Source: Escherichia phage Ecwhy_1. Taken from it: 64,000 bases of DNA. A program made the translations under genes and the position numbers. How positions within the stretch are numbered: position 1 is the first letter of the stretch; the number at the start of each line of letters is the position of its first letter. The stretch lies in sequence record MH791411.1; one strand, written 5' to 3'. The notes under the pieces were generated by a model that was not told the DNA's origin, did no database searches, and was given only the letters and a program-made list of their open reading frames with translations. Positions 1 to 64,000 of the stretch are shown here, in pieces.

Positions 1-495
1 TTCTGAATCTATTTTACTATACAAATCGAACATGTCAAGTAGATATTGATATGTATATGACTCCGATGACACACATGATTCTTGAAATAGACGTTCTTCC
101 ATATCATTTACTACTTCATCATTTGCGTCTCGAATCACACCATCTTTGTATGTGTAGTAAATCTCATCCCATTCATCTGATAAGCGGAATAGTAAAGGTT
201 TACCATTAAACATCTCAAGGTCATATGCATTGACTTCACTCAATAACATATCATCAGGATCAGGTGTGAAATCGAATTGAGCGAGTGAAGAACCATCATA
301 ATCCTTAAGGAATACACCAATAGCATTCAATTTAACTTCGCCATAATTGCCATTCTTGAACTTTACACGAATATTAATATCAATGTTTTGAACAGTATCA
401 TCATCTTGGAATTGATAATCAATTTTATACTTTTCCCAAAGTTTTTTAATATCTTTAAAGTACTTAATTTTACTTTCTATTTCTTTAAAGTTCAT
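1..495 (-). CDS. Fam-A paralog, partial (3' end beyond window)
   Basis: ATG at 495-493 on minus strand, open to position 1; contains EERLFQES core. Confidence 0.5.
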   Translation of the reverse strand, partial: MNFKEIESKIKYFKDIKKLWEKYKIDYQFQDDDTVQNIDINIRVKFKNGNYGEVKLNAIGVFLKDYDGSSLAQFDFTPDPDDMLLSEVNAYDLEMFNGKPLLFRLSDEWDEIYYTYKDGVIRDANDEVVNDMEERLFQESCVSSESYTYQYLLDMFDLYSKIDSE

Positions 496-1087
496 CTGGA
501 ACCGCCATCTCTTGTATGTTCTTGCATTTTATCATTGCACAATTAGTATGTAAAATGATAGCGTACTTGTGTAATGATTTAATTTTATAACACTCATTAA
601 GTACTGAAATGATGCCCCATAACTCTTCTACATCAATAGTGATAGGTTCACTAGTACTAAGTTGCATTAGTGCTGCTTCCACATCATCTTTGTTATTGAT
701 TTTGAACTGCATACCACGTTTCAGTATTTTGGTTTTTGGGTTATACTCTGCCATTACATCACCTTCAGGGTAACCCTCGTGTAATAATAATGTAGTCTCA
801 TAATCTCCACAATTGAAATTAATTTCATCATAGTCAGGAACACAAATCATTCCTTCACCATATTGATTATCTACTGATTCGATTGTTAAAATACGCTGAT
901 GTTCATTACTCAGGATAATAGAATCATGCCAGTACTGCGTAGTGAATTTACTACGTTTCTTTTGACAGCACATACTTGACATGGGACCATACTTTTTATA
1001 TAGGGACTTCTTGAATGCTATCGCATCAGGAGCCACCTTAATAACTTCTCGAATTAGGTCAATAGCTTCTTGATAACTTTTTCTCAT
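485..1087 (-). CDS. hypothetical protein, divergent Fam-A
   Basis: track ORF 485..1123 trimmed to internal ATG overlapping upstream stop (ATGA); C-terminal LMQLSTSEP resembles Fam-A core. Confidence 0.5.
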   Translation of the reverse strand: MRKSYQEAIDLIREVIKVAPDAIAFKKSLYKKYGPMSSMCCQKKRSKFTTQYWHDSIILSNEHQRILTIESVDNQYGEGMICVPDYDEINFNCGDYETTLLLHEGYPEGDVMAEYNPKTKILKRGMQFKINNKDDVEAALMQLSTSEPITIDVEELWGIISVLNECYKIKSLHKYAIILHTNCAMIKCKNIQEMAVPDEL

Positions 1088-1635
1088 TTGTCGTACCCAT
1101 ATAAAATATGATCTAGTGTGCATTGTACTTCTTCATGGAAGAACAGTGGGTAAATTTGTATCAATTTTTCTTTAAGTTCAAGTGAATGGCATAATTCTAA
1201 TGCTTTGATACAATCTTCATATTGAACTAAGCTATGTATTGTACTTAACTGGAAATGTTGTTCTTCAGAGTAAGCTAAATCATATACCAAATTATCATCT
1301 AAAAGGTTTGATTTCTTTGAAGGATCAAGTACTGTGTTGCTATGACCTACCCAGAAAAAAGCATTGGTGTTCATATTATTACAACCCCAACCTGCCCCCA
1401 TTTTCTGGTGAATAGCAAAGACACAACTATCATAGAGATTAATACCAAGACGTTCTTCGTTGACATAAATCGTAACACCATCGATTGTCATGGTTATTTG
1501 GAAACGCATTGAACCTTCACTTCGTGAACGTGCACAGAAGCCAAGATAACGGTTAATAATTGTATTGATTTTATCTGCCCATCCTTCCACATCTTTGGAT
1601 GCACATAATTTAAAAAGATCATGACTTTGATTCAT
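1084..1635 (-). CDS. Fam-A paralog
   Basis: core EEQHFQLSTIH; tightly coupled to neighbours. Confidence 0.6.
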   Translation of the reverse strand: MNQSHDLFKLCASKDVEGWADKINTIINRYLGFCARSRSEGSMRFQITMTIDGVTIYVNEERLGINLYDSCVFAIHQKMGAGWGCNNMNTNAFFWVGHSNTVLDPSKKSNLLDDNLVYDLAYSEEQHFQLSTIHSLVQYEDCIKALELCHSLELKEKLIQIYPLFFHEEVQCTLDHILYGYDK

Positions 1636-1646
1636 GTAGTTCTCCG

Positions 1647-2228
1647 TTAATCAAGCATAAGTGGCATCATCGCCCATATCTTTTTCATAATCATATCTTC
1701 AGTAAAAACAAACGTTTTAGGTGCAGTATATGATATTGACAACCCAAATGGAAGTACGATTGCATCATCAATTATATTATGAATATCAAACCATGTTTTT
1801 ACACAATCATATGGTGGAAGTTCATGTATTGTACTTAACTGAAAGTATTGTTCTTCACCAAATGTACTGCAATCAATATCACAAATTTTAGTGAATTGAT
1901 GATTCCATTTAGATATAATACTGTTTTTATTATTGAACATATTAGTTCTATGCATGAAACCATTTCTGCTAATATGATTTGATATTGCGTTTTCTTCAAT
2001 ATCATTGCTTATTTTAAAATTCATGTCAAAGTTGTAGTGCGAACTCGACGATTCTTTGAATTTTAAATGAAAATAACGATTGTTATTAATTTCCATTTCA
2101 ATACAAAACACATCCGAATCAAAACGATTAAACTTGTAATCGTTGTCTTCAGGTAGAGTCTGTAGTTTTTTCATAACACCAAGCATAGGGTGCACTAAGC
2201 TTCTAATAAAATCATTAGTTATTTTCAT
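1647..2228 (-). CDS. Fam-A paralog
   Basis: core EEQYFQLSTIH. Confidence 0.6.
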   Translation of the reverse strand: MKITNDFIRSLVHPMLGVMKKLQTLPEDNDYKFNRFDSDVFCIEMEINNNRYFHLKFKESSSSHYNFDMNFKISNDIEENAISNHISRNGFMHRTNMFNNKNSIISKWNHQFTKICDIDCSTFGEEQYFQLSTIHELPPYDCVKTWFDIHNIIDDAIVLPFGLSISYTAPKTFVFTEDMIMKKIWAMMPLMLD

Positions 2229-2721
2229 AGTATTCCTTTAGAACTTTAAATGATTCAACAATACAATCTTGTGTGTAATTAGAACTATATACAATTGCAT
2301 TTGATTTGATTGACCACAGATATGACATAAAGGTTATAACACTACTACATGAACTTAATGTATTGTTTTGGAATTCATTTTCTTCAATGTTATCAGTACT
2401 GGTATTGATGAATTGGATAGTATCTTGTTTCTGATTAGACATTGAAACTAAAGTACAATCAGTATAAGGAGTGTACAAAAACGTCTCATTACTAATTGAA
2501 CTATCATTAGTATATGATGGTTTGGTAATATAAATCAAACGCATGATATCACGCTCAATACCCGATTTACGACTTTCCACTAAAGAAATCATATCTATAT
2601 TTTTCATATGATCAACATTGACATGGAACTTTTTGTTTAGAATTACATCTTTTGGGGAATTTTTATATGAAGATAAGATCTCATACATCTCAACTAATTC
2701 TCGTGCATTTAATAAACTCAT
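2215..2721 (-). CDS. hypothetical protein, divergent Fam-A
   Basis: EENEFQNN motif; start uncertain. Confidence 0.45.
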   Translation of the reverse strand: MSLLNARELVEMYEILSSYKNSPKDVILNKKFHVNVDHMKNIDMISLVESRKSGIERDIMRLIYITKPSYTNDSSISNETFLYTPYTDCTLVSMSNQKQDTIQFINTSTDNIEENEFQNNTLSSCSSVITFMSYLWSIKSNAIVYSSNYTQDCIVESFKVLKEYYENN

Positions 2722-3146
2722 GTTTTGTCTCTTAATGAAAGAATATCCTTAGTATAAACTGAAACTGAAATATGATTATATTTCATCATTAATTTATACA
2801 CATAAGAAGCTAGTACTAAATCGTAAATTAATTTAGTATCATACAGTACTCCGTATTGTAAAGCAAGTGAATCAATATCATCTTTACTTTCAATATCCAG
2901 AAATGTGCCGAAATATGTAGTACCGTAGAGATGAAAATTGGAATTAATGCAATCAATGCATTCATTGTCCAACAGAGTAGATGATGATGCCCTCGGTGAA
3001 TCCCAAATAGTCACTGCGTGTATGCCCTCAACGAACAAATCTATCCATATTTTGTGTCGTTGTCTTTTTTTTGTTTTATAATTTTCTGGATTTGAAAGTG
3101 TAGTTTCAATTATATCCCATATGTATAAGCATTCATCTCTTGTCAT
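2718..3146 (-). CDS. hypothetical protein
   Basis: long ORF in co-oriented gene train; no clear family motif. Confidence 0.4.
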   Translation of the reverse strand: MTRDECLYIWDIIETTLSNPENYKTKKRQRHKIWIDLFVEGIHAVTIWDSPRASSSTLLDNECIDCINSNFHLYGTTYFGTFLDIESKDDIDSLALQYGVLYDTKLIYDLVLASYVYKLMMKYNHISVSVYTKDILSLRDKT

Positions 3147-3724
3147 TATAGCACCTTATCCATTGCTGCATTTAATGCTTTTAAACGATCAACATTCAAA
3201 GTATTGAAGATGTACGTTCCTAAAATGTGGAAATCGAACTGGTACTTTTTGTATGTGTGATAAATTAAACTACAAAAAATAACAGTACTAAGAACCTCTT
3301 CAGGTATAACGGTGCTCATCTGAAACAGTTCTTCATCAACTGTACTTGATTCTGGATTGATAGCTTTTAACTCATACTCTTTATCACCGAATAGTACTTT
3401 AATATTATATAAAACACCAACAGTACTAATATGAAATGGATGGTGTGAAAAACTTCCATCATCATTAATTTGGATATCGGATCTAATCTCGCACTCTTCA
3501 TTACTTTTACTATTATTTTTTACAATACAAATATTCCTGGCACCAGAAATAGTAAGAATACCGTGATCGTAATATTCTTTGGACATACATTTAGATGAAA
3601 ATGACACATCACGAATGAGGTAATGTTTGTTAATTTCTTTGGCACTACCAACAATGTGTAGCATCTTTGTACTGATATCATATAGCTGTTGGTGTCGGGC
3701 TGTCATATAACTATAAGCGTTCAT
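3146..3724 (-). CDS. Fam-A paralog
   Basis: core EELFQMSTV. Confidence 0.55.
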   Translation of the reverse strand: MNAYSYMTARHQQLYDISTKMLHIVGSAKEINKHYLIRDVSFSSKCMSKEYYDHGILTISGARNICIVKNNSKSNEECEIRSDIQINDDGSFSHHPFHISTVGVLYNIKVLFGDKEYELKAINPESSTVDEELFQMSTVIPEEVLSTVIFCSLIYHTYKKYQFDFHILGTYIFNTLNVDRLKALNAAMDKVL

Positions 3725-4295
3725 ATGTATCCTTGATGTTTTTGATTGCCGTGTGTAGCTCTTTTAATGTATCGGATTCACAGTTAATGAACTTACTATA
3801 CATTACCAATTCACCAGTGTCAATAGCTTTTGCAGTTTCATAGCAAAGCATCATGTACTCAAACTCCTTGAAGTTGTCAAGTACTGATCTCTGGAAAATG
3901 TATGCTTCACGAATGTCTTCACTTTGATCTAGTTCTGGTGGAATTTCCAAATATGTATCATTCTCTACGTCATCAAAATTAGATTCAACAATTCGATTAA
4001 TATCTTCGTGTAAAGCATTGACAAATATCATGTTTGGAGTAATGGAACCAATTCGCTCACTATGCCTTGATGTACGGATATACATTGCCATAGTATCCCA
4101 TGAACCTTTTTTTGTCGTTCCATAATCGTAAACTTTATAAGACTCCAGTACTACTGAACCAAAACGATATGGTGATTTGCATTCAACTTTAAGACGATAA
4201 TTTCCAATAGGCTCATGTTCAGTAATGTTGTGCTTTTCAGATAGTTCTGCAATGTCATGCATCAATTTCATAATTTGAATGTGTTCAGCTTGCAT
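3711..4295 (-). CDS. Fam-A paralog
   Basis: core EAYIFQRSVL. Confidence 0.55.
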   Translation of the reverse strand: MQAEHIQIMKLMHDIAELSEKHNITEHEPIGNYRLKVECKSPYRFGSVVLESYKVYDYGTTKKGSWDTMAMYIRTSRHSERIGSITPNMIFVNALHEDINRIVESNFDDVENDTYLEIPPELDQSEDIREAYIFQRSVLDNFKEFEYMMLCYETAKAIDTGELVMYSKFINCESDTLKELHTAIKNIKDTYERL

Positions 4296-4858
4296 TATAA
4301 GTCCTCTAATTTAACAGGTACATGTTCATTGATGAACGTCTTAAGAGCCAGTACTAGATCTTCTAATTCTTCTGTACTGAATTTTAATATAGTTTTAAAG
4401 ATTATCAATTCATTTCTTTCTATAATCTTTGGAATTTCATATGCTAACATAAGATTGCGAACAGTACCAGCGTTGTGTATGAGGTTCGCATTGAATAAAA
4501 GTACATCGTACTCGTCTTTTTTAATTTTATAATTGTACTCTTCAATTACTTCATGTGTGTATGTATTCTTATAAGCAATTTTATTTTTATGAAATTTATA
4601 ACCAACAGTAACACTATCATCATAAAATGTAGAACGATAATCTTGTTTTCTATCGCCGGACGAAATGATGTGTAATGCGGTGTATTTGTCCTCAACATCT
4701 AACTCAATGTTTGCATAACTGTTAACAGTTTCATTCTTTAGGACATTAATGTTATATTTCTCATTAACTTTAATGTACTGGCGTGCACCATTATCATCAA
4801 TGAACTTAAAACAATGCTTTATCAACAATGTGATTTCTTTAATTAATTCAGTGCTCAT
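4295..4858 (-). CDS. hypothetical protein, possible divergent Fam-A
   Basis: ORF preceded by TTTACA-N17-TATAAT promoter (4886-4914) and AGGAGA SD. Confidence 0.5.
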   Translation of the reverse strand: MSTELIKEITLLIKHCFKFIDDNGARQYIKVNEKYNINVLKNETVNSYANIELDVEDKYTALHIISSGDRKQDYRSTFYDDSVTVGYKFHKNKIAYKNTYTHEVIEEYNYKIKKDEYDVLLFNANLIHNAGTVRNLMLAYEIPKIIERNELIIFKTILKFSTEELEDLVLALKTFINEHVPVKLEDL

Positions 4859-4945
4859 ATCTTCTCCTGTACTCTGTTAAAAGCGATTATAACACACCTG
4901 AATGCTCATGTAAAGCACTAAACACAAAAAGACCCATAAGGGTCT

Positions 4946-5464
4946 TTATTTTGGTAAAACGCTGTCAATGTACGCTAGAGCCTCATCTCGGAGGTACGTT
5001 CCATCTATTGTTATGTAATAATTCTTAGGGATATCACTCCCAATCTTCTCGTAAATTTTCATACATGATATCACATCTTCATCACAAATGGTACTCAATT
5101 GAAACTGTACTTCATCAGTTAAAGGTACGATATCATGTTTAGATGGGGGGTTGGTATTTTCATTCAAAACAATATCAAACAAATTAGGAGTATTCTTTGA
5201 CGAAATGTAACGATGTTTACTACGAATTACCATTCTCGACAGAGAAATACTGGAACTCCATCTTTGGTCCACATCTTCGTATGTTAACGCAATTAACATT
5301 TCATAATAATCTTGGAATTTCATTGATGCATAATATGTTTTGTCCTCACCGTACATTCCAAATGATTTGAATTCAATGTCACCTACATTGTGTGTATCGC
5401 TATCACTATTCACGAATTTTAAAAGACTGTTGATTAGTCTGATTAGAATATCATCTTTATTCAT
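4946..5464 (-). CDS. Fam-A paralog
   Basis: core EVQFQLSTI; start trimmed to ATG 5464-5462 just after upstream stop; terminator hairpin directly downstream. Confidence 0.55.
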   Translation of the reverse strand: MNKDDILIRLINSLLKFVNSDSDTHNVGDIEFKSFGMYGEDKTYYASMKFQDYYEMLIALTYEDVDQRWSSSISLSRMVIRSKHRYISSKNTPNLFDIVLNENTNPPSKHDIVPLTDEVQFQLSTICDEDVISCMKIYEKIGSDIPKNYYITIDGTYLRDEALAYIDSVLPK

Positions 5465-6023
5465 TATCAGATAACTCCCTGTGCATGTTGTATAAATCTC
5501 TAAAGTCCTGATAGAAATCTTTTTCTTCAAGAATATCTTTTAAACTAGGAATCTCATCCATAATCTCATCGATATCAGTTTCAATAGTAAAACCTGATTT
5601 ATAATTTTGTAAGAGATAACTAAAAGCAACAAGATAAAGAATTTCATTTGGTTTATGAATTAACATGTGTTGGAACATAACTGATTCTAAATCAGATTCA
5701 GTACTAAGGTCAGCATAACATGTATCGTTGGTGTCAATTCGTACTGTACTTGAATTTGGATTCCATGTAAAGCAATGTGTTCCAACTGTTCCCAAACATC
5801 CTACTCTTGTACTATCATTTGTTCCCAAAAAGATATAAAAATACGTTTCATCTGTATAATCGTATTTTTGTACTTTACCTTTTTTAAGGCATAAATCATT
5901 ATCCTTTCGAAAAGTTTTAGATGATAGTGTATCAATGATGCACATTAATGTTTTTGCAAATGCAATACAATGACGTAATTCAAGTCTATGGAAATTATAA
6001 TTAGTAAAATTCATAAAATTCAT
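5457..6023 (-). CDS. hypothetical protein, divergent Fam-A
   Basis: motif ESVMFQHML; ATGA overlap with upstream gene. Confidence 0.5.
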   Translation of the reverse strand: MNFMNFTNYNFHRLELRHCIAFAKTLMCIIDTLSSKTFRKDNDLCLKKGKVQKYDYTDETYFYIFLGTNDSTRVGCLGTVGTHCFTWNPNSSTVRIDTNDTCYADLSTESDLESVMFQHMLIHKPNEILYLVAFSYLLQNYKSGFTIETDIDEIMDEIPSLKDILEEKDFYQDFRDLYNMHRELSDNE

Positions 6024-6562
6024 AATTGTACCTTCAATATTTTATCAGCAATTGATATAACCTTATCACTGAATACATTACCAATCTCAATTCTTATATA
6101 CATCGCAGGTGGAATCTTTCCCTGAAGTGCATAATATGTTTGTATACCTAAGTACTCATTATTTGATAATGAAAATTTGATTCTCTCCATATCTATGTCT
6201 GATGTTGGTAAATCTAGTAGTTCATGGTTGTAGTCAACATTTTCAGTGTATATCTGTTCGACGTAATTTGAATGATCACTACTAATGTAGATACTATCAT
6301 CACGAATAATTACTTTATAATCAGAAGGTTCAAACTTATCTTTAGGAGAAAAGAAGACATCATCTATCTTCTCTTCTCGGACACCGAATAACAATTTACC
6401 ATCGTACTTTACATCAAGCATACTACCTAGAATAGTAATTACACAATGATCATCAATATTATGACGTAAAGAACGAGTCTTGTATTTTGGGTTAATGAAA
6501 ATTTTCATTAATTTTATACAAATGTCGGCAATGCATTTTACATTATCATTTTCTATGTACAT
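6020..6562 (-). CDS. hypothetical protein
   Basis: ORF in coupled gene train; start uncertain. Confidence 0.45.
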   Translation of the reverse strand: MYIENDNVKCIADICIKLMKIFINPKYKTRSLRHNIDDHCVITILGSMLDVKYDGKLLFGVREEKIDDVFFSPKDKFEPSDYKVIIRDDSIYISSDHSNYVEQIYTENVDYNHELLDLPTSDIDMERIKFSLSNNEYLGIQTYYALQGKIPPAMYIRIEIGNVFSDKVISIADKILKVQL

Positions 6563-7040
6563 CGTAAATCCTCTTTAATTCTTTTACATTTTTAATGAAT
6601 ACTTTCATTGCAGAGATCTCAAAAGCTAATGATTTAAATTTGCAGTACTTTTTAAAGTACGACATAATGAATAGCATTTTGAGTTCTTTTTCTGTGTAAA
6701 TTAAACTATTTTGAAAGTAACTTTCTTCTGATAAATCATCAAGAAAAGGATATACAACTCCATTTGGAGTCAAGAACATGACACGTTCACTCCAAGATCT
6801 AAATGAAATGTAATCAGTCTTACCACATTCATATAAGGAGTTTATCATGCCATCAATCATTAAGGAGAACTCAATACTGTATCCTAATCGTTGACACTTG
6901 TATCTCTTATCTTCTTTCTTTGTAATTACAAAGTGACGACCCAATGCGTCTTTGTTATCGAAAATGAAATCAACTGTCTCTAAACACTCCTTAGCGAACT
7001 TCATAGTTTCTCTGTACTTTCGGTTCATTAGTCTCTCCAA
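6546..7040 (-). CDS. Fam-A paralog
   Basis: core EESYFQNSLIY. Confidence 0.6.
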   Translation of the reverse strand: MERLMNRKYRETMKFAKECLETVDFIFDNKDALGRHFVITKKEDKRYKCQRLGYSIEFSLMIDGMINSLYECGKTDYISFRSWSERVMFLTPNGVVYPFLDDLSEESYFQNSLIYTEKELKMLFIMSYFKKYCKFKSLAFEISAMKVFIKNVKELKRIYDVHRK

Positions 7041-7441
7041 ACTTTACCAGGGAAGTGTTTCTCGTAGAACTCATCATCACTTAACATATAATCAGGTGTT
7101 TCTACTTCTATGGGTTTGTAGAATGTTTCTGGAATGTGTGTAATTTTATTGGGTAGTACTTTATGTTCGCGTAAAACCTTCTGTATAGCTCCTAGACGTT
7201 GTAAATCAATACAGCCCGGCAGAACTAAGCTGTACTGAAATAGCTCATCAGGGGTCATTATAGATACATCCTTGGCTTGTTTGATTTTATTGTTGGCATC
7301 AATGAATATATCAAATCCAAGTACTGCATTATAGCTTACATATGTTGTTTTGTTTTTGTCAATAGCTGCACTTAAACTATATCCATATATTCCATGTTGG
7401 TCAACAATGCATCGTTGCATAATTTTAATCATTTCGAACAT
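7028..7441 (-). CDS. Fam-A paralog
   Basis: core DELFQYSLVL. Confidence 0.55.
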   Translation of the reverse strand: MFEMIKIMQRCIVDQHGIYGYSLSAAIDKNKTTYVSYNAVLGFDIFIDANNKIKQAKDVSIMTPDELFQYSLVLPGCIDLQRLGAIQKVLREHKVLPNKITHIPETFYKPIEVETPDYMLSDDEFYEKHFPGKVWRD

Positions 7442-7784
7442 AATTTACCTCGTATGTGTTATAATTCCACGTTTTAACACTATCCATTTGTATATCCTGA
7501 ACTTCATGGAAATATTTAAGTACCTTCTGGTATTCCATTAGTTCGTACACATCTTCAGTATTGACAGTGCTCTCCTGAAACAATTCCTCTTCTGATAAAG
7601 TACTATAATCAGGGATTTTTATTTCAGAATATATCTCATTCATATATGAATCATTTTGGTAAATCTGTAGATAAAACTGATTATATTCAGGGATATAGGT
7701 TACGAAATGGTTCTTGATGAATTCATATCTTGAAGCAAAGCAATCATTGCCATCCGTCATGTACTGAATTGTTGTATTATGCAT
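7425..7784 (-). CDS. Fam-A paralog
   Basis: core EEELFQESTV. Confidence 0.6.
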   Translation of the reverse strand: MHNTTIQYMTDGNDCFASRYEFIKNHFVTYIPEYNQFYLQIYQNDSYMNEIYSEIKIPDYSTLSEEELFQESTVNTEDVYELMEYQKVLKYFHEVQDIQMDSVKTWNYNTYEVNYVRND

Positions 7785-8259
7785 TCAAATAATCCACACA
7801 TTTATAGTATACTGCTAAATCTAAAAAGAATCGTTGTTTGTATTTGTAATGATGAAGTAGTGCACCATAAAGTAATATAGCATTAAGTACTTTTGCATCA
7901 TGAATACAAGACCCTTGGAAGTACATTTCTTCTGTCATGAAAACTAACTCATTGTACGGGATAAGCACTGAATCTCTAAATGTATCAATGTTAATCTTCA
8001 AATCGGACCCTTGGCAATATGAAATATATTCACCTCGGTAATGAAAGTCATTATCGTCAAAGTACTCAGCATATACTTGATTGTCCCTATTATTTTTAAA
8101 GGCAAGTCTTCCTTTGGTTGAACTGAATTGGTCATATTGGAACATTCCACCAAAAGGCATTCCACCGAAAGGTTGGGGACTTCTGAACTCCTTTGCAATG
8201 CGATGAATGTTAGATGCAAATTCTAAAACACCATCGTAATCATATTCTGTTGTAATCAT
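7777..8259 (-). CDS. Fam-A paralog
   Basis: core EEMYFQGSCI. Confidence 0.6.
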   Translation of the reverse strand: MITTEYDYDGVLEFASNIHRIAKEFRSPQPFGGMPFGGMFQYDQFSSTKGRLAFKNNRDNQVYAEYFDDNDFHYRGEYISYCQGSDLKINIDTFRDSVLIPYNELVFMTEEMYFQGSCIHDAKVLNAILLYGALLHHYKYKQRFFLDLAVYYKCVDYLNA

Positions 8260-8738
8260 AGACCATTTTTCTCCATGTACTCAATGATTTCATCTACGAA
8301 GTTTAAATCCATATAGAATCTATCATCTGCGTCATTGAGTTCATCTTTAAGTACTGTAAAAATTGTAGAACTAAACACGATTCTCTCATTGTACAAAGTA
8401 CTGTACTGGAAGAATTCTTCTTCTGATCTAACATTAAATGTGTCATATTCATATTCATCATCATTAAATCTAGGATGATAGTACTTAAAACTATCAGATG
8501 TATGGAAACAATATGAGATAAAATCCCCTGATGGTGCATCGTCAAGTACACGAATACCACAGAAATTCTCATCTGTAGTATGCAACAAATTGCTATTCAT
8601 TGACAAATAATTTTTGTACGCATAAAGTGTGCATCGTGGGAGAATTATATTCTCTTTAACTGTTACAAAGAACTTATGAAGTTTAATGATATTTTGTGCG
8701 ATTTTTTGTGCATTGCTAAATGATAGGTCTTTGGACAT
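8256..8738 (-). CDS. Fam-A paralog
   Basis: core EEEFFQYSTLY; own promoter TTGACA-N18-TGaTATAAT upstream. Confidence 0.6.
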   Translation of the reverse strand: MSKDLSFSNAQKIAQNIIKLHKFFVTVKENIILPRCTLYAYKNYLSMNSNLLHTTDENFCGIRVLDDAPSGDFISYCFHTSDSFKYYHPRFNDDEYEYDTFNVRSEEEFFQYSTLYNERIVFSSTIFTVLKDELNDADDRFYMDLNFVDEIIEYMEKNGL

Positions 8739-8771
8739 TGTGATATAACCCTTTACAATTAATATAAAGAG

Positions 8772-8801
8772 ATTATATCACAAAGATTTGGAGGGTGTCA
8801 A
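8772..8801 (-). promoter_or_regulatory. sigma70-type promoter with extended -10 (TTGACA ... TGaTATAAT)
   Basis: read on minus strand; 10-bp inverted repeat TGTGATATAA/TTATATCACA (8739-8782) spans -10 and leader. Confidence 0.5.
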
Positions 8802-9331
8802 GAGTTCTCACGAAGTTCTACCATTTCTTTCCATACTAAATGGTAATCTTCTAAGTCCAGATAGAAGTCTTCATTTAAGTGCTCATATAAGTACTTGTAC
8901 ATGAATAGTACACCTAAATTGTATTCAGTATTAAGTAATGATTGTTGGAAGTAGTTTTCTTCATTTAGTTCTATATCCATGAACTCAAATCTACCTAGAC
9001 CTTTTAATGTACGTATCTCAACATGTGAAGTATCTGTTTTACTGAAGCACATGAATCCACCTCTAAATTCGGGATCATATTCACATTCATACTGTCCACT
9101 GTTATTATAGAAATCTCTATTACCATCCTTATCTTTTGGCTTAACAACTGATACGTGAAGGTCGTCATCTTTGTACATTGTACGTTCTGGCGTTTTCACA
9201 CATTTTAACTTATTTTCTTTAATGTACTTGATAATATCAATTATATCTTGTGCAGTACTGATTGCTGCCTCGAACGTATCCAACTTAAGATGATTGTATT
9301 GTGTACCCTTGTTCTTTATTTTATCTAACAT
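8798..9331 (-). CDS. Fam-A paralog
   Basis: core EENYFQQSLL; track start is GTG at 9388, trimmed to ATG 9331-9329 with GAGG SD 8 nt after upstream stop. Confidence 0.55.
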   Translation of the reverse strand: MLDKIKNKGTQYNHLKLDTFEAAISTAQDIIDIIKYIKENKLKCVKTPERTMYKDDDLHVSVVKPKDKDGNRDFYNNSGQYECEYDPEFRGGFMCFSKTDTSHVEIRTLKGLGRFEFMDIELNEENYFQQSLLNTEYNLGVLFMYKYLYEHLNEDFYLDLEDYHLVWKEMVELRENS

Positions 9332-9338
9332 ACTAACC

Positions 9339-9677
9339 TCATAATTCATACATCTTTGATTTGAATTGCATTGGTCCACCAACTTCACATGGATAATTTT
9401 CCATAATACGATTCAAAAGTATCTGGTACTGTTGTAGTACTTCAATTTCCAAATGTATACTACTATCCAGTACTAATGACTCCTGGAACAATTCACCTGT
9501 ATCTAAACATGAAAAATCATTTATAGTTAGCATTGGCTTATCATTGGTACGCAATGTAAATGATTCCTCATTTCGGATTAATGTACAGAATTCATTATGT
9601 TTTCTGTTATAATCCATTTTAACCAATAATAACTTAGTGTGAGTTGCGTACATTATTTTTACTAATTCAGTCTTCAT
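9339..9677 (-). CDS. Fam-A paralog
   Basis: core GELFQESLVL. Confidence 0.6.
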   Translation of the reverse strand: MKTELVKIMYATHTKLLLVKMDYNRKHNEFCTLIRNEESFTLRTNDKPMLTINDFSCLDTGELFQESLVLDSSIHLEIEVLQQYQILLNRIMENYPCEVGGPMQFKSKMYEL

Positions 9678-10026
9678 AACGGAATAAAATTCTCCTGTAC
9701 TGCTCCGGCTTAGTACTCAATCTCTTCACCGGATAATTGTCGAAGATCCTTTTCATTTCTTTCTGGATTAAACAAAGAAAATCAAAATCACAATAGTATT
9801 TTTTATCCCATACTAAACTTTCTTGAAATAACTCATCTTCTTGCATTAGCGTAGTATCAATTGTATCTTCACGTGTATTTGAGTACGCTTCATGACATTG
9901 AAAACCATCTTCTGATAATTCTAATGTATATGCCGCCATTTCAAACATATCATCATTTGTCTTTAACGAAAGTAAACAACAAACGTATTTTTTCGTTGTG
10001 TAGTACGTAATACTAATGGTATTCAT
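9667..10026 (-). CDS. Fam-A paralog
   Basis: core EDELFQESLVW. Confidence 0.6.
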   Translation of the reverse strand: MNTISITYYTTKKYVCCLLSLKTNDDMFEMAAYTLELSEDGFQCHEAYSNTREDTIDTTLMQEDELFQESLVWDKKYYCDFDFLCLIQKEMKRIFDNYPVKRLSTKPEQYRRILFRYED

Positions 10027-10031
10027 GGCAT

Positions 10032-10634
10032 TTAAACCTCAGTATAAAGCTTACAATAGCTTTCATCGAAATCAAAAATACTTCTCAAGAACTGACAAAG
10101 GTCAGTAAAAATATTTACATTTGCTATATACACATTATCAAATTCTGTTCTTTCGAAGAATGTATGCATAGAATTTGTAATATATCTCATTGCAGATTCA
10201 CGCTGCATTGTTATATCATTTGTGAACATTGCATCTTCATCAGTACTGACTAATTCAATATCAAATGATTGCATATATGGGATACTCTTCCCTAGTGCAA
10301 AGCTATCACCGTATGATGCTTCAACTGCACCTTTAGAATACACCAATTGATATAAGTCCGAAATAGGGTTATAAAAAGTACGACATATTGATGAACATAA
10401 TTTATTATCTATCCAAAAGAAAACCCTATTTGTATTACCGTCAAATGCTATACGCAATCCATCACCATCTAACGATATATCACCATCGAGATTAAAAGAG
10501 AACTGAACTAATGCTTTTTCTAAGTCCATTCTTTTGTGATAAATGATTTCTTGCATATAGATAATATCATTTACTAATTTCTTAAAATACAAATGAACCT
10601 CAGTACTACAACATTTATTTGCATTTAATAACAT
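10032..10634 (-). CDS. hypothetical protein, degenerate Fam-A
   Basis: ORF in gene train; motif degenerate (DEDAMFTND). Confidence 0.45.
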   Translation of the reverse strand: MLLNANKCCSTEVHLYFKKLVNDIIYMQEIIYHKRMDLEKALVQFSFNLDGDISLDGDGLRIAFDGNTNRVFFWIDNKLCSSICRTFYNPISDLYQLVYSKGAVEASYGDSFALGKSIPYMQSFDIELVSTDEDAMFTNDITMQRESAMRYITNSMHTFFERTEFDNVYIANVNIFTDLCQFLRSIFDFDESYCKLYTEV

Positions 10635-11221
10635 AGTAGATCCTTATACATTGCATGTATTCTTACAATGTCTCTGTAATAACTCATATCTTCACGATTA
10701 TCATTAAAAACAGTAACACTGAATACAGCAGTACTAATTGAACTATCAACAATGTACTCTTTTAATTTATTATAAAGATATATGCACTTAGTAGATGTAT
10801 CATCCCACATAAGACTATTTTGAAAGATGTTTTCTTCTGTGTTAGGATATAAGTACTGCTCAATCTTGTACTCCAATGAACTATCACAGTTTTTATATAC
10901 AGAAATAGATGGGACATTCATATTGCACATAATACTAATAACATTATCATTGTATGTAGAAATTAAACTGGTACTGGATGCTACACTTTCATCATAATTC
11001 AGTACTGAAATTCTTGCATTATCTGTGCAGTACAGATGTTTCATTCCACCTCTCATAGCCATAGTAAGAAATTTATCAGTGAACCATATTCCTTTTGTTT
11101 TCAGTATAGTTTCATGCATAAGATAAGTTTCAATGAAGATTTTTACACGCTCAAATGCCAAGTCAAGTTCATTGTACATAACGGATATCCTTCTGTAAAG
11201 AATCAATATATTCTTTAACAA
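10625..11221 (-). CDS. Fam-A paralog
   Basis: core EENIFQNSLMW. Confidence 0.6.
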   Translation of the reverse strand: MLKNILILYRRISVMYNELDLAFERVKIFIETYLMHETILKTKGIWFTDKFLTMAMRGGMKHLYCTDNARISVLNYDESVASSTSLISTYNDNVISIMCNMNVPSISVYKNCDSSLEYKIEQYLYPNTEENIFQNSLMWDDTSTKCIYLYNKLKEYIVDSSISTAVFSVTVFNDNREDMSYYRDIVRIHAMYKDLLCY

Positions 11222-11360
11222 CTTGTTCCTGATACTGTGTGCCCAAATACATCAGTACTTTTAATTCTTTGAATTCAGTACTATATGAGTCAATTTGCAT
11301 CATTTTAGAAGAATATATATTGAATAGTTTAGCAATATCATCTTGGTCTATTATTTTCAT
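11169..11360 (-). CDS. Fam-B minigene (outlier copy)
   Basis: LGTQYQEQ core. Confidence 0.5.
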   Translation of the reverse strand: MKIIDQDDIAKLFNIYSSKMMQIDSYSTEFKELKVLMYLGTQYQEQVVKEYIDSLQKDIRYVQ

Positions 11361-11556
11361 ATATTCTCTTCTGGATTAGTTCCTGTAAGTGCTGAATATA
11401 ACCCTTCATTGCAACATCCTGTTTGTTAGAGCCAACGAAGAACAATAGCTTAAAGTCATGGTAATCCATTTTTGGTTTAGTAGTGAACCATATGTCCCAC
11501 ACTGCACTCACAGTTCTCATGTATTCAATTCGATTAAATGTTTTTGAATACTTCAT
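11338..11556 (-). CDS. Fam-B minigene (divergent outlier)
   Basis: VGSNKQDV core with conserved C-terminal helix pattern. Confidence 0.45.
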   Translation of the reverse strand: MKYSKTFNRIEYMRTVSAVWDIWFTTKPKMDYHDFKLLFFVGSNKQDVAMKGYIQHLQELIQKRIYENNRPR

Positions 11557-12070
11557 CGATGTTCATCGCCAATAAGTTAATATACAAATTACTGTTAAAT
11601 GCAATCTGCAATTCCATATAGAACTGAATGATAGCATAGTCAGGGTCAGTACACGATAGTTGAAAACACTGTTCGTCAAATGCATTGTAACTGTACTTAG
11701 GGATGTGAATTTCACGCTTCAAATCAGGTTGACCCCACTTCATCGCATACACACCAATGTTATTGTTCTTTTTCCTTTTCTTAAATGTTAATTGTTGAAT
11801 ATTTCCAGCGTTGTCTAGGAAAATAGTATTATTCGACACAGGTGCACCAATAGAAAACAATGATGTATCAATGACGTGTTTCTCACGTATCTCACACTTC
11901 TGGAATGCACCATTCCCTTGTAACAGTTTATGGAAATCGTACTTCTCATTAACAACAGTACTAGGATCAATTAATCCAGTACTGCATTTTTTCAGTACTG
12001 GTACGATAGTGCGAATCTTTTTTGATAAATCTTGTAATGCATCATAATCATTAATGTTAATTTTTCTCAA
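11534..12070 (-). CDS. Fam-A paralog
   Basis: core DEQCFQLSCT. Confidence 0.55.
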   Translation of the reverse strand: MRKININDYDALQDLSKKIRTIVPVLKKCSTGLIDPSTVVNEKYDFHKLLQGNGAFQKCEIREKHVIDTSLFSIGAPVSNNTIFLDNAGNIQQLTFKKRKKNNNIGVYAMKWGQPDLKREIHIPKYSYNAFDEQCFQLSCTDPDYAIIQFYMELQIAFNSNLYINLLAMNIDEVFKNI

Positions 12071-12513
12071 AAGGATGCCTCTTCTATAGTAACGAAATCA
12101 ACTAACCTATCAAGTTTTTCAGTGTCTAGATAAAATATATCCAGTACTGACTTCTGATATAGTACACTAAATGTACATAGATTGTCAAGTGTTCCTTCAT
12201 TATAAACAGTACTTCCCTGGAAGTACCCTTCTTCTGTACTCAGAGATAAAATATCAGAAATTTTAAAAGATTCTTCATTCTCATGACGCTCTATCGTAAC
12301 TTCATCATATTTTCTGTTCAATGAAATATAATCGTATGCTAATTCAATAGTACTACAGTTGTTGTTGCTAGTGTCAAATAAAGAATCAATTGTAATCTTC
12401 GTACCATTAGAAACTTCTCTGCGTTCATCATCTACGTATTCAGGATTTTCTTTGAAGAACTTAACAACTTTTAGAATATCATTTGCTTTCTTGATTGCAC
12501 TTTCATAACTCAT
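12067..12513 (-). CDS. Fam-A paralog (MSxxSA subfamily)
   Basis: core EEGYFQGSTVY. Confidence 0.65.
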   Translation of the reverse strand: MSYESAIKKANDILKVVKFFKENPEYVDDERREVSNGTKITIDSLFDTSNNNCSTIELAYDYISLNRKYDEVTIERHENEESFKISDILSLSTEEGYFQGSTVYNEGTLDNLCTFSVLYQKSVLDIFYLDTEKLDRLVDFVTIEEASF

Positions 12514-12952
12514 TTTTTCTGGACTCCATATATATCACCTGATTTAGTTCATATACATAATCTAAATCAATGAATATAGAATTATTAAAGTTCTCTTTCA
12601 GGAATGCATTAAAAACTACTAAAGCTCTTAACGCCCCATTTGGGTATATAGTACTGTACTGGAAGTAAGCATCTTCTGAATTTAAAAATAGTACTTCTTC
12701 TTCTGTGAATTCAAAATATTTGCCATCTTCCTCTATAGAATAGAAAGTTCCAGAATCCCATACGAAGTACTTGAATTCCAAATCATAATCATGGGACTCG
12801 TACTTATATTCATTACCTAATCCTAGTATATCTGTACCAACACTTATAGTACTAATATATGCCCCTTTATAGTCTAAGTACTTTACATTATTTTGAAAGA
12901 ACTTTACTATATTAACTAATTCTTCAGCGTGCTTAAGATCACTTTCGTACAT
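12503..12952 (-). CDS. Fam-A paralog
   Basis: core EDAYFQYSTIY. Confidence 0.65.
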   Translation of the reverse strand: MYESDLKHAEELVNIVKFFQNNVKYLDYKGAYISTISVGTDILGLGNEYKYESHDYDLEFKYFVWDSGTFYSIEEDGKYFEFTEEEVLFLNSEDAYFQYSTIYPNGALRALVVFNAFLKENFNNSIFIDLDYVYELNQVIYMESRKNEL

Positions 12953-13266
12953 TATATTTCAATCTCTATATATTTTTGGGTAATTAAGTAATCCCAGTAG
13001 TACTTCACTTGTTTTTGTATCTCAAGTAAAGCATAAAAATTAATTCTCTTATCCCATACAAGTGATTCCTGAAAAAGAAATGTTTCATGATCATCTCTGT
13101 AATCACATTCAAGGAAGTCAGGAATATAATCACAATCGTGAAGATATTCAATCATTAAAGATTCATTACATCTTCTAACGGCAAGGTGCTGGAAATTATC
13201 ATGATCGAAGAAATACATTAAACTAATTGTACCTGGAATGTACTGAATACTGTATAATAATTTCAT
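12952..13266 (-). CDS. Fam-A paralog
   Basis: core ETFLFQESLVW. Confidence 0.6.
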   Translation of the reverse strand: MKLLYSIQYIPGTISLMYFFDHDNFQHLAVRRCNESLMIEYLHDCDYIPDFLECDYRDDHETFLFQESLVWDKRINFYALLEIQKQVKYYWDYLITQKYIEIEI

Positions 13267-13706
13267 CGTTTACCCTTATGTGCTGCACGTACATATTCAT
13301 AATCCAAATAAAATCTTGTGCTATCAATACTTTTAAAGTACCACATAATAACTAAAGTATCTAGTACTTCATCATCATACAAAGTACTATTCTGAAAGTA
13401 ATACTCTTCACTATCCCACGGACCTTTCAGTACTTCAAAGTTCAATTTTAAAGGTCTGCTGCGATTATAAAAACGGATTTCACCACCATAAGCATAACTG
13501 ATAAATTCTGCATCTGGATTGTATTGTGAAAAATCTGCGGGACTTTTGGAATTCAGCCCAAGAATAACTGTAGTTGTGGTAAAATCACTATCCTTGTAGT
13601 AGTTACCATTCTCGGCTTTGTATACTTCTTCGAACTTCCCAGCCTTGATATCTTCAATATATACCTGTAGTTCTTTTGCTTTATCCAGAGCACTTTGTAA
13701 TGACAT
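13263..13706 (-). CDS. Fam-A paralog (MSLxSAL subfamily)
   Basis: GPWDSEEYYFQNSTLY ... WYFK; near-identical module in next four genes. Confidence 0.7.
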   Translation of the reverse strand: MSLQSALDKAKELQVYIEDIKAGKFEEVYKAENGNYYKDSDFTTTTVILGLNSKSPADFSQYNPDAEFISYAYGGEIRFYNRSRPLKLNFEVLKGPWDSEEYYFQNSTLYDDEVLDTLVIMWYFKSIDSTRFYLDYEYVRAAHKGKR

Positions 13707-14172
13707 TATCTTCCCCTACAGTATTCTCTACGTATTCATAATCGAAATAGAAACTATCAGAACCAATACTTTTAAAGTACCACATAATTACAATAACATC
13801 TAATTCTTCTTCATTGTACACAGTACTGTTCTGGAAGTAATATTCTTCACTATCCCACGGACCTTCCAGTACTGAATACGGAATGATTGTGTCATAATCA
13901 TCGTAATCAGGACTGTAAATTATAATATCTTCATCTCTACAATAACTAATGTACTGATTGTACATATGATATTCACAGTCATCAGTATCACCCGTATCAG
14001 TGTGTAGTACTAACGTTTCTGCACATATCTCTGACTCATCATAATCGTCGCGGTCTTTTACAAAAAATTCAGTATCAGATGTTTTATACACACCAGGCAC
14101 TGAACCTTCTTGTACCATAATCATGTACTCATGAATCTTCTTTGCTTCTTTCAATGCACTTTCTAATGACAT
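13681..14172 (-). CDS. Fam-A paralog (MSLxSAL subfamily)
   Basis: GPWDSEEYYFQNSTVY ... WYFK. Confidence 0.7.
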   Translation of the reverse strand: MSLESALKEAKKIHEYMIMVQEGSVPGVYKTSDTEFFVKDRDDYDESEICAETLVLHTDTGDTDDCEYHMYNQYISYCRDEDIIIYSPDYDDYDTIIPYSVLEGPWDSEEYYFQNSTVYNEEELDVIVIMWYFKSIGSDSFYFDYEYVENTVGEDNVITKCSG

Positions 14173-14174
14173 TA

Positions 14175-14615
14175 CTAATCCCCTGTACTTAAATATTCAC
14201 ATGCTCCCCAGTCAAGGAAGAAGGGTTCAAAATTCAATTCCTTAAAGTACCACAAAACAACCAAGGAATCAAGCATTTCTTGGTTAAAAATAAGACTCTG
14301 TTGGAAGTAATACTCTTCAGTACCCCACGGCCCATCAAGTACCCCGAAGTCAACAGGTGTATTTGATGTGTCAAAAGTAATCTTAGTACCTGGAATATAT
14401 ACAAAAAAACTAGTATATTGACTACATGAAGAGTACTGTATAGTATTGTCTTTATCATGGCCCATAAGTAAAATATCATCAGAGTATGTCTTTATACCTG
14501 ATAGATAATACTCATTACCAAATGCACTTACTTTATCACCATAGAAACCACTTTTTATGTTATCGTGGAAGTGATGTATTTTGTGTGCCAGTTTAAGTGC
14601 ACTTGCTAAACTCAT
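14175..14615 (-). CDS. Fam-A paralog (MSLxSAL subfamily)
   Basis: GPWGTEEYYFQQSLIF ... WYFK. Confidence 0.7.
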   Translation of the reverse strand: MSLASALKLAHKIHHFHDNIKSGFYGDKVSAFGNEYYLSGIKTYSDDILLMGHDKDNTIQYSSCSQYTSFFVYIPGTKITFDTSNTPVDFGVLDGPWGTEEYYFQQSLIFNQEMLDSLVVLWYFKELNFEPFFLDWGACEYLSTGD

Positions 14616-15082
14616 ATATCCTCTTTAATAACTCGTAGTAGATCCAAGTCCAAATAGAAGCTAGGACAATCTGTATTATTAAAGTACCACAGAATGACAA
14701 GCTTGTCAAGCACATATTCCTCGTAGATAGTATTCTGCTGGAAGTAGAACTCTTCACTTCCCCAGTCATTATCCAGTACTGAATACGGAAGATGTTTCTC
14801 TGCTGCACCAGTTATAATGTCAGTATATTGTATTAAAATATCAGCATCACGACAGAAGTACATGTAATTATCTTCCAGATTAACATCACACCCAGTGAGT
14901 GTTGTTTCAGAAGAATCTAAGTTTTCTTCGTACATGTGAATGTACTCACTACTGTCATCGTATATCATTCGACAATAAGCTTTACCTTCCTTGAATAGAT
15001 ACCCATTGAGTTGATTGAGTACTATTTCCTTTTTACATAAATCAATTAACTTAGCAATTTCTAATGCTCTTTCTAAACTCAT
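14612..15082 (-). CDS. Fam-A paralog (MSLxSAL subfamily)
   Basis: DWGSEEFYFQQNTIY ... WYF. Confidence 0.7.
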   Translation of the reverse strand: MSLERALEIAKLIDLCKKEIVLNQLNGYLFKEGKAYCRMIYDDSSEYIHMYEENLDSSETTLTGCDVNLEDNYMYFCRDADILIQYTDIITGAAEKHLPYSVLDNDWGSEEFYFQQNTIYEEYVLDKLVILWYFNNTDCPSFYLDLDLLRVIKEDI

Positions 15083-15083
15083 T

Positions 15084-15575
15084 TTAACCCCTGTTAATAC
15101 CGTTATCTACAGTTTTCTTTACGTATTTGTAATCGAAATAGAAGTTCCCAGAACCAATACTTTTAAAGTACCACATAATTATAATAACATCAAGTACTTC
15201 ATCATCGTAAACAGTACTTTGTTGGAAGTAATACTCTTCACTATCCCACGGACCTTCCAGTACTTCACTCGGAATTATAATGTCATCGGAATCGCTATCA
15301 GTACTGTAGATGGTATCTGTATCATTAATATAGACCATGTACTCATTATGCATATTAATGAAGCATTCATAATCATTAGGGTCGGTATCCAGTACACACG
15401 TTTCTGTATCCAGTACGCACGTTTCTGTATCTGAGTCGTCATTATTAAGGAGGTTATCCGGTACATAATATTGAGTACTTGTGTCTTTGAAAACACCGTA
15501 AACTGAACCTTCTTTTGCCATATTCATGTACTCATGAATCTTCTTTGCTTTTTCCAATGAACTCTGTAATGTCAT
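15084..15575 (-). CDS. Fam-A paralog (MSLxSAL subfamily)
   Basis: GPWDSEEYYFQQSTVY ... WYFK. Confidence 0.7.
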   Translation of the reverse strand: MTLQSSLEKAKKIHEYMNMAKEGSVYGVFKDTSTQYYVPDNLLNNDDSDTETCVLDTETCVLDTDPNDYECFINMHNEYMVYINDTDTIYSTDSDSDDIIIPSEVLEGPWDSEEYYFQQSTVYDDEVLDVIIIMWYFKSIGSGNFYFDYKYVKKTVDNGINRG

Positions 15576-15584
15576 TTTATAATC

Positions 15585-15944
15585 TCATATATTGAAATAA
15601 TAATTACTTGTTGTTGGTGTAGATGTATCAAAGGTGTTTTCTTTAACATATCTCTTCATTTCATTTTGTATAAAAATCATATCTTCTATTGTACATGAGT
15701 ACTTATTCTTGTCAAACACCAAAGAAGCTTGAAATAGTTCAACATCATCCAGTACTGTATAATCTGTAATACTTTCAGAGTTATAGTCGAAGTCATCATG
15801 CAATACATCAATGAAATTAAAACACAAATCCGAGTACTGAATATATAAACTCAACTCATGTTCCGAGTCACCCTTGACAAGATTACAGCACAAATCCCAC
15901 CCCGTTCTGGACTTGCAAACGTACATCGAATAATCAAATGTCAT
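15585..15944 (-). CDS. Fam-A paralog (DYTVLD-ELFQ subfamily)
   Basis: DYTVLDDVELFQASLVFDK. Confidence 0.65.
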   Translation of the reverse strand: MTFDYSMYVCKSRTGWDLCCNLVKGDSEHELSLYIQYSDLCFNFIDVLHDDFDYNSESITDYTVLDDVELFQASLVFDKNKYSCTIEDMIFIQNEMKRYVKENTFDTSTPTTSNYYFNI

Positions 15945-16300
15945 TCTGGAATTCCTATATTGAATTTGTATTCTTGATTAATACTGACATTGCCTTTATT
16001 CAAAGCAGCATACTCTTTCATTTCATTTTGTATTGCAATAACTTCTTCAAATGTACACAAGTACTTCTTATCAAATACTAATGACTCCTGAAATAGTTCA
16101 GCCTCATCAAGTACTGTATAATCCGGCATATCCTGATGCGGATACTGTAATGAATTGTAATCAATGAATGTAAATTTACCCTGAGTGAAATGAATATACT
16201 CATTTGCACTGTGCATTAAATCACCTTTGTTTAAATTACAAAAGTACTGAAAACTGTTCTTAAAAGAATGTACTGATATTACAAAATCAAATTCCATCAC
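15941..16300 (-). CDS. Fam-A paralog (DYTVLD-ELFQ subfamily)
   Basis: DYTVLDEAELFQESLVFDKKY. Confidence 0.65.
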   Translation of the reverse strand: MMEFDFVISVHSFKNSFQYFCNLNKGDLMHSANEYIHFTQGKFTFIDYNSLQYPHQDMPDYTVLDEAELFQESLVFDKKYLCTFEEVIAIQNEMKEYAALNKGNVSINQEYKFNIGIPE

Positions 16301-16710
16301 TCTTCCCCTAGATTGAAATGATTACAAAAATCAACTTCACCAGTACTGCACCAGATATCTATACATTCCCTGTGAATACATTTAATTCTACGCTGTAATT
16401 CAATCATCTCTTCTAATGTACAGATGTACTTCTTATCAAATACTAATGCCTCCTGAAACAGTGCAGCATCATCAAGTACTGTATAGTCCAACATCTCGGT
16501 TGCTTTACCCCTAAACCCAGTATTAAAATCCATCAAATAAAAGTCAGCATTTTCGTATTTTATAAGCTTGTCCCTTGTGTAGTTTAAATCACCCTTGTAT
16601 AAGTTAGAGTGCGTAACTAACTCACCAGTGTACATCCATGTCCTTGCACAAAATTCATTATATTTTATTTCCATCTTAATCTCTACTATAATTAATAAGG
16701 TAAACTCCAA
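16297..16710 (-). CDS. Fam-A paralog (DYTVLD-ELFQ subfamily)
   Basis: DYTVLDDAALFQEALVFDKKY. Confidence 0.65.
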   Translation of the reverse strand: MEFTLLIIVEIKMEIKYNEFCARTWMYTGELVTHSNLYKGDLNYTRDKLIKYENADFYLMDFNTGFRGKATEMLDYTVLDDAALFQEALVFDKKYICTLEEMIELQRRIKCIHRECIDIWCSTGEVDFCNHFNLGEE

Positions 16711-16868
16711 TATAAGGAGAACGTTCGCGGCGGGGTATTTTTTGTTTCAGGAAACATGAACTGTACTCTGAAAACACATTTTAAAACTTTATATTAAACA
16801 TATACCTTAACATGTTTTTCAGCGAAAATTTTTTTGACCCCCCAGCGGCCTGTGAAAATGAAACGTCT

Positions 16869-17084
16869 CTATTTATTCAGCCTAGAAAGCTTGATTTCTT
16901 CAATCCTTTTCATCGCACAAAGCCTTCGACTCGTCTTCTCGTATATATTCAATACTCGTTGTACTGCATCATCTGCAACTGCAATCTGAACCAAATATGT
17001 ATCCTTCAAAATCGAATCCATCATGTATTCAAAACCTTTCACACTATAACAATATACCACTTCCGGCTCTTCAAACGTAATCAT
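16869..17084 (-). CDS. hypothetical protein
   Basis: co-oriented ORF overlapping next gene start; preferred over plus-strand ORF 16812..17117. Confidence 0.4.
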   Translation of the reverse strand: MITFEEPEVVYCYSVKGFEYMMDSILKDTYLVQIAVADDAVQRVLNIYEKTSRRLCAMKRIEEIKLSRLNK

Positions 17085-17274
17085 AACTCCAATCCCCTAT
17101 TCCATCTAACCTTCTAAGATATCTTGCGTAAATTATTTCGAAATATCTGTGCAACGAAATTACGGATTGCTCATAATCATCATTCCTGTACATTGTGCAT
17201 GTAAGAAAATCATTTAAACCGTAATCTAAACTGCACTTGAACTTCTCCTTTGCAACATCTCTAAAATTATCCAT
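17071..17274 (-). CDS. hypothetical protein
   Basis: co-oriented ORF, ATG start. Confidence 0.4.
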   Translation of the reverse strand: MDNFRDVAKEKFKCSLDYGLNDFLTCTMYRNDDYEQSVISLHRYFEIIYARYLRRLDGIGDWSYDYV

Positions 17275-17428
17275 AATATGTCCTCTGCACAGCGTAGGTG
17301 TACTGTGAACTCAGCACCGTTAATAGGTAATCTATGTTGTAAGCACGATTTCCTCGTTGACTAGCACGACTAGAATAAAGAATATTATCCACATATGTAT
17401 CGAACTGTTCTTCAAATAACTCTTTCAT
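17267..17428 (-). CDS. hypothetical small protein (53 aa)
   Basis: hand-translated ATG..TAA ORF not in track (<60 aa); overlaps downstream start by 8 nt. Confidence 0.3.
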   Translation of the reverse strand: MKELFEEQFDTYVDNILYSSRASQRGNRAYNIDYLLTVLSSQYTYAVQRTYYG

Positions 17429-17437
17429 CAGCACCCT

Positions 17438-18064
17438 TTAGCACCCTTTAACAACTTTTGAAATGTAATCTTCTAATGCACCAATGTTCTTTGTATTCGT
17501 TCGAACTAAAAGATAACTTAAATTCTCGAACTCCTGAACATAATGCTTAACAGCGTACATGCATCGTAATTCAAAATCTGTATGAACCGTTTTGTACTGA
17601 AATAACATCTCTTCTGAAGCCTCTAAAAGCTCTGTAGCTTGTTCTGTACTGAACTTAAAGGGATTCTGTACTCCTGAACTAAAACACTTTTGTTCGTTCG
17701 TCTGGACACCCTGTGATAGATATAATCCTGTACTACCATCTTGTGTTGATATCGAATTGAAACCATTACTTGCAACCATTAAATCTGAACTCAATACAAA
17801 TAATAATTTATCTTCCTTATGAATTAATAAATCTGACTTCAGGGATTTTATTCCTGTACTGGTTATATCACCTATACTAAGATTGTCACTGAACTTCTCA
17901 GCGTTGTTCGCAATGCTCTGGACAAGATTTTTTAATCTCTTAATGGCACTTCTGTCTTTTTCTAATGTATCTAATAAACTCATTGAACTCATTGTACTTT
18001 CCTTACATATTTGTACCGAACAAAACGGAACTTTGAATGCCATTAATCGACACTTCATGTACAT
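17438..18064 (-). CDS. Fam-A paralog
   Basis: core EEMLFQYKTV; start uncertain. Confidence 0.55.
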   Translation of the reverse strand: MYMKCRLMAFKVPFCSVQICKESTMSSMSLLDTLEKDRSAIKRLKNLVQSIANNAEKFSDNLSIGDITSTGIKSLKSDLLIHKEDKLLFVLSSDLMVASNGFNSISTQDGSTGLYLSQGVQTNEQKCFSSGVQNPFKFSTEQATELLEASEEMLFQYKTVHTDFELRCMYAVKHYVQEFENLSYLLVRTNTKNIGALEDYISKVVKGC

Positions 18065-18347
18065 ATATATTTTGTCTGAATACCTGAAGCAATTGAACTA
18101 AACTCTGTTGCATAATAATATGCATCGCTAAATTATCAAAGGCCGTTTCGTGTTGGAATCGTGCAGCTTCATCTTCTATGAAATTCGGAACTTGGACTGG
18201 ATTCTCAAAATTTGTCCTTGTACTGAACTGTACATCATTGTCCTGTACCTTAATACCATATGAATTATCATTGTTATCAACTACATCAAATTCAATTAAA
18301 CTACCATCTTTACTGACGTTTACTATATAAACTGAAAATCTACTCAT
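18003..18347 (-). CDS. hypothetical protein, divergent Fam-A
   Basis: DEAARFQHE motif. Confidence 0.5.
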   Translation of the reverse strand: MSRFSVYIVNVSKDGSLIEFDVVDNNDNSYGIKVQDNDVQFSTRTNFENPVQVPNFIEDEAARFQHETAFDNLAMHIIMQQSLVQLLQVFRQNIYVHEVSINGIQSSVLFGTNM

Positions 18348-18982
18348 AATCCTATTTCCTTTAAATCTTCCAAAAATGTTTCATAATCACTTAAGGAAAA
18401 AAAGATATCCGTATCGATGTTCGCATCTAATACATTATACAAATTCTGCATCTGTAACACATCAGGAGCATCAATCAATGATTGCTGGAAATATGCAGCT
18501 TCATCTTCTAAAATATCCCTGAATGTTCTCTCTCGTACTCTGTGGTGTACTGAATTGAATATTGATTTCTCATCCTTAAGCATTGGTAGGTATCGAATGT
18601 ACATGTGTTCTCTTAGCTCAGGACTGATGGAACCCCTGAACTGTAACACGTATTCGAAGCACATAGCAACATCCTGAAGGTAATTGGCACTGTAATTATT
18701 GCTGTAAACAATCTTATGACTTCTGAACTCATCATCATTTCTGAACCAATTGTCACCTACTTTGGTGTACTTATGACTAAGCAATCCACCCTCTAACGCT
18801 TTGATGATCTTCAAAATGTTGTGTGCAAATGCATATGATGTATTGTACTTGGCCTGATACATGTGTGCCTCAACCTTATCTTGTGTTAAAATATTCACTG
18901 AAATGATTATAACACAAAAGCACCACGATGTTAAGCACTCTGTTGTCAAAATCATCTTGTGATGTAGGATGCAATGACGCAT
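18344..18982 (-). CDS. Fam-A paralog
   Basis: core DEAAYFQQSLI; true start may be internal (about 18862). Confidence 0.55.
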   Translation of the reverse strand: MRHCILHHKMILTTECLTSWCFCVIIISVNILTQDKVEAHMYQAKYNTSYAFAHNILKIIKALEGGLLSHKYTKVGDNWFRNDDEFRSHKIVYSNNYSANYLQDVAMCFEYVLQFRGSISPELREHMYIRYLPMLKDEKSIFNSVHHRVRERTFRDILEDEAAYFQQSLIDAPDVLQMQNLYNVLDANIDTDIFFSLSDYETFLEDLKEIGL

Positions 18983-19070
18983 TGATGTTAAAATTCACTA
19001 TATCATTGTGGAATTGGTATGTGAACAAATCAAACTTCGTATGCCTTTGTTTGATATCATAGGCGGTCAT
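18876..19070 (-). CDS. hypothetical small protein
   Basis: 64-aa ORF between two Fam-A genes; real only if 18344..18982 starts at internal Met. Confidence 0.3.
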   Translation of the reverse strand: MTAYDIKQRHTKFDLFTYQFHNDIVNFNINASLHPTSQDDFDNRVLNIVVLLCYNHFSEYFNTR

Positions 19071-19071
19071 A

Positions 19072-19680
19072 TTATATATTCAACCCTTTAACAATGGAAA
19101 TAAATTCTTTGTAAACATTTTCAGGTAAAGCTCTACTACCATAAAGAACACTAAATTCAGGTAACATATCCGAAATCTCTTTCGCTAAATTTATTTCATC
19201 CCTGAACATTTGCACAGGCATGATATCCTGTACCAATGATAACTGAAAGAAAAATGATTCAATATCTTCATGCACCTCTGAATTTAAATAAATCTCTTCT
19301 GGAAACTGGGCTGTACTGTAATAATAAAATACGTCAATTCTTTTTTCATTATTTTGTACAAGAGGTAAATTTCTTTCGTCTCTCTTATTAATATTTGTTT
19401 TCCATGACTCAATGTTATTCGGAACCCAAAACTCATAAGGTGTCTTCTCTCCTGAAATATTATCCAGCTTCAATCCATAATATTCACTTTCGCCGTACTT
19501 TTGCTTCAAAACAATACCTGTACTACTAATGTTTACAATGTACGTATCAACAATCCCTTCTGTGGTAAAAGGAATATTTAACTCTGAACCTTCAGGGTAC
19601 TTAGCATTGAATGCATCTAATGCTTTACTTAGCACTGGAATTGCACTTGCACTGTACTTCATTAATTGGTCTATGTTCAT
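19072..19680 (-). CDS. Fam-A paralog
   Basis: core ESFFFQLSLV. Confidence 0.55.
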   Translation of the reverse strand: MNIDQLMKYSASAIPVLSKALDAFNAKYPEGSELNIPFTTEGIVDTYIVNISSTGIVLKQKYGESEYYGLKLDNISGEKTPYEFWVPNNIESWKTNINKRDERNLPLVQNNEKRIDVFYYYSTAQFPEEIYLNSEVHEDIESFFFQLSLVQDIMPVQMFRDEINLAKEISDMLPEFSVLYGSRALPENVYKEFISIVKGLNI

Positions 19681-20321
19681 TTTAATTCCCCTGTAATCAC
19701 TGCATTTACTGCACTTGATGCAAATAAACTGATATTTGAACGATACATATCGTACACTGTACTTTCTTTCTTGTGCACAATGAAATCATAAAGATCAACA
19801 AATGCAGGAATAATAATCTTGAATGATTTATTTGGGTACGTCCCAAAATCAACTGTACTCAATTTTGCAACGAGCATAACAACAAAGATTTCTTCTGGAC
19901 TATACACTGTACTGTACTGAAAATAATCCTCTGCACTCATGGCACTCATTGCATTTATATCTTGTGTTTGTAATGTAATATTAAGACAATCAAAAATATA
20001 ATAAAACTCTGATTTGTTTTGTATTTTGTATTTGTCAATTGGGGTATCTCTCATGAACCATAAACGATCTTGTCCATAAAAAGGAATGATTGAATTTGGG
20101 GAAGCCAGAAATACTTCTTCTCTATCAATATCCTTTAACTCAATTTGCATACCGGATGAATTGGCAATAATTAATTCATTAAAAATATAATGAACCTTGT
20201 GTACAATCTCTTGTACTGAATTGAAATCATCTGGTATTTTAAAATTTTCCATAGGTATCTCCTTAAAATGATTACACATTGTACCATGCATTTGTACTCG
20301 TGTCAAACAAAAAAAGCCCAT
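19677..20321 (-). CDS. Fam-A paralog
   Basis: core AEDYFQYSTVY. Confidence 0.6.
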   Translation of the reverse strand: MGFFCLTRVQMHGTMCNHFKEIPMENFKIPDDFNSVQEIVHKVHYIFNELIIANSSGMQIELKDIDREEVFLASPNSIIPFYGQDRLWFMRDTPIDKYKIQNKSEFYYIFDCLNITLQTQDINAMSAMSAEDYFQYSTVYSPEEIFVVMLVAKLSTVDFGTYPNKSFKIIIPAFVDLYDFIVHKKESTVYDMYRSNISLFASSAVNAVITGELK

Positions 20322-20324
20322 ATC

Positions 20325-20822
20325 TTACGATACAGGCATGTTTATTTGAATTTCATTGTACAAATCATCAATATATAGACATGAAAACGATAAACTTTCT
20401 TTAACTATATTGTTGTGATAAAGCATTTTAAATGCAATATAGAAAAATAAATCAATATCATCATGTACTAAATTCTGCTGGAACCACCACTCTTCTGTTA
20501 AATCTTGTGCATTAAAATCATCAGGAACTACAATTGACGACATATCAGCATCTTCTTTGTACTCAAACCACATGTCGTCATTTGGATAACGTTCATGCTT
20601 CTCTGGGTAACAATTGCTGGGATTAAATGCTAAAATATAAAATGCCGTCGCAGAATGTTCTTTATTATAAAATGAATTATTCCACACCTGATACCTTTCA
20701 CCAACATCAAACTCTTTTGATACTGATGTTATTGCACATAATGTACGATATATTGTTTCTATTTTGTGAACAAATTTAAAGGCTGCATCTAAACTGAACT
20801 CTAAATCAGACATGCGGTGCAT
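20325..20822 (-). CDS. Fam-A paralog
   Basis: core EEWWFQQNLV. Confidence 0.55.
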   Translation of the reverse strand: MHRMSDLEFSLDAAFKFVHKIETIYRTLCAITSVSKEFDVGERYQVWNNSFYNKEHSATAFYILAFNPSNCYPEKHERYPNDDMWFEYKEDADMSSIVVPDDFNAQDLTEEWWFQQNLVHDDIDLFFYIAFKMLYHNNIVKESLSFSCLYIDDLYNEIQINMPVS

Positions 20823-21142
20823 AAAATTACCTCAACTAAAATAAGAACGGTATTGAATTCGATGCAACCTTTGATACCTTGATTGTACATGTACTTTGCT
20901 ACTACATATTTCTGTACTAAATTATAATTATTAAATTCCTCAAAATTGTAATTTAGAATGAAATTTGTACTCAAAAATAACTTATGCATCTCTAATGCAC
21001 TCTGATAATATTTGTACAACTCTCTGATATCAATACTTTGTAAATCACTTTGTTCATATCTATGATAAGGAATGGCTTCAATTTCAATACTATAAAACCA
21101 TTCTCTTAACTTCTTAATATCAAATGTATTATTCAGCTTCAT
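20801..21142 (-). CDS. hypothetical protein
   Basis: ORF in gene train, no family motif. Confidence 0.4.
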   Translation of the reverse strand: MKLNNTFDIKKLREWFYSIEIEAIPYHRYEQSDLQSIDIRELYKYYQSALEMHKLFLSTNFILNYNFEEFNNYNLVQKYVVAKYMYNQGIKGCIEFNTVLILVEVILCTACLI

Positions 21143-21698
21143 AACTCAATACCTCCATTAAGCACTCATAAACACCATCAATCGCATAAGCACAAAAACT
21201 GAAATTAATTTTGTTATTCTTGTGTAATGGACTATTGTATACTGTACTCAACATAACACTATAAAACAAAGAACGTTCATGTGTAAATAATGATTCCTGA
21301 AAAAATGCTTCCTCTGATTTAATTTTATTATATTCAATCGATTGATCATTAGAATAAAATGAATCTTGATTTGAATTGTACCATGTGTAATCCAAATCAT
21401 TCTTTGATATAACTGGTGTTGGATTAAACTGTAAAAGACTAATAACACTACGGGCATTTGGGGTATCAGGTGTATTGAATCGTTTGTCAAAATAACTTGT
21501 GCACGCAATATGTGAATCAAAATCAGATGGTTTAAACCCCATGAATGCGTTAATGATTCTTGTATATGGTTTTTTATTATGTGCTGCTTTCTGTACATTA
21601 TATAAGGCTGCAACAATACAAGCTAACTTTTGTCCCATTAGGATTGCATTAGCGTAGGTGTACTGAATTTCATTGCTGGTACGGTACTTCGAGATCAT
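21129..21698 (-). CDS. Fam-A paralog
   Basis: core EEAFFQESLF. Confidence 0.6.
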   Translation of the reverse strand: MISKYRTSNEIQYTYANAILMGQKLACIVAALYNVQKAAHNKKPYTRIINAFMGFKPSDFDSHIACTSYFDKRFNTPDTPNARSVISLLQFNPTPVISKNDLDYTWYNSNQDSFYSNDQSIEYNKIKSEEAFFQESLFTHERSLFYSVMLSTVYNSPLHKNNKINFSFCAYAIDGVYECLMEVLSYEAE

Positions 21699-22020
21699 GG
21701 AACAGCCTCACTTTGCCTAACTCGTCATTGGATATTAATTCGTTAACAGCTTTCTGTATATTCTTTAATAATAGCACATCAAATCCTTTTGTGTCAAGCA
21801 CACATTGCATTTGGAAGAATTCTTCTTCTGATAATGTATTAAAATCCACAAAATTGTCTAATATTACGTCATTATCCAAATGTGCCATGTACCATGTATT
21901 TCTTTCGGAGCGTTTGATAAAATTCCATCCATCTGGATAATCGGGTTCTAATTCTACATATATCCCTGATAATGTATAAAGCATTTTATACTTCATAACT
22001 ATTGTACTCATTGCTTTCAC
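21670..22020 (-). CDS. Fam-A paralog
   Basis: core EEEFFQMQCV; close paralog of next gene. Confidence 0.65.
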   Translation of the reverse strand: MKAMSTIVMKYKMLYTLSGIYVELEPDYPDGWNFIKRSERNTWYMAHLDNDVILDNFVDFNTLSEEEFFQMQCVLDTKGFDVLLLKNIQKAVNELISNDELGKVRLFHDLEVPYQQ

Positions 22021-22328
22021 TGTACGTCGATGTCATAATACGCTCCTACCTCATAATCTTTCTTGCTTTGGAATTCATTAACGGCTTTCTGTATATTTCT
22101 TAATGTTACCATGTCATGTCCGTACATGTCAACCACCAATTGCATTTGGAAAAATTCTTCTTCAGATAATGTATTAAAATCTATAAAATAATCCGTAACA
22201 ACCTGTGCGTCTAAATTTGCCATGTACCATTGATTGGTATCGACCTCTTTAACCAAATTCCATGCATCTGAATCGGATTCTAATTCTACATATATTAATG
22301 TTAATGTATACAGCATTTTATACTTCAT
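22017..22328 (-). CDS. Fam-A paralog
   Basis: core EEEFFQMQLV. Confidence 0.65.
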   Translation of the reverse strand: MKYKMLYTLTLIYVELESDSDAWNLVKEVDTNQWYMANLDAQVVTDYFIDFNTLSEEEFFQMQLVVDMYGHDMVTLRNIQKAVNEFQSKKDYEVGAYYDIDVQ

Positions 22329-22878
22329 AACTATATCCTTGCATTAAAAGATCATAAGCAATATCAACTAATTCTAAACGAATGAAAAATTTTAAATTAT
22401 CTTTCAATGGATTCAAATGCATTGTACTAAACAACATAAGATACTTCATTTGATTTGTATTGTATATTAGGGATGTCTGAAATACTTCTGCTTCATTGTA
22501 AGGATCAATGAATTTTATACCTTCTTCACTATAATCCGTTTTGGAATTCTGATATATAAAATAATCATCACCATAATTGTACCACAAATAACCTTCAAAA
22601 CTGGAATCAAATTCTGAATTTTCATTTCGCATTAAAGGTGATACTGAAATTGGATTTGAACCAACTGTTGCACAAACCTCAATGAAAGCATCTTCATTTC
22701 CCTTAACTTCTTCTTTGATTTTATCATTGTACTGTCCTGCAAAACCAGCTTTTACTTCCAAATATAAACTACTCCCAACTTTATTAATTCTTAAAAGGGA
22801 ACTCTGTACTGTATTCGCATTGTCCAGCACTAACGATATTGTGCAAATCTTATGTACCAATAACTCAATATCATTCAT
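22318..22878 (-). CDS. Fam-A paralog
   Basis: core EAEVFQTSLIY. Confidence 0.55.
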   Translation of the reverse strand: MNDIELLVHKICTISLVLDNANTVQSSLLRINKVGSSLYLEVKAGFAGQYNDKIKEEVKGNEDAFIEVCATVGSNPISVSPLMRNENSEFDSSFEGYLWYNYGDDYFIYQNSKTDYSEEGIKFIDPYNEAEVFQTSLIYNTNQMKYLMLFSTMHLNPLKDNLKFFIRLELVDIAYDLLMQGYSYEV

Positions 22879-22889
22879 ATTGGTATTCC

Positions 22890-23072
22890 TTAATTTGGTG
22901 GATTTGGATGTAATAACTGATCTATATAATTTAAATGTTCTATTGTAACTAATGAAAGATAATAATTGTAATTATCTATACCACCCTTTAAATGTATATT
23001 GTAATACATCTTGATACTTACTAATAAAGAATCATTTAAATCATTTATTGCTTTTGTATTAACGGTTTTCAT
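22890..23072 (-). CDS. hypothetical small protein
   Basis: 60-aa co-oriented ORF. Confidence 0.3.
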   Translation of the reverse strand: MKTVNTKAINDLNDSLLVSIKMYYNIHLKGGIDNYNYYLSLVTIEHLNYIDQLLHPNPPN

Positions 23073-23211
23073 TAATGTTCTTCTCTTAAAAAACGCTTAA
23101 TGGCACAATCTAAATAAAAATCATAATACATCATATCTCTATTCTTAACCCATACACAATAATCTGCATTAATATTTCTTAATAATATATTCATATTATA
23201 ATCTTCACACC

Positions 23212-23622
23212 CTAATCGTGCCATTTAATAGGATACTCCGTTCCATTTATTGTATAAGATATAATCCATCCGTAATGAATAGGATGATTTTTGTCTGAAA
23301 CAGGAATAAAATATAAAGATGTACTGGGGTTATAACTGAATAAATCGTTGTTACCAATTGTAAAATGTGATAACTCAATCTTCCTTGTACCTGTACTTGG
23401 ACGAAGAACATTCTTAACACCGAAGACTGTACCTTGATATTTCTCGGAAAATTCAAACAATGCATCTGCAATTAAATCACGAAACTCCGCATGTATGGTT
23501 TCAAAAAAATCTATATTACACGATGTTTTAATATCCTTGAACTCCTTATATAAAGAGCTTCTTGTATTCAAAAGAAATATTACTTTTTTAAGATCCTGAA
23601 CTATTTCTGGATTCATATTCAT
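23212..23622 (-). CDS. hypothetical protein
   Basis: 136-aa ORF, no family motif. Confidence 0.45.
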   Translation of the reverse strand: MNMNPEIVQDLKKVIFLLNTRSSLYKEFKDIKTSCNIDFFETIHAEFRDLIADALFEFSEKYQGTVFGVKNVLRPSTGTRKIELSHFTIGNNDLFSYNPSTSLYFIPVSDKNHPIHYGWIISYTINGTEYPIKWHD

Positions 23623-23872
23623 TTATCTCATTCTGTAACTTAAGCATCAAAATTTGCATATTAATTTTTTGTACAAGATGATTGAGAAATTTCTGTACTG
23701 TATCTTCTTGTTCTTTTGTACCAAGATAAAATAACATATTAAATTCAGATAATCTCAGAGCGAAATCTTCCTCTCCCCCTCGTAAACAAAAATCCCTGTA
23801 CTTTGAAGCATACAAATAAGCATCTATCTTTTTATACCTTTGGGTCTGCATTGTATCTCCTTTTTCATGCAC
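23588..23872 (-). CDS. Fam-B minigene (outlier)
   Basis: LGTKEQED core. Confidence 0.45.
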   Translation of the reverse strand: MHEKGDTMQTQRYKKIDAYLYASKYRDFCLRGGEEDFALRLSEFNMLFYLGTKEQEDTVQKFLNHLVQKINMQILMLKLQNEINEYESRNSSGS

Positions 23873-24036
23873 CTTATTAGATTATCAACGTATTGATCCT
23901 GTACTATTGTCCCTAGATAAAATGATACTTCGAACTCTGATAATTTTATATTGAAAGGATCTACATATACATCTTTAATAAACTCTTTGTACTTCAACAT
24001 ATATGCATTAGGTATATTCTTATATATCGATTTCAA
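23824..24036 (-). CDS. Fam-B minigene (outlier)
   Basis: LGTIVQDQ core. Confidence 0.45.
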   Translation of the reverse strand: MKSIYKNIPNAYMLKYKEFIKDVYVDPFNIKLSEFEVSFYLGTIVQDQYVDNLIRCMKKEIQCRPKGIKR

Positions 24037-24331
24037 TGATCCTCCCTGACATACCTTGTATTAGCTTATCATACATATCGAGCATCACTTTTTGAATACT
24101 AATTAATACTGGCATCGTGCAAATATCAATGTCGTATATTAAGCTGTACTGGAATAATTCCTCTTCCTGCATGTGTACTAAATTAGGTAAAAGATAATTG
24201 TCTGCCTCTTCATCCTGGTACTTGAAATGCATAACACCATCCTTTTTGTACAAAAGAATGTCAATATCACCTAACTCTTCTGCATAACCAAAAATACATA
24301 TACTCGATGTTTTTGCTATATTAAATTTCAT
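24020..24331 (-). CDS. Fam-A paralog
   Basis: core EEELFQYSLIY. Confidence 0.6.
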   Translation of the reverse strand: MKFNIAKTSSICIFGYAEELGDIDILLYKKDGVMHFKYQDEEADNYLLPNLVHMQEEELFQYSLIYDIDICTMPVLISIQKVMLDMYDKLIQGMSGRIIEIDI

Positions 24332-24340
24332 ATTCTTCTC

Positions 24341-24691
24341 TTATATGTAGAATTCACATACGCGTTGAACAAAATTCTTTGGAAGATGACAATGTGCAAT
24401 CATCTGCTTTTGTACTTCCTTCATGTCTTCGAATGTAAATCCTAAAGAATCATCATGTACTAACAAGTACTGAAACTCTTCTTCTTCAGAGATAGAACAT
24501 AAATTCGGTACTGAAATTGTTTTTGCTTTTCTTGCACCCAATTTCCAATGAAAAGAATTATTGCATTTTCTGTACTCAAATATCTTCAACCCAGAACCTG
24601 TATTAAAATCAGCTACTACAATGTAACATGAATTCTTACGTACAATACAATTGAACTTACGCATTATCTCCACCTCTCTCCGTCTGTACAA
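24341..24691 (-). CDS. Fam-A paralog
   Basis: core EEEEFQYLLV; likely starts at MRKFN (about 24664). Confidence 0.55.
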   Translation of the reverse strand: MYRRREVEIMRKFNCIVRKNSCYIVVADFNTGSGLKIFEYRKCNNSFHWKLGARKAKTISVPNLCSISEEEEFQYLLVHDDSLGFTFEDMKEVQKQMIAHCHLPKNFVQRVCEFYI

Positions 24692-24909
24692 GAGTACTGG
24701 TACGTTGTCGTTAGGGTAGGGACCATGTTGGTAATGGGCATATTATTAACAATAACGGTAACAGGCATAAGTATCGTCTCTACTCTACTCTGTCCTGTCC
24801 TTGTGCAATTCATCTTTTGCATTTCATCGGACTCCATGAAATACAATACAAATGGTGCAATCCCAAGAACAATACACAAGACGATAAGGAAATTTAAAAA
24901 ATTCAACAT
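24664..24909 (-). CDS. small membrane protein (N-terminal TM helix)
   Basis: hydrophobic MLNFLNFLIVLCIVLGIAPFVLYF; TTGACA-N17-TATAGT promoter upstream; stop overlaps downstream ATG. Confidence 0.45.
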   Translation of the reverse strand: MLNFLNFLIVLCIVLGIAPFVLYFMESDEMQKMNCTRTGQSRVETILMPVTVIVNNMPITNMVPTLTTTYQYSCTDGERWR

Positions 24910-24970
24910 AATTTTCTACCCTAATGATTAACGTACAGGTACTATATCAGTAATGAAAAGTACTGTCAAG

Positions 24971-25345
24971 CTAGTATTGCACTGTTCTAATGAAAGTACC
25001 TTTACTCATGGATTTAAGCTTATGAACCTCTTCCTGTATACCCTTGATTAACCCTAAAGGTATAGGTACATCATGTACTAAGCTGTACTGAAAGTATTCT
25101 TCTTCAGATAAAGTACTAACATCTGGAATACCAATTTTAGTTATATAATCTTGATGTGTTGACCAATAAATTATATCTTCAGTACTATTGTACTCCCCAT
25201 ATACTGAACAATATTGATGAATATCTTTCATGTATCCTTGAGCAATAAAGAACTTATCTACTGCATTACCAGCATTAATAGAATTCACTTCGATTGTCAC
25301 AGTACTTGAGCTTGTTTTTCCTTTACTATGCATATTAATCCCCAA
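24971..25345 (-). CDS. Fam-A paralog
   Basis: core EEEYFQYSLV. Confidence 0.6.
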   Translation of the reverse strand: MGINMHSKGKTSSSTVTIEVNSINAGNAVDKFFIAQGYMKDIHQYCSVYGEYNSTEDIIYWSTHQDYITKIGIPDVSTLSEEEYFQYSLVHDVPIPLGLIKGIQEEVHKLKSMSKGTFIRTVQY

Positions 25346-25521
25346 ATTAGATATCGAACACTATCAGCTTGATAGTTAGTTCCTACTGTGTGTTTTAATA
25401 TTAACTCATCTTTCAGTACTGAACATTCTGCATTAGATATAGGAAGAGAATTAATTCTTTGAATTTCTGGTCGCAAAATACCGCGAAGCTTGCGGTAATC
25501 TTCGTATGATAATATTTTCAT
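25297..25521 (-). CDS. Fam-B minigene
   Basis: VGTNYQAD core. Confidence 0.5.
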   Translation of the reverse strand: MKILSYEDYRKLRGILRPEIQRINSLPISNAECSVLKDELILKHTVGTNYQADSVRYLIWGLICIVKEKQAQVL

Positions 25522-25524
25522 TGT

Positions 25525-25866
25525 TTAGTACTCAACGATGTGTTCTTCATAACCATTAAACTCCGGTTTAGTTTCTTTCATTAGGACTACCATTTTATGT
25601 ACTAATGGCATAGGAAATTCTAAATCCCATACTAATGATTCTTGAAAGTATTCTTCTTCAGATAAAGTACTTAAATCTTTAATATCAACGTGCTTGTATA
25701 TTTTATTTTCGTAATTAAGAAATGATATATATAAATCATTAACATCAGAATCATAAGTAATTGTGAATGGCTTACCCTTGTAGTCCATTACATCTTTACA
25801 TAGACTGCATTTGATATATGTATGTTCTTCTGAACTGTATACATTGAGTTGTATATTAGTTTTCAT
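25525..25866 (-). CDS. Fam-A paralog
   Basis: core EEEYFQESLVW. Confidence 0.6.
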   Translation of the reverse strand: MKTNIQLNVYSSEEHTYIKCSLCKDVMDYKGKPFTITYDSDVNDLYISFLNYENKIYKHVDIKDLSTLSEEEYFQESLVWDLEFPMPLVHKMVVLMKETKPEFNGYEEHIVEY

Positions 25867-26140
25867 ATTTCTCTTTATTAGCTTGTTTAGATTGTGTGGT
25901 TTTATAGTGAATTAAATCTATTAATGTAATCAAGTACAACGTCAAATAGTACTCTTGTTGATCTGTACCTAATGATACAAAGAACTTGTGCTCATAGATT
26001 AAAACCTGTTTCTCATAACAAGAACACTTAATCCTATGTATAGGTTTCAGTAAATGTGAGTACTTATTAAATCTCATACCCATTTCTATTTCAGATAGTA
26101 CTTTCATATTAAACATGTACTCCATTAGCTGTAGCATCAC
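25856..26140 (-). CDS. Fam-B minigene
   Basis: array member, LGTDQQEY. Confidence 0.5.
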   Translation of the reverse strand: MMLQLMEYMFNMKVLSEIEMGMRFNKYSHLLKPIHRIKCSCYEKQVLIYEHKFFVSLGTDQQEYYLTLYLITLIDLIHYKTTQSKQANKEKYEN

Positions 26141-26330
26141 GTAAAGCTCTCAAATACTTCTGTACTGCTTGCTCTTGATGATCTGTACCTAAAAGTATAT
26201 ACATCCATAATTCACTGTAATGTACATCTTGTGTATAAGGGTTGTTGTAACTTTTTGATAATATAGCATCAAATTCAGATGCATGAACCCTTGCGAACTT
26301 AAGCATATCTTGTTGTGTTATGATTCTCAT
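26109..26330 (-). CDS. Fam-B minigene
   Basis: array member, LGTDHQEQ. Confidence 0.55.
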   Translation of the reverse strand: MRIITQQDMLKFARVHASEFDAILSKSYNNPYTQDVHYSELWMYILLGTDHQEQAVQKYLRALRDATANGVHV

Positions 26331-26542
26331 ATCTTTTCCTGTACTATCTGCATAAGAATCTCTATGTGTGAATTAACAGTTCTCTCTTGATGCTGTGTTC
26401 CTAAGAGTGTCAGTACTATCATATCTGAACGCAAAAGATTTTTTTCAAGTTCACTTATATCAGTTCTTGAATCAAGTGCCATATATTTGTGATTATTCTT
26501 CCTGAATAGTGCCAAGTACTCTTGATTTGATATTTCCTTCAT
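26327..26542 (-). CDS. Fam-B minigene
   Basis: array member, LGTQHQER. Confidence 0.55.
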   Translation of the reverse strand: MKEISNQEYLALFRKNNHKYMALDSRTDISELEKNLLRSDMIVLTLLGTQHQERTVNSHIEILMQIVQEKI

Positions 26543-26778
26543 AGTTTATCCCTGATGCCATTTAAAAGTGCTCTAATATGCTCCTGTACGAATTTGTACT
26601 GACTGTCTGTTCCTAGAGTGAGTAGTAATCTTAAATCTGAACTTTTGATATGATATTCTAAATCATTATTTGATTCTTGCATCAGTTTCTTAAAGGATGA
26701 GAAGTTTGCAGCCATTAGTTCAATGTATTCTGCTGTTCCTAGGGGTTTGTGTATTGGCTGTTTGTGCTGTCTGTGCAT
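26539..26778 (-). CDS. Fam-B minigene
   Basis: array member, LGTDSQYK. Confidence 0.55.
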   Translation of the reverse strand: MHRQHKQPIHKPLGTAEYIELMAANFSSFKKLMQESNNDLEYHIKSSDLRLLLTLGTDSQYKFVQEHIRALLNGIRDKL

Positions 26779-26990
26779 TTTAATTTTATTACCCTTTTGA
26801 GTGTATTAATGTAATTATACACATTGGCTTCTTGATAGTTTGTTCCTAGAGTAGCTTGAACGTAGATTTCATTTAACTTAATAATTTTATCAGTATCTGG
26901 AAGTTTTGATGTGTTAATGGCAAATAACTTCGAAAACAGTCCATTTATGATTGTTAGGTATTCTTCGTCGGTAATGATTCGCATTTGCAT
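26739..26990 (-). CDS. Fam-B minigene
   Basis: array member, LGTNYQEA; start likely internal. Confidence 0.55.
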   Translation of the reverse strand: MQMRIITDEEYLTIINGLFSKLFAINTSKLPDTDKIIKLNEIYVQATLGTNYQEANVYNYINTLKRVIKLKCTDSTNSQYTNP

Positions 26991-27196
26991 TGGATAAACC
27001 TTTTTAGTTCTTTGATGTAATCATTAATATTACATTCTTGATAGTTAGTCCCTAGGGTAGAATTAACATAGATTTCACTCATTAGAATATTTTTTTCTTC
27101 ATCAGGTAAATCTGTGGTCTTTGCTATATACAATTTTAGAATTAAACTACTTAATAGTTCGTGGTATTCACTTGGTGAAAGGATTTTCATTTGCAT
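26954..27196 (-). CDS. Fam-B minigene
   Basis: array member, LGTNYQEC. Confidence 0.55.
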   Translation of the reverse strand: MQMKILSPSEYHELLSSLILKLYIAKTTDLPDEEKNILMSEIYVNSTLGTNYQECNINDYIKELKRFIQCKCESLPTKNT

Positions 27197-27402
27197 GTTC
27201 TCAGTACAGATTCTTTAAGTTCATCGATGTAGTCCTCAACGAATTGCTCTTGGAAGTTAGTTCCAACATATAAAAGAACTCTTAAATCTGCTCTAAGTAA
27301 CTCTTTTTCATCCTCATCTATATCAGACAATGTTATGTTTAAGAATTTACTTGTATTAAAGATTAACAATTCTGTTTGTTCACTGTGGCTTAAAATTTTC
27401 AT
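27187..27402 (-). CDS. Fam-B minigene
   Basis: array member, VGTNFQEQ. Confidence 0.55.
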   Translation of the reverse strand: MKILSHSEQTELLIFNTSKFLNITLSDIDEDEKELLRADLRVLLYVGTNFQEQFVEDYIDELKESVLRTCK

Positions 27403-27610
27403 AATCTCTTTTTGCTTTCCTCGACAGTAGGTACAAATACGATTCTTCGTATTGTGCTTGGAAGTTTGTGTTTAAGAGTCGAAACAACTTCTGTTCTGCT
27501 AGAACGAGTTGCTTATCTTCATAACAACGGTAGCGTATCAACTTTTTGTATTCGATGTTGATTACATCCATTACTATAAGCCCATGTTCATCATCTGTCA
27601 AGTGCTTCAT
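27380..27610 (-). CDS. Fam-B minigene
   Basis: array member, LNTNFQAQ. Confidence 0.5.
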   Translation of the reverse strand: MKHLTDDEHGLIVMDVINIEYKKLIRYRCYEDKQLVLAEQKLFRLLNTNFQAQYEESYLYLLSRKAKRDYENFKPQ

Positions 27611-27848
27611 GCTTTTTTCTTTTCCTGATGTGTTTAGTTAAAAGGTATATTAGTTTTCTGATGTATTCTTCTTGATAGTTTGTTCCTAGGAGTGCCAGAA
27701 GTTTTGCTTCAACTAAAGCTAATTGACGTTCTTCAAATGTGTGTTCCAGTATGTACTTTGGGTTTGATTTTTTAGATATTGCACTATTAGTTTTCATTAC
27801 AATCTTATGATATTCATTAACTGTTAGGATTTTTAAATTCTTGAGCAT
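27591..27848 (-). CDS. Fam-B minigene
   Basis: array member, LGTNYQEE. Confidence 0.55.
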   Translation of the reverse strand: MLKNLKILTVNEYHKIVMKTNSAISKKSNPKYILEHTFEERQLALVEAKLLALLGTNYQEEYIRKLIYLLTKHIRKRKKHEALDR

Positions 27849-28074
27849 GTACCTTTTCCTTTATAGAGAATTTAAGATATCGAAGCATACTTTCAATGTA
27901 ATACTCTTGTCTGTCAGTGCCAAGAAAGTACATGAGTTGAATGTATAAAACTTCTGCACTCCTTTCGGCATGTGACTTGTTTGTGTCGTTTGGAAGTTGA
28001 TTTGTAAGTTTTCTGGATTTAATTAGTCGTTCTTTTAACTCATCGTCTGTTAAGTATTTCATTTCATTTTGCAT
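27817..28074 (-). CDS. Fam-B minigene
   Basis: array member, LGTDRQEY. Confidence 0.55.
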   Translation of the reverse strand: MQNEMKYLTDDELKERLIKSRKLTNQLPNDTNKSHAERSAEVLYIQLMYFLGTDRQEYYIESMLRYLKFSIKEKVHAQEFKNPNS

Positions 28075-28294
28075 TTACTTTTTCCTTAATACTCATTACA
28101 AGATGTTCAATCATATTTTGAACCATAAATTCTTGTTTATCAGTTCCAAGAACGTATGGTAGCTTCTGAAACAATACATTCGCAGACATTTCATATATTG
28201 ATTGATTTGGAACGAACTTAAGAGTAATGTTATTGGCTTTTAACATCTTCTCTTGAAATTCTTCATTCGTTAAGTATATCATTTCACTTTGCAT
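28064..28294 (-). CDS. Fam-B minigene
   Basis: array member, LGTDKQEF. Confidence 0.55.
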   Translation of the reverse strand: MQSEMIYLTNEEFQEKMLKANNITLKFVPNQSIYEMSANVLFQKLPYVLGTDKQEFMVQNMIEHLVMSIKEKVNAK

Positions 28295-28520
28295 TTACTT
28301 TTTCCATAATAGTAATTTTGAGATATTTAATTATACGTTCAATGTGATACTCTTGCCTATCAGTTCCAAGAATGTATGGTAATCTTTGGAATAAAACTTC
28401 TGCACTCCTTTCCGCTGGGGTTTGGTTTGGGTTGTGTGGAAGATATTTTGTAAGTTTTTTGGATTTATCTAGTCTTTCTGTTAACTCATCATGTGTTAAG
28501 TATATCATTTCATTTTGCAT
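28284..28520 (-). CDS. Fam-B minigene
   Basis: array member, LGTDRQEY. Confidence 0.55.
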   Translation of the reverse strand: MQNEMIYLTHDELTERLDKSKKLTKYLPHNPNQTPAERSAEVLFQRLPYILGTDRQEYHIERIIKYLKITIMEKVNAK

Positions 28521-28756
28521 TTAATGTTCCTTACGTAAATTGTCTGGATTAAACAATCAATCCAAGTTTGAATATATTGGTTTTGATACTGTGTGCCTAA
28601 GAGACTCTGCATTTTAAACTCTGCTTCAAGTTCATATCTCTTTTCTATAGAAAAGCTCAAATGACCATATTCTTTATCGTATCTTCTCAGTGCTTCCCCA
28701 ATTCTATCAAATCTTTCTGCTAATCTGATGTTATTCACAATATTCATCGCATTCAT
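28505..28756 (-). CDS. Fam-B minigene
   Basis: array member, LGTQYQNQ. Confidence 0.55.
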   Translation of the reverse strand: MNAMNIVNNIRLAERFDRIGEALRRYDKEYGHLSFSIEKRYELEAEFKMQSLLGTQYQNQYIQTWIDCLIQTIYVRNIKCKMK

Positions 28757-29031
28757 CGATCAGTACACCTCAGTGGTTGGGTCATTTGATGAAAGTACAG
28801 CTTACCTCTGATTTCCAGTAGTAACTCAGCAATTAAGCGATTTACTTCTGGCTCTTGATAGTTTGTTCCTAAGAATACACCCATCTTTAACTCACGCATC
28901 ATAATCATTTTCTTACTGTGTTGAATTTCTGGGTTGTGATAGATTGTATTACGTTTGTGCGTAATTTTTGTCATACGCTCGGTATATTCATCTTTACTTA
29001 AATTGATCATTTGCATGTTCATCAACCTCAC
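28753..29031 (-). CDS. Fam-B minigene
   Basis: array member, LGTNYQEP. Confidence 0.55.
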   Translation of the reverse strand: MRLMNMQMINLSKDEYTERMTKITHKRNTIYHNPEIQHSKKMIMMRELKMGVFLGTNYQEPEVNRLIAELLLEIRGKLYFHQMTQPLRCTDR

Positions 29032-29242
29032 ATTTATTTTCGATACAAATCATGAGTTCTCTAAGATAGTTTTTTACCTTACCTGCCTGATAGTTCGTCC
29101 CCAGGAAGTTGCATAACTCTGCTTCTATCATTTTGATTCTTCTGTTATCAGGTTTCAATTTTTTGTTATTGAAGATTTGAATCCTTATATCCCTTGATGC
29201 ATTTAAACGTTTTTGATATTCATGGAAAGATAAATTAATCAT
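28994..29242 (-). CDS. Fam-B minigene
   Basis: array member, LGTNYQAG. Confidence 0.55.
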   Translation of the reverse strand: MINLSFHEYQKRLNASRDIRIQIFNNKKLKPDNRRIKMIEAELCNFLGTNYQAGKVKNYLRELMICIENKCEVDEHANDQFK

Positions 29243-29457
29243 TTACTTTGTATCTCTCTCTTGAGGGCATCAATTAACAACAGTACAGCATTCTCTTGAT
29301 AGTTTGTTCCTAAGACTGAAAGCATCTTAATCTCATTTACTACGATCAACTTCTTTGAGCGTTCAATAATGTTACTATTATAAACGGCGTTACGTGCTGG
29401 ATAAGTTTTTGCAAGACGTTCATAATATTCATCTTTACTTAAATTAATCATTTGCAT
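29239..29457 (-). CDS. Fam-B minigene
   Basis: array member, LGTNYQEN. Confidence 0.55.
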   Translation of the reverse strand: MQMINLSKDEYYERLAKTYPARNAVYNSNIIERSKKLIVVNEIKMLSVLGTNYQENAVLLLIDALKREIQSK

Positions 29458-29666
29458 TTACTTTTGACCTCCTTGACTAATGCATCAACCCACATGTCTA
29501 TATACATTTGTTGATAGTTTGTCCCTATGAGTGCCCCTGCATAGAGTTCAGCTATCAATGCATGTTTTAGGTTGGCAGGGATGCTCTTATCAGATTGAAT
29601 CTTTACTCTTCTGTTGGCACATGTTTTCAGGAGTCTGATGTATTCAAAGCCTTGTAATTTTCTCAT
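29448..29666 (-). CDS. Fam-B minigene
   Basis: array member, IGTNYQQM. Confidence 0.55.
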   Translation of the reverse strand: MRKLQGFEYIRLLKTCANRRVKIQSDKSIPANLKHALIAELYAGALIGTNYQQMYIDMWVDALVKEVKSKCK

Positions 29667-29878
29667 TCTTTTGATATCACCTTGTTACGTAAGGCACTTA
29701 ACAATACGTCAGTGTAGATGTTTTGATAGTTTGTTCCTACGAATACACCCAACTTCATTTCAGCTATTATAACACATTTGTCCTCTTGTGCAATAGACTT
29801 GTCTAAAGAAATACTAACAACTTTCCTTCTTATAGCTTGTAACCTCCAATGATACTGAAACTCATTTAGGGTTATCAT
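29663..29878 (-). CDS. Fam-B minigene
   Basis: array member, VGTNYQNI. Confidence 0.55.
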   Translation of the reverse strand: MITLNEFQYHWRLQAIRRKVVSISLDKSIAQEDKCVIIAEMKLGVFVGTNYQNIYTDVLLSALRNKVISKE

Positions 29879-30113
29879 TCTCTCGCCTCCATATCTCGGT
29901 TCTAATGTGTTGACATTGTGCTTCGATGAACATATCTATTGATTTGGCAATTGCTTTTTTATCAGTGCCTGTCATCAGTACAAGCATCTCGGCCTCACAG
30001 TGAAGTAAACGCATGATATCATAGGGTAATATTCCAGATACCGTGTCATAGTGTTTCTGTGCCAGTGTCTGTAATAGTTTACAATACATTTTGTGATTTA
30101 GTCTTTGTCGCAT
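29862..30113 (-). CDS. Fam-B minigene (divergent)
   Basis: array member, TGTDKKAI. Confidence 0.45.
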   Translation of the reverse strand: MRQRLNHKMYCKLLQTLAQKHYDTVSGILPYDIMRLLHCEAEMLVLMTGTDKKAIAKSIDMFIEAQCQHIRTEIWRRENDNPK

Positions 30114-30370
30114 TGTCTATTCCATTCTTTTTTGGCCTTGATGGTTTTATATTGGATTTGGTTTCTTAATGCTGATAAGTATCGTTGAATGAACAGATCT
30201 TGATAGTTTGTTCCAATGAATTTCATAAGATAAAGTTCACCGTTGATAACATCCACTTCAGGTGCACCATATAAGGCATTGTTTTTTCTAAGGGCATGGA
30301 TTAAAGAGAATAGGGCAGTTTGATACTCAACTCCTGATAAAGTCTTCATGTTTTGTGAGCCAATAATCAT
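30098..30370 (-). CDS. Fam-B minigene
   Basis: array member, IGTNYQDL. Confidence 0.55.
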   Translation of the reverse strand: MIIGSQNMKTLSGVEYQTALFSLIHALRKNNALYGAPEVDVINGELYLMKFIGTNYQDLFIQRYLSALRNQIQYKTIKAKKEWNRQCDKD

Positions 30371-30590
30371 CTAGTTTATCCTGTATAACATTCATTAATT
30401 GTTCGACATATTCTGTGCAAAACTTATCTTGATATTGAGTCCCCATAAAGTACAGCAACCATAGCTCATTAACTTTAGCTCGCATTTGGTTCCATGTAAG
30501 GCTGGGGTCATCGTAGACTATCCTTGCTATAGGGGTTAGTTTACGGACTATAGTTTCATATTCATCTAGTGTTAAGTGTTTCATTTGCAT
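30327..30590 (-). CDS. Fam-B minigene
   Basis: array member, MGTQYQDK. Confidence 0.55.
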   Translation of the reverse strand: MQMKHLTLDEYETIVRKLTPIARIVYDDPSLTWNQMRAKVNELWLLYFMGTQYQDKFCTEYVEQLMNVIQDKLDDYWLTKHEDFIRS

Positions 30591-30799
30591 TTGTCCCTTA
30601 TTAAATCAGTGAGGGCAACTATGTGTGCAACAACATACTCTTCCTGAAAGTTCGTCCCCAGTACAGCCATCATGCGTATATCGGTGGTGTTTATTCTGTG
30701 TTCCCTTACACATAAACCTTCTGTGTGAGGAAGTGTAAAATATTTGTTTATTGCAGCAACGATAATTTTATTCTTCTCGTAATTACTTAAATGTTTCAT
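30581..30799 (-). CDS. Fam-B minigene
   Basis: array member, LGTNFQEE. Confidence 0.55.
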   Translation of the reverse strand: MKHLSNYEKNKIIVAAINKYFTLPHTEGLCVREHRINTTDIRMMAVLGTNFQEEYVVAHIVALTDLIRDKCK

Positions 30800-31008
30800 A
30801 GTTTGCTCTTAATGTATTTCTGGAGTGCAATTATATACTCATTCAAGAAGTGCTCCTGATAATCTGTGCCGAGGAATGCACCCAATAGTATATCATTTTC
30901 CAATACTAATGCTAAGTTTAAATCATCAGTCTCTTCATATACTATGAGAATTTCAAGTTGTCTGGCAGCGACGCGTTCGGTATATAGATTTGAGTTAATG
31001 CTATTCAT
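30796..31008 (-). CDS. Fam-B minigene
   Basis: array member, LGTDYQEH; near-duplicate of next gene. Confidence 0.6.
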   Translation of the reverse strand: MNSINSNLYTERVAARQLEILIVYEETDDLNLALVLENDILLGAFLGTDYQEHFLNEYIIALQKYIKSKL

Positions 31009-31217
31009 AGTTTACTCTTAATGTAATTCTGGAGTGCAATTAAGTATTCCCCTACATAATACACCTGAAAGTCTGTATCCAAAAATGCACCCATAAGTAA
31101 ATCTTTTTCTAATACCCTTGATAAGTTAAGGTCTGCATTTGAATTGTATATAATTAAGATTTTATTCTGGACAGAAACAAAACGTATCTTATATTCTTCT
31201 GGTGTTAAAAAAATCAT
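31005..31217 (-). CDS. Fam-B minigene
   Basis: array member, LDTDFQVY. Confidence 0.55.
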   Translation of the reverse strand: MIFLTPEEYKIRFVSVQNKILIIYNSNADLNLSRVLEKDLLMGAFLDTDFQVYYVGEYLIALQNYIKSKL

Positions 31218-31423
31218 AGTTTACTCTTAATATCTTCTATTAAAAAATGAATCCAATCATCAACATACTCTTCCTGATGGTTTGTGTTCAGTACAGCCAA
31301 CATGCGGATCTCTGCTCTTGCAACTTGGATTTCAGTTTTAGAAAGGTCTTTGCTGATATCAAACATTAAGTCCATGTATTTCAAGATAAGACCGAATGAT
31401 TGGGTTCGTGTTATAGTTTTCAT
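31214..31423 (-). CDS. Fam-B minigene
   Basis: array member, LNTNHQEE. Confidence 0.55.
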   Translation of the reverse strand: MKTITRTQSFGLILKYMDLMFDISKDLSKTEIQVARAEIRMLAVLNTNHQEEYVDDWIHFLIEDIKSKL

Positions 31424-31620
31424 TGTTTCCTCGTGGACAATATTTCATTTTTCAATGCATCCATATATTGAATCACCCATCTTCCCTGATAGCTTGTACC
31501 CAATGTAATCAAAAGGTATAACTCAATTCGTTCTAAGTTTGTGTCTGTGTTATAAATCTTTACCATGTTTTTACGTAACAGTTCTTGATAATCTTCTTTA
31601 TTTAAAATACGCATTTTCAT
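31420..31620 (-). CDS. Fam-B minigene
   Basis: array member, LGTSYQGR. Confidence 0.55.
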   Translation of the reverse strand: MKMRILNKEDYQELLRKNMVKIYNTDTNLERIELYLLITLGTSYQGRWVIQYMDALKNEILSTRKQ

Positions 31621-31814
31621 AGTCTACCTTTTATGTCCCTTCGTAATTCTTGTAAGTATAGTTCGATATACTTTTCTTGATAGTTAGTTCCTATGAAAAG
31701 TTTCATAACCAATTCACGCTTATATGCAATACCACGGATATGTGACATATGTAAGATATATGCCATGTTGGATATGAGTGTGTGGTTGTGCTCTTCTTGA
31801 GTTAAAATACGCAT
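31617..31814 (-). CDS. Fam-B minigene (first of array)
   Basis: IGTNYQEK; TTGACT ... TATTAT promoter about 31840-31875 upstream. Confidence 0.55.
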   Translation of the reverse strand: MRILTQEEHNHTLISNMAYILHMSHIRGIAYKRELVMKLFIGTNYQEKYIELYLQELRRDIKGRL

Positions 31815-32063
31815 AGGGACTCCATTAAAAATAATATCAATCCAATAATATACGATTCATATAAAAAGTCAATAACATTTTATAAGTAATACCCCTTTAT
31901 CGAAGTCGCTAAGGTTACCCGCCCTTTAGCCCCCTACGCATTTTGCCATAGTCCAATCCCTTTTTATTCATAAAAGTCAAGGGATTACCTATGCATTTTT
32001 TTAACGCTGAAGTTTAAAAATGCCTTGACTTTTTTATGATTCAGTACTAAATCCTTTTACGCA

Positions 32064-32273
32064 TTAATCCTTCGTTACGCTTACGATTATCTGTGTATCC
32101 CCATAGTCCTGCCATACTTCCACGCCAGCCGTCGCCTTGGTTAGTCGTGCTGTCATCTGCTTAATGGTCTTAGGCTTTAGTGGAACCTGTTGCAGTACTG
32201 TACGCATAGCACTATCGACGTTATCATGTACGCCTGCAATAGTGCCTAGAACGCTATATACTGTATAGATCAT
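32064..32273 (-). CDS. hypothetical small protein
   Basis: 69-aa ORF at start of cassette region. Confidence 0.4.
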   Translation of the reverse strand: MIYTVYSVLGTIAGVHDNVDSAMRTVLQQVPLKPKTIKQMTARLTKATAGVEVWQDYGDTQIIVSVTKD

Positions 32274-32341
32274 GTGTATGTACTCCTGATATAGTTAAGG
32301 CCGCTAGAGAGCGGCCTATGATGTTTGATGATGTGTAACGC

Positions 32342-32743
32342 TTACAGTCCTAAGATAGTGCGTGCTTCGTTACGTTCCGTACACAGCTGCATGATGTGAG
32401 CAAGTAAGTCCTTGCTAATGTATCCGGTGTTCATAGCTTCACGAATAGATACATCATAAGCACCGAACCCAGTGCGAACGATACGCACATCATTCAGGTT
32501 AGTATTATAGATACCGCCGAGATCAACGGCTTCGAATACTACATCAACAGAATATTCATTGTTGCCATCGTGGAAGTTTTCCAGTGCAATAGTATTGGAA
32601 ACCGCCCAACGTTTGCAGTTTCCAATGATGCGGCACTGTTCCGGTTGGATAGTGCCATTACTTACAGCGTACTCCAGTGCATCTTTACCAAAAGTCCGAG
32701 CCAGTACTAAAACGTCAGCGAAGGAAGTGATTGAGAAGGTCAT
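32342..32743 (-). CDS. hypothetical protein
   Basis: track ORF trimmed to ATG after TAAGGAG SD; N-terminal extension MYNVLHREGE is translated promoter/hairpin. Confidence 0.5.
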   Translation of the reverse strand: MTFSITSFADVLVLARTFGKDALEYAVSNGTIQPEQCRIIGNCKRWAVSNTIALENFHDGNNEYSVDVVFEAVDLGGIYNTNLNDVRIVRTGFGAYDVSIREAMNTGYISKDLLAHIMQLCTERNEARTILGL

Positions 32744-32828
32744 GATAAAACTCCTTAATTTAGGAGGGAGAACCATTTCCCCCTCTCTATGTAAAACATT
32801 ATACATGAATCTAAGTACTATGCAAGTA

Positions 32829-33164
32829 CTATTTCATTTTAATACCTGGATTCAGGTAGCGGTGAGATCCATATTCTGGATCGGTTTCGGTCCAGTACTG
32901 TAAATCTATAGTACCTTTAGCGTTAATCTTATCTACCAGCTTATTCATCTTAGCGTATACTACATCAGCATCGATGCGTTTAAAGCCAGTGGCTTTAGTG
33001 AAGTAGTAGTGATTTGCTTCACTATCATTCAGGATGTACCGAGAACCGTCAGCCGTTTGTGCGACAATGAATGAGAATGATACTTTACGATCAAGGCCGT
33101 CGCAGTATACAGATGAATCATTGGTACGGATGAAAGCTTTAACGATAGCGATTGAAGTAGTCAT
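32829..33164 (-). CDS. hypothetical protein
   Basis: 111-aa ORF with promoter cassette upstream. Confidence 0.5.
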   Translation of the reverse strand: MTTSIAIVKAFIRTNDSSVYCDGLDRKVSFSFIVAQTADGSRYILNDSEANHYYFTKATGFKRIDADVVYAKMNKLVDKINAKGTIDLQYWTETDPEYGSHRYLNPGIKMK

Positions 33165-33409
33165 TTTGAATCTCCTAACTTTGTGGGCCGTCGCACCATT
33201 GCCGCCCTACGAGATACATTATTGCAGTACTGATATACTTTGTCAATACTTTTTTATTAATAGTTTTAGTTCCACCAGCAGATAGTTACTCACCGTTATT
33301 AACTATATATTTTGGATACACTTATGCACCCTGTGGGCTAGTTTTTGTCTATGCGTATATAATAGCAAAGGGACTGACCTGAGTCAATCCCTTTTTTTAT
33401 TCTTTTTTG

Positions 33410-33610
33410 TTAGATGATTCTCCAATCATCAACGATCATGGTAAGATACCGAACCAGTGATTCGAGTGATTCGTGTTCTCGATAGTCTGACGCACCGCCA
33501 GCGGTACAAGTACAGCCGATTAAGCCGTTTTGCAATTCCTTAATCTGTACATCGATAAGGTTGGCTTTAGCTTCTTTCAGTACTTCAACCAGGGCGATAG
33601 CGATAGACAT
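33410..33610 (-). CDS. hypothetical small protein
   Basis: 66-aa ORF, cassette upstream. Confidence 0.45.
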   Translation of the reverse strand: MSIAIALVEVLKEAKANLIDVQIKELQNGLIGCTCTAGGASDYREHESLESLVRYLTMIVDDWRII

Positions 33611-33700
33611 AATGTTTTACTCCAAACTATTGGCGGGAGAACTATTCCCCCGCTCTATGTAAAACATTATACATTACTGGTTAGTACTGTCAAATAGTTT

Positions 33701-33958
33701 TTATGAAATATCTTCGATGTAGTCGGCCCATTTCATTTTTTCAGTACTGTCAATGGCTACCGGATTATTTGGATCAAACCATTCACCATTACCGCAATAC
33801 ATACCAACGGCTACGGTTTTATAGCCATCCTGGGCCGTACACCACGACATTGCACGATAGATATGGCCTTTAACTGGTTGTAGTACTGGTAACGTTTTAT
33901 GGTCTTCTACGTAGGCCATCGCTTGATGATTTACCCGATATTGTGTGAACTGTTCCAT
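33701..33958 (-). CDS. hypothetical protein
   Basis: 85-aa ORF, cassette upstream. Confidence 0.45.
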   Translation of the reverse strand: MEQFTQYRVNHQAMAYVEDHKTLPVLQPVKGHIYRAMSWCTAQDGYKTVAVGMYCGNGEWFDPNNPVAIDSTEKMKWADYIEDIS

Positions 33959-34034
33959 TATGTTTCCCCTTGTAGTTAGTAAAGTTATTACATCAGTACT
34001 ATCAAGCTATGTCAATAGTACTGAAATAAAACTT

Positions 34035-34259
34035 TTAGATTAGATTATTGAGGCCGTCAATGGTAGACTCACTTTCTTCTTTCTCCCATTGTCGGTAGTA
34101 CTTCCATGCTTCATGATAGGTGGCGATTAGTTCATCTTTTTGATCCTGGTTACATGCCAGTACTGAATCACGGTGAGCGGTGTTATAGATAGAATCGAAT
34201 GATTTCTTCTCTTCTGCCAGGTTAGCTACTTCCCGCATCAGTTCATCAAAGTTAGCCAT
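34035..34259 (-). CDS. hypothetical small protein
   Basis: 74-aa ORF; AAAGGAG SD 7 nt before ATG; promoter plus hairpin upstream. Confidence 0.5.
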   Translation of the reverse strand: MANFDELMREVANLAEEKKSFDSIYNTAHRDSVLACNQDQKDELIATYHEAWKYYRQWEKEESESTIDGLNNLI

Positions 34260-34326
34260 TTTATTACTCCTTTTAGTGGGGGAGGATATCTCCCCCTATG
34301 CAAAACATTATACTTTGTTTTAGTTA

Positions 34327-34590
34327 TTATGCAAGTACTTTTTTCATATAAACATTAAATTCTACACCGCCGTAACCTTCCACGATGATATGTTTTGCGT
34401 TATCACGTTTGCACATAGTGAAACCATCGTTTACGTGTTTTGCATTTTCCAGGGCGACATCACCGATAGCGGCACATACGGCACTAATAACAGTATTCCG
34501 CAAAGTACTGGTATCATTGGCGGTCATAGTAGTTTGCAGTACTACGTTGTCGTATACGTGTGCATTGATAGTGATTTCGATAGTGTTCAT
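34327..34590 (-). CDS. hypothetical protein
   Basis: trimmed to MNTIEITINAHV; track N-terminus MFYIERGKWF is translated leader. Confidence 0.45.
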   Translation of the reverse strand: MNTIEITINAHVYDNVVLQTTMTANDTSTLRNTVISAVCAAIGDVALENAKHVNDGFTMCKRDNAKHIIVEGYGGVEFNVYMKKVLA

Positions 34591-34677
34591 GGTGTATCTC
34601 CTGGACTTGAGGGGAAACCATTTCCCCCTCTCGATATAAAACATTATACGTTAATCTAACTACAATGCAAGTACTTT

Positions 34678-34869
34678 TTAAATTTTATTTCCGATATAGT
34701 CCGGCATGTTCTTTTCAGTCATACGCTTTGCTAATGTCTGCATATGGCTTATAGCGTTCAAGGTGTCTTCCTCCAGGGATGAATCGAGATAATCAGGATC
34801 ATTCTTCACCTTGCAATGATTATGATAGCGTAGTACTGCCAGTACTTTTTTAACTTCTTCTACTGTCAT
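34678..34869 (-). CDS. hypothetical small protein
   Basis: 63-aa ORF coupled to upstream gene. Confidence 0.4.
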   Translation of the reverse strand: MTVEEVKKVLAVLRYHNHCKVKNDPDYLDSSLEEDTLNAISHMQTLAKRMTEKNMPDYIGNKI

Positions 34870-35138
34870 AATAAGTACCCCACTTCGTTAGCTTTCAGGT
34901 TAGTATCAATCATCAGTGGATTTTTGTAGTTCACAAAACGAGTAGTTTTCTCGATAGCGAATCCCATATAATCCAGCTTACTAACAGTACATTCATTCTT
35001 AAAAACTTCTTTCGCTGCATCGATGGCTGATTGCATGGATAACCGACCATCTAAATTAATGTTTCCAAATGATCCACCAGCAGAAGTAGGATTACCGTTC
35101 ATATCTTTAATGATCATAGTAGCGGAGTAGCTGGACAT
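34866..35138 (-). CDS. hypothetical protein
   Basis: 90-aa ORF, cassette upstream. Confidence 0.45.
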   Translation of the reverse strand: MSSYSATMIIKDMNGNPTSAGGSFGNINLDGRLSMQSAIDAAKEVFKNECTVSKLDYMGFAIEKTTRFVNYKNPLMIDTNLKANEVGYLL

Positions 35139-35227
35139 AATTTTGTTTCCTTTTATTGGTGTGGGGAGAACTATTCTCCCCTTGATGTAAACTATTATAC
35201 AGTACTAAAATACTTTGTCAAATACTT

Positions 35228-35635
35228 TTATTCGCCCATATAGATTAGATTATCATCGCCTACATAGGGATCGCAAACGTTGATTTCTTCACAGTACTTC
35301 GTGAATACATCGCCATAGTGACCTAAACCACGATCCCAAAAACCAGTTCCGTGACCTTCGCGGGTAAGGAACAGATCATGACCAGCTTGCTCATAACCGT
35401 AATCAATAAACATACCGCGAACTACTTCCAGATCATTACCGTGTTTCTCAATGAAGCGAGAACATGCAATCACCGCCGCTTGACGTGCTTCATCAGATAA
35501 CTCATAATCTTCCAGGTAATCGCCGTTATCATTATGTACAGTACTGAATTGCATAGCTTCAATGTAAGCTACAACCATTGCAGCATGATTTTTATCGTTA
35601 GTGATGTTCCGAGCGAGATTAGTAGTAGTAGACAT
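35228..35635 (-). CDS. hypothetical protein
   Basis: 135-aa ORF; promoter (35688-35715), leader hairpin (35657-35675) and AAGGAA SD upstream. Confidence 0.55.
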   Translation of the reverse strand: MSTTTNLARNITNDKNHAAMVVAYIEAMQFSTVHNDNGDYLEDYELSDEARQAAVIACSRFIEKHGNDLEVVRGMFIDYGYEQAGHDLFLTREGHGTGFWDRGLGHYGDVFTKYCEEINVCDPYVGDDNLIYMGE

Positions 35636-35656
35636 GATTTTATTCCTTATTGTATT

Positions 35657-35675
35657 GGGGAGAACTATTCTCCCC
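35657..35675 (-). promoter_or_regulatory. 5' leader stem-loop GGGGAGAAtagTTCTCCCC (representative)
   Basis: perfect GC-rich palindrome between promoter and SD; same design upstream of most cassette genes. Confidence 0.6.
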
Positions 35676-35687
35676 TTGATGTAAACT

Positions 35688-35715
35688 ATTATACAGTACT
35701 GATATACTTTGTCAA
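35688..35715 (-). promoter_or_regulatory. sigma70-type promoter TTGACA-N16-TATAAT with CAGTACTG in spacer (representative)
   Basis: read on minus strand: TTGACAaagtatatcagtactgTATAAT. Confidence 0.65.
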
Positions 35716-35718
35716 TAC

Positions 35719-35940
35719 TTAATTACGTTTAAAATGATATGTGCCTTTATCATCCTGTACGCCCCATACTGATTTACCATCAACACCAGTGAAGCCGGAT
35801 TGTAATTCAATATGGAAACCATTATTATCAACTACAAAAACTTTTTTATTTTCATCCCGATAACATTGATATTCTGAATCAACATTAAAGGCCGCATCAT
35901 TCAGACGATTGGAAGCGTAAATGCAAGTCATTGTAGTCAT
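35719..35940 (-). CDS. hypothetical small protein
   Basis: trimmed to MTTMTCIYAS after leader. Confidence 0.4.
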   Translation of the reverse strand: MTTMTCIYASNRLNDAAFNVDSEYQCYRDENKKVFVVDNNGFHIELQSGFTGVDGKSVWGVQDDKGTYHFKRN

Positions 35941-36164
35941 GATTTTATTCCTTAATATACCAGGGAGAACCATTCCCCCTCTCGATATAAAACATTATAC
36001 TTGATTCTAAGTACAATGCAAGTACTTTTTTAAAAATAGTTTTCAGTACTGAATACTTATATAATAGATACACTTCCGCACCCTATGGGTCAGTGAGTTA
36101 TCTCTCAATGGATATATAATAGCAAAGGGACTGACCGGAGTCAATCCCTTTTTTTAATCTTTTT

Positions 36165-36749
36165 TTATCGTGTTACCTTACTTGCTGCCACATCACGCTT
36201 TTTATAGTACTGATTCCAGATATTGCTGGTTAAACCGTAATCAAGTACTTTAATAAGTCCATTACGATCCTGGCCGATATTCTGTTTTCTGATATCTCTT
36301 ATCGTTAGTGTTGATAATGTATCATCAACGTGTTGTAGTGCATCAGCAAAGCGGTGCTGGCGTTCGATTGCATTACGTTTAATATTGTACTTTAATTCAT
36401 TGCACGCGTTTACGTGCTTCACACTGCCTTTGCTTGCAGTACTCAACCGATCCATAACGATAAACATATTATCAGGATCGCATAAATGCATATGCACCTT
36501 TGCAAAGTACTGTTTCAATTGAGGGCGGTCATAGTCTAAAAAATTCCATACCTTACATTCAGTTTCATTTTGTTCTACACCCGCATCACAATTCGCGACC
36601 TTAATCACTAACCGATCATTTAAAGCGAAAACTATACGGGAAGAACCAGCACCGATGATCTCCAGGCCAGCTAACCGACAAGCTGAAAGGATCTCTTTGT
36701 TGGTTTCCATTTCTGACAGTGTACGGATGAATTTAGTATAATTACGCAT
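36165..36749 (-). CDS. protein-kinase-like protein (putative Ser/Thr kinase)
   Basis: G-loop IGAGSSRIVF, VIKV lysine, catalytic-loop-like IRDIRKQN, DFG-like LDYG; trimmed to ATG after AAGGAG SD. Confidence 0.55.
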   Translation of the reverse strand: MRNYTKFIRTLSEMETNKEILSACRLAGLEIIGAGSSRIVFALNDRLVIKVANCDAGVEQNETECKVWNFLDYDRPQLKQYFAKVHMHLCDPDNMFIVMDRLSTASKGSVKHVNACNELKYNIKRNAIERQHRFADALQHVDDTLSTLTIRDIRKQNIGQDRNGLIKVLDYGLTSNIWNQYYKKRDVAASKVTR

Positions 36750-36780
36750 TGCATGTTCTCCTTGAGTTAATGAAACTATA

Positions 36781-37023
36781 TTACAGTACTTTACTATCAA
36801 TGGCAACTACTTTTTTAACATTAACGGCGTGGATCACTTCCTTCGTGTTTTTAGTACTGAATACTTTCGCCGCTCCTTGTTCGACCGTGATACGATAGCG
36901 ACCATTAACATCAACCATATTAATAAAGTCCGGCGTGCTGAATGGTGTTGTTTTACATTTGAGTACTGTTAACAGTTCCACCAGCGATGTAGTTTCTTTG
37001 ATACGTTTTTCTAAAGTAATCAT
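36781..37023 (-). CDS. hypothetical protein
   Basis: trimmed to MITLEKRIKE; track N-terminus is translated leader. Confidence 0.45.
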   Translation of the reverse strand: MITLEKRIKETTSLVELLTVLKCKTTPFSTPDFINMVDVNGRYRITVEQGAAKVFSTKNTKEVIHAVNVKKVVAIDSKVL

Positions 37024-37080
37024 TTTGTTTCCCCCGTGTTGGTATGTACATATAGTACTAAAACATTTGAGTACTGTCAA

Positions 37081-37299
37081 TTAGATAATATTATATTTCT
37101 TAAAATAAAATGCGTCCTGTGTTGGTTGATACTCGATACCGTTACCGTTATTGACTTCAACTAATAAACCTTTGTCAATTAGTTTTTTAATAGTACGATA
37201 CCCTTGTTGAAAATTGGTAAAATGTGAATCATTACGAAAGGTATAACCGTGCTTAACTGCTTCATCAATAGTTTTCTTTTCGATTTTAGATAATTTCAT
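37081..37299 (-). CDS. hypothetical protein
   Basis: trimmed to MKLSKIEKK; same leader as previous gene. Confidence 0.45.
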   Translation of the reverse strand: MKLSKIEKKTIDEAVKHGYTFRNDSHFTNFQQGYRTIKKLIDKGLLVEVNNGNGIEYQPTQDAFYFKKYNII

Positions 37300-37352
37300 T
37301 TTGTTTCTCCCGTGTTGGTATGTGTACATAGTACTAAAACAATTGAGTACTG

Positions 37353-37607
37353 TCAACGTGATATTAGTTTTATTTTCTTATTGTATTGTTGATGCTCATA
37401 AAGGTTTATCTTTCCTGTGTTCTCGATTACTATCCTGTTGTTAGTGTCCACGTCGATTACACGCAGTTTCCCGTTGCTTAACTTCCTAGGTAATAGGTTA
37501 CCATTAATAAACTCATTAGCAAGCTGTACGGCCTTTGTGATGATTCTCTGAGGTGCTTTATAGTGTACCCGTAAGATGTTATCTTTATATAGTTGAACCT
37601 TAATCAT
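37353..37607 (-). CDS. hypothetical protein
   Basis: 84-aa ORF. Confidence 0.4.
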   Translation of the reverse strand: MIKVQLYKDNILRVHYKAPQRIITKAVQLANEFINGNLLPRKLSNGKLRVIDVDTNNRIVIENTGKINLYEHQQYNKKIKLISR

Positions 37608-37625
37608 TTTGTTTGTCCTATAAAA

Positions 37626-37648
37626 AAGGCGGGAACTGATCCCGCCGT
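37626..37648 (-). terminator. rho-independent terminator
   Basis: minus-strand hairpin GGCGGGAtcagtTCCCGCC followed by T-run. Confidence 0.6.
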
Positions 37649-37668
37649 GTTGTTAGTACTGCAAGTTA

Positions 37669-38073
37669 TTAGATAACCTGGCGGCGTTTACTGTATACTG
37701 TTACACGATTACCCTTACGATCATGTCGGATCTCTTTCTGGTTGCGAATCAGTTCACTTGGACGCTTAAGGTTTGCCAGGTGATCCGCGTGAGTCCATGC
37801 GGTGTGGTTTACCTGTACTTTGATATCAGAATCAGCGATAAACTCATCTTGTGCGTCAAGTATTGCCGCCAGCATATCCGCTCGTTTTAGTTCTGCTGCT
37901 GTCAGTACTGGCTCAGGTGAATTCACAATATCAGAGATTTCTTTGAACTGTACGGCCCAGCGTTGACCTTTCGTTGCATCTTTGCCCATGTCTTTAAATG
38001 CTGCTCCTTCCTCGCGTGCAACAATACGGGCAGCTTCACGGGTAGCGTAGAATTTAGTAATCATGGTATACAT
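37669..38073 (-). CDS. hypothetical protein (paralog of 51079..51342)
   Basis: shared KFYATREAARI ... FKDMG ... RWA ... DRKGNRVTVY; start may be M4. Confidence 0.55.
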   Translation of the reverse strand: MYTMITKFYATREAARIVAREEGAAFKDMGKDATKGQRWAVQFKEISDIVNSPEPVLTAAELKRADMLAAILDAQDEFIADSDIKVQVNHTAWTHADHLANLKRPSELIRNQKEIRHDRKGNRVTVYSKRRQVI

Positions 38074-38159
38074 CCTATTAGTTGAGTTAGTACTACAAGT
38101 TAGAGTCTATTATAAAGTACTATCTGGGCAATGTCAAATAGTACTTTAAATGGATTCTA

Positions 38160-38483
38160 TTACATGTCTTTCTTACGTTTTACATCGTGGTAGCGAACTG
38201 TTATTTCTTTGTTGATCTCTTCCTCGATGCGATGAATAACTTTTTCTTTCGGGTTGAAACCTATAACGGTTTCTTTAATGATCTCCAAGCCCGTGTATTC
38301 GCCTTGTGTACCGTAACCGTATGTAAAGGTTTCGTGTCCCAGGTCTTCCCAGCGGTCGCCAATTAACGCAGACACGTAGCAAGAGTGGTAAGTATTGCCG
38401 TGTGAATCAGTCCACCGATTAACGTTAATGTCAAAGGAGGTTACAATTTTCAATTCTACTTTCTGGGCAAGGATCATAGCCAT
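38160..38483 (-). CDS. hypothetical protein (paralog of 45003..45326)
   Basis: shared RWTDSxGNTYHSC ... FTYGY ... VKRKKD. Confidence 0.55.
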   Translation of the reverse strand: MAMILAQKVELKIVTSFDINVNRWTDSHGNTYHSCYVSALIGDRWEDLGHETFTYGYGTQGEYTGLEIIKETVIGFNPKEKVIHRIEEEINKEITVRYHDVKRKKDM

Positions 38484-38570
38484 TTTTATTTCTCTCTCTT
38501 TGTTAGGAGGGGAACCATTCCCCTCGCTTGATGTAAACTATTATACAGTACTAAGATACTTTGTCAATAC

Positions 38571-38753
38571 TTATTTTTTGGAAAGTTTACGCATTAATTC
38601 TACGCTTTCTTGTGAACGTTTTGCTACCTGGCAAGCTGTATGGGCAGTAAACATTTTTGTATAGTCTGACGCTTTGCCACCGAACCGAGCGGCACGTTCA
38701 CGGGCACTTGGAACTAATACTATTTCTTTATTACAGATAGTGCACTTAGCCAT
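38571..38753 (-). CDS. small Cys-rich protein (possible zinc ribbon)
   Basis: trimmed to MAKCTICNK; CxxC ... HTAC spacing. Confidence 0.4.
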   Translation of the reverse strand: MAKCTICNKEIVLVPSARERAARFGGKASDYTKMFTAHTACQVAKRSQESVELMRKLSKK

Positions 38754-38841
38754 TTTTATTTCTCTCTCTTTGTTAGGAGGGGAACCGTTTCCCCTCACTT
38801 GATGTAAACTATTATACAGTACTAAGATACTTTGTCAATAC

Positions 38842-39117
38842 TTAAGTATTGTAAATGTCGTGAATAGTGATAAAGTTTTTACGACCGTAAACATGTAAAT
38901 CAGTATCAATGTAGTGCTTATCAAGTACATCCTCGACGCTTAAAGACGTGTCGTGAATATCTTCATAAAATTGTGGATCAACAATCGTGCTTAAGTCATC
39001 TGGCGTTAACTTATCGTTAAGGCATTGAACCGCCTGGATATCTGCTTCACGTTTCCATTGTTCCAGATTAGTAGTCAGTACTTGCTCGATTTCGTTAGCT
39101 GTAAGTAAAGTCCGCAT
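38842..39117 (-). CDS. hypothetical protein
   Basis: 91-aa ORF preceded by duplicated tandem-promoter leader. Confidence 0.45.
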   Translation of the reverse strand: MRTLLTANEIEQVLTTNLEQWKREADIQAVQCLNDKLTPDDLSTIVDPQFYEDIHDTSLSVEDVLDKHYIDTDLHVYGRKNFITIHDIYNT

Positions 39118-39578
39118 TTTAATGTTTCCTTATCAGTGGTTGATGTAAGTATTATACTCGTTTACTTTCTATTGTCAAACTATTTTATCAGGGGAGTTTT
39201 TCGTATGTCTTACTCCTGGACTACTTAACGGGGTTACTTATTTCGTTCCCCGTCCTGATGTAAAACATTATACTTGATTCTAAGTACAATGCAAGTACTT
39301 TTTTAAAAATAGTTTTCAGTACTAGCCACCAGCAAACAATAGATACATTTATGCACCCTGTGGGCTAATTTGTTTCTATGCGTATATAATAGCAAAGGGA
39401 CTGACCGGAGTCAATCCCTTTTTCAAATATTTTTAAACTTCTTTCGGGTTGCGATATGTGATAGCGTTCGGGTACATTTGTTTAATGTTATTCCATGCCT
39501 GGTTAACATTATAACCACTTGATCGAATCAGTTGGTTATTACCGACACCTTGAAACACTACTTCAAATAAGAATTCTT

Positions 39579-39752
39579 TCATGCTTTCACCTCTCGATCT
39601 GCTTTGCCTTTACGCCAGGCCGTTGCTAATTGTTCGCGTTGCCATAAGTCGAGTGATACGTAAAGTTTTGCATTATCACCCTTCGGATATTCGCCAGTAG
39701 TACCAATCCGATAAAACAGATCTTTCAGTACTGTTAATTCTACCTGGACCAT
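39579..39752 (-). CDS. hypothetical small protein
   Basis: trimmed to MVQVELTVLK. Confidence 0.4.
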   Translation of the reverse strand: MVQVELTVLKDLFYRIGTTGEYPKGDNAKLYVSLDLWQREQLATAWRKGKADREVKA

Positions 39753-39839
39753 TATACTTTCCTCTTTGTTAGGAGGGGAACTATTCCCCTTCCGATATAA
39801 AACATTATACACTTTATTCAGTACTGTGCAAGTACTTTT

Positions 39840-40052
39840 TTAATCTTTCAGCCAATGATCCTGAATGAATTTTTCACCGGAACCTTGCTGCATTGATTGT
39901 AACAGACGTTCGCGATGAGCGGCGGCGAATTGCTCAGTACTATGCGTTACACCTGGTTGATATCTGGATTCACCATTTGGGGCGATGTATTGTACATCCC
40001 ACGGTTTTTCGTTAGTATCAGACCATTTACGAACGATTAGTTGACCTTGCAT
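39840..40052 (-). CDS. hypothetical small protein
   Basis: 70-aa ORF, cassette upstream. Confidence 0.45.
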   Translation of the reverse strand: MQGQLIVRKWSDTNEKPWDVQYIAPNGESRYQPGVTHSTEQFAAAHRERLLQSMQQGSGEKFIQDHWLKD

Positions 40053-40135
40053 TTTTCTTTCCTCTTAGTGGGGAGAATCATTTCTCCCCTTCATGTAAAC
40101 TATTATACAGTACTGGATTGCATTGTCAATAGTTT

Positions 40136-40459
40136 TTATTCACCTTGTTTGAATATAGTTTTCTCCATTGATTCCATGATTGCAACCAATACAGCATGGA
40201 TCTCACTTAACGCGGCATCACTAAAAGCATTAATGAATAGGCAATCATTCTCGCGAATATTTTTAATGTACTTATCAGCAGTGGTTGCGAATTCATTCAA
40301 CGGCAGATCAAATGCTTTATCCCATAATGGATGGCGTAACTGTAACAGTACTGGATTATCACGATCACCAGGGGAAAACGTACCAGTGATGAAACATACG
40401 CCCGGAATACTTTCGAACTGGCAACGGACTTCCTTTGTGATAGTAGTATGAATGTACAT
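40136..40459 (-). CDS. hypothetical protein
   Basis: 107-aa ORF. Confidence 0.45.
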   Translation of the reverse strand: MYIHTTITKEVRCQFESIPGVCFITGTFSPGDRDNPVLLQLRHPLWDKAFDLPLNEFATTADKYIKNIRENDCLFINAFSDAALSEIHAVLVAIMESMEKTIFKQGE

Positions 40460-40486
40460 TTATTGTTATCCTCTATTAAATTAATA

Positions 40487-40675
40487 TTACAGTTTATGAA
40501 TTAATTCTTTATCTAAGCGATAGCGTACATTATTAATGGTAACAGCATTATTTTTAATGCTACGCTGTACGGGTCCACCAGCAATAACAAACGTTGCTTT
40601 ATTGCCCCGAACAATGATAGCACTTCCAGGATTACCGAAATCATCTTGTACTAAAATACTTGATAAGTTTTCCAT
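40487..40675 (-). CDS. hypothetical small protein
   Basis: 62-aa ORF, cassette upstream. Confidence 0.4.
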   Translation of the reverse strand: MENLSSILVQDDFGNPGSAIIVRGNKATFVIAGGPVQRSIKNNAVTINNVRYRLDKELIHKL

Positions 40676-40753
40676 TTTTATTTCCTCTTAGTAGGGGAAG
40701 ATGTTTCCCCTTGATGCAAGTACTATAACAGTACTGAAAACTAAATGCAAGTA

Positions 40754-41110
40754 CTATGATAAAATCATGATAGGATATTCACTATCTATCAATACCTCGA
40801 ATCCGAAACCTTCGTACCATTCTTTAAGATTAAAGGCGTTATCTTCTCCCGTATCGCATTCTAAGATGATACAATCTGAATCATCGGCGGCATCAATAAA
40901 GGCATTCATTAATTCGTTACCTTCACCATTGCCCCGACTATCAGGATCAACATAAAGAGAATCAATAAACGCTACACGGTCATAATCAAGATCCGGTGCA
41001 ATGATTCCACGTTTAACAAACCAGTACTGCAATTGTGCTACTTTGCCCTGTACTTGATAGCCAGTGATCTCGCCATTGTCAGTAGTACGCGTGATATGTT
41101 GTATTCCCAT
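40754..41110 (-). CDS. GNAT-family N-acetyltransferase-like protein
   Basis: motif-A-like VDPDSRGNGEGNELM and motif-B-like WYEGFGFE; short (118 aa). Confidence 0.45.
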   Translation of the reverse strand: MGIQHITRTTDNGEITGYQVQGKVAQLQYWFVKRGIIAPDLDYDRVAFIDSLYVDPDSRGNGEGNELMNAFIDAADDSDCIILECDTGEDNAFNLKEWYEGFGFEVLIDSEYPIMILS

Positions 41111-41173
41111 GATTACTATCCTCAGTTAAGATATAAAACATTATACACTATCTTTCAGTACTGTCAATACTTT

Positions 41174-41431
41174 TTATCTCATAGATCTATGCCAACAATT
41201 ACGCGGATCTCTTTTAAAAGTACTATCATGATCCTCCTGGCAAGTAATACAATACATGCACCCTATAACGGCCTGGCGTCGATTCTCAGGGATTTTATCG
41301 CCGCAGTCGAGGCAATGTACAAGTGATTCTCTTTGTGCGTTAATTTGCTTTCTAGCGTGGTTAACGGCGGCCTGAATCACTGCATGAATCTCGTCTTGTT
41401 CGGCCCCGTCTTTCGCGTATCCTACTGCCAT
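41174..41431 (-). CDS. TraR/DksA-family C4 zinc-finger protein
   Basis: CLDCGDKIPENRRQAV ... CITCQ matches CxxC ... IP..RR ... CxxC signature. Confidence 0.6.
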   Translation of the reverse strand: MAVGYAKDGAEQDEIHAVIQAAVNHARKQINAQRESLVHCLDCGDKIPENRRQAVIGCMYCITCQEDHDSTFKRDPRNCWHRSMR

Positions 41432-41594
41432 TATTTTAACCTCATTATAAAAATACTATAGTACTGTAATGCTACAATAATACTACTAGTGTTTATCTTA
41501 TTCAAACCATATGATACTACATATCCACCAGCATTACCACGAATAGTAACGCCTTTGTACTGTCTATATAAATTCAACTGCGTATATTGCCTTT

Positions 41595-41665
41595 GATCAA
41601 GAATTGATCAGAATTATACGCCTTATGCTAAATTGATCCAGTACTTTTTTGATCATTTATTGATC
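41595..41665. repeat. cluster of five TTGATC(A) repeats (5 GATC sites in 71 bp)
   Basis: GATC at 41595, 41606, 41635, 41651, 41662; in long leader upstream of TraR-like gene. Confidence 0.5.
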
Positions 41666-41760
41666 GATATTATATAGTTACATTTGTGCACCCTATGGGT
41701 TAGTGACGTTCTCGTCTTGATGTAAGTATTATGCCAGTACTGGAGGATATTGTCAATAGA

Positions 41761-41964
41761 TTATTTTAATTTTTTTCTGTCATTGATTAATGCTTTCAGT
41801 ACTATACTAATAACTTGCAATGATTCATCAATGACAATGAAATTATTCTCTTTCATTAGATGATAGTTACCATTGATTGTATATTCTAACGAGTACTGTT
41901 TACGTTTAATTTTTGATAATGTTTCTATTTGTTTTTGTACTGATTTCATGCTAATCATTGTCAA
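41761..41964 (-). CDS. hypothetical small protein
   Basis: 67-aa ORF. Confidence 0.4.
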   Translation of the reverse strand: MTMISMKSVQKQIETLSKIKRKQYSLEYTINGNYHLMKENNFIVIDESLQVISIVLKALINDRKKLK

Positions 41965-42063
41965 ACGTCCTGTAACGCATTCTAACGAGATAAACGGTTT
42001 AGTACTGGCATTGTATAGGGTAAATGATTAAAGCCCACCAGCGTTAACCAGTGGGCTATAATA

Positions 42064-42207
42064 TTACATCTTGCGGATAATCTTAACAGTATCTTTCACC
42101 GATTTACCGTTTTGCTGACATTGCTCGATCATCGCGTATTGTTCTGCGGTCAGATCCTCGCCAGTTTTTGCCAGTACTGCGTCGATGAATGAATCCAGTG
42201 CGATCAT
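42064..42207 (-). CDS. hypothetical small protein (47 aa)
   Basis: hand-translated ATG..TAA ORF; GCCCAC/GTGGGC terminator hairpin directly downstream. Confidence 0.35.
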   Translation of the reverse strand: MIALDSFIDAVLAKTGEDLTAEQYAMIEQCQQNGKSVKDTVKIIRKM

Positions 42208-42297
42208 TTTATTTCTCTCTTAGGTTAAGTTAACTACTGTTTATAAAACTTATTATACAGTACTATCAATCTATGTCAATAGTACTGGTAATATATT

Positions 42298-42477
42298 TTA
42301 GCGGTAGTCGTCGTATGCTTTATTCACCTGGCGAATATAACTTTCAAAGGCTTCGTCTACCGTTTCATACTCCCGAACATAATCACCATATGAAACTACA
42401 TACATACCTTTTTGATCTTCAAACGTCATGATGATAGAATCCAGACCAACGATTTCAGTTTTTGCGATGATAGCCAT
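42298..42477 (-). CDS. hypothetical small protein (59 aa)
   Basis: hand-translated ATG..TAA ORF in cassette-like spacing. Confidence 0.35.
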   Translation of the reverse strand: MAIIAKTEIVGLDSIIMTFEDQKGMYVVSYGDYVREYETVDEAFESYIRQVNKAYDDYR

Positions 42478-42560
42478 TTTTTAATTCCTTAGTAGTGTAG
42501 TTGATAAAAGTTATTATGTCAGTACTATCAAACTATGTCAATAGTACTGTGATAATATTT

Positions 42561-42773
42561 TTAGTTAATGATAGTCAGTGTAAAATTGTAATCACCGCAG
42601 CGATATAGCACGTTATTCCCAAATGTCCCAACTAATCGCACATCACACAAAACGCCGGTTTTTTCTTTTACTTCCTTGATACTTGTAACTCCTGTAATAT
42701 CTTTATTAAAGTATTCATGATCTGAAAATAAAACTTGTTTTGCATTTTTTAATTTCGACCGGATATTAGCCAT
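42561..42773 (-). CDS. hypothetical small protein
   Basis: 70-aa ORF with hairpin leader. Confidence 0.45.
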   Translation of the reverse strand: MANIRSKLKNAKQVLFSDHEYFNKDITGVTSIKEVKEKTGVLCDVRLVGTFGNNVLYRCGDYNFTLTIIN

Positions 42774-42869
42774 TTTGTTTTCTCTCTCTGTTAGTGGGGA
42801 GAAGTTTTTCTCCCCTTGATGTAAACTATTATACAGTACTATAATCTATTGTCAAACTATTTTTTTATA

Positions 42870-43211
42870 TTATTCGAAATCTTCTGGACCGGACTGATAA
42901 TCATCTTCACCGTATGCACTTTCTAACCGCTCGCCAGTGTGATCATCAGTTAGTGAGTCATCCTCATAGTTCACGTCTACGCCAGTGATGTAAAACTGGC
43001 TATCGTCTGGATCATTGAAATTAATTTTCTGTATGTTTACAATAACTGTATTGATGCCCAGGACACCGCCATCAGCCGTTACAAAGTACTGATAGTTTTC
43101 GCAACCGCCTGAATTGAAACCGTAATTAATTTCGGCCCGACCATCATTTAAACGCAGTGCCTGGGCGATGATTTCGTTTTCAAAGTTAGATTGAGCAATT
43201 GAGATAGTCAT
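42870..43211 (-). CDS. hypothetical acidic protein
   Basis: trimmed to MTISIAQSNF; acidic C-terminus. Confidence 0.45.
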   Translation of the reverse strand: MTISIAQSNFENEIIAQALRLNDGRAEINYGFNSGGCENYQYFVTADGGVLGINTVIVNIQKINFNDPDDSQFYITGVDVNYEDDSLTDDHTGERLESAYGEDDYQSGPEDFE

Positions 43212-43420
43212 GATTTGTTTCCTTATTACCAGGGGAAACCGTTTCCCCCTCTCGATGTAAAACATTATACGCTTATTGAGATAGTTTGCAAGTACTTTCT
43301 ACAAATACTTTTAAAATAGTTTTCAGTACTCAATACTCATATAATAGATACACTTATGCACCCTGTGGGCTAGTGAGCTATCTCTCAATGAATATATAAT
43401 AGCAAAATGGCTGACCGGAG

Positions 43421-43576
43421 TCAACCACTTTTTTCATTTATTTTTAGCTTTTAGAATCGCCGCCTTTCGCGTCATGCCTTGCTTGATGTATTCTTGTACT
43501 TTCGCTTTACGTGCATTCGCTTTATTTGCTTTCGTAAATGCCGAACAACTTTTATAGTTTAAACCTGTTGGATTCA
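43421..43576 (-). CDS. small basic protein (about 51 aa)
   Basis: hand-translated; Lys/Arg-rich; directly follows TM-peptide ORF; coordinates +/-1. Confidence 0.3.
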
Positions 43577-43667
43577 TTTAAATCACCATAAAGAATAGAT
43601 AGGTTACTAACAACGCCGCGATCAATGCACCGACCAGGGCCGAACTATAGTAAGCTAATGTTTTCAT
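43577..43667 (-). CDS. small hydrophobic peptide (about 29 aa, single TM helix)
   Basis: MKTLAYYSSALVGALIAALLVTYLFFMVI; ATGA overlap with upstream stop; coordinates +/-1. Confidence 0.3.
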
Positions 43668-43816
43668 TTTTTAGCCTGAAAGTAATGTTTAATTTGAGCG
43701 GCGGTCAGTGCACAATTACGCAGGAAGTTTTCTGTATAACTGCGGCGAGTACTGAAAGAGAATTGACCTTTGCCGTTACCGATAGTAACATCAAACCGAG
43801 CGTTGTATTGTTTCAT
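43664..43816 (-). CDS. hypothetical small protein
   Basis: trimmed to MKQYNARFDV after hairpin leader. Confidence 0.4.
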   Translation of the reverse strand: MKQYNARFDVTIGNGKGQFSFSTRRSYTENFLRNCALTAAQIKHYFQAKK

Positions 43817-43897
43817 TTTGATTCTCCTGTTATTGGGGAGAATCATTTCTCCCCTTCATGTAAAACATTATACAGTACTAAAAACTAATTGCAAGTA

Positions 43898-44044
43898 CTA
43901 TTTTTTAGATTTACGCAAACTTTCTACCATCTCAGGAGTAAGGCCCGGCGGGTAGGAAACTACTTCATCAACGAAACGTAAAGGGAATACCCCAGCGAAA
44001 GGTGAACGTGCTTTCTTAGTATTACTCTTTTTTGATGCTTTCAT
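43898..44044 (-). CDS. small basic protein (47 aa)
   Basis: hand-translated ATG..TAG ORF with promoter and hairpin upstream. Confidence 0.35.
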   Translation of the reverse strand: MKASKKSNTKKARSPFAGVFPLRFVDEVVSYPPGLTPEMVESLRKSKK

Positions 44045-44113
44045 TTCATATTCCTTAATTAGTGGGGAGAATCATTTCTCCCCTTCATGTAAAACATTAT
44101 ACGCGTTTAAAAA

Positions 44114-44323
44114 CTAATTGCAAGTACTATTTGAAAGTAAATGCTCATACGCTGCATTAACTACGTTTTCAATAACCGACTGTACAGAAAGATCCCCCAC
44201 GTCCTGGCTATAGTAGAAATCGCTTACAGTGGTGTCATCGTATGCAAATACTTTACCAGGTACTGCATCAATCACATACATATTAACCTTTAAGATGTCG
44301 ATCTTATCCTGTACAGTAAGCAT
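44114..44323 (-). CDS. hypothetical small protein
   Basis: 69-aa ORF. Confidence 0.45.
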   Translation of the reverse strand: MLTVQDKIDILKVNMYVIDAVPGKVFAYDDTTVSDFYYSQDVGDLSVQSVIENVVNAAYEHLLSNSTCN

Positions 44324-44328
44324 ATTAA

Positions 44329-44601
44329 TTAACCTTTTAAGTACTGGCTTAAGTAGTCTTGTTGATCTTCGGTGATTGCAGCCATCTTCCCTAGTACTGG
44401 ATTAATGATATAATCCCCTGTAACGTCCTGTAACGCATTCTCAGGCGGTTTAACGGCTGGGGTAGCCATAGCCATCGCCTGGACTTGTTCGACGCTATAA
44501 CGCTCATATAGGCGGCATTCTTCCGGTGTTAACATAGCATCAATGCGTTTCATTGGTTTAATGATGCTTTCAACTTCATTCAGTACTTGATTAACGTTCA
44601 T
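44329..44601 (-). CDS. hypothetical protein
   Basis: 90-aa ORF. Confidence 0.45.
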   Translation of the reverse strand: MNVNQVLNEVESIIKPMKRIDAMLTPEECRLYERYSVEQVQAMAMATPAVKPPENALQDVTGDYIINPVLGKMAAITEDQQDYLSQYLKG

Positions 44602-44652
44602 GGTATAATCCCCAATATAAGCGGCCTGAATCGACCGCTAACGATGTTTTGA

Positions 44653-44922
44653 TTAATAGGTGTATGGTTGACGTTCAAACAATGATTGCACGTTGTACGC
44701 CCCACTAATGGGCTTTGCTGGTAAATCAATTTTATATTGCTCACGCTTAAAGATAATAAAACGGCAATTGTTTTTAACATCAAAATTGATTGAACGTTCC
44801 AGTAGTTTACCATCGTGCACAAATACAAGATAACCGCTCGCTACTTGTTTTGTAGTACTGGTTGCAACCATAGACCGCCGAACATGTGTACCTGCGTCGA
44901 TTAAAGTACTGATATTTTTCAT
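44653..44922 (-). CDS. hypothetical protein
   Basis: 89-aa ORF. Confidence 0.45.
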   Translation of the reverse strand: MKNISTLIDAGTHVRRSMVATSTTKQVASGYLVFVHDGKLLERSINFDVKNNCRFIIFKREQYKIDLPAKPISGAYNVQSLFERQPYTY

Positions 44923-45002
44923 TATACGTTCCTCTTAAGTTAATTTAATTTCTTTCCCCTATGCAGACACTATATCAAAGTATCTGCATAAAGTAAAGCT
45001 AA

Positions 45003-45326
45003 TTAAAGATCTTTTTTGCGTTTAACATTCTGTACAGTACAATGCAACGGGATATTAAGATCATTGCACAAACGAGTAAGGGAGGTTTCATCAGTATTAA
45101 GCCCGTCTACTGATTCCTTTAATAGATCTAACGCCGTTTGTTGATATGCATCTTCATAGCCATAAGTAAATGATTCAACCGCCAGATCATTCAAACCGTT
45201 ATCCAGTTCGACGCTTACATGACAAGAATGATAAGTATTGCCATATGAATCAGTCCAACGTTTACCGTCAACATTGATTGCACGGATTGCAGCCAGGGAA
45301 ACGGTGTTAATGATAGTTTTAGCCAT
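45003..45326 (-). CDS. hypothetical protein (paralog of 38160..38483)
   Basis: shared RWTDSYGNTYHSCHV ... FTYGY ... VKRKKD. Confidence 0.55.
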   Translation of the reverse strand: MAKTIINTVSLAAIRAINVDGKRWTDSYGNTYHSCHVSVELDNGLNDLAVESFTYGYEDAYQQTALDLLKESVDGLNTDETSLTRLCNDLNIPLHCTVQNVKRKKDL

Positions 45327-45415
45327 TTTTGTATTCCTTAAATTAATATGTTGTCTTGATAAAATCTATTATGCCAGTACTATCAAACTATGTCAATAGT
45401 ACTGTGATAATATTT

Positions 45416-45628
45416 TTACTTACTTTCTTTCGCTGCTTTGTGCGTTGCCACTGCCATAACCACATCAGCACGAACAAAGTTTTTAACCGTGTCGCTGTAA
45501 TAATTGATCGCTTCATCAATATCTGCGAACATCCGATACATACCGCACCACGATACTTTATAACCTGCTTTCACTTCTTCCAGCTTAACCAGTGATTTGT
45601 TAACTTTGATTTTAGTAATGATAGCCAT
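45416..45628 (-). CDS. hypothetical small protein
   Basis: 70-aa ORF. Confidence 0.45.
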   Translation of the reverse strand: MAIITKIKVNKSLVKLEEVKAGYKVSWCGMYRMFADIDEAINYYSDTVKNFVRADVVMAVATHKAAKESK

Positions 45629-45707
45629 TTTATTTTCCTCAGTTGTCTTGATAAAATCTATTATGCCAGTACTATCAAACTATGTCAATAGCACTGTGAT
45701 AATATTT

Positions 45708-45851
45708 TTACTTACTTTTTGCTTTCTTGATTGCTTCCACCTGGTCGGCCCATTCTTTACCCCATACTTGTAAATTATAATGGTACTGGCAAAGAGCAAC
45801 GCCCCGCTTTAAACCCGTAATAGATTTCTGACCACATTGACAAGTTTTCAT
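45708..45851 (-). CDS. small Cys/His-containing protein (47 aa)
   Basis: hand-translated ATG..TAA ORF; CQCG ... CQYH spacing; hairpin leader upstream. Confidence 0.35.
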   Translation of the reverse strand: MKTCQCGQKSITGLKRGVALCQYHYNLQVWGKEWADQVEAIKKAKSK

Positions 45852-45937
45852 TTTAGTTTCCTTGTAGTGGGGAGAACCATTTTCTCCCCTTGATGTAATG
45901 TATTATACTTTATTCGATTTACTTTGCAAGTACTTTT

Positions 45938-46165
45938 TTAATTTAATTCATCAAGGCAAAGGATACGCTCAACGCCCAAATCAGTTAAACTAATCGACGG
46001 CACTTGATAGGTTTCAATGTATGCTACACTTGCCCACTGACCGAACTCATTAACGGCCCAGGTATTCATTGCATTTTGCAATTCCGCACCTTCCTTGTTG
46101 GTAATGACTGCAACTACTTGTTCGTTGCCAGTAGTACCAGATACGCGAGTAATGATAATAGCCAT
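45938..46165 (-). CDS. hypothetical small protein
   Basis: trimmed to MAIIITRVSG. Confidence 0.4.
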   Translation of the reverse strand: MAIIITRVSGTTGNEQVVAVITNKEGAELQNAMNTWAVNEFGQWASVAYIETYQVPSISLTDLGVERILCLDELN

Positions 46166-46406
46166 TGTTTTGATTCCTTTGATTTGGAAGGAGAACCGTT
46201 TCCCCCTCTCGATGTAAAACATTATACGCTAATCTCTTAATCGTGCAAGTACTTTTTATTACTTTTTGCAAAATACTTTAAACGCTCTCAATCGCGTTCT
46301 TACAGCCTTAACGCCACCAGCTAGGGCAATGCATCAGATAATCAGTTTAATGCGTTAGAATCGTTTCTAGGCGGTGCTGGTGGCATGGTAAACGATAAAC
46401 ACAAAA

Positions 46407-46430
46407 AAGCCCACCGTTTAAGGTGGGCTA
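46407..46430 (-). terminator. rho-independent terminator
   Basis: GCCCACC ... GGTGGGC hairpin followed by T6 on minus strand. Confidence 0.65.
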
Positions 46431-46450
46431 GTGATTCAGTACTTTAATTG

Positions 46451-46933
46451 TTATGCTTCAACTTTGCGATGAGATTCGATCCATTCCTCGCGAGTCATAC
46501 CGCTGGCGTTAATCGCGTCCAGTACTACCGCAATGCAGTTACCACGCACCGGAATCAGATATTCTTCCCCGTTGTCCAGTACTACCGCTACGCGTTCCTG
46601 AATCCATTTTTTGGCTTTTACTTCTGGCTTGTCTTCCCCATACTTAACCGCCAGGGCTTTTTGTGCCATCTCTGTAACTACTTCCAGATCCAATCCAACT
46701 ACTGCCGCCTGAATACTTTCGATTGTTGCTTGTAGTTCTGCTTCACGGGCCGCCTTTGCCGCTTCAATTTCTGCCGCTTTATTTGCTTGTAGTTCTTTCG
46801 CAGTACTGTACGCGATGTTAAAATTATTGCGTACCGCTTTCATGGTATCGTTATCCAGTTCAGCCAGGATCTCAGCCGCGACGTTAGTTTCATTTGCTAC
46901 CAGTGCTTTGATGAATGATTTTACATTAGCCAT
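46451..46933 (-). CDS. hypothetical protein with Ala/Glu-rich helical segment
   Basis: trimmed to MANVKSFIK; terminator directly downstream. Confidence 0.5.
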   Translation of the reverse strand: MANVKSFIKALVANETNVAAEILAELDNDTMKAVRNNFNIAYSTAKELQANKAAEIEAAKAAREAELQATIESIQAAVVGLDLEVVTEMAQKALAVKYGEDKPEVKAKKWIQERVAVVLDNGEEYLIPVRGNCIAVVLDAINASGMTREEWIESHRKVEA

Positions 46934-47142
46934 TTTATAAATCCTCAATTAAAGTTTAGTTTACGTTTATTAGTGTATCAAAGTTTTCTCGACGTGTCCA
47001 GTTTTTCGTTCGACTTACTGGCGGTCTACTTAGTGCTCCCCGTCTTGATGTAATACATTCTACGCTTTTCTGCGGTAATGTCAACTACTTTCTTAAAACT
47101 ATTTTCAAAGTATCTCAGTACTACGATACTACAAAAACAAAA

Positions 47143-47160
47143 AAGCCCACCAGGTGGGCT
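47143..47160 (-). terminator. rho-independent terminator
   Basis: GCCCACC/GGTGGGC hairpin plus T-run on minus strand. Confidence 0.6.
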
Positions 47161-47166
47161 ATGTAC

Positions 47167-47397
47167 TTAATCAGTGAGTAAAATATTAAACACTTTACCA
47201 TTTAACGTTATTGGTGCACTGCTACCAGGCACAAGATCCGTTAGTATACCTGCAATCGCTTTATCATTGGCTACCTTTCCAGTGTCCAACAGTACTACAG
47301 TACTGATAAGATTAACGCTCGTTTCAATATCATAATGCACGGCGTTAAGTAGTTGTGTAGTACTGCTTTCGTTAAGTAAAACAATTCGCTTAGTCAT
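47167..47397 (-). CDS. hypothetical small protein
   Basis: 76-aa ORF with terminator downstream. Confidence 0.45.
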   Translation of the reverse strand: MTKRIVLLNESSTTQLLNAVHYDIETSVNLISTVVLLDTGKVANDKAIAGILTDLVPGSSAPITLNGKVFNILLTD

Positions 47398-47418
47398 GAT
47401 GTTACCCCGTAGTATCTA

Positions 47419-47718
47419 TCAACGGCAATTAATAACGCCGGTATGAGTTACTTTCTCGGTATCCATTACAGTGACCGAACCGCGTTTAGCACTGGCATCA
47501 TAATAAATTGTCGTGCTACCGTTTTCGTCTTCTTCATGGAACGGGCCGTTTTTAAATGCTTCCGGCTGGATCTCTAAATCCTTTAATACAATCTCGCCAG
47601 TTCTTTCATCGGTCATTGCAACAGTGCACTGAATGAATTTTTCACTACTTACATCTAATGACGCATTAACAGCGAAAGAGGAAACAGATAAAGCCAGGGC
47701 GATGATTGCAATTTTCAT
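47419..47718 (-). CDS. secreted/periplasmic small protein (signal peptide)
   Basis: N-terminus MKIAIIALALSVSSFAVNA: charged-hydrophobic-AxA pattern. Confidence 0.5.
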   Translation of the reverse strand: MKIAIIALALSVSSFAVNASLDVSSEKFIQCTVAMTDERTGEIVLKDLEIQPEAFKNGPFHEEDENGSTTIYYDASAKRGSVTVMDTEKVTHTGVINCR

Positions 47719-47802
47719 TTGATTATCCTTAGTTACCAGGGGAAACCGTTTCCCCTTGCGATGTAAAATATTATACAGTACTAAAAACTAATTGCAAGTA
47801 CT

Positions 47803-48039
47803 TTATGATTTTTTATAAAACATTTCAGCAGTGATATTTTTACCCGTTGGCTGTACTTTATCCAGAATTTTTTGATGCCCTGGTCGTCCAAAGGAATATG
47901 ATCCGTAAACAGTAAACCAGTAGTTACCCTCAGTGTTTACATGTACAGCACAATAAGGAACACCACGCGATTCATCACTAGTAAAGTGTGATACCGTTCC
48001 CGTTACATTCGCAGACGTTGATTTGATTTGTTCGACCAT
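47803..48039 (-). CDS. hypothetical small protein
   Basis: 78-aa ORF, cassette upstream. Confidence 0.45.
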   Translation of the reverse strand: MVEQIKSTSANVTGTVSHFTSDESRGVPYCAVHVNTEGNYWFTVYGSYSFGRPGHQKILDKVQPTGKNITAEMFYKKS

Positions 48040-48147
48040 TTTCTTATTCCTTAGTTACCAGGGGAACCGCTCCCCCTATGCAAAACATTATACGCGTTTA
48101 AAAACTAATTGCAAGTATTTTAATAAAAAGTATTTGAAAAATAGTTG

Positions 48148-48290
48148 TTGACAAGTGCATCCAGTACTGGCATAATTACTACATCAAGACGAAACAGTCA
48201 CTAACCCACCGGGTGCCGAGATCCGTCTATTAAATGATTCAGTACTGAAAAAGTAACGGGGAGTTATTATCTCCCCGTGTTGTTATTTTG
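48148..48290 (+). ncRNA. candidate small RNA / orphan plus-strand transcription unit
   Basis: TTGACA-N17-CATAAT promoter (48148-48176), no ORF, ends at bidirectional terminator hairpin CGGGGAGttattatCTCCCCG plus T-run. Confidence 0.3.
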
Positions 48291-48504
48291 TAAGGTATAA
48301 ACAGAAGTCGCCTTTATTTGCTACGCCGCCAGTGTAACGCGAGGAATAGTTAGAAACGTCCTGGACTTCTGCTATTACCAGGGTATCATCATTCAATTCG
48401 TCGCAGAAGCAAACGGCTGGATCTTGTACGCCGATTTTGTCGGCATGTTCCCGCATAGATTTAACCAGTGCTTCCAGTTGGGAAAGAGTAGTGATATTAG
48501 CCAT
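48283..48504 (-). CDS. hypothetical small protein
   Basis: trimmed to MANITTLSQL. Confidence 0.45.
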   Translation of the reverse strand: MANITTLSQLEALVKSMREHADKIGVQDPAVCFCDELNDDTLVIAEVQDVSNYSSRYTGGVANKGDFCLYLTK

Positions 48505-48588
48505 TTTATTTTCCTCATTACCAGGGAGAACCATTTCTCCCTTTGATGTAAACCATTATACAGTACTGAAAACTAATTGCAAGTACTT

Positions 48589-48777
48589 TTAATTAAATTC
48601 CATAAAATCATTTTCAACGTGCACAACAATCTGATTATTTTTAAAGGACGCAGAAAACTCTATACAATCATAAACCGCTTTTTCTGTTACCAGACTATGA
48701 GCACCAATCGGATTAATTGGGGATTGAATTGTTTCAATCTCGTTACCTTGTTCATTAACGATTAAAATATTAAACAT
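48589..48777 (-). CDS. hypothetical small protein
   Basis: 62-aa ORF, ATG verified. Confidence 0.45.
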   Translation of the reverse strand: MFNILIVNEQGNEIETIQSPINPIGAHSLVTEKAVYDCIEFSASFKNNQIVVHVENDFMEFN

Positions 48778-48816
48778 TGCCGTTACTCCTGGATAGTGTT
48801 AACTCGATATAAAGTA

Positions 48817-48999
48817 TTATACGCCTTTATTGCTTAGTGTCCAGTGATCACGCATCATACGCCCCGCACGATCCCAGCTAGTAGGCATGGGTATGCCTTG
48901 CAATTCGTTAGGGGAGATCTCGACCTCGATCCCTACATCAATAACAGTCATTCCAGCTTTCGCAGCTTGCTCGCGGATAACCTCAGATAATGTTGTCAT
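48817..48999 (-). CDS. hypothetical small protein
   Basis: 60-aa ORF. Confidence 0.4.
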   Translation of the reverse strand: MTTLSEVIREQAAKAGMTVIDVGIEVEISPNELQGIPMPTSWDRAGRMMRDHWTLSNKGV

Positions 49000-49073
49000 G
49001 ATTAAAGCTCCTGGATAGTGTTAACTCGATATAAAGTATTATACAGTACTGAAAACTAATTGCAAGTACTTTT

Positions 49074-49334
49074 TTAATATTGTTTGTCGTCGTCTTCCTC
49101 GATGAATTGACCGACGAAATGATCTACTTTCGCTTTGAGGCTTTTATAATCTTCTTCTACTTCCGTTAAACGTTCCTGGTAGTATTCCAATGCTTCAAGA
49201 TACGCCGCCTCAGCAGTTTTTGCACGCATAGCTAAATTCATTCCACGCGTTTCATCAAATAGCCAATAACCATCGGTGCACTGGCTAATAGATAATGACT
49301 TGCTTAGTACTGTATAGCTAATTACTTTACTCAT
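49074..49334 (-). CDS. hypothetical protein
   Basis: 86-aa ORF with terminator-like hairpin downstream. Confidence 0.45.
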   Translation of the reverse strand: MSKVISYTVLSKSLSISQCTDGYWLFDETRGMNLAMRAKTAEAAYLEALEYYQERLTEVEEDYKSLKAKVDHFVGQFIEEDDDKQY

Positions 49335-49391
49335 TAGATAACCCTCAGTAAAGGCGGGAACTATTACCCGCCATTATCTCAGTACTGAATA

Positions 49392-49631
49392 TTACATTCC
49401 AACCATTGCAGCACGGATCGCAGTAGTGCTATACTTAAAGCCGTCCGGCGTTGTAGTAGTACCGTTGGCTTTTAATCTGCGGTACATACATTCCGCAGCA
49501 ATATCTTTAGTTCTACTTTGTGCGATGCAACTTTGAGCAAGCCGATACAATGACTCACCGTTATTAATCCAAAGGCTTACATTCCAATGAGTTTTGTTTT
49601 TGTGTCCGTTGTAAGTTTTAGTACTAGCCAT
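49392..49631 (-). CDS. hypothetical protein (paralog of 51432..51671)
   Basis: shared GHKNKTHWNVSLWINN ... TPDGFKYSTTAIRAAMVGM. Confidence 0.55.
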   Translation of the reverse strand: MASTKTYNGHKNKTHWNVSLWINNGESLYRLAQSCIAQSRTKDIAAECMYRRLKANGTTTTPDGFKYSTTAIRAAMVGM

Positions 49632-49721
49632 TTTTAAATCCTCGTTTGAGCGGGGAACCACTCCCCGCCTCGATATAAAGTATTATACGCTTTTAAACTT
49701 AGTTTGCAAGTACTTTTTAAA

Positions 49722-50333
49722 TTAATATTCGATTGATTCCACTACGCCATCAATAACATTGAATTGATACTCGTTACCCTCAATCAGTGCCGTAATGTTT
49801 TCAGTAGTGAATTGATCCTCATATGCATTCTCTAAATCACGGTACAACTTGCGGGACAATTCACGAATAGTTTCAGTGAGTAGTTCCTCAAGCTCATTAA
49901 CTAACGTTTCTTGTTTTGCGGTTAAATCAGTGTAAGCCGATTCAATGTACCCGCTTACAGTATTCTCATGCGAGTAGTGGGAGTGCGAACGTTTTACACT
50001 CATCGCCAAATCATCTTCATTCAGCAAGTGACGGATTGAGCGATACTTAGTTAATGCTCTTACCTTGCGTAAAAACTTCACTGCGTCAACGTGGTCAGTA
50101 CTGATTGATGCACCGTCACCCTGGGACCAAAAACCACTGAATTGTATTTCAGCGTCATTAATGCCATATTCCGGTAGTACTGTTTCTTTATAGTATTCAA
50201 TTTCACTTTCAGAAAAATAATTGTCGTTTGAGTTTTTTTCACGTTCCCGAACCAGTTCGATAGCTGACGTTTGTTGTTCTGCGTTCAATTCAGAAAAAGC
50301 CATAACATAAGTAGTAGTAGTGATAGTTTTCAT
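49722..50333 (-). CDS. hypothetical protein
   Basis: 203-aa ORF; FSGFWSQGDGASI motif of unknown affiliation; tandem promoters upstream. Confidence 0.5.
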   Translation of the reverse strand: MKTITTTTYVMAFSELNAEQQTSAIELVREREKNSNDNYFSESEIEYYKETVLPEYGINDAEIQFSGFWSQGDGASISTDHVDAVKFLRKVRALTKYRSIRHLLNEDDLAMSVKRSHSHYSHENTVSGYIESAYTDLTAKQETLVNELEELLTETIRELSRKLYRDLENAYEDQFTTENITALIEGNEYQFNVIDGVVESIEY

Positions 50334-50557
50334 TTTGTAACCCTCATTCAGTAGTTGATGTAAGTATTATACGCTTTTAAAAACATTTGTCAAACTATTT
50401 TATCAGGGGAGTTTTTCGTGTGCCTTACTCCTGGGCTACTTAACGGGAAGTTACTTATTTCGTTCCCCGTCCTGATGTAAAACATTATACGCCTTTAAAC
50501 ATAGTTTGCAAGTACTTTTTAAAAATAGTTTTCAGTACTGAATAGTAAAAAAAAGTA

Positions 50558-50586
50558 TTGACAGCATTATCAAGTACTGGTATAAT
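50558..50586 (+). promoter_or_regulatory. orphan sigma70-type promoter TTGACA-N17-TATAAT
   Basis: plus strand, no ORF downstream; faces minus-strand promoter at 50702-50730. Confidence 0.5.
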
Positions 50587-50701
50587 ATACCCCATGACAA
50601 CAGCTAACCCACCGGGTGCACAATTGTAACTATACTAAACTAATTTTTCTATAGATACACTCCCGCACCCTATGGGCTACGGCTTATCTGCCAATGAATA
50701 C

Positions 50702-50730
50702 ATTATGCCAGTACTGACAAAATAAGTCAA
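50702..50730 (-). promoter_or_regulatory. sigma70-type promoter TTGACT-N17-CATAAT (convergent partner)
   Basis: read on minus strand; leader contains AGCCCATAGGGTGC. Confidence 0.5.
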
Positions 50731-50760
50731 TACCGGCAATTGTAAAGATTTGTAAACTGC

Positions 50761-50997
50761 TTATACTGCAATCGCGTCCAGGCTATAATAATAATAAGTG
50801 CCGTATTGGTGTACTTTATTACCTTTTATTTCAGTACTGAATGAATCCGAACGGTTTGCATATGATGTTAATTTAAAGTACTTTGATTTGCTGATACGTT
50901 GCCATACACCACAGATCCGCTGTAAGTAAGTAGTTTTATTCGTGGTAGTATCTTTTACGGTTTTAACTTCAGTCATATACATATTAGTCATTTTCAT
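50761..50997 (-). CDS. hypothetical small protein
   Basis: 78-aa ORF. Confidence 0.4.
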   Translation of the reverse strand: MKMTNMYMTEVKTVKDTTTNKTTYLQRICGVWQRISKSKYFKLTSYANRSDSFSTEIKGNKVHQYGTYYYYSLDAIAV

Positions 50998-51078
50998 TAC
51001 TCCAGGTTATAGGCGGGAAGAGTTCCCGCTCTCGATGTAAAACATTATACGCCATTAAACATAGTTTGCAAGTACTTT

Positions 51079-51342
51079 TTATTCAAGTACTGCAATCTTT
51101 TTAGTACGGTACACGGTCACGCGGTTGCCCTTTCGGTCGAGCTTTATTTCTACCACTCGACGCGATACACTATCGGGACTTTTTAAGGCCGCTAACCAGT
51201 ACTGTAATGATCTGGCGGTACTACGCTTTACAATGGCCCAACGTTTACCACGTTCCGATTGTACGCCCATATCTTTAAACGTTGCCCCGTCCTGGCGTGC
51301 GGCGATCCGAGCTTGTTCACGCGTCGCAAAATACTTAATTTT
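51079..51342 (-). CDS. hypothetical protein (paralog of 37669..38073)
   Basis: trimmed to MKIKYFATREQ; shared motifs with 37669..38073. Confidence 0.5.
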   Translation of the reverse strand, partial: KIKYFATREQARIAARQDGATFKDMGVQSERGKRWAIVKRSTARSLQYWLAALKSPDSVSRRVVEIKLDRKGNRVTVYRTKKIAVLE

Positions 51343-51431
51343 CATGCTGTTGCCCTTATCGTTGGTGTATGAATAAAACACTATTATAAAGTACTATCGC
51401 AAAAAAATGATAGTACTTTAAATAAATTCTA

Positions 51432-51671
51432 TTACATTCCAACCATCGCCGCACGGATCGCAGTAGTGCTATATTTGAATCCGTCCGGTGTTTTATCTTG
51501 TCCAGTCTGTTCTAAAAATAACATCATATGACGGGCCGCATCATTGCGATTAGTGCTATCGTTAATAAAGTCCTGGGCCAACCGATACAATCCCTCATCG
51601 TTATTAATCCAAAGGCTTACATTCCAATGAGTTTTGTTTTTGTGACCTAAGAACATTTTTGATTTAGCCAT
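51432..51671 (-). CDS. hypothetical protein (paralog of 49392..49631)
   Basis: trimmed to MAKSKMF; C-terminus identical to paralog. Confidence 0.55.
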   Translation of the reverse strand: MAKSKMFLGHKNKTHWNVSLWINNDEGLYRLAQDFINDSTNRNDAARHMMLFLEQTGQDKTPDGFKYSTTAIRAAMVGM

Positions 51672-51764
51672 TTTTTTAATCCTCTTATATAGTGGGGAAC
51701 TATTCCCCACCTGATGTAAAACATTATACGCCATTAAACATAGTTTGCAAGTACTTTATTAAAC

Positions 51765-52127
51765 TTATTTGTAAATTTTGCCACTGTCAGCCCATACCAG
51801 GAAACGAGGCATATTATCCCATGCATCTTGTTTTAAGTTTAAGCCGTGCAATTCCTCAGTTGTTGCCATCCCTGGTACTGGCTTACTACACACCGCGAAA
51901 TTTTCGCCCATATACTGATAAACCATCGTCAAATCATTTGAGATCATTATATGGATCATTGAATCCAGCATCAAAGTAGCGGCGTATTGTTCACGCTTAA
52001 GCGGCAACATTGCAATAAGTTCCCGATAAGCTGCAATGTGAATTTTTACAGTTTCAGCCGGAAGACCTTTCATCTCATCGCGGAAGTTTACCAGGTTAAG
52101 CATGATTTTATTGATTTGAGTCGCCAT
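51765..52127 (-). CDS. hypothetical protein
   Basis: trimmed to MATQINKIML. Confidence 0.45.
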   Translation of the reverse strand: MATQINKIMLNLVNFRDEMKGLPAETVKIHIAAYRELIAMLPLKREQYAATLMLDSMIHIMISNDLTMVYQYMGENFAVCSKPVPGMATTEELHGLNLKQDAWDNMPRFLVWADSGKIYK

Positions 52128-52490
52128 CGTTTTAATCTCTCTTAATGTGTAGCGGGAAGTGTTCCCGCTCTCGATGTAAAACATTATACGCTTTTATCAG
52201 TACGGTGCAAGTACTTTCTACAAATACTTTTAAAATAGTTTTCTTTCTATATAGGAGTACTATTATTCAGTACTGCAATCATCCAGGGGAACTATCTTTC
52301 TATATAGGAGTACTATTATTCAGTACTGAATCAATCCACTAAATCATCCCTATACCCCGTAAAACGTCCTCAGACGCATTCTAACGCATTAATACACATA
52401 AGCTATACATTTGCACCATTCCAATCATTCCAGGGCTTTACAGGCCGTTTAAACGCGTTAAATTATTTTCAATTATTTTGTTTTTAGGTA

Positions 52491-52518
52491 TTGACTTGAT
52501 CCTGAAAAAGCGTATAAT
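52491..52518 (+). promoter_or_regulatory. orphan sigma70-type promoter TTGACT-N16-TATAAT
   Basis: plus strand in ORF-poor region. Confidence 0.45.
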
Positions 52519-52716
52519 TACTACATAGACGCGAGAAAGCGGATACCCCAGGGGGTGGGAAGATCCGTCCAAAATTCAAGATATAAAAAAAGGATACACT
52601 CCCGCACCCTAGCAGGTAAACGCACTTTCTCAGTACTGAAATATAGTACCATAGTCCGGCCCAGGATAGCAAGCAAATTAATTAAAACTTTTTTGCTTCC
52701 AGGGTATTGCTTTATT

Positions 52717-52744
52717 TTTCCAGTACTGTATAATAGTTCCATCA
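52717..52744 (+). promoter_or_regulatory. orphan promoter (TTGCTT ... CAGTACTG-TATAAT)
   Basis: plus strand; leader contains AGCCCACCGGGTGC. Confidence 0.4.
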
Positions 52745-52956
52745 AGTCGAGAAAGACTCAAGCCCACCGGGTGCATAGTTACGCCCAAAATTCAGTACTG
52801 AAAAAATTTTTAAAAATATCCGGCCAGGCCGTTGACATTGCCCCCAGTTTATAAGATAATGATTCCAGATTCAGAAAAATCTAACACCAGATACTGCGGG
52901 GAAACTATCCCCACGCGGTAGGGGAACTATTGGAAAAAACAAAATAAAATTTTGAT

Positions 52957-53100
52957 TTAGCCGTCTATACTTCCAGACGTGTAACCATCTAGCCGTTTAG
53001 CCGTCCAAACGTCTAGCCATCCAGCCATCCAGAAATCTAGCCGTTTAGCCGTCTAGATGGATAGCCATCTTTACTTCCAGACTTCTGGAGGGCTAGACAT
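52957..53100. repeat. 8-bp periodic tandem repeat array (about 18 units, consensus TAGCCGTC)
   Basis: in-register 8-mers tagccgtc/tagccgtt/tagccatc/cagccatc ...; flanked by TACTTCCAGAC repeats and CCAGAcTTCTGG palindrome. Confidence 0.7.
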
Positions 53101-54166
53101 ATCTACGCCCAAAATCCATCCAGGGTAACTACGCCCAAAATCCGTCAGTACTATACCATAGATCTATCTTTTGAAAGGGAGTATTCAGTACTGCCATCAT
53201 AGCCCTCACTATGTTACCCTAGGAGGATGAAGACCATCATGTAGTACTGAATACTGTTAGAGGGAATCCACCAGCTTGTGCTGGTGGCATAATGCTTTAG
53301 ATTAAAATCAGTACTGACACCATTCTGTTAATATCAGTACTGTTATTACGATTTTCATATGAGGTTCAAAAAGATGTACCACCACAGGAGGAACTATCTT
53401 TTCTGTACTGTCTCACGACAGGAGGTAGAGTAAATGAATTGTTCGCAGCAACTCATCACCCTATGTAGAACATTATACAGTACTGAATCATAAAGTCAAT
53501 AACTTTCTTTCATCTTTCAGTACTGATATTCTTGAGAACTACCCGACTACAAACATCATTATATCCCACAAATCATAAACGTCCCAACGTAAATTTCAAC
53601 TTTCGAAGATCCAACTTTTATTTCATAGGTACTCCAAAATTTTTAGGATCGAGATTTAGGATGGAGTACTAACCAACTTTTTGCTGGAGCCTCAAGGGGT
53701 AATGGAATTTTACCCCGAAGGGTAAAGGGGTAATTGAAATTAAGGTGAAAGTAATAATTCAGTACTAATCATTGCGTGATTACTTTTGATTACATTTGAT
53801 GTAATTTGCAAAATGGAAAAGGAGCTTGGAAACTACAAAGTACGGCAGACTTCCTCTGCCTACTTAGTGGGATATCGCCACCTTCAGTACTGAATACTTT
53901 TAGGGCAGTACTGAATCCTTCCCTAGCATTCTTGAGTAATCTTGTCTATAATAATCAGTACTGAATCATATATAATCATTCTGTGATTCTACGGTGCTCA
54001 TATAAATGTTTATATATGATTACTTATGACTACATATGATTACGGGGTTTAGCCTGGGGAGAATCCTAGTGATCGCATTTGTCCAGGCTGAATTTTAACA
54101 ATTCTTCTAATTGTTAAAGCCTGTCCAATGCTTTCCCTGCGGAGCTTCCCCTGTCTATATGTTGAA

Positions 54167-54373
54167 TTACTTCCTATATATAAGCATTAACATATAGTAG
54201 TACTGATTATGCTGTACATTCTCTTTAATATTATAAGGGTCTATAGCAATCTCGGTACATCTGTTAAATGCATATCTATTAAATGCCAGTACTATTATAG
54301 ATCTAATCCATGCTTGGTCAGTCGGTGGTAGTTTACTTATATAGTACTCTTTATAGTTTTTTATGTTCTGCAT
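54167..54373 (-). CDS. Fam-C minigene
   Basis: KEYY N-terminus, LIYRK C-terminus. Confidence 0.5.
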   Translation of the reverse strand: MQNIKNYKEYYISKLPPTDQAWIRSIIVLAFNRYAFNRCTEIAIDPYNIKENVQHNQYYYMLMLIYRK

Positions 54374-54384
54374 AGTATACCTTA

Positions 54385-54576
54385 TTATTTCAAAGTACCA
54401 TATAGTACTCTTAATAGGAAGTAGTACGTATTAGAGATATCATTAGTAGTTAAAACAATCTTTGTACACATATTAAATTCGTATTGAGTCATTGCCAGGG
54501 GGATTAAATTGTTAACCCATGCTTGTTCGTTTTCTTTTAGTTTACTTATATAGAAATCTTTATGTTCTTTATTCAT
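54385..54576 (-). CDS. Fam-C minigene
   Basis: MNKEHKDFY ... LRVLYG. Confidence 0.5.
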   Translation of the reverse strand: MNKEHKDFYISKLKENEQAWVNNLIPLAMTQYEFNMCTKIVLTTNDISNTYYFLLRVLYGTLK

Positions 54577-54778
54577 ATAGGAATAGTATACCTATGATGC
54601 CGGAGTACATATTAGTACTGTTATTATTGTCGTTTGCGTTTAAAGTCATTTGAATACAATTATTGTAGCATACTCTGCCGAAATAAGTATCAGTACTTAA
54701 AGGTGCTGTAGTCCTTAGAAACATTTGTTCTGTGGGGCTGAGGTGTTTGGAGTAGAATTCTTTATGTTCTTTATTCAT
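54569..54778 (-). CDS. Fam-C minigene
   Basis: MNKEHKEFY; near-duplicate of 55152..55358. Confidence 0.55.
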   Translation of the reverse strand: MNKEHKEFYSKHLSPTEQMFLRTTAPLSTDTYFGRVCYNNCIQMTLNANDNNNSTNMYSGIIGILFLYE

Positions 54779-54783
54779 ATTAG

Positions 54784-54969
54784 TTAGTGTCTGTATATAA
54801 GTAATAGTAAGAATACGTACTGCACCTGTTCATCTTTAGTATTGAGTACTGTACGTATTGCGTCATGGAACAAGAATATAGTACTTGGGTCATTAGAATT
54901 TAAGGGGTTTACGGGGACGGCGTGTTTGTAGTTCCCTTTAACAAATTGTGTGTAGTATTCTCTATGCAT
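54784..54969 (-). CDS. Fam-C minigene
   Basis: MHREYY ... LLLIYRH. Confidence 0.5.
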   Translation of the reverse strand: MHREYYTQFVKGNYKHAVPVNPLNSNDPSTIFLFHDAIRTVLNTKDEQVQYVFLLLLIYRH

Positions 54970-54970
54970 A

Positions 54971-55159
54971 TCAGTACCTATATATTAGGGCGAGAATGTA
55001 GTACAGTTTATATGTATTATAATCTGGGTTGATAGCACATAGTGTGTGGTAGTGGAATTGTTTGGTATTTTTCTTATCCTTGATATCTATTGGGTTTAGT
55101 GGTATAAGCATTTGGGAGTTTAGTTCCAGATGGTTTAAGTAGAATTCTTTGTTATTCAT
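54971..55159 (-). CDS. Fam-C minigene
   Basis: MNNKEFY ... LALIYRY. Confidence 0.5.
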   Translation of the reverse strand: MNNKEFYLNHLELNSQMLIPLNPIDIKDKKNTKQFHYHTLCAINPDYNTYKLYYILALIYRY

Positions 55160-55358
55160 AGAAGAATATTAGTCCCATTACGCCTGAGTACTGAATATTT
55201 TTGTTATTGTTTTCTAAAGCTTCTAGAGTAATACGTATACAATTATTAAAGCAATCTCTGGCGTGTGGTGTATCTAAACTTAAAGGTGATACACTCCTTA
55301 GAAACATTTGTTCTGATGCACTGAGGTGTTTGGTGTAAAATTCTTTCTGTTCGTTCAT
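55152..55358 (-). CDS. Fam-C minigene
   Basis: MNEQKEFYTKHLSASEQMFLR. Confidence 0.55.
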   Translation of the reverse strand: MNEQKEFYTKHLSASEQMFLRSVSPLSLDTPHARDCFNNCIRITLEALENNNKNIQYSGVMGLIFFYE

Positions 55359-55368
55359 ATTGGCCTCT

Positions 55369-55557
55369 TTAGTACACGAAAGCTAGGTACAGGGTATGAT
55401 ACAGTACTCGATGATAGCTATCAAAATCTAGTATACATGCTTTAGTGCACATAGTAAAGTACACTTTATCGTTTTGAGCATTGATACCGCGAGGTTTATC
55501 TAATAGATTAGTACTGAGGTACATTGGGAAATATTTTGTGTAGTATTCTTTATGCAT
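55369..55557 (-). CDS. Fam-C minigene
   Basis: trimmed to MHKEYYTKYF. Confidence 0.45.
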   Translation of the reverse strand: MHKEYYTKYFPMYLSTNLLDKPRGINAQNDKVYFTMCTKACILDFDSYHRVLYHTLYLAFVY

Positions 55558-55558
55558 A

Positions 55559-55747
55559 TTAGTACCTGAATATAAGTAGGATAGTGTTATATAATTGGTC
55601 ATAGCTACTACTATTTTCTATACTGCGTTCTATGCAATTATTGAATCCCAGTACTGCCAAATCGTTATCCAGGGGGACTTTATATCTGGCGTAGTGTTCA
55701 AAAATACTGGGGAGAAATTGTGTGTAGTATTCTTTGTGGTTGTTCAT
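55559..55747 (-). CDS. Fam-C minigene
   Basis: MNNHKEYY ... LLIFRY. Confidence 0.5.
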   Translation of the reverse strand: MNNHKEYYTQFLPSIFEHYARYKVPLDNDLAVLGFNNCIERSIENSSSYDQLYNTILLIFRY

Positions 55748-55748
55748 A

Positions 55749-55940
55749 TTAGTACTTATATATTAGTAAAAGGATGTGATACAGTACTCTATTATAGTCC
55801 TCAATATCTATCGAGGATTTAGTGCACTTAATGAAATAGTCTTTTTCGTAGTCTTTTTCTATACTCAATTGTTTTGTTGGTACAAGGTGTTGGAGATACA
55901 TTGGGAGTTTCTCTATGTAGTATTCTTTGTGGTTATTCAT
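55749..55940 (-). CDS. Fam-C minigene
   Basis: MNNHKEYY ... LLLIYKY. Confidence 0.5.
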   Translation of the reverse strand: MNNHKEYYIEKLPMYLQHLVPTKQLSIEKDYEKDYFIKCTKSSIDIEDYNRVLYHILLLIYKY

Positions 55941-55948
55941 ATTATGTG

Positions 55949-56122
55949 TTATTTCGTGAAAACAAGGGTTAGTACTGCATAGTACAAGTCATACGTATCT
56001 TTAGGGTTAATAGCACCTTTAATACATTCTTTCATTACTTCATTATAGATAATTTTAGTACTGAATGTATTGGATGTTACTATATCGGAATTAAGGTACG
56101 AGAGGTAGAATTCTTTATACAT
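55949..56122 (-). CDS. Fam-C minigene
   Basis: trimmed to MYKEFYLSYL. Confidence 0.45.
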   Translation of the reverse strand: MYKEFYLSYLNSDIVTSNTFSTKIIYNEVMKECIKGAINPKDTYDLYYAVLTLVFTK

Positions 56123-56774
56123 AGTTTGTAATATACGTAATGAGGTGATGAAATTTCTTATCAGTACTGATAAGTTCCTGTACATGTTTTGTTAGTTTGT
56201 ACGCGTTTTTATAGAGTCCTGGATTATCGATTACAGTACTGTACATGAATTCTTCTTCCTCGGATAATTCTTTGTGTTCTAGTTCTTTGAGGAATTGCAG
56301 TACTGTATCAGTTTCGTTAGTACGTTGCTTTTGGAAGAAGTGCATGTTATCGTGTATTTTTTCTGAACCCATGCAGTACATATCGCCGATTTGGAATTGT
56401 GCAGTACTGATATCATGGGTGCTATTACAATTCCCGAAGAAGTATACATTCCCGAAAGATAGAATTATAGTGCACGGGATATTATCCATGTGTATATAGA
56501 TAGATGCATTCTTTAGTGCTTTTGTGCTGGTATTAGTACTCAATACTTTTAAATCAGTATTATAGATATTAATAAAAGCAAGAGCTATATTATTTTTCTT
56601 CAAGTACGATTTGAGGTTCTTAGATACGAGAACATTTCTGGATTTTTTCTTTTTATTTCGTTTCTTTAGTACATTTGGGTCGTAAGTATATACTGGTGTA
56701 AAAGATTCTGCTTGAATACTGTTGAGGTATTTAAAGTGCTTAAGGTATTGTTTACTGTGTGCATTAAGTTTCAT
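56115..56774 (-). CDS. Fam-A-like protein (outlying copy)
   Basis: core SEEEEFMYSTV near C-terminus. Confidence 0.5.
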   Translation of the reverse strand: MKLNAHSKQYLKHFKYLNSIQAESFTPVYTYDPNVLKKRNKKKKSRNVLVSKNLKSYLKKNNIALAFINIYNTDLKVLSTNTSTKALKNASIYIHMDNIPCTIILSFGNVYFFGNCNSTHDISTAQFQIGDMYCMGSEKIHDNMHFFQKQRTNETDTVLQFLKELEHKELSEEEEFMYSTVIDNPGLYKNAYKLTKHVQELISTDKKFHHLITYITNYV

Positions 56775-56785
56775 TTGGTTTTCCT

Positions 56786-56965
56786 TTATACAGATGCGAG
56801 AGCGAGGATTTCCCTGAAGGGATTATCTTTTGTTAGTGCGTGATGAATGCAGCTATTGAGATTAATATTTTTAGTACTGTTAGTTGCCAGGTTGTAGTAC
56901 TTCACGAAGGTGTCGTACATGAAACGGTCTTTAATGCTTATGTGTTCTATATAGTATTCTTGCAT
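56786..56965 (-). CDS. Fam-C minigene (59 aa)
   Basis: hand-translated MQEYYIEHI ... ILALASV; below track size cutoff. Confidence 0.4.
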   Translation of the reverse strand: MQEYYIEHISIKDRFMYDTFVKYYNLATNSTKNINLNSCIHHALTKDNPFREILALASV

Positions 56966-56973
56966 ATTATTCC

Positions 56974-57162
56974 TTACATAGAGATGAGTTTCAGTACATC
57001 AATATACATATAACGTTCAGATGACATTACACGGGTAGTGATAATCTCAATCGATATATTTTTAATTCCATGTGCAGATGATTGATGGTGCTGAATAAAT
57101 GAGTTGTGCATACTTTGTTCTATGTGGTTTAGTTTATTGAAGTAGTACTCAAAAGTGTTCAT
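56974..57162 (-). CDS. Fam-C minigene
   Basis: MNTFEYYFNKL ... VLKLISM. Confidence 0.5.
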   Translation of the reverse strand: MNTFEYYFNKLNHIEQSMHNSFIQHHQSSAHGIKNISIEIITTRVMSSERYMYIDVLKLISM

Positions 57163-57168
57163 GTCTAC

Positions 57169-57348
57169 CTTAGATTGAGATTAGTTTAAGTACTTCTCTG
57201 TACGTGTACTTTTCGTTTTGTGCTTCTACTGTACATGATAGTAGGTATCGTTTTTTATCTCTTTTGTTCCCGACTGTGTAGTACCTTTGGAATTTATTAT
57301 AGTTGTATCTATCTTTGTGCTGGAGGTTATAGATATAGAATTCTTGCA
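57169..57348 (-). CDS. Fam-C minigene (59 aa)
   Basis: hand-translated MQEFYIYNL ... YTYREVLKLISI; coordinates approximate. Confidence 0.4.
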
Positions 57349-57357
57349 TAGAGTACC

Positions 57358-57543
57358 TTATATTGCTATCAGTTTGAGTACTTCAATATATGTGCGGTAC
57401 TCTGCTTTAATTAAATTTGTACACACTGTAAGGGAATTTCTTTGTATAAGTTTATTGCCGCTTTTATACGCATTTCTCCACACATAGAGATGAGATCTTT
57501 CAGGCATAGATAGTTTATTTGTATAGTACTCAAATGTATTCAT
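57358..57543 (-). CDS. Fam-C minigene
   Basis: MNTFEYYTNKL ... VLKLIAI. Confidence 0.5.
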   Translation of the reverse strand: MNTFEYYTNKLSMPERSHLYVWRNAYKSGNKLIQRNSLTVCTNLIKAEYRTYIEVLKLIAI

Positions 57544-57551
57544 ATATTACC

Positions 57552-57734
57552 TCAAATAGAGATTAGTTTAAGTACTTCTCTGTATGTGTACTTTTCGTTT
57601 TGTGCATCTCTTGTGCTTGTATATAGGTATCCTCGACGATATTTGTTGCTCCCGTTCTTGTAGTTGAATTCGAACTTATTGTAGATGAATCTATCGCCAG
57701 GCTGTAATTTACTTAAGTACAATTCAATGCTCAT
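57552..57734 (-). CDS. Fam-C minigene
   Basis: trimmed to MSIELYLSKL; C-terminus YTYREVLKLISI. Confidence 0.5.
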   Translation of the reverse strand: MSIELYLSKLQPGDRFIYNKFEFNYKNGSNKYRRGYLYTSTRDAQNEKYTYREVLKLISI

Positions 57735-57744
57735 AGTATTCTCT

Positions 57745-57930
57745 TTACATATCAATAAGTTTCAGTACTGCTCTGTACGTGTACTTAGTTGTTAGTGCTT
57801 CTTTTATAGCAATACAGAAGTAATGTTGTTTGTCTCTTATACTACCGCGTTTGTAGTACCATACATTGGAGTTGTGGGTGTACTTGTCCCTGTCGGATAG
57901 ATTTAGGTAATAGTATAATATATGATTCAT
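57745..57930 (-). CDS. Fam-C minigene
   Basis: MNHILYYYLNL ... VLKLIDM. Confidence 0.5.
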   Translation of the reverse strand: MNHILYYYLNLSDRDKYTHNSNVWYYKRGSIRDKQHYFCIAIKEALTTKYTYRAVLKLIDM

Positions 57931-58139
57931 GGTAATGTAATTAGCCTTATTATGTTAAAGTACTCGGTCCCTGGTACACCTTGTAGAATATTATCAACTA
58001 CATTTTCTTGGTGCAGGATTAATACATTCGGTGCGGTTCTTTTAAGGTTTTTTAAAGTACTGTATTCTTGTTTAAGGATGAACTGTACATCTTTAGGGAG
58101 AATATCTAAGTAGTACTGGTGTATGTTCATAGTTTTCAT
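57927..58139 (-). CDS. Fam-C minigene
   Basis: QYYLDILP ... IIRLITLP. Confidence 0.5.
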   Translation of the reverse strand: MKTMNIHQYYLDILPKDVQFILKQEYSTLKNLKRTAPNVLILHQENVVDNILQGVPGTEYFNIIRLITLP

Positions 58140-58150
58140 ATAGTACTCTT

Positions 58151-58336
58151 TTAGAACTTAAAGATGAGGTTCATGATAGATAAGTACTTAGTTTCAGGAA
58201 ATTGATGTTCTATTGCATAACGTGTCTCCAGTCTGAAGTCAAATTTATAAAAGGGACTATTCATATCCATAGGTTCATTGGGAAATGAATCTCTGTATTG
58301 TTTGTGCAGCTTACTACAGTAGAATTCTTTATACAT
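58151..58336 (-). CDS. Fam-C minigene
   Basis: MYKEFYCSKL ... MNLIFKF. Confidence 0.5.
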   Translation of the reverse strand: MYKEFYCSKLHKQYRDSFPNEPMDMNSPFYKFDFRLETRYAIEHQFPETKYLSIMNLIFKF

Positions 58337-58337
58337 A

Positions 58338-58550
58338 TTAGTGCTCGATTAAAAGGGTTAGGATGTAATAGTATTGCATACTTTCTACCCCTTGTACAGC
58401 ATTTCTTATTTTATTATTCCTGTACGAGTTCAAGAGTTTAGGACAATGTTTGAAGTTTATATAATTATTTTGTGTATACAGTAGGCTTTCTCGTAGACCT
58501 TTTGTTGGTAGTGCATCGATGTAGTACTGTTCAATGTTCATAGTGTTCAT
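58338..58550 (-). CDS. Fam-C minigene
   Basis: EQYYIDALP ... LTLLIEH. Confidence 0.5.
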   Translation of the reverse strand: MNTMNIEQYYIDALPTKGLRESLLYTQNNYINFKHCPKLLNSYRNNKIRNAVQGVESMQYYYILTLLIEH

Positions 58551-58774
58551 AGAGCTACCAGTACTAAGATTTTTGATAATTGTTTGTTTCTATCCCCGCA
58601 GATGTTGTTGTGTAAAATGCTCACTACAAGGGTATCAAGTGCATTGTTCAGCATAAGGTTACATCCAGTACTGTTATATTTTTTTAGCTCAATTAGCCAC
58701 GAACAATCCGCGAGAAATTTCCCGTACTCTAGTTCATTTAGCGTATTAATGTAGTACTTAAGTGTAGTTGTCAT
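58547..58774 (-). CDS. Fam-C-like minigene (first of minus-strand block)
   Basis: LKYYINTL ... ILVLVAL; upstream region is divergent with plus-strand block. Confidence 0.45.
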   Translation of the reverse strand: MTTTLKYYINTLNELEYGKFLADCSWLIELKKYNSTGCNLMLNNALDTLVVSILHNNICGDRNKQLSKILVLVAL

Positions 58775-58845
58775 GTGTAGTTCTCCTTATATTCCTTCTA
58801 TAGTACACCAGTACTGAAAGGATGTCAAGGGTTTTGTTTATGGGG

Positions 58846-58853
58846 TATAAATA
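58846..58853 (+). promoter_or_regulatory. TATAAATA box (T4-late-promoter-like) upstream of first RCC1-like gene
   Basis: TATAAATA about 28 nt before ATG, followed by AAAGGAG SD; no -35 hexamer. Confidence 0.35.
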
Positions 58854-58880
58854 TGATATAATGAATAAAGGAGAAGAAAT

Positions 58881-60029
58881 ATGTTACCTTTTGTTAGAAT
58901 GTTTGATTATGGGAATGAAGCACCTACCAACTCTGGGCGTTTTAAAATATATTCCAGTGATTCTATGTATCTTCATGATACTTATACTGACAAGTTGTAT
59001 GCATCTTCTGCGACGAATTGGGGTACTGGTACAGGTGTAGCATCGAGTAAATTTATTCTTTGTGCGGAGAATGTTAAACGAGTTCTATTGGAAGATAACA
59101 GTAGTGATTGTCAATTGTATGAAGAGAAAGGTACTGGAAAAGTTTTTATCACTGGTAACACGAAGGCATTCACTGGTGTAACTGATAGAAAAACTTTGTG
59201 GACGGACTGTACTACGTGGATAACATCAAGTGGTATTAATGTTTCTGATATAAAATACATGAGTAGTTTTTATGATATGAAGGTGAATTTGATAACAAAC
59301 GATGGTACATTGTATTGTTGTGGAGCTAACAATATATCGAACATATCATCATTTGGTGATGGCACAAACATTAATTCTTTTAACACATTCAAAAGAGTAG
59401 ATACTATAACTTCGGTTAAAAAGGCAGTTGGTAACATTTATTTGCGAGAAGATAATACTTTATGGGGTTGTGGTTTTAACTATTACTACCAGTTGGGCAC
59501 GGGTAATCAAACTTCTATTACTGGGGTGACGATGATTTCTTCGGATGTTATAGATTTTAATGTAAGTTATCAGAGTACATTTTTTATCAAATCGGATAAT
59601 AATTTGTACGCTTGTGGTAAACAGTTCGGTGCACAATATGGGAACGAATTTGGTACAGGTGGTACTTCTACATCTACAGATATACAATATAAAACTCCCA
59701 CATTATTGAGTGCAGGTGTTTATAGTTTATATACTTGTGTTGGTAACATGGCATCACATATAGTTAAAGGTGATGAAGTACTTTATGCATCTGGAAGCAA
59801 CTCGTCTGGTCAATTAGGTGTTGGTAATAATAATAATCAGTACTCCTATACTCCTTCATATACTTCGTTTAATACCTCTTGTAATTTGGTACGCACCCCA
59901 TCTGGTTCACTTATACTTACTGATACTGGAAAATTATATTATTGTGGCCTTGCAATAGTAGTAATGGGTGGTATTTCTGGACAGAACGTTCTTAATTATA
60001 CAGAAGTCGATATGTCATTTTTGCAGTAA
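58881..60029 (+). CDS. RCC1-like repeat (beta-propeller) protein
   Basis: seven or so GxNxxGQLGxG-type repeats; N-terminus MLPFVRMFDYGN shared with downstream paralogs. Confidence 0.7.
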   Translation: MLPFVRMFDYGNEAPTNSGRFKIYSSDSMYLHDTYTDKLYASSATNWGTGTGVASSKFILCAENVKRVLLEDNSSDCQLYEEKGTGKVFITGNTKAFTGVTDRKTLWTDCTTWITSSGINVSDIKYMSSFYDMKVNLITNDGTLYCCGANNISNISSFGDGTNINSFNTFKRVDTITSVKKAVGNIYLREDNTLWGCGFNYYYQLGTGNQTSITGVTMISSDVIDFNVSYQSTFFIKSDNNLYACGKQFGAQYGNEFGTGGTSTSTDIQYKTPTLLSAGVYSLYTCVGNMASHIVKGDEVLYASGSNSSGQLGVGNNNNQYSYTPSYTSFNTSCNLVRTPSGSLILTDTGKLYYCGLAIVVMGGISGQNVLNYTEVDMSFLQ

Positions 60030-60037
60030 ATTAATAT

Positions 60038-60062
60038 GCCAGTACTTGATACTGGCTTTTTT
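60038..60062 (+). terminator. rho-independent terminator
   Basis: GCCAGTActtgaTACTGGC hairpin plus T6. Confidence 0.65.
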
Positions 60063-60096
60063 GATTAAATATAGTATAATGAATAAAGGAGGAAAT

Positions 60097-61206
60097 ATGT
60101 TACCTTTTGTAAGAATGGTTAAGTACGGGAATATTGCACCAGTACCGAAAAAAATAAAGAAAGTTATAGCAGGATATGATAATTTATATGTACTATATGG
60201 TGATGGTTCGCTATATGGTTGTGGAATCAATAACTATCAACAGTTAAATATTGATGGAACTGCTACACAAAATAATTGGGTACTAATTACCAATGGTGTT
60301 AGTAATGCATGGGCTGGTGGATACAATATTTTATATTTGAAAGAAGATAAATTTATAATGCACGGAACTAATGTCTCATTAGGTTTAGGAAATACTACAA
60401 TTCCATTAGGTGGAGTAGATGTAACTTCTTCATTCCCAGATATCTCTAATATTAAAATGATATCCATTGGTTTTGATTCAATGCACTATGTTAGTGCTGA
60501 TGGTACAACTGTATATGGAAGAGGTATGAACACAAATGGTTCTGTTGGTTCAGGTAGTACTTACTCACAGAGTACTTTCACTTCAGTACTGAATAATGGA
60601 ACTAATCAGGTTATTGATATATTTGGTAACGTTAATAATACAGTGCTTCTAACATCGAATGGTGAGCTTCGAGCATGTGGGACAAGTGCTTATGGTTCTA
60701 TAGGAAATGAAACTGGTAAGTGGACATCGTTTGGTTTAAAATTATCTGGCACTAAAATAATGGGTGGTAATGGGTATAGTACGCTTGCATATACAAATTC
60801 GGGAATGTACCACTCAGGGTGGCAGTTAAATGGGGAACTAGGAAATGGTTTAGATACTAACGTACAGGTATATCCATTTCAATTTAACTCTAAAACGATA
60901 GATAGCAAGATAGATAAAATTGCCAAATCATCATCTGGGTCATATGTTAACATGTACTCAACAACAGAAGGAAAGATATATACGACAGGTTCGTTTGGTA
61001 AAAACGGGTCAACTACTGCATTGAATTTGTTCACCAATACATTAACACTTATAAATTACAATCCAGATACCGCCTCGTTGTATACGTGCACAAACTTCAG
61101 TGTTGTGTATGATGGTAATGAAACTATTGCTGTAAGTGGTAGTCCTACATATGTACCAGGGGGCGTTGCCGCTAATAGATGGACTACAATTCCATTACCC
61201 AAGTAA
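60097..61206 (+). CDS. RCC1-like repeat protein
   Basis: track ORF 59968..61206 trimmed to ATG after AAAGGAGG SD; N-terminus MLPFVRMVKYGN. Confidence 0.7.
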   Translation: MLPFVRMVKYGNIAPVPKKIKKVIAGYDNLYVLYGDGSLYGCGINNYQQLNIDGTATQNNWVLITNGVSNAWAGGYNILYLKEDKFIMHGTNVSLGLGNTTIPLGGVDVTSSFPDISNIKMISIGFDSMHYVSADGTTVYGRGMNTNGSVGSGSTYSQSTFTSVLNNGTNQVIDIFGNVNNTVLLTSNGELRACGTSAYGSIGNETGKWTSFGLKLSGTKIMGGNGYSTLAYTNSGMYHSGWQLNGELGNGLDTNVQVYPFQFNSKTIDSKIDKIAKSSSGSYVNMYSTTEGKIYTTGSFGKNGSTTALNLFTNTLTLINYNPDTASLYTCTNFSVVYDGNETIAVSGSPTYVPGGVAANRWTTIPLPK

Positions 61207-61212
61207 TACTAT

Positions 61213-61245
61213 GCCAGTACTTGAGTACTGGCTTTTCTTTTTGAT
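61213..61245 (+). terminator. rho-independent terminator
   Basis: GCCAGTACttgaGTACTGGC hairpin plus T-run. Confidence 0.65.
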
Positions 61246-61277
61246 TAAATATAGTATAATGAATAAAGGAGGGAAAT

Positions 61278-62459
61278 ATGTTACCTTTTGTTAGAATGTT
61301 TGATTATGGGAACGTCGTTGAGCCACCTGTGGGTACACGTTATACCTGTAGTGACTATAGTGCGACTTATAGTTTAATAAAGGATGGTGTGTTATATGTA
61401 TCTGGGATGAATAACTATTATCAGTTAGGTAATAACACTAACGTAACACGTTACAACGAGTGGTTAAAAGTTCCAGAGACTGATAGTGTTAAGTTTTGTA
61501 GTACTGGTTATAGTCAGACAATGTATCTGACTAACAATGGTAGGATAATGATAGCAGGTGAAGATCCTACTTCCAGTGCGACGGCGGTAAGTGTAAAGGT
61601 TTGGACGGATATAACTTCTAGATTTAGTGCAGTTGATACTAAAAAGATTGTTTATATTTCAATAGAACGTTATGGTGTAATGATGATCATGGAAGATGGT
61701 TCAGTATGGGCGTGTGGTGTTGATAATACTGGTTGGAGTGGACAAGGGAGTAAGACTGTTGGTTTCTTTACTTTCAGACAAATATACACCGGAAGTGCAG
61801 GAAGTGCAGTTGCTTGTACTGCTGGTACTGGCACTTCGAGGATTCTATTAGTTGATGGTACAATATTGTCCTCTGGTACTAATACATATCATCAATGTAA
61901 TGCTAGTACTGATCTGGCTGTTCTAACATACACTGAATCATTCCCTGGGGTTGATCCTTCATTGATATATCAAGTCAAGATGTGTAATAACAACTGTATT
62001 ATATTCTTGAGTGATAAGAGATATTATGGTACTGGTTGGGGGAGTTTTGGTGCTTTGGGTGATGGTGATATTTCGGGTTCGAATAATAAATTCTATGCTG
62101 GTACATTGTCAGTTGCTCCTAAAAACATGCGTGCTTATATGTCGTATCTATGTAGTTCTGCTGGGGATTCTAGTATGTACATAGGCGATGATAATTTCAT
62201 ATACACCTGCGGTTATCGTGGGAGGAACTTAATAAATGCCACTACAGATATTGGGACGTTCACGAAATGCATTCAAAGTGCACAAGGATACAAGAATGGA
62301 CTTATATATAGTGGGAATTATTGTGCTGTAGTTTTTGATCCAGATTTGGGTTCAGGAATGACATATGCGGTTTCATCACCAAAAGTGAATGCACCAGCAC
62401 CACAGGCGAGTGTTCCAACATTGGGTATGAGTTCGTTACAAGCTATTATTTTACCATAA
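61278..62459 (+). CDS. RCC1-like repeat protein
   Basis: N-terminus MLPFVRMFDYGN; RCC1-type Gly-rich repeats; AAAGGAGGG SD. Confidence 0.7.
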   Translation: MLPFVRMFDYGNVVEPPVGTRYTCSDYSATYSLIKDGVLYVSGMNNYYQLGNNTNVTRYNEWLKVPETDSVKFCSTGYSQTMYLTNNGRIMIAGEDPTSSATAVSVKVWTDITSRFSAVDTKKIVYISIERYGVMMIMEDGSVWACGVDNTGWSGQGSKTVGFFTFRQIYTGSAGSAVACTAGTGTSRILLVDGTILSSGTNTYHQCNASTDLAVLTYTESFPGVDPSLIYQVKMCNNNCIIFLSDKRYYGTGWGSFGALGDGDISGSNNKFYAGTLSVAPKNMRAYMSYLCSSAGDSSMYIGDDNFIYTCGYRGRNLINATTDIGTFTKCIQSAQGYKNGLIYSGNYCAVVFDPDLGSGMTYAVSSPKVNAPAPQASVPTLGMSSLQAIILP

Positions 62460-62466
62460 CATTATA

Positions 62467-62500
62467 CCAGTACTGAAATACGTACTGGTATTTTTTTTGT
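62467..62500 (+). terminator. rho-independent terminator
   Basis: CCAGTACtgaaatacGTACTGG hairpin plus T8. Confidence 0.6.
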
Positions 62501-62535
62501 AAATACATTATAATTATTATATGGAGATTTTAGTT

Positions 62536-63729
62536 ATGTTACCTTTTGCAAGAATGGTTAAGTACGGGAATAAACTGCCTATTCCTGAACCAGTTGAGTT
62601 CACTGATGTTTTACAGCAACATTATACTAATGCTATGTATCTACATAAGCCCACGAATACACTATACGGTTATGGTGGTAATAACTTGAGCCAATTAGGT
62701 CTAGGGAATCAATCGGCAGTTTCAACTTTTACAGTACTGGCAACGCACTGTGCAGCCTTTTGGTTAGGCGTTCATGGATCATTGATGATTGACTTGGATA
62801 ATAGAATATATTTCACAGGGAATACAGTAGCATTCCCCGATTATGGAGATGCAACTCCAGTTAATGGTTATTTTAGAACATGGACTGATGTTACTGCCGC
62901 ATTTAACAAAATAAATATACACGCTAATTTAATCAAGAGTGTACATATAGGTGAAAGTACTAGAATATTACTACACGATGGAAGAGTCGTTGTTTGTGGT
63001 AAAAATGCAAATGCCGAATGTGGAACAGGTAACCAAAATCCCATTCCAGTACTAACAGTTGTTACTGGTATGGGTGAAGTTTCTCAATTGGCGTGTTCAT
63101 TACAGGGTACGCACTATCTCAAAACAAATAAAGAAGCATGGTTTTGTGGTAAGGATAACTTTGGTGAAAGTGGTGGTGGGACTAGCTCATACGTTTTTAC
63201 TAATAAATTAATACGAACCAACGTCGATTATATAAGTACTACTTATGATGTTACCTGGTGGTTTACTGCCGGTAGGGTGTACTGGAGTGGTAGAAACAAT
63301 TCTGGACAAGCTGGGAATGGTACTACTTCAACTACAAACCAATTAACTACAGTTCAGAATTCACAGGTTATAGTGAATATTAGTGATGGTTTCCTGTGTC
63401 CTAGTAATATGGGTAACTCAACAATTGGTGCACCTATGGCTCAATACCCATCATATGTCAGGAGTGCAGGCATCAATACATATGGTCAAGAAGGGACGGG
63501 AAATACAACAATAATTACTTCGTGGGGGGCGTTTTCTTTAAGTGCGATACAGGGTGGATATGACAATGTTCTTATGGCATCCAAAGACTGGTCCAGAACA
63601 ATAATTATAACTAAAGATTATAAATTATATGCATGTGGGGGCTTTAACGGTTCAGGTAGTAAATTACCGGATGGTACTTACTTAATTAAAACATTAACAT
63701 TAATGCCAACGCAGTTATGGCAACAATAG
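62536..63729 (+). CDS. RCC1-like repeat protein
   Basis: track ORF 62521..63729 trimmed to MLPFARMVKYGN; RCC1-type repeats. Confidence 0.65.
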   Translation: MLPFARMVKYGNKLPIPEPVEFTDVLQQHYTNAMYLHKPTNTLYGYGGNNLSQLGLGNQSAVSTFTVLATHCAAFWLGVHGSLMIDLDNRIYFTGNTVAFPDYGDATPVNGYFRTWTDVTAAFNKINIHANLIKSVHIGESTRILLHDGRVVVCGKNANAECGTGNQNPIPVLTVVTGMGEVSQLACSLQGTHYLKTNKEAWFCGKDNFGESGGGTSSYVFTNKLIRTNVDYISTTYDVTWWFTAGRVYWSGRNNSGQAGNGTTSTTNQLTTVQNSQVIVNISDGFLCPSNMGNSTIGAPMAQYPSYVRSAGINTYGQEGTGNTTIITSWGAFSLSAIQGGYDNVLMASKDWSRTIIITKDYKLYACGGFNGSGSKLPDGTYLIKTLTLMPTQLWQQ

Positions 63730-63737
63730 GAGGAATT

Positions 63738-64000
63738 ATGTTACCTTTTGTAAGACTATTTGATTATGGGAATATTACACCTGGTCCTAAAAATATAATA
63801 AAAGTTGGTGCTTCTACACAAGGTCAATTCGTATTGACTGATTCACATGAATTATATTACATAGGCAGAAATCAAGGTGGTGAATCTGGAAATGGTAATA
63901 AAAACACGGTATCTTCTTGGACATTAGTAAGTGCAGATGTTTCTAATTTTTTCACTGGAGGACGAACACTTGTTATTATTAAAAATGACAATACGATATG
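63738..64000 (+). CDS. RCC1-like repeat protein, partial (continues past window end)
   Basis: AGGAGG SD then ATG; N-terminus MLPFVRLFDYGN; coupled to previous gene. Confidence 0.6.
   Translation, partial: MLPFVRLFDYGNITPGPKNIIKVGASTQGQFVLTDSHELYYIGRNQGGESGNGNKNTVSSWTLVSADVSNFFTGGRTLVIIKNDNTI

Follow-up and report, generated by a model that had tools for sequence, protein, structure and literature searches.

A large co-oriented paralog family adjoining the terminal repeat of an Asteriusvirus jumbo coliphage, tentatively read as an early effector repertoire

This analysis indicated that about 26 kb of a jumbo phage genome is occupied by a real and large paralog family, in which a small acidic protein recurs as dozens of diverged copies arranged in co-oriented tandem. 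The window, a 64,000-nt stretch of Escherichia phage Ecwhy_1 (MH791411.1), comes from an Asteriusvirus, a jumbo coliphage of the PBECO4/121Q/fEgEco12-like or "Rak2-like" group. We tentatively read these genes, with somewhat less than even confidence, as an early, non-structural effector repertoire built on one scaffold and serving host takeover or counter-defence.

An HMM iterated on the ORFs of the window retained 38 of them at E <= 1e-10, the next best ORF lying at 0.011, and two broader HMMs recovered the same 38. These certain members, all of them minus-strand genes within 1084..25866, comprise 23 long forms (146-214 aa) and 15 short forms (103-137 aa) and cover 67% of bases 1..25866; six additional ORFs, 56115-56774 among them, are marginal. 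The preliminary description had counted about 50 tandem paralogs: the large co-oriented tandem family stands, with its size brought down by the HMM to 38 certain and at most six marginal members. The block is tiled by about 60 ORFs, of which five belong to another family, one of tiny genes, and some 12 are unassigned. Tight coupling of the genes was indeed found, 54 of 59 junctions being an overlap or a gap of at most 15 nt (11 are ATGA overlaps). In six-frame translation, [ED][ED]x[hydrophobic]FQx[ST] had 21 occurrences, all on the minus strand and inside 1..26000, where shuffles would give 0.045. A full scan of fEgEco12 assigned 60 of its 670 genes (~9%) to the family. The members in the window are as follows, with HMM E values in brackets.

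1084..25866, minus: main tandem array, 38 certain members by iterated HMM, running past coordinate 1
1084..1635, minus: long form, 183 aa, SEEQHFQLS (6.5e-22)
1647..2228, minus: long form, 193 aa, GEEQYFQLS (3.3e-21)
3146..3724, minus: long form, 192 aa, VDEELFQMS (1.7e-22)
4946..5530, minus: long form, <=194 aa, TDEVQFQLS (3.8e-21); translation probably starts at the ATG lying 66 nt into the longest ORF
5457..6023, minus: long form, 188 aa, LESVMFQHM (7.8e-21)
6546..7040, minus: long form, 164 aa, SEESYFQNS, basic, pI 9.1 (2.3e-21)
7028..7441, minus: short form, 137 aa, TPDELFQYS (2.2e-13)
7425..7784, minus: short form, 119 aa, SEEELFQES (1.9e-18)
7777..8259, minus: long form, 160 aa, TEEMYFQGS (1.9e-32)
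8256..8738, minus: long form, 160 aa, SEEEFFQYS (6.5e-25)
8798..9388, minus: long form, <=196 aa, NEENYFQQS (2.3e-27)
9339..9677, minus: short form, 112 aa, DTGELFQES (1.8e-11)
9667..10026, minus: short form, 119 aa, QEDELFQES (3.2e-13)
10625..11221, minus: long form, <=198 aa, TEENIFQNS (8.2e-21)
12067..12513, minus: long form, 148 aa, TEEGYFQGS (5.3e-27)
12503..12952, minus: long form, 149 aa, SEDAYFQYS (1.4e-25)
12952..13266, minus: short form, 104 aa, HETFLFQES (5e-11)
13263..13706, minus: long form, 147 aa, SEEYYFQNS (3.4e-33); first of five adjacent closer paralogs (32-57% identity to 13681-14172)
13681..14172, minus: long form, 163 aa, net charge -30, AlphaFold-modelled (8.5e-36)
14175..14615, minus: long form, 146 aa, TEEYYFQQS (4.4e-32)
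14612..15082, minus: long form, 156 aa, SEEFYFQQN (9.5e-31)
15084..15575, minus: long form, 163 aa (2.8e-35); no alignment to fEgEco12, but 99% identity to its PBECO4 orthologue
15585..15944, minus: short form, 119 aa, DDVELFQAS (1.1e-15)
15941..16300, minus: short form, 119 aa, DEAELFQES (4.9e-21)
16297..16710, minus: short form, 137 aa, DDAALFQEA (1.1e-16)
17438..18064, minus: long form, <=208 aa, SEEMLFQYK (6.5e-17)
18003..18347, minus: short form, 114 aa, DEAARFQHE (1e-10)
18344..18982, minus: long form, 212 aa, DEAAYFQQS (2.7e-24)
19677..20321, minus: long form, <=214 aa, SAEDYFQYS (8.6e-21); the fEgEco12 annotation suggests that the product may be shorter
20325..20822, minus: long form, 165 aa, TEEWWFQQN (1.4e-21)
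21129..21698, minus: long form, 189 aa, SEEAFFQES (3.9e-22)
21670..22020, minus: short form, 116 aa, SEEEFFQMQ (1.1e-12)
22017..22328, minus: short form, 103 aa, SEEEFFQMQ (1.1e-12)
22318..22878, minus: long form, 186 aa, NEAEVFQTS (2.4e-22)
24020..24331, minus: short form, 103 aa, QEEELFQYS (2.8e-16)
24341..24691, minus: short form, 116 aa, SEEEEFQYL, basic, pI 8.8 (2.6e-17)
24971..25345, minus: short form, 124 aa, SEEEYFQYS (3.5e-22)
25525..25866, minus: short form, 113 aa, SEEEYFQES, AlphaFold-modelled (1.1e-21); two tandem copies in fEgEco12
1..483, minus: marginal member, MEERLFQES, C-terminal part of the gene cut by the window edge (0.046; full-length fEgEco12 orthologue, 0.024)
2215..2721, minus: marginal member, IEENEFQNN (0.011); HHalign 45%, controls 0.2-0.3%
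3711..4295, minus: weak candidate, REAYIFQRS (HMM not significant); HHalign 10%
11534..12070, minus: weak candidate, FDEQCFQLS (0.05-0.1); HHalign 7%
19072..19680, minus: marginal member, IESFFFQLSLVQD (0.018); HHalign 70% at the motif columns
56115..56774, minus: probable divergent solitary member, F-M for F-Q, LSEEEEFMYSTVID, within a different tiny-gene array (0.0086)

The core E-E-x-[Y/L/F]-F-Q-x-S had been described as invariant, which holds for F and Q, the only invariant residues among the 38 window members; the strict form matches 15 of the 38, and [ED][ED]xxFQ matches 27. Over 221 sequences, F and Q are conserved at 100%, S at 87% and E/E at 82%/75%, while the remaining positions drift. 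Mean column identity among the paralogs is 12%. The ORF at 56115..56774 had also been listed as a carrier of the core; its motif, LSEEEEFMYS, departs from it at F-Q, and the ORF is retained as a probable member, its broadened-HMM E value beating every shuffle and HHalign giving 40%.

AlphaFold modelled the 13681-14172 protein with a pLDDT of 87.4 and a pTM of 0.82, and the 25525..25866 protein with a pLDDT of 80.6. The predicted fold is an antiparallel beta-meander sheet packed on helices, extended in the long forms by an N-terminal helix plus two strands; since the short forms lack this first helix and these two strands, the N-terminal variation noted earlier was confirmed. In the models, [ST]-E-E-x-[YLF]-F-Q-x-S-[LT]-[VIL]-[YHW]-[DN] forms a short helix (109-115 in the 13681-14172 protein, pLDDT 96-98) and the turn that leads to the hydrophobic helix following it. 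In line with the earlier placement of the core near the C-terminus and ahead of a hydrophobic module, F-Q is separated from the C-terminus by 38-50 residues, with the hydrophobic helix after it; the VLD..WYFK..FYLD pattern given for that module was not family-wide and fits one subfamily only (13263-15575).

In the reading that we prefer, the conserved motif would mainly be the folding core of the scaffold, supplying helix caps and a buried Phe, and variation in the sheet, the loops and the N-terminal extension would fit each paralog to a different partner, drawn from host or host-defence proteins, so that the array would amount to a host-takeover or counter-defence repertoire. As judged from the alignment, the invariant Gln and the near-invariant Glu-Glu and Ser could instead mark a shared functional site. 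It is conceivable, though unlikely, that an exposed F-Q helix with Glu-Glu and Ser docks all paralogs on one shared partner, possibly a Clp-type unfoldase/protease encoded by the phage itself or else the RNA polymerase of the host, and that cargo choice falls to the variable part. The conservation figures above speak for such docking, as do the fEgEco12 depositor annotations, which list a Clp ATP-binding subunit, a 'protease adapter protein', and HslV-like and other proteases; yet a purely structural role explains the conserved polar residues, because they occupy expected helix N-caps ([ST]EE at helix 109-115, D/N before helix 121-135), and Q is replaced by M in three certain members of fEgEco12. 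The motif helix, a 5-residue turn and the long helix also form a helix-turn-helix-like pair. That this pair binds DNA or RNA is improbable; the family would then be an enlarged set of proteins regulating transcription or translation, a role also proposed for the zinc-ribbon proteins of Bacillus phage G (~35 copies; Iyer et al., 2021, PMC7824862), which likewise arose by lineage-specific tandem expansion but form a family unrelated to this one.

Selection on the array was purifying. In 33 orthologue pairs with PBECO4, median dN/dS was 0.28 (range 0.08-0.74), the same as in neighbouring genes, and positive selection was not detected in these pairs, so that the word 'diversifying' was not borne out in that sense. 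A repertoire engaged in a host arms race might be expected to show positive selection, and this counts against our preferred reading. Orthologue identity to PBECO4 ranges from 26 to 99%, and the paralogs are syntenic across species. Copy number does vary among related phages, a point that the preliminary description had proposed to check, the window and the ~98%-identical fEgEco12 differing in three places. The paralogs are anciently diverged, from old tandem duplications; purifying selection keeps them while copies are still gained and lost. The picture is of a long-standing, conserved repertoire in which some copies turn over and some alleles are replaced, and not of a rapidly expanding accordion. 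Variable copy number among near-identical phages would also suit mostly dispensable filler, i.e., tandem duplicates that piled up without distinct functions as capsid and genome grew ('ratchet' model). Such an origin has a low probability in view of the dN/dS values, of ORFs that stay intact although paralog identity is so low, and of a motif, fold and terminal-repeat-adjacent position kept across genera with <30% genome identity (ANI, PMC13070987).

The module was not recognised as a named domain, and searches of Pfam, NCBIfam, PADLOC and PDB sequences indeed gave no consistent match. Window members matched PHROGs 9317, 12674, 28549, 28680, 38467, 29816, 30978, 19795, 13866 and others at E 1e-36 to 1e-121 (only ~1e-8 for phrog_13866). 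Every one of these is labelled 'unknown function' and held as a separate family; several are linked through weak cross-hits to phrog_12674 and phrog_9317, and we join them here into one superfamily. A search of 1.84 billion proteins returned 157 clusters at 50% identity, with lengths of 55-215 aa among the matches listed, a spurious 773-aa repeat protein being the sole exception. Among named phages, sequence matches were Asteriusvirus-like only, and BFVD fold matches were found only in uncharacterised proteins of 121Q, SP27, RaK2, Serratia BF, Yersinia fHe-Yen9-03 and GAP32. By these matches, the family is restricted to one clade, the enterobacterial Rak2-like jumbo phages. The Polo-box domain (PLK1/2/4, ZYG-1, KKT3) was among the known systems set beside the family for comparison.

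The array sits in a unidirectional small-gene arm adjoining the left direct terminal repeat. Mapping on fEgEco12, the termini of which have been verified (PMC13070987), places the 21-kb repeat at window 31,912-53,864 with the array co-oriented just inside it; the equivalent array lies at 53,916-27,622 of the fEgEco12 record, i.e., 6.6-33 kb inside the left terminal repeat, and two more members follow 2-3 kb past the window start. Erwinia phage Hallingskeid carries 24 tandem copies and Klebsiella phage fENko-Kae01 17-24, the first member ORF of the latter starting 23 nt past its verified 19,736-bp terminal repeat. No member was found in the first 50 kb of PA5oct, terminal repeat included. Promoter-like features in the array were:

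4886..4947, minus: hairpin (4928-4947), then 11/12 sigma-70-like promoter (4914-4886), in an 87-nt gap
8772..8801, minus: sigma-70-like promoter with a perfect match, TTGACA-18-TATAAT plus TG; the gap that holds it is one of five between genes of the array
18997..19100, minus: two 10/12 promoter-like sites, in an 89-nt gap
20278..20337, minus: terminator-like hairpin (20337-20316), then 11/12 promoter (20306-20278)
24941..24969, minus: 11/12 sigma-70-like promoter with TG, in a 61-nt gap

Because consensus sigma-70 promoters stand in the repeat and in the few gaps of the array, its genes would be read early by host RNA polymerase. There were seven perfect and many 11/12 sites, nearly all on the coding strand; the total of promoter-like sites (104) did not exceed that in shuffles (125), and the argument therefore rests on the top-scoring, strand-biased sites only. 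The term 'early' thus draws on consensus-promoter scans and on analogy with PA5oct, the only relative with RNA-seq, in which terminal-repeat genes form an early class transcribed by host RNA polymerase (PMC7318152); that the first 50 kb of PA5oct hold no member counts against our reading.

Acidity was specific to the family, the members being mostly acidic proteins of ~100-215 aa with a median pI of 4.7, versus 8.6-8.9 in neighbouring gene sets; 6546..7040 and 24341..24691 are the two basic ones. Small acidic proteins are frequent among phage early genes, and acidity is for this reason weak evidence for the role. Together, position, promoters, acidity and absence from virions make a host-interaction or anti-defence role plausible. 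Extreme acidity in some members (net charge -30 over 163 aa in 13681-14172, -23 in 15084-15575), the early location, and a methyltransferase gene found at the array's far end in fEgEco12, PBECO4 and fENko-Kae01 would also fit anti-restriction proteins that mimic DNA, like Ocr and ArdA, multiplied to counter many nucleases, a reading that we regard as quite improbable.

Within the effector reading, the products would remain cytoplasmic and outside virions. A role as virion, injected or assembly proteins (internal head, decoration, or chaperones for many fibres) is highly improbable: its one support, an LC-MS/MS flag on ENKO_077, a marginal member (E=5.5e-4) and the only one flagged among ~28 array genes of fENko-Kae01, comes from an ultrafiltered lysate in which DNA polymerase and further non-structural proteins were present as well (PMC11218385), and virion mass spectrometry of phAPEC6 matches nothing in gp348-gp548 (PMC7247149, Table 1), the zone between gp347 and gp549 that holds the member gp442c. 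The phAPEC6 proteome and the non-virion content of the fENko-Kae01 sample largely refute this role.

Large eukaryotic DNA viruses carry terminal multigene families (ASFV MGF360/505, poxvirus Bcl-2-like and ankyrin families) in which dozens of diverged paralogs of one small scaffold stand in tandem near the genome end, with isolate-variable copy number; their products are non-structural, and binding to different host factors has been either proposed or demonstrated for them. The array of this bacterial virus is alike in logic, without sequence or fold relationship; its paralogs are far more diverged and give no sign of rapid 'accordion' amplification. The T5 pre-early region, the SPO1 terminal-redundancy module and the PA5oct repeat genes are, as here, unidirectional small genes of unknown function at a genome end. 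These host-takeover blocks are driven by strong host-type promoters, those of PA5oct having been shown to be early (PMC7318152), but consist mostly of unrelated genes, in contrast with the single expanded family described here. Within the same phage clade, reports on 121Q and RaK2 (PMC5646251, PMC3622015) neither define a family nor describe a motif, a structure or a distribution, and the remark that 'nearly 10% of RaK2 products are paralogues' (PMC3622015) agrees with the 9% gene share in fEgEco12. The 'very similar genes' of the earlier literature may be the adjoining 31-member tiny-gene family, rather than the array family.

Fam-A, a family of small acidic paralogs with an E-E-x-[YLF]-F-Q-x-S-like core, is a real superfamily that is clade-specific and has expanded heavily; its proteins are non-virion and evolve under purifying selection with some turnover of copies. 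The window that carries its main array (1084..25866, minus strand) is 96-98% identical to the Asteriusvirus jumbo coliphages fEgEco12, EC.P1 and Turkey3, and about 87% identical to PBECO4. Where the fEgEco12 genome ends has been confirmed with PhageTerm and by restriction mapping (PMC13070987), and alignment to this phage gives the following map.

Window 1-25,866: Fam-A array block, corresponding to fEgEco12 record 53,916-27,622
Window 31,912-53,864: 21-kb direct terminal repeat of fEgEco12
Window ~53,864: fEgEco12 record position 1, the physical genome end
Window 53,865-64,000: unique right arm

Since the window crosses the terminus in this alignment, it derives from an assembly in which the repeat is collapsed. 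GC skew and coding strand both switch at ~54 kb. Read in phage orientation, the order is left end, repeat, tiny-gene array (a second tandem family, see below), Fam-A and nucleotide-metabolism genes, all in one shared reading direction.

A relaxed form of the motif matched the six-frame translation of the window 21 times, always on the minus strand and within 1..26000, against chance expectations of 0.045 (nucleotide shuffles) and 0.038 (residue shuffles). An iterated HMM seeded with the motif-bearing ORFs converged on 38 window ORFs (E 1e-10 to 8.5e-36); the next ORF scored E=0.011 and the best shuffled protein never fell below 0.19 with the same HMM. The same 38 members were recovered by two broader HMMs, one including 150 database relatives and the other all fEgEco12 members. 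Twenty-three of them are long forms of 146-214 aa; the other 15 are short forms of 103-137 aa, which lack the N-terminal helix and two strands and match the C-terminal two-thirds of the profile only. BLASTP by itself breaks the family into small groups, and column identity averages 12%, Phe and Gln being the sole invariant residues in the window members. Over 221 aligned sequences, the signature reads [ST] 67%, E 82%, E 75%, x, [YLF] 82%, F 100%, Q 100%, x, S 87%, [LT] 98%, [VIL] 95%, [YHWF] 78%, [DN] 60%, frequencies that are partly circular because these sequences were picked with the profile itself. The preliminary description had proposed about 50 paralogs sharing the strict core: a large family with a real motif is found, with 38 certain members and up to 44 in the window, and the strict pattern occurs in 15 of the 38. 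The marginal members, all on the minus strand, are listed below; HHalign controls gave 0.2-0.3%.

Gene cut by the window start, minus strand: marginal member, MEERLFQES
2215-2721, minus strand: marginal member, recognisable motif
3711-4295, minus strand: marginal member, recognisable motif
11534-12070, minus strand: marginal member, recognisable motif
19072-19680, minus strand: marginal member, HHalign 70%
56115-56774, minus strand: marginal member, LSEEEEFMYS, HHalign 40%, E=0.0086 with the broadest HMM

All six have a motif that can be recognised, and none is statistically secure. For the last of these, previously counted as a full member, genuine membership is supported by its F-M core, which three certain fEgEco12 members share. 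About 60 ORFs tile window 1..25866; five of them belong to the tiny-gene family of 60-94-aa proteins and some 12 were assigned to neither family. HHalign could not place the array ORFs 485-1123, 2718-3146, 4295-4858, 6020-6562, 10032-10634, 20801-21142 and 23212-23622 in Fam-A.

Gene packing proved as co-oriented and tightly coupled as first described, with the minus strand used throughout. The 59 junctions include 11 ATGA overlaps, 4 one-base overlaps and 10 gaps of at most 15 nt; with the longest ORFs, another 29 overlap by more than this, although for a few of the 29 a downstream start would cut the overlap to 1-4 nt. Only five gaps exceed 40 nt, and four of them hold sigma-70-like sites on the coding strand.

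8801-8772, minus strand: TTGACA-18-TATAAT promoter with TG, larger gap
4914-4886, minus strand: 11/12 sigma-70-like site behind hairpin 4928-4947, larger gap
24969-24941, minus strand: 11/12 sigma-70-like site, larger gap
19025-18997 and 19100-19071, minus strand: 10/12 sigma-70-like sites, larger gap
16856-16828: 9/12 site only, in the fifth gap (16,711-17,070)
20306-20278, minus strand: 11/12 site behind terminator-like hairpin 20337-20316, inside the long ORF 19677-20321

The true start of ORF 19677-20321 is probably downstream of the longest-ORF start. The array lies beside the terminal repeat, in a promoter-rich arm: between 33.7 and 39.2 kb, the coding strand of the repeat holds seven perfect 12/12 promoters (TTGACA-16/17-TATAAT), and the other strand none. 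In total, promoter-like sites were not above shuffle counts, so the promoter argument relies on which sites score highest, on the strand that these favour and on their position within the gaps. The repeat also contains three copies of a 28-nt hairpin, AAAGGGATTGACTC(C/A)GGTCAGTCCCTTT, at 33367-33394, 36124-36151 and 39394-39421 (minus strand), near the seven perfect promoters; its 5' arm holds a TTGACT -35 box, followed by TATTAT. Judged by its sequence, the hairpin resembles a terminator/promoter or a regulatory element present in several copies.

At the protein level, the view that the module corresponds to no named domain is supported, as the 38 members have no Pfam, NCBIfam or PADLOC family in common. 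Pfam returned 21 different families, one member each (best E 0.0014), NCBIfam no match, and PADLOC two matches, each to one member. Pfam searches extended to 10 neighbouring genes outside the family and to 10 relatives that are longer or dispersed gave nothing consistent and no fused known domain, and PDB sequences did not match the Fam-A profile even at E=10. In PHROGs, members are spread over at least 12 'unknown function' groups joined by weak cross-hits. DUF2283 (PF10049) was rejected: the match reached 13.1-13.9 bits against a gathering threshold of 23 (E 0.06-0.11), covered half of the profile and was confined to one of the 38 members, 25525-25866, and its close orthologues. The UniRef entry P0230 (87 aa, 94% identical to 25525-25866) is labelled 'DUF2283 domain-containing protein' from Actinomadura adrarensis, on a 1,057-bp contig. 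This label was not reproduced by Pfam (13.9 bits against the threshold of 23), and the organism assignment looks like phage contamination of that assembly.

AlphaFold modelled the long form 13681-14172 (38-sequence alignment, pLDDT 87.4, pTM 0.82), in the order helix 3-21, seven beta strands, helices 99-103, 109-115 and 121-135, a strand and a last helix. The motif EEYYFQN forms helix 109-115 of this model (pLDDT 96-98). The short form 25525-25866 (55-sequence alignment, pLDDT 80.6) was predicted as five strands, two helices, the first containing the motif, and a C-terminal strand. When compared with solved structures, the predicted alpha/beta scaffold had no clear match; the polo-box fold, a six-stranded antiparallel sheet with one helix, was considered as a candidate. 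As the conserved polar residues sit at the expected helix caps, the models suggest that the signature is mainly a folding core, in which [ST]EE would open the motif helix and D/N the next one. Two other readings of the motif were discarded, since it lies in a confidently folded helix and not in a linker: the likeness of EExYFQ(G/S) to a TEV protease site is almost certainly a coincidence, and Q-x-S-L-V-[FW] was dropped as a bacterial clamp-binding motif. Members 7777-8259 (EEMYFQG) and 12067-12513 (EEGYFQG) do fit the TEV pattern E-x-x-Y-x-Q-(G/S), which matters for expression with TEV-cleavable tags.

The distribution of the family is restricted. HMMER over 1.84 billion representative proteins found 157 clusters at E <= 0.001, and among the matches listed the relatives measure 55-215 aa, with the exception of P0040 (773 aa, 14 matched stretches), rejected as a spurious tandem-repeat protein with only 'FQH' in common with Fam-A. 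Named relatives belong to Asteriusvirus phages or to E. coli assemblies holding such phages, the remainder being metagenome contigs, and distant members map to other Rak2-like genera. Erwinia phage Hallingskeid carries 24 members in one 20-kb tandem run where short forms precede long ones, as in the window. Relatives also occur in Salmonella phages Munch, 7t3, SE_PL and PHA46 and in Klebsiella aerogenes phage fENko-Kae01, whose array (17-24 members) begins at record position 19,759, 23 nt past a verified 19,736-bp repeat. Foldseek against BFVD retrieved uncharacterised proteins only, from 121Q, SP27, RaK2, Serratia BF, Yersinia fHe-Yen9-03 and GAP32. The database protein P0163, used as a query, matched no phage. 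A tblastn search of the Fam-A consensus against 50,697 phage genomes was insensitive, recovering Asteriusvirus and Salmonella relatives alone. No member was found in the first 50 kb of Pseudomonas phage PA5oct, a remote relative and the only one with RNA-seq. An iterated-profile scan of the whole fEgEco12 genome identified 60 members among 670 annotated genes, in agreement with an older remark on RaK2, by which paralogues make up nearly 10% of its products (PMC3622015). Forty-two lie in the main array, 12 are scattered at 276.7-297.5 kb in the other small-gene arm, and six are solitary (67.3, 106.4, 119.6, 311.5, 317.2 and 331.6 kb). The 18 members outside the main array are more diverged, three having F-M for F-Q. 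One solitary member, g581, lies inside an array of RCC1-like fibre genes, on the strand opposite to them.

Evolution of the array combines constraint with exchange. Across 33 orthologue pairs with PBECO4, dN/dS ranged from 0.08 to 0.74 (median 0.28, against 0.29 for neighbouring genes), which indicates that the genes are coding and constrained; no gene-wide positive selection was seen over these pairs. Identity to the PBECO4 orthologues varies in a mosaic fashion between 26% and 99%, and dS between 0.02 and >2, which points to allele replacement by recombination. Copy number, which it had been proposed to compare between related phages, does vary: PBECO4 has 38 members, different ones, and three member-sized insertions, deletions or duplications separate the window from fEgEco12 (~98% identical elsewhere), at 15094-15590, ~22278-22357 and 25525-25867. 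The gene 15084-15575 has no alignment in fEgEco12, yet is 99% identical to the PBECO4 copy amid flanking genes at 71-95%, as expected if lineages recombined recently. Near window 22.3 kb, fEgEco12 carries one member more, and 25525-25866 is present there as two tandem copies. Closer paralogs occur in a run of five adjacent genes at 13263-15575, where identity to 13681-14172 is 32-57%; this cluster represents a younger local expansion.

From a functional point of view, the preliminary description's tandem family stands, with a lower count and a looser motif, and its interpretation as a host-interaction or anti-defence repertoire appears plausible on our analysis. In PA5oct, terminal-repeat genes form an early class dependent on host RNA polymerase (PMC7318152), and RpoD-like promoters were taken as marks of early regions, the repeat included, in phage CBB (PMC5259590). 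Both the repeat and the gaps of the array have sigma-70-type consensus promoters on the coding strand of the window. We tentatively propose, as a possibility falling a little short of an even chance, that the Fam-A genes would be transcribed early by host RNA polymerase and that the paralogs would form a repertoire of proteins binding host or defence proteins, in which the motif would serve as folding core and the variable parts would set the specificity of each paralog.

Rival readings may be weighed against this effector repertoire. One is that the F-Q helix docks all ~60 paralogs on a single hub, such as a phage Clp-type protease/unfoldase or host RNA polymerase, while variable sheets catch different host proteins, including defence proteins, for destruction or inhibition; we consider this improbable. 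If true, the phage would encode an 'adaptor library' that works combinatorially and is built on a fold not seen before. Nucleic-acid-binding regulators are a further rival, as is neutral filler, to be set beside the constraint seen in dN/dS. DNA mimicry is another possible rival. The family is acidic (median pI 4.7, -6.6 charges per 100 aa, two members basic), compared with median pI 8.0-8.9 for the genes of the tiny-gene array next to it, of the repeat and of the right arm; the uniformly high negative surface charge combined with a known mimic fold that would mark Ocr- or ArdA-like proteins was not found in Fam-A. A virion or assembly role is largely excluded: the phAPEC6 virion table lists nothing between gp347 and gp549 (PMC7247149 Table 1), the zone of its Fam-A member gp442c, and the sole member flagged by LC-MS/MS in fENko-Kae01, the marginal ENKO_077, came from an ultrafiltered lysate with many non-structural proteins.

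African swine fever virus (ASFV) and poxviruses carry terminal multigene families in which many tandem paralogs lie near the genome terminus, vary by isolate in copy number and alleles, and modulate host range or immunity. Fam-A is similarly tandem and near a terminus, with 38 members in the window and 42 in the fEgEco12 array, 27-56 kb from the verified left end, and its copy number and alleles also differ by isolate (three differences from fEgEco12; orthologues 26-99% identical). In the literature, we found no paper that defines or studies Fam-A, its motif, fold or distribution, and all members are annotated as hypothetical in the fEgEco12, Sharanji, RaK2, CBB and fENko-Kae01 papers. A remark by Hua et al. 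on such duplication was repeated in a 2026 review (PMC13282480), and Wagemans et al. mention it for phAPEC6; what this remark describes may instead be the family of 31 tiny genes next to Fam-A. As these remarks define no family, the phenomenon was known in outline and Fam-A itself was undescribed. About one gene in 11 of a culturable E. coli jumbo phage thus belongs to a single family with no domain-database name and no clear likeness to a solved structure, among the largest unexplained blocks within the roughly 80% 'hypothetical' genes of these phages. If the members act as effectors in host takeover or counter-defence, the array would offer a wealth of new inhibitors against bacterial proteins and could account for the way in which jumbo phages that form no nucleus withstand host immunity; should the members be dispensable, this would support the growth of jumbo genomes by retained duplication. 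With E. coli as host and easily grown phages, these questions are directly testable.

Other genes deserve mention. Depositors of fEgEco12 annotated, at 81-92, 168, 252 and 306 kb (record stretches L007, L009, L010 and L011), a Clp ATP-binding subunit, several proteases, a 'protease adapter protein' and an HslV-like subunit, together with NUDIX hydrolases and proteins of the Sir2-like and WGR-domain types, one of each. Among all these annotated proteins, some could be partners of, or functional context for, Fam-A. Further tandem families occupy the window as follows.

25856-31814, plus 11169-11556, 23588-24036 and 25297-25521, minus strand: tiny-gene family, 31 tandem genes of 60-94 aa, mostly basic, consensus MKILTKEEYQELL...LGTNYQEQYV
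54167-58336, minus strand: 17 genes encoding 59-78 aa, a third tandem family with the consensus MHKEYYISKL...YYEVLKLIF
58881-63729, plus strand: four paralogs of 382-412 aa, rich in Gly/Asn/Ser/Thr repeats

Twenty-five tiny genes form an unbroken run from the Fam-A array to the terminal repeat, and 6 are interspersed within the Fam-A array. The third family lies in the right arm, directly outside the repeat, and encloses the solitary Fam-A-like 56115-56774. Three of the four larger paralogs begin with MLPFVRM(F/V)xYGN; in 62521-63729 the motif starts five residues in, and in the 59968 ORF it is found at an internal Met. Their fEgEco12 counterparts, some 14 genes in array, are annotated 'chromosome condensation regulator' or 'DNA condensation protein'. 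Since proteins so annotated are present in the phAPEC6 virion proteome (gp003-gp010, gp549 and gp551; PMC7247149), the 58881-63729 paralogs may be hair-like fibres.

What the first reader, a model, noticed from the sequence alone, without database searches (positions are those of the whole stretch)
1..64000. Strong over-representation of the palindromic octamer CAGTACTG (ScaI-site core AGTACT)
CAGTACTG and close variants (AAGTACTT, CCAGTACTGG) occur dozens of times: in the spacer of many promoters just upstream of the -10, immediately upstream of the -35 in a second promoter class (AGTACTTGCA), in plus-strand terminator stems (GCCAGTAC..GTACTGGC), and at least 11 times in the ORF-poor region 53150-54000. 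An 8-mer of this composition should be rare by chance in AT-rich DNA of this length. A perfect palindrome this enriched suggests a dimeric DNA-binding protein site, a DNA-modification or partition motif, or a structural part of the mobile cassettes; phages usually deplete rather than enrich host restriction sites.
Basis: seen in the sequence. Interest (0 to 1): 0.7.

Follow-up and report, generated by a model that had tools for sequence, protein, structure and literature searches.

The report
Iterated AGTACT palindrome saturating phage genomes
The 8-letter palindrome CAGTACTG (core AGTACT) is a selectively maintained DNA word written about every 200-400 bases through the whole genome of these giant E. 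coli phages and of an unrelated prophage family, which points to an undescribed genome-wide DNA signal whose reader is unknown.

Summary
The window is from an Asteriusvirus (RaK2-like jumbo coliphage, 98% identical to fEgEco12). It holds 282 AGTACT (about 20 expected) and 69 CAGTACTG (0.6 expected), the commonest 8-mer.

- **Not a by-product.** Promoter consensus and Ser-Thr codons do not explain it. 200 sites lie in ORFs in all three frames. 42-70% of synonymous opportunities are used.
- **Genome-wide.** fEgEco12 has 977 sites against 111 expected. Spacing is more even than random, and sites are conserved about 2-fold above controls.
- **Clade distribution.** It occurs in RaK2, GAP32 and CBB, but not in PA5oct, T4 or E. 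coli.
- **Second lineage.** An unrelated family of about 31-34 kb Enterobacterales prophages has the same grammar and no shared gene except a lysozyme.
- **Companion trait.** Every carrier also has zero GCGC.
- **Terminal repeat.** Here the word is built into 38 of 48 early promoters at fixed positions (-39, -19/-20) and into terminator stems.
- **Exception blocks.** One block replaces it with AGTACA on one strand only (41:0). A neighbouring co-transcribed block carries the opposite orientation.

Best reading (confidence about 0.35): an orientation-readable cis-signal of the Chi/AIMS type, with the palindrome as its two-way form. SlmA and the phage methyltransferases are not supported.

The parts
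1..64000 (.). Field of 282 AGTACT sites, 69 of them the full octamer CAGTACTG. The logo is hAGTACTd: C is favoured and G disfavoured at -1, mirrored at +1, with no information beyond.
31912..53864 (-). Direct terminal repeat, collapsed to one copy in this assembly. It holds about 58 small early genes and 140 AGTACT (40 octamers), the densest region. Of 48 sigma70-type promoter-like sites, 38 carry AGTACT at fixed positions. One class has it at -39 fused to TTGCAA (AGTACTTGCAA). The other has it at -19/-20 abutting the -10 element (cAGTACTG-TATAAT). Several promoters have both, 20 bp apart.
   Evidence: Mapped to fEgEco12 positions 1-20993. The terminal repeat is annotated in vB_Ec-M-J. Promoter table; counts.
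52180..53864 (-). Non-coding leader of about 1.7 kb at the physical genome end (fEgEco12 position 1 = window 53864). It holds 17 AGTACT (10 octamers), mostly as ttCAGTACTGaa.
53865..53963 (.). Three more ttCAGTACTG copies just outside the repeat boundary, in unique DNA upstream of the right-hand repeat copy.
16501..24400 (-). Block Z1. It has no AGTACT. Instead the one-base variant AGTACA occurs 41 times on the coding strand and TGTACT 0 times. The variant occupies all three frames, has the same C(-1)/G(+1) flanks, and sits in dispersed contexts. The pattern is conserved across the genus, with site turnover.
24401..26550 (-). Block B. It has palindromic AGTACT (14) plus AGTACA (10). The orientation of the asymmetric variant and the GC/AT skews change here. 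It is fully coding, with no iterons and no AT-rich non-coding stretch.
26551..31911 (-). Block Z2, a tandem array of 21 paralogous genes of about 80 aa. It has no AGTACT. The variant appears in the opposite orientation: TGTACT 9 (1.3 expected) against AGTACA 2 on the coding strand, mostly as cTGTACTg.
60038..60063 (+). Terminator-like hairpin built from the motif (GCCAGTACTTGATACTGGC followed by a T-run), between RCC1-like paralogues.
61213..61243 (+). Terminator-like hairpin made of two abutting copies (GCCAGTACT-TG-AGTACTGGC followed by a T-run).
62465..62500 (+). Terminator-like hairpin (ACCAGTAC-TGAAATAC-GTACTGGT followed by T8).

Best explanation
**Shown.** (C)AGTACT(G) is a cis-acting DNA word that selection keeps at high and even density along the whole chromosome of RaK2-like jumbo phages. 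The same holds, independently, for a family of Enterobacterales prophages. It is not a by-product of promoters, codons, paralogy or base composition.

**Inferred mechanism.**
- The functional unit is an oriented word, 5'-cAGTAC(T/A)g-3'. A factor that processes or tracks along phage DNA reads it in an orientation-sensitive way.
- The closest analogues are Chi and other architecture-imparting sequences. A protective or recombination-directing signal is the leading idea. A replication-linked signal such as priming is a second possibility.
- The perfect palindrome is the two-way form, presenting the word on both strands, so it works whichever direction the machine arrives from.
- Where polarity appears fixed, the two blocks flanking a switch point at window 24.4-26.5 kb, the one-way form is used instead, in opposite orientations on the two sides.
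- Density peaks at the genome ends, which would be the entry points for such a machine.
- In the gene-crowded terminal repeat the word is accommodated inside promoter spacers, upstream of the -35 element, and in terminator stems.

The reader protein is unidentified. Because unrelated phages share the grammar but no detectable gene, a host-clade factor or convergent evolution is more likely than one shared phage gene.
For: - **Enrichment survives codon controls and uses all frames.** 42-70% of synonymous opportunities are realised, 196 of 329 in total.
- **Genome-wide in fEgEco12.** 977 sites against 111 expected. AGTACT is the only over-represented palindromic hexamer, with observed/expected 8.8 against 1.7 for the next.
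- **Spacing more even than Poisson.** Gap CV 0.886 against 0.997 +/- 0.038. Largest gap 1976 bp against 2947 +/- 521. Empty 1 kb windows 13 against 26.
- **Sites conserved above matched hexamers.** 30% against 12-15%, 72% against 45-47%, and in prophages 63-85% against 41-61%.
- **Highest density at the termini**.
- **Oriented variants.** Z1 has AGTACA 41:0 in the window, 43:0 in fEgEco12 and 45:0 in 121Q. Turnover occurs but lost sites are never AGTACT in the other genome.
- **Opposite orientation in Z2.** TGTACT 9 against 1.3 expected, although Z2 is co-transcribed with Z1. GC and AT skews shift at the same place.
- **Same grammar in unrelated prophages.** 140 against 8.6 expected, with C at -1 in about 60%. 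Only a lysozyme is shared.
- **The signature toggles at prophage and IS1 borders inside one Leclercia chromosome**.
- **Relatives outside the clades lack it.** PA5oct, the DCP80 segment and T4.
Against: - No reader was identified.
- The word is not the known enterobacterial Chi (GCTGGTGG).
- It is not enriched in E. coli DNA (3 against 4.8 expected in 50 kb). A host self-protective signal would be expected to be enriched there.
- Block B has no recognisable origin structure.
- The Z2 orientation bias is modest on its own (9:2, P = 0.065). The three genomes showing it are related, so they are not independent.
- The sharply fixed operator-like positions in 38 of 48 early promoters fit a DNA-binding regulator at least as well.
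- A symmetric flank preference is what a dimeric double-stranded DNA binder predicts.
- Only 50 kb samples of RaK2, GAP32, CBB and PA5oct were examined.
Confidence: 0.35

Rival explanations
1. The word is a binding site for an abundant sequence-specific homodimer on duplex DNA. The protein could be a small phage protein of the ribbon-helix-helix or MetJ type that recognises an 8-bp box, or a hijacked or titrated host regulator. It would mark or coat the phage chromosome. In the terminal repeat it would act as an operator that shuts off or tunes the early promoters.
For: - The palindrome is perfect and the flank preference is symmetric.
- AGTACT sits at -39 and at -19/-20, overlapping the -35 and -10 elements, in 38 of 48 early promoters. 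The two sites are 20 bp apart.
- The word is about 46-fold rarer per kb in host DNA, so a binder would be phage-selective.
- Even coverage of the genome.
- Small ribbon-helix-helix-type proteins would escape the BLASTP comparison of the two phage families.
Against: - It cannot explain why Z1 maintains AGTACA on one strand only (41:0).
- It cannot explain why co-transcribed Z2 carries the opposite orientation.
- The recognised unit is only 6-8 bp even at unconstrained intergenic sites.
- There is no helical phasing.
- The promoter cassettes are paralogous copies, so the fixed positions represent few independent events.
- The prophage family shows no fixed promoter placement.
- The one host protein known to bind an AGTACT-centred palindrome, SlmA, fails its sequence requirements.
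Confidence: 0.3
2. The palindrome is linked to modification or restriction. It would be the target of a methyltransferase, nicking enzyme or restriction-like enzyme. Its abundance would be driven or permitted by that enzyme, as proposed for HIP1 and its cognate methyltransferase in cyanobacteria, or by very-short-patch-type biased repair.
For: - The site has the size and symmetry of a type II recognition site (ScaI/Eco255I type).
- The jumbo phages encode a conserved C5-methyltransferase and an N6-adenine methyltransferase.
- The genomes are otherwise under extreme restriction-site purging, so roughly 1000 tolerated sites suggest protection.
Against: - RaK2 authors report 5mC in a CpG context, and AGTACT has no CpG (stated as data not shown in PMC3622015).
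- All 18 one-mismatch variants are at or above expectation except AGGACT/AGTCCT. The deamination product AGTATT is not depleted, with observed/expected 1.3.
- The prophage family has no homologue of either methyltransferase. No methyltransferase domain was found in its non-structural ORFs that were tested.
- A uniform enzymatic drive does not explain the native-like Z blocks.
- A host-wide drive is excluded by the sharp toggling at prophage and IS1 borders.
Confidence: 0.1
3. The word acts at the RNA level. AGUACU in transcripts would be a site for an RNase or RNA-binding protein, or a self-complementary pairing word that builds hairpins and RNA-RNA contacts.
For: - Pairs of copies form terminator and regulatory hairpins in both phage families.
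- Z1 uses a coding-strand-specific variant.
- The Z1 word (CAGUACAG) is the exact complement of the Z2 word (CUGUACUG).
Against: - An RNA signal has no need to be a palindrome with symmetric flanks.
- Sites are equally dense in the non-transcribed-looking terminal leader and across genes of all expression classes.
- Six to eight base pairs is too weak for stable RNA pairing.
- The orientation flip between two co-transcribed blocks is not expected for a single RNA reader.
Confidence: 0.07
4. The enrichment is an ordinary by-product. Candidate sources are the promoter consensus, Ser-Thr (AGT-ACT) codon pairs, amplification of paralogous genes or cassettes, base composition, or displacement from other avoided palindromes.
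For: - Many window genes belong to paralogous families, and the promoter cassettes are repeated.
- GTAC itself and AGT/ACT/GTA codons are common.
Against: - Sites occur in all three frames.
- Counts are 4-fold above synonymous shuffles and 8-fold above an order-3 Markov model for the octamer.
- Density is 2-3 per kb in single-copy structural and replication genes, and it is conserved in four genera.
- Site conservation is above matched hexamers.
- The feature is absent from T4, PA5oct and E. coli at similar composition.
Confidence: 0.02

Closest known systems
HIP1 (GCGATCGC), the highly iterated palindrome of cyanobacteria
   Same: It is an octameric perfect palindrome. It is present genome-wide at roughly one per kb or more, in coding DNA in all frames and in non-coding DNA. 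It is lineage-wide, and its function has long been unclear. HIP1 and its embedded CGATCG methylation are described in PMC6604393.
   Different: HIP1 is a feature of cellular genomes (its occurrence in their phages is my own recollection). It is tied to a cognate methyltransferase. Here the carriers are phages whose hosts lack the word. No cognate methyltransferase is supported. Strand-specific one-base variants occupy defined blocks.
Chi (GCTGGTGG) and other architecture-imparting oriented words such as KOPS
   Same: These are 8-mers that are over-represented and spread along the chromosome. They are read in one orientation by a DNA-tracking machine, and their polarity flips at replication landmarks. 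Chi protects DNA ends from degradation. This is established knowledge, not tested here.
   Different: The sequence is different. The common form here is a palindrome, which is unprecedented for Chi or KOPS. The host genome is not enriched in it. No tracking enzyme has been linked to it. Canonical Chi is separately enriched in the jumbo phage (24 and 12 copies against about 2-6 expected) but is absent from the prophage.
SlmA-binding sequence (GTGAGTACTCAC) of the E. coli nucleoid-occlusion factor
   Same: The central hexamer AGTACT is identical. The site is a palindrome read by a dimeric TetR-family protein (PMC3020112). That SlmA is restricted to the host clade of these phages is my own recollection and was not checked.
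   Different: SlmA needs G1, T2 and a purine at position 3 (PMC3020112). The phage word has C at position 3 in 44-60% of sites, with G the least used base, and no GT at positions 1-2. There are 0 full SlmA sites in the window, in fEgEco12 or in the prophage.
Short palindromic operators of dimeric repressors (for example the 8-bp MetJ metbox AGACGTCT, or Arc/Mnt-type ribbon-helix-helix operators)
   Same: They are 8-bp palindromes. In the terminal repeat the placement overlaps the -35 and -10 promoter elements.
   Different: Operators number a few per genome and lie at promoters. Here there are about 1000 sites, 86% of them inside genes. There are also oriented variants.
Restriction-site avoidance in phages, and the single-orientation EcoP15I sites of T7
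   Same: The same genomes show textbook palindrome avoidance: 25 hexamers and GCGC at zero. A single-orientation block of an asymmetric site recalls T7's evasion of type III restriction, which is established knowledge.
   Different: AGTACT and its oriented variants are enriched 7-16-fold rather than avoided, which is the opposite of what restriction pressure produces.

Membership tests
Sigma70 promoter element (part of the -35/-10 architecture) | Fixed position relative to the -10 and -35 hexamers | tested here: met
   In the terminal repeat, AGTACT sits at -39 in 19 promoters and at -19/-20 in 21. In all, 38 of 48 promoters carry it.
Sigma70 promoter element (part of the -35/-10 architecture) | Confined to intergenic DNA upstream of genes; promoter words are normally avoided inside genes | tested here: not met
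   200 of the window's 282 sites and 837 of 977 genome-wide sites are inside ORFs. Outside the repeat, intergenic and coding densities are similar at 3.1 and 2.6 per kb. The prophage family shows no fixed promoter placement.
Highly iterated palindrome (HIP1-like) | Octameric palindrome at one per kb or more, genome-wide, in all reading frames and in non-coding DNA | tested here: met
   Density is 2.6-6.5 per kb. Frames are 72/49/79. CAGTACTG is the top 8-mer.
Highly iterated palindrome (HIP1-like) | Conserved across a whole lineage | tested here: met
   Found in Asteriusvirus, RaK2, GAP32 and CBB, and across a prophage family that diverges to 27-50% amino-acid identity.
Highly iterated palindrome (HIP1-like) | Cognate DNA methyltransferase acting on the palindrome | tested here: inconclusive
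   A C5-methyltransferase and an N6-adenine methyltransferase are present in the jumbo phages. RaK2 5mC is reported at CpG. No homologue and no methyltransferase domain was found in the prophage ORFs tested. Methylation state cannot be tested here.
Chi / architecture-imparting oriented word | Over-represented 8-mer distributed along the chromosome | tested here: met
Chi / architecture-imparting oriented word | Orientation-dependent, with polarity that flips at a replication landmark | tested here: inconclusive
   The main form is a palindrome, so it has no polarity. The one-base variants are oriented: Z1 41:0, Z2 2:9, with a skew shift between them. No origin structure was found in block B.
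Chi / architecture-imparting oriented word | Sequence recognised by the host RecBCD (GCTGGTGG in enterobacteria) and enriched in the host genome | tested here: not met
   The sequence is different. An E. coli 50 kb sample has 3 AGTACT against 4.8 expected.
SlmA-binding sequence | A4, G5 and a pyrimidine at position 6 (central AGYRCT) | tested here: met
   The core AGTACT equals positions 4-9 of GTGAGTACTCAC.
SlmA-binding sequence | G1, T2 and a purine at position 3, each required for binding | tested here: not met
   At position 3, C is 44-60% and G 5-9%. There is no GT preference at positions 1-2. There are 0 full sites. Half-sites number 31 among the 977 fEgEco12 AGTACT, about 3%.
Host restriction target (ScaI/Eco255I-type site) | Depleted in phages exposed to the enzyme | tested here: not met
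   The site is enriched 8.8-16-fold, while 25 other palindromic hexamers are at zero.

The most novel reading that the evidence does not exclude
Unrelated phages of Enterobacterales (giant lytic myoviruses and small temperate siphoviruses) have converged on a two-word sequence code that sets their DNA apart from host DNA. One word is a positive, orientation-readable signal, cAGTAC(T/A)g, written every 200-400 bp. Its palindromic form works in both directions. The other is the complete absence of GCGC. The code would be read by a so far unknown host-clade DNA-processing or defence machine, or by convergently evolved phage factors. That machine would decide the survival, replication or recombination of incoming DNA. 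This would be a phage-borne counterpart of Chi-type self-recognition that has not been described.
Probability: 0.25. Interest if true: 0.9.

Novelty: new variant of a known kind. Interest (0 to 1): 0.8.

Why it matters
Phages are expected to purge short palindromes, and these genomes do so to an extreme degree. Yet they spend a large share of their coding freedom on one palindrome, using half or more of all synonymous opportunities and also shaping protein sequence. That implies a strong function that has gone unrecognised.

The system is tractable, for four reasons:
- It occurs in cultured coliphages.
- It occurs in a 31 kb prophage small enough to recode synthetically.
- Natural one-way variant blocks serve as built-in controls.

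There is also practical value. The pair of traits (AGTACT-rich, GCGC-free) is a simple sequence signature for spotting these phages and prophage borders. It also matters for engineering or recoding therapeutic jumbo phages.

Tried and rejected
- **Promoter-only or Ser-Thr codon explanation.** Rejected by frame counts and by synonymous-codon and codon-permutation shuffles.
- **Z blocks as recently acquired foreign DNA.** Rejected. They share the genome's palindrome purge (0 against about 17 expected avoided hexamers, plus 0 against about 6 GCGC). Their codon usage matches neighbours (r = 0.83-0.88). The Z2 paralogues are old (median 36% identity). Z1 is present across the genus.
- **Z1 AGTACA as decayed AGTACT sites or a single paralogous protein motif.** Rejected. 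Contexts are dispersed, all frames are used, and each lineage has its own gains that are never AGTACT in the other genome.
- **Methyltransferase-driven biased repair.** Not supported.
- **SlmA as reader.** Rejected on its published sequence requirements.
- **A shared phage-encoded reader.** BLASTP of the prophage ORFs against all fEgEco12 ORFs found only a lysozyme. Pfam, PHROGs and PDB searches of the non-structural prophage proteins gave an HNH nuclease, a GIY-YIG nuclease and unknowns.
- **Mobile genes poor in the word.** HNH and GIY-YIG genes of fEgEco12 have 5 sites against 9.1 expected, P = 0.11, which is inconclusive.
- **Helical phasing of sites.** None found.
- **Origin-like structure in block B.** None found.
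- **Exact-match scan of bacterial species-representative genomes for the prophage.** No hit. The host was instead inferred from protein homologues.
- **Literature.** Seven searches and five papers read on fEgEco12, CBB, RaK2, Sharanji and SlmA. None mentions the motif.
- **GCGC converted to GTAC by double deamination.** Considered as a source and rejected on numbers. About 200 expected GCGC cannot supply about 870 excess AGTACT, and the intermediates are not depleted.

Full report
**Identity of the window.**
- The window is 98% identical to Escherichia phage fEgEco12 and matches about 50 Asteriusvirus records. These are RaK2-like jumbo myoviruses of 350-380 kb.
- Alignment to fEgEco12 shows the window reads, in reverse orientation, through three parts:
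  - unique small-gene arrays (window 1-31.9 kb);
  - one collapsed copy of the roughly 21 kb direct terminal repeat (31,912-53,864);
  - the unique DNA that precedes the right-hand repeat copy (53.9-64 kb).
- fEgEco12 position 1, the physical genome end, corresponds to window 53,864.
- The fEgEco12 paper confirms the 20,993-bp repeats. It also shows the DNA is cut as predicted by ten ordinary restriction enzymes, so the DNA is not globally hypermodified (PMC13070987).

**Checking the observation.**
- CAGTACTG occurs 69 times (0.62 expected) and AGTACT 282 times (19.8 expected).
- Under an order-3 Markov model the octamer is still 8-fold over-represented, and it is the commonest 8-mer of the window.
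- With mechanically called ORFs, 200 sites are in coding DNA in all three frames (72/49/79) and 82 are intergenic.
- Coding counts compared with two nulls:

| Region | Observed | Synonymous-codon shuffle | Codon permutation |
|---|---|---|---|
| 1-16.5 kb | 65 | 17.9 +/- 3.5 | 7.1 +/- 2.6 |
| Terminal repeat | 74 | 17.4 +/- 3.9 | 6.0 +/- 2.5 |

- Where the protein sequence allows AGTACT by synonymous choice, it is used in 42-70% of cases, 196 of 329 in total.
- The specific claims about promoters, terminator stems and the ORF-poor region at 53,150-54,000 are all correct.

**Scope.**
- I fetched the whole fEgEco12 genome. With one repeat copy it has 977 AGTACT against 111 expected, and the complete record has 261 CAGTACTG against 5.6 expected.
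- Density is 2-3 per kb through structural and replication genes. It is 6-8 per kb in the terminal repeats and just upstream of the right repeat.
- The logo carries information only at +/-1. C is favoured and G disfavoured at -1, with the mirror image at +1. This holds even at unconstrained intergenic sites.
- Among the 64 palindromic hexamers, AGTACT is the sole over-represented one (observed/expected 8.8; the next is 1.7). Twenty-five are at exactly zero, and GCGC is also zero.
- In the 290 kb core the spacing is more even than random. Gap CV is 0.886 against 0.997 +/- 0.038. The largest gap is 1,976 bp against 2,947 +/- 521. Empty 1 kb windows number 13 against 26.
- There is no 10-11 bp phasing.

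**Phylogenetic depth.**
- Fifty-kilobase samples of other genera show the same enrichment and zero GCGC: RaK2 125 against 11, GAP32 105 against 15, CBB 118 against 16.
- In eleven orthologous genes, sites are positionally conserved above matched controls:
  - fEgEco12-GAP32: 30% against 12-15%.
  - GAP32-CBB: 72% against 45-47%.
- Most sites nonetheless turn over while density stays constant.
- The distant relative PA5oct (3 against 14.3), T4 (6 against 9.6) and E. coli K-12 (3 against 4.8, with 342 GCGC) lack both traits.

**A second, unrelated carrier.**
- A scan of viral contigs for two nearby octamers recovered a family of roughly 25-34 kb contigs.
- They have AGTACT at 109-140 against about 8 expected, C at -1 in about 60%, GCGC at 0 against about 50 expected, and 13-17 purged hexamers.
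- They are siphoviruses, with a lambda-type terminase and portal, a protease-capsid fusion, a tape measure and a J-like fibre.
- The family is diverse, down to 27-50% amino-acid identity between members.
- BLASTP finds only a T4-type lysozyme shared with fEgEco12.
- Capsid homologues lie on chromosome-sized contigs of Leclercia (74-91% identity), and more distantly in Yersinia, Rouxiella, Serratia and Pantoea. They are therefore prophages of Enterobacterales.
- Inside one Leclercia chromosome the signature toggles at sub-kb resolution:
  - Prophage DNA: AGTACT 3-10 per kb, GCGC 0.
  - An IS1 inserted in the prophage, and host-like flanks: AGTACT 0, GCGC 6-11 per kb.
- This rules out a host process acting on all DNA in the cell.
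- Site conservation is again elevated, at 63-85% against 41-61%.
- A relative at 40% terminase identity, the siphovirus-like part of the apparently chimeric DCP80 record, lacks both traits.

**Local uses in the window.**
- The terminal repeat has 48 strong sigma70-type promoter-like sites on the gene strand.
  - AGTACT sits at -39, fused to a TTGCAA -35 element, in 19 of them.
  - It sits at -19/-20, abutting the -10 element, in 21 of them.
  - In promoters with a CATAAT -10 element, the motif supplies a canonical extended -10 TG.
  - Several promoters have both sites.
- The cassettes are paralogous, so these represent few independent events.
- The prophages show no such fixed placement.
- In both families, pairs of copies form GCCAGTACT...AGTACTGGC hairpins.
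- The 1.7 kb non-coding leader at the genome end holds 17 sites.

**The exception blocks.**
- Two blocks totalling 13.3 kb have no AGTACT. At most 2 of 59 synonymous opportunities are used, P about 2e-20.
- They are not foreign:
  - They obey the palindrome purge.
  - They share codon usage with their neighbours.
  - Z2's 21 paralogues have diverged to a median of 36% identity.
  - Z1 is present in all 33 matching Asteriusvirus records.
- Z1 instead carries AGTACA 41 times on the coding strand and TGTACT never. All frames are used, contexts are dispersed, and the C(-1)/G(+1) flanks are unchanged.
- fEgEco12 shows 43:0 and 121Q 45:0.
- Between the window and 121Q (80% identity), 19 of 37 aligned sites are shared. 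Each lineage has about 20 private sites, and a lost site is never AGTACT in the other genome.
- Z2 is transcribed in the same direction but carries the opposite orientation. TGTACT occurs 9 times (1.3 expected) against AGTACA 2, mostly as cTGTACTg. All three genomes show this.
- The switch lies in block B, where GC skew on the coding strand rises from about +5% to about +20% and AT skew falls from about +20% to about +4%.
- Block B is fully coding and has no origin-like structure.
- The Z2 bias alone is modest (P = 0.065), and the three genomes are related, so they are not independent.

**Interpretation.**
- Shown: the word is a DNA-level feature under selection, needed along the whole chromosome, most densely at its ends. 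It is old within two unrelated phage families of one host order.
- The oriented variants are the most discriminating fact. A symmetric duplex binder gives no reason for a one-sided, strand-consistent variant whose orientation flips between co-transcribed blocks. A single RNA-level reader does not explain it either.
- I therefore favour an oriented unit, cAGTAC(T/A)g, read by a DNA-processing or tracking factor, with the palindrome as its two-way form.
- This works like Chi or other architecture-imparting words. It is not a member of those families, for three reasons:
  - The sequence differs.
  - The host genome is not enriched in it.
  - No enzyme is linked to it.
- The dimeric-binder model remains nearly as likely because of the operator-like promoter positions.
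- Enzyme-mark, RNA-level and by-product models are weaker, for the reasons given under the rival explanations.
- SlmA was a lead from memory. Its published requirements (PMC3020112) are not met.

**Novelty.**
- Seven literature searches, and the genome papers on fEgEco12, CBB, RaK2 and Sharanji, do not mention the motif.
- The nearest described phenomenon is the cyanobacterial HIP1 palindrome.

**Caveats.**
- ORFs were called mechanically.
- Other genera were sampled at 50 kb only.
- The prophage host rests on names attached to homologous proteins.
- The reader protein and any DNA chemistry at the site remain untested.

Noticed in passing
Whole window; fEgEco12 whole genome (L002-L009); 50 kb samples L010-L012: Restriction-type palindromes are purged to an extreme degree. 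The window has 0 GCGC, and 26 of 64 palindromic hexamers are at zero. fEgEco12 has 25 hexamers at zero where 4-50 copies each would be expected (GGTACC, CCATGG, CTGCAG, GCATGC, CGTACG, GGATCC and others). GCGC is also 0 in RaK2, GAP32, CBB and the prophage family, yet normal in T4, PA5oct and E. coli. One unproven possibility is a phage-encoded nuclease that targets GCGC in host DNA.
   Followed up: partly
fEgEco12 unique genome (L002-L009): The E. coli Chi sequence GCTGGTGG occurs 24 times on the + strand and 12 times on the - strand, against 1.3-6 expected under order-1 to order-3 models. It is absent from the prophage contig cA.
   Followed up: partly
window 52960-53140 (- strand): An array of short GGCTA(A/G)AC / GGATGG-type direct repeats lies in the non-coding leader about 0.7-0.9 kb from the physical genome end. 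It is distinct from the AGTACT copies and could be a packaging or replication element.
   Followed up: no
window 26327-31911 (- strand): There is a tandem array of 21-22 paralogous genes of about 70-90 aa with overlapping starts and stops and no intergenic spacers. Median pairwise identity is 36% and function is unknown. Other paralogous families of 120-210 aa fill 1-16.5 kb.
   Followed up: partly
window 58881-63729 (+ strand): Four paralogous genes of about 380-410 aa are annotated in relatives as RCC1-like or 'chromosome condensation regulator'. Each is followed by an AGTACT-based terminator hairpin and a TTGATT...TATAAT-type promoter. fEgEco12 has about 15 such genes in a row.
   Followed up: no
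fEgEco12 genome-wide: TAAATA is strongly depleted (185 against 494 expected) and TATAAATA occurs only 7 + 2 times. This fits a T4-late-like promoter word that is kept out of genes. The CBB paper predicts ATAAATA late promoters and a gp55-like sigma factor.
   Followed up: no
fEgEco12 279943-280803 (L008:29943-30803) and 61064-61588 (L004:11064-11588): A short C5-cytosine methyltransferase (286 aa) is 63% identical and syntenic to RaK2 gp194. There is also a phage-type N6-adenine methyltransferase. Their target sequences are unknown. All four NGGCCN palindromic hexamers are absent, while GGCC itself occurs 132 times.
   Followed up: partly
L137 (PQ671644.1, Escherichia phage DCP80, 1-50000): The public record looks chimeric. 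The first roughly 26 kb carries siphovirus genes (gpA-type terminase and others). The rest is T4-like (motA, ndd, rIIA), with a duplicated and inverted rIIA region.
   Followed up: partly
L138 (Leclercia sp. G3L CP088265.1, 4198663-4220471): The prophage carrying the signature is interrupted by an IS1 element at locus 17.9-18.7 kb and by a GC-rich insert at about 3-4.5 kb. At one end it has small genes free of AGTACT. One of them has a sequence that, on my reading and not from a family search, resembles DUF2971, so it may be a moron or defence gene.
   Followed up: partly
Prophage contig cA (L101:1-922; L102:1-3100 and 4112-4852): About 4.5 kb of non-structural genes contain no AGTACT, while the adjacent intergenic DNA is dense with it. 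These genes include an HNH endonuclease and unknown ORFs of 129, 254, 192 and 188 aa. The pattern is reminiscent of the jumbo phage's exception blocks.
   Followed up: partly
window 31912-53864 compared with the flanks: The window comes from an assembly in which the two terminal repeat copies are collapsed into one. It therefore joins the right-end unique DNA directly to the left-end unique DNA through a single repeat copy.
   Followed up: yes
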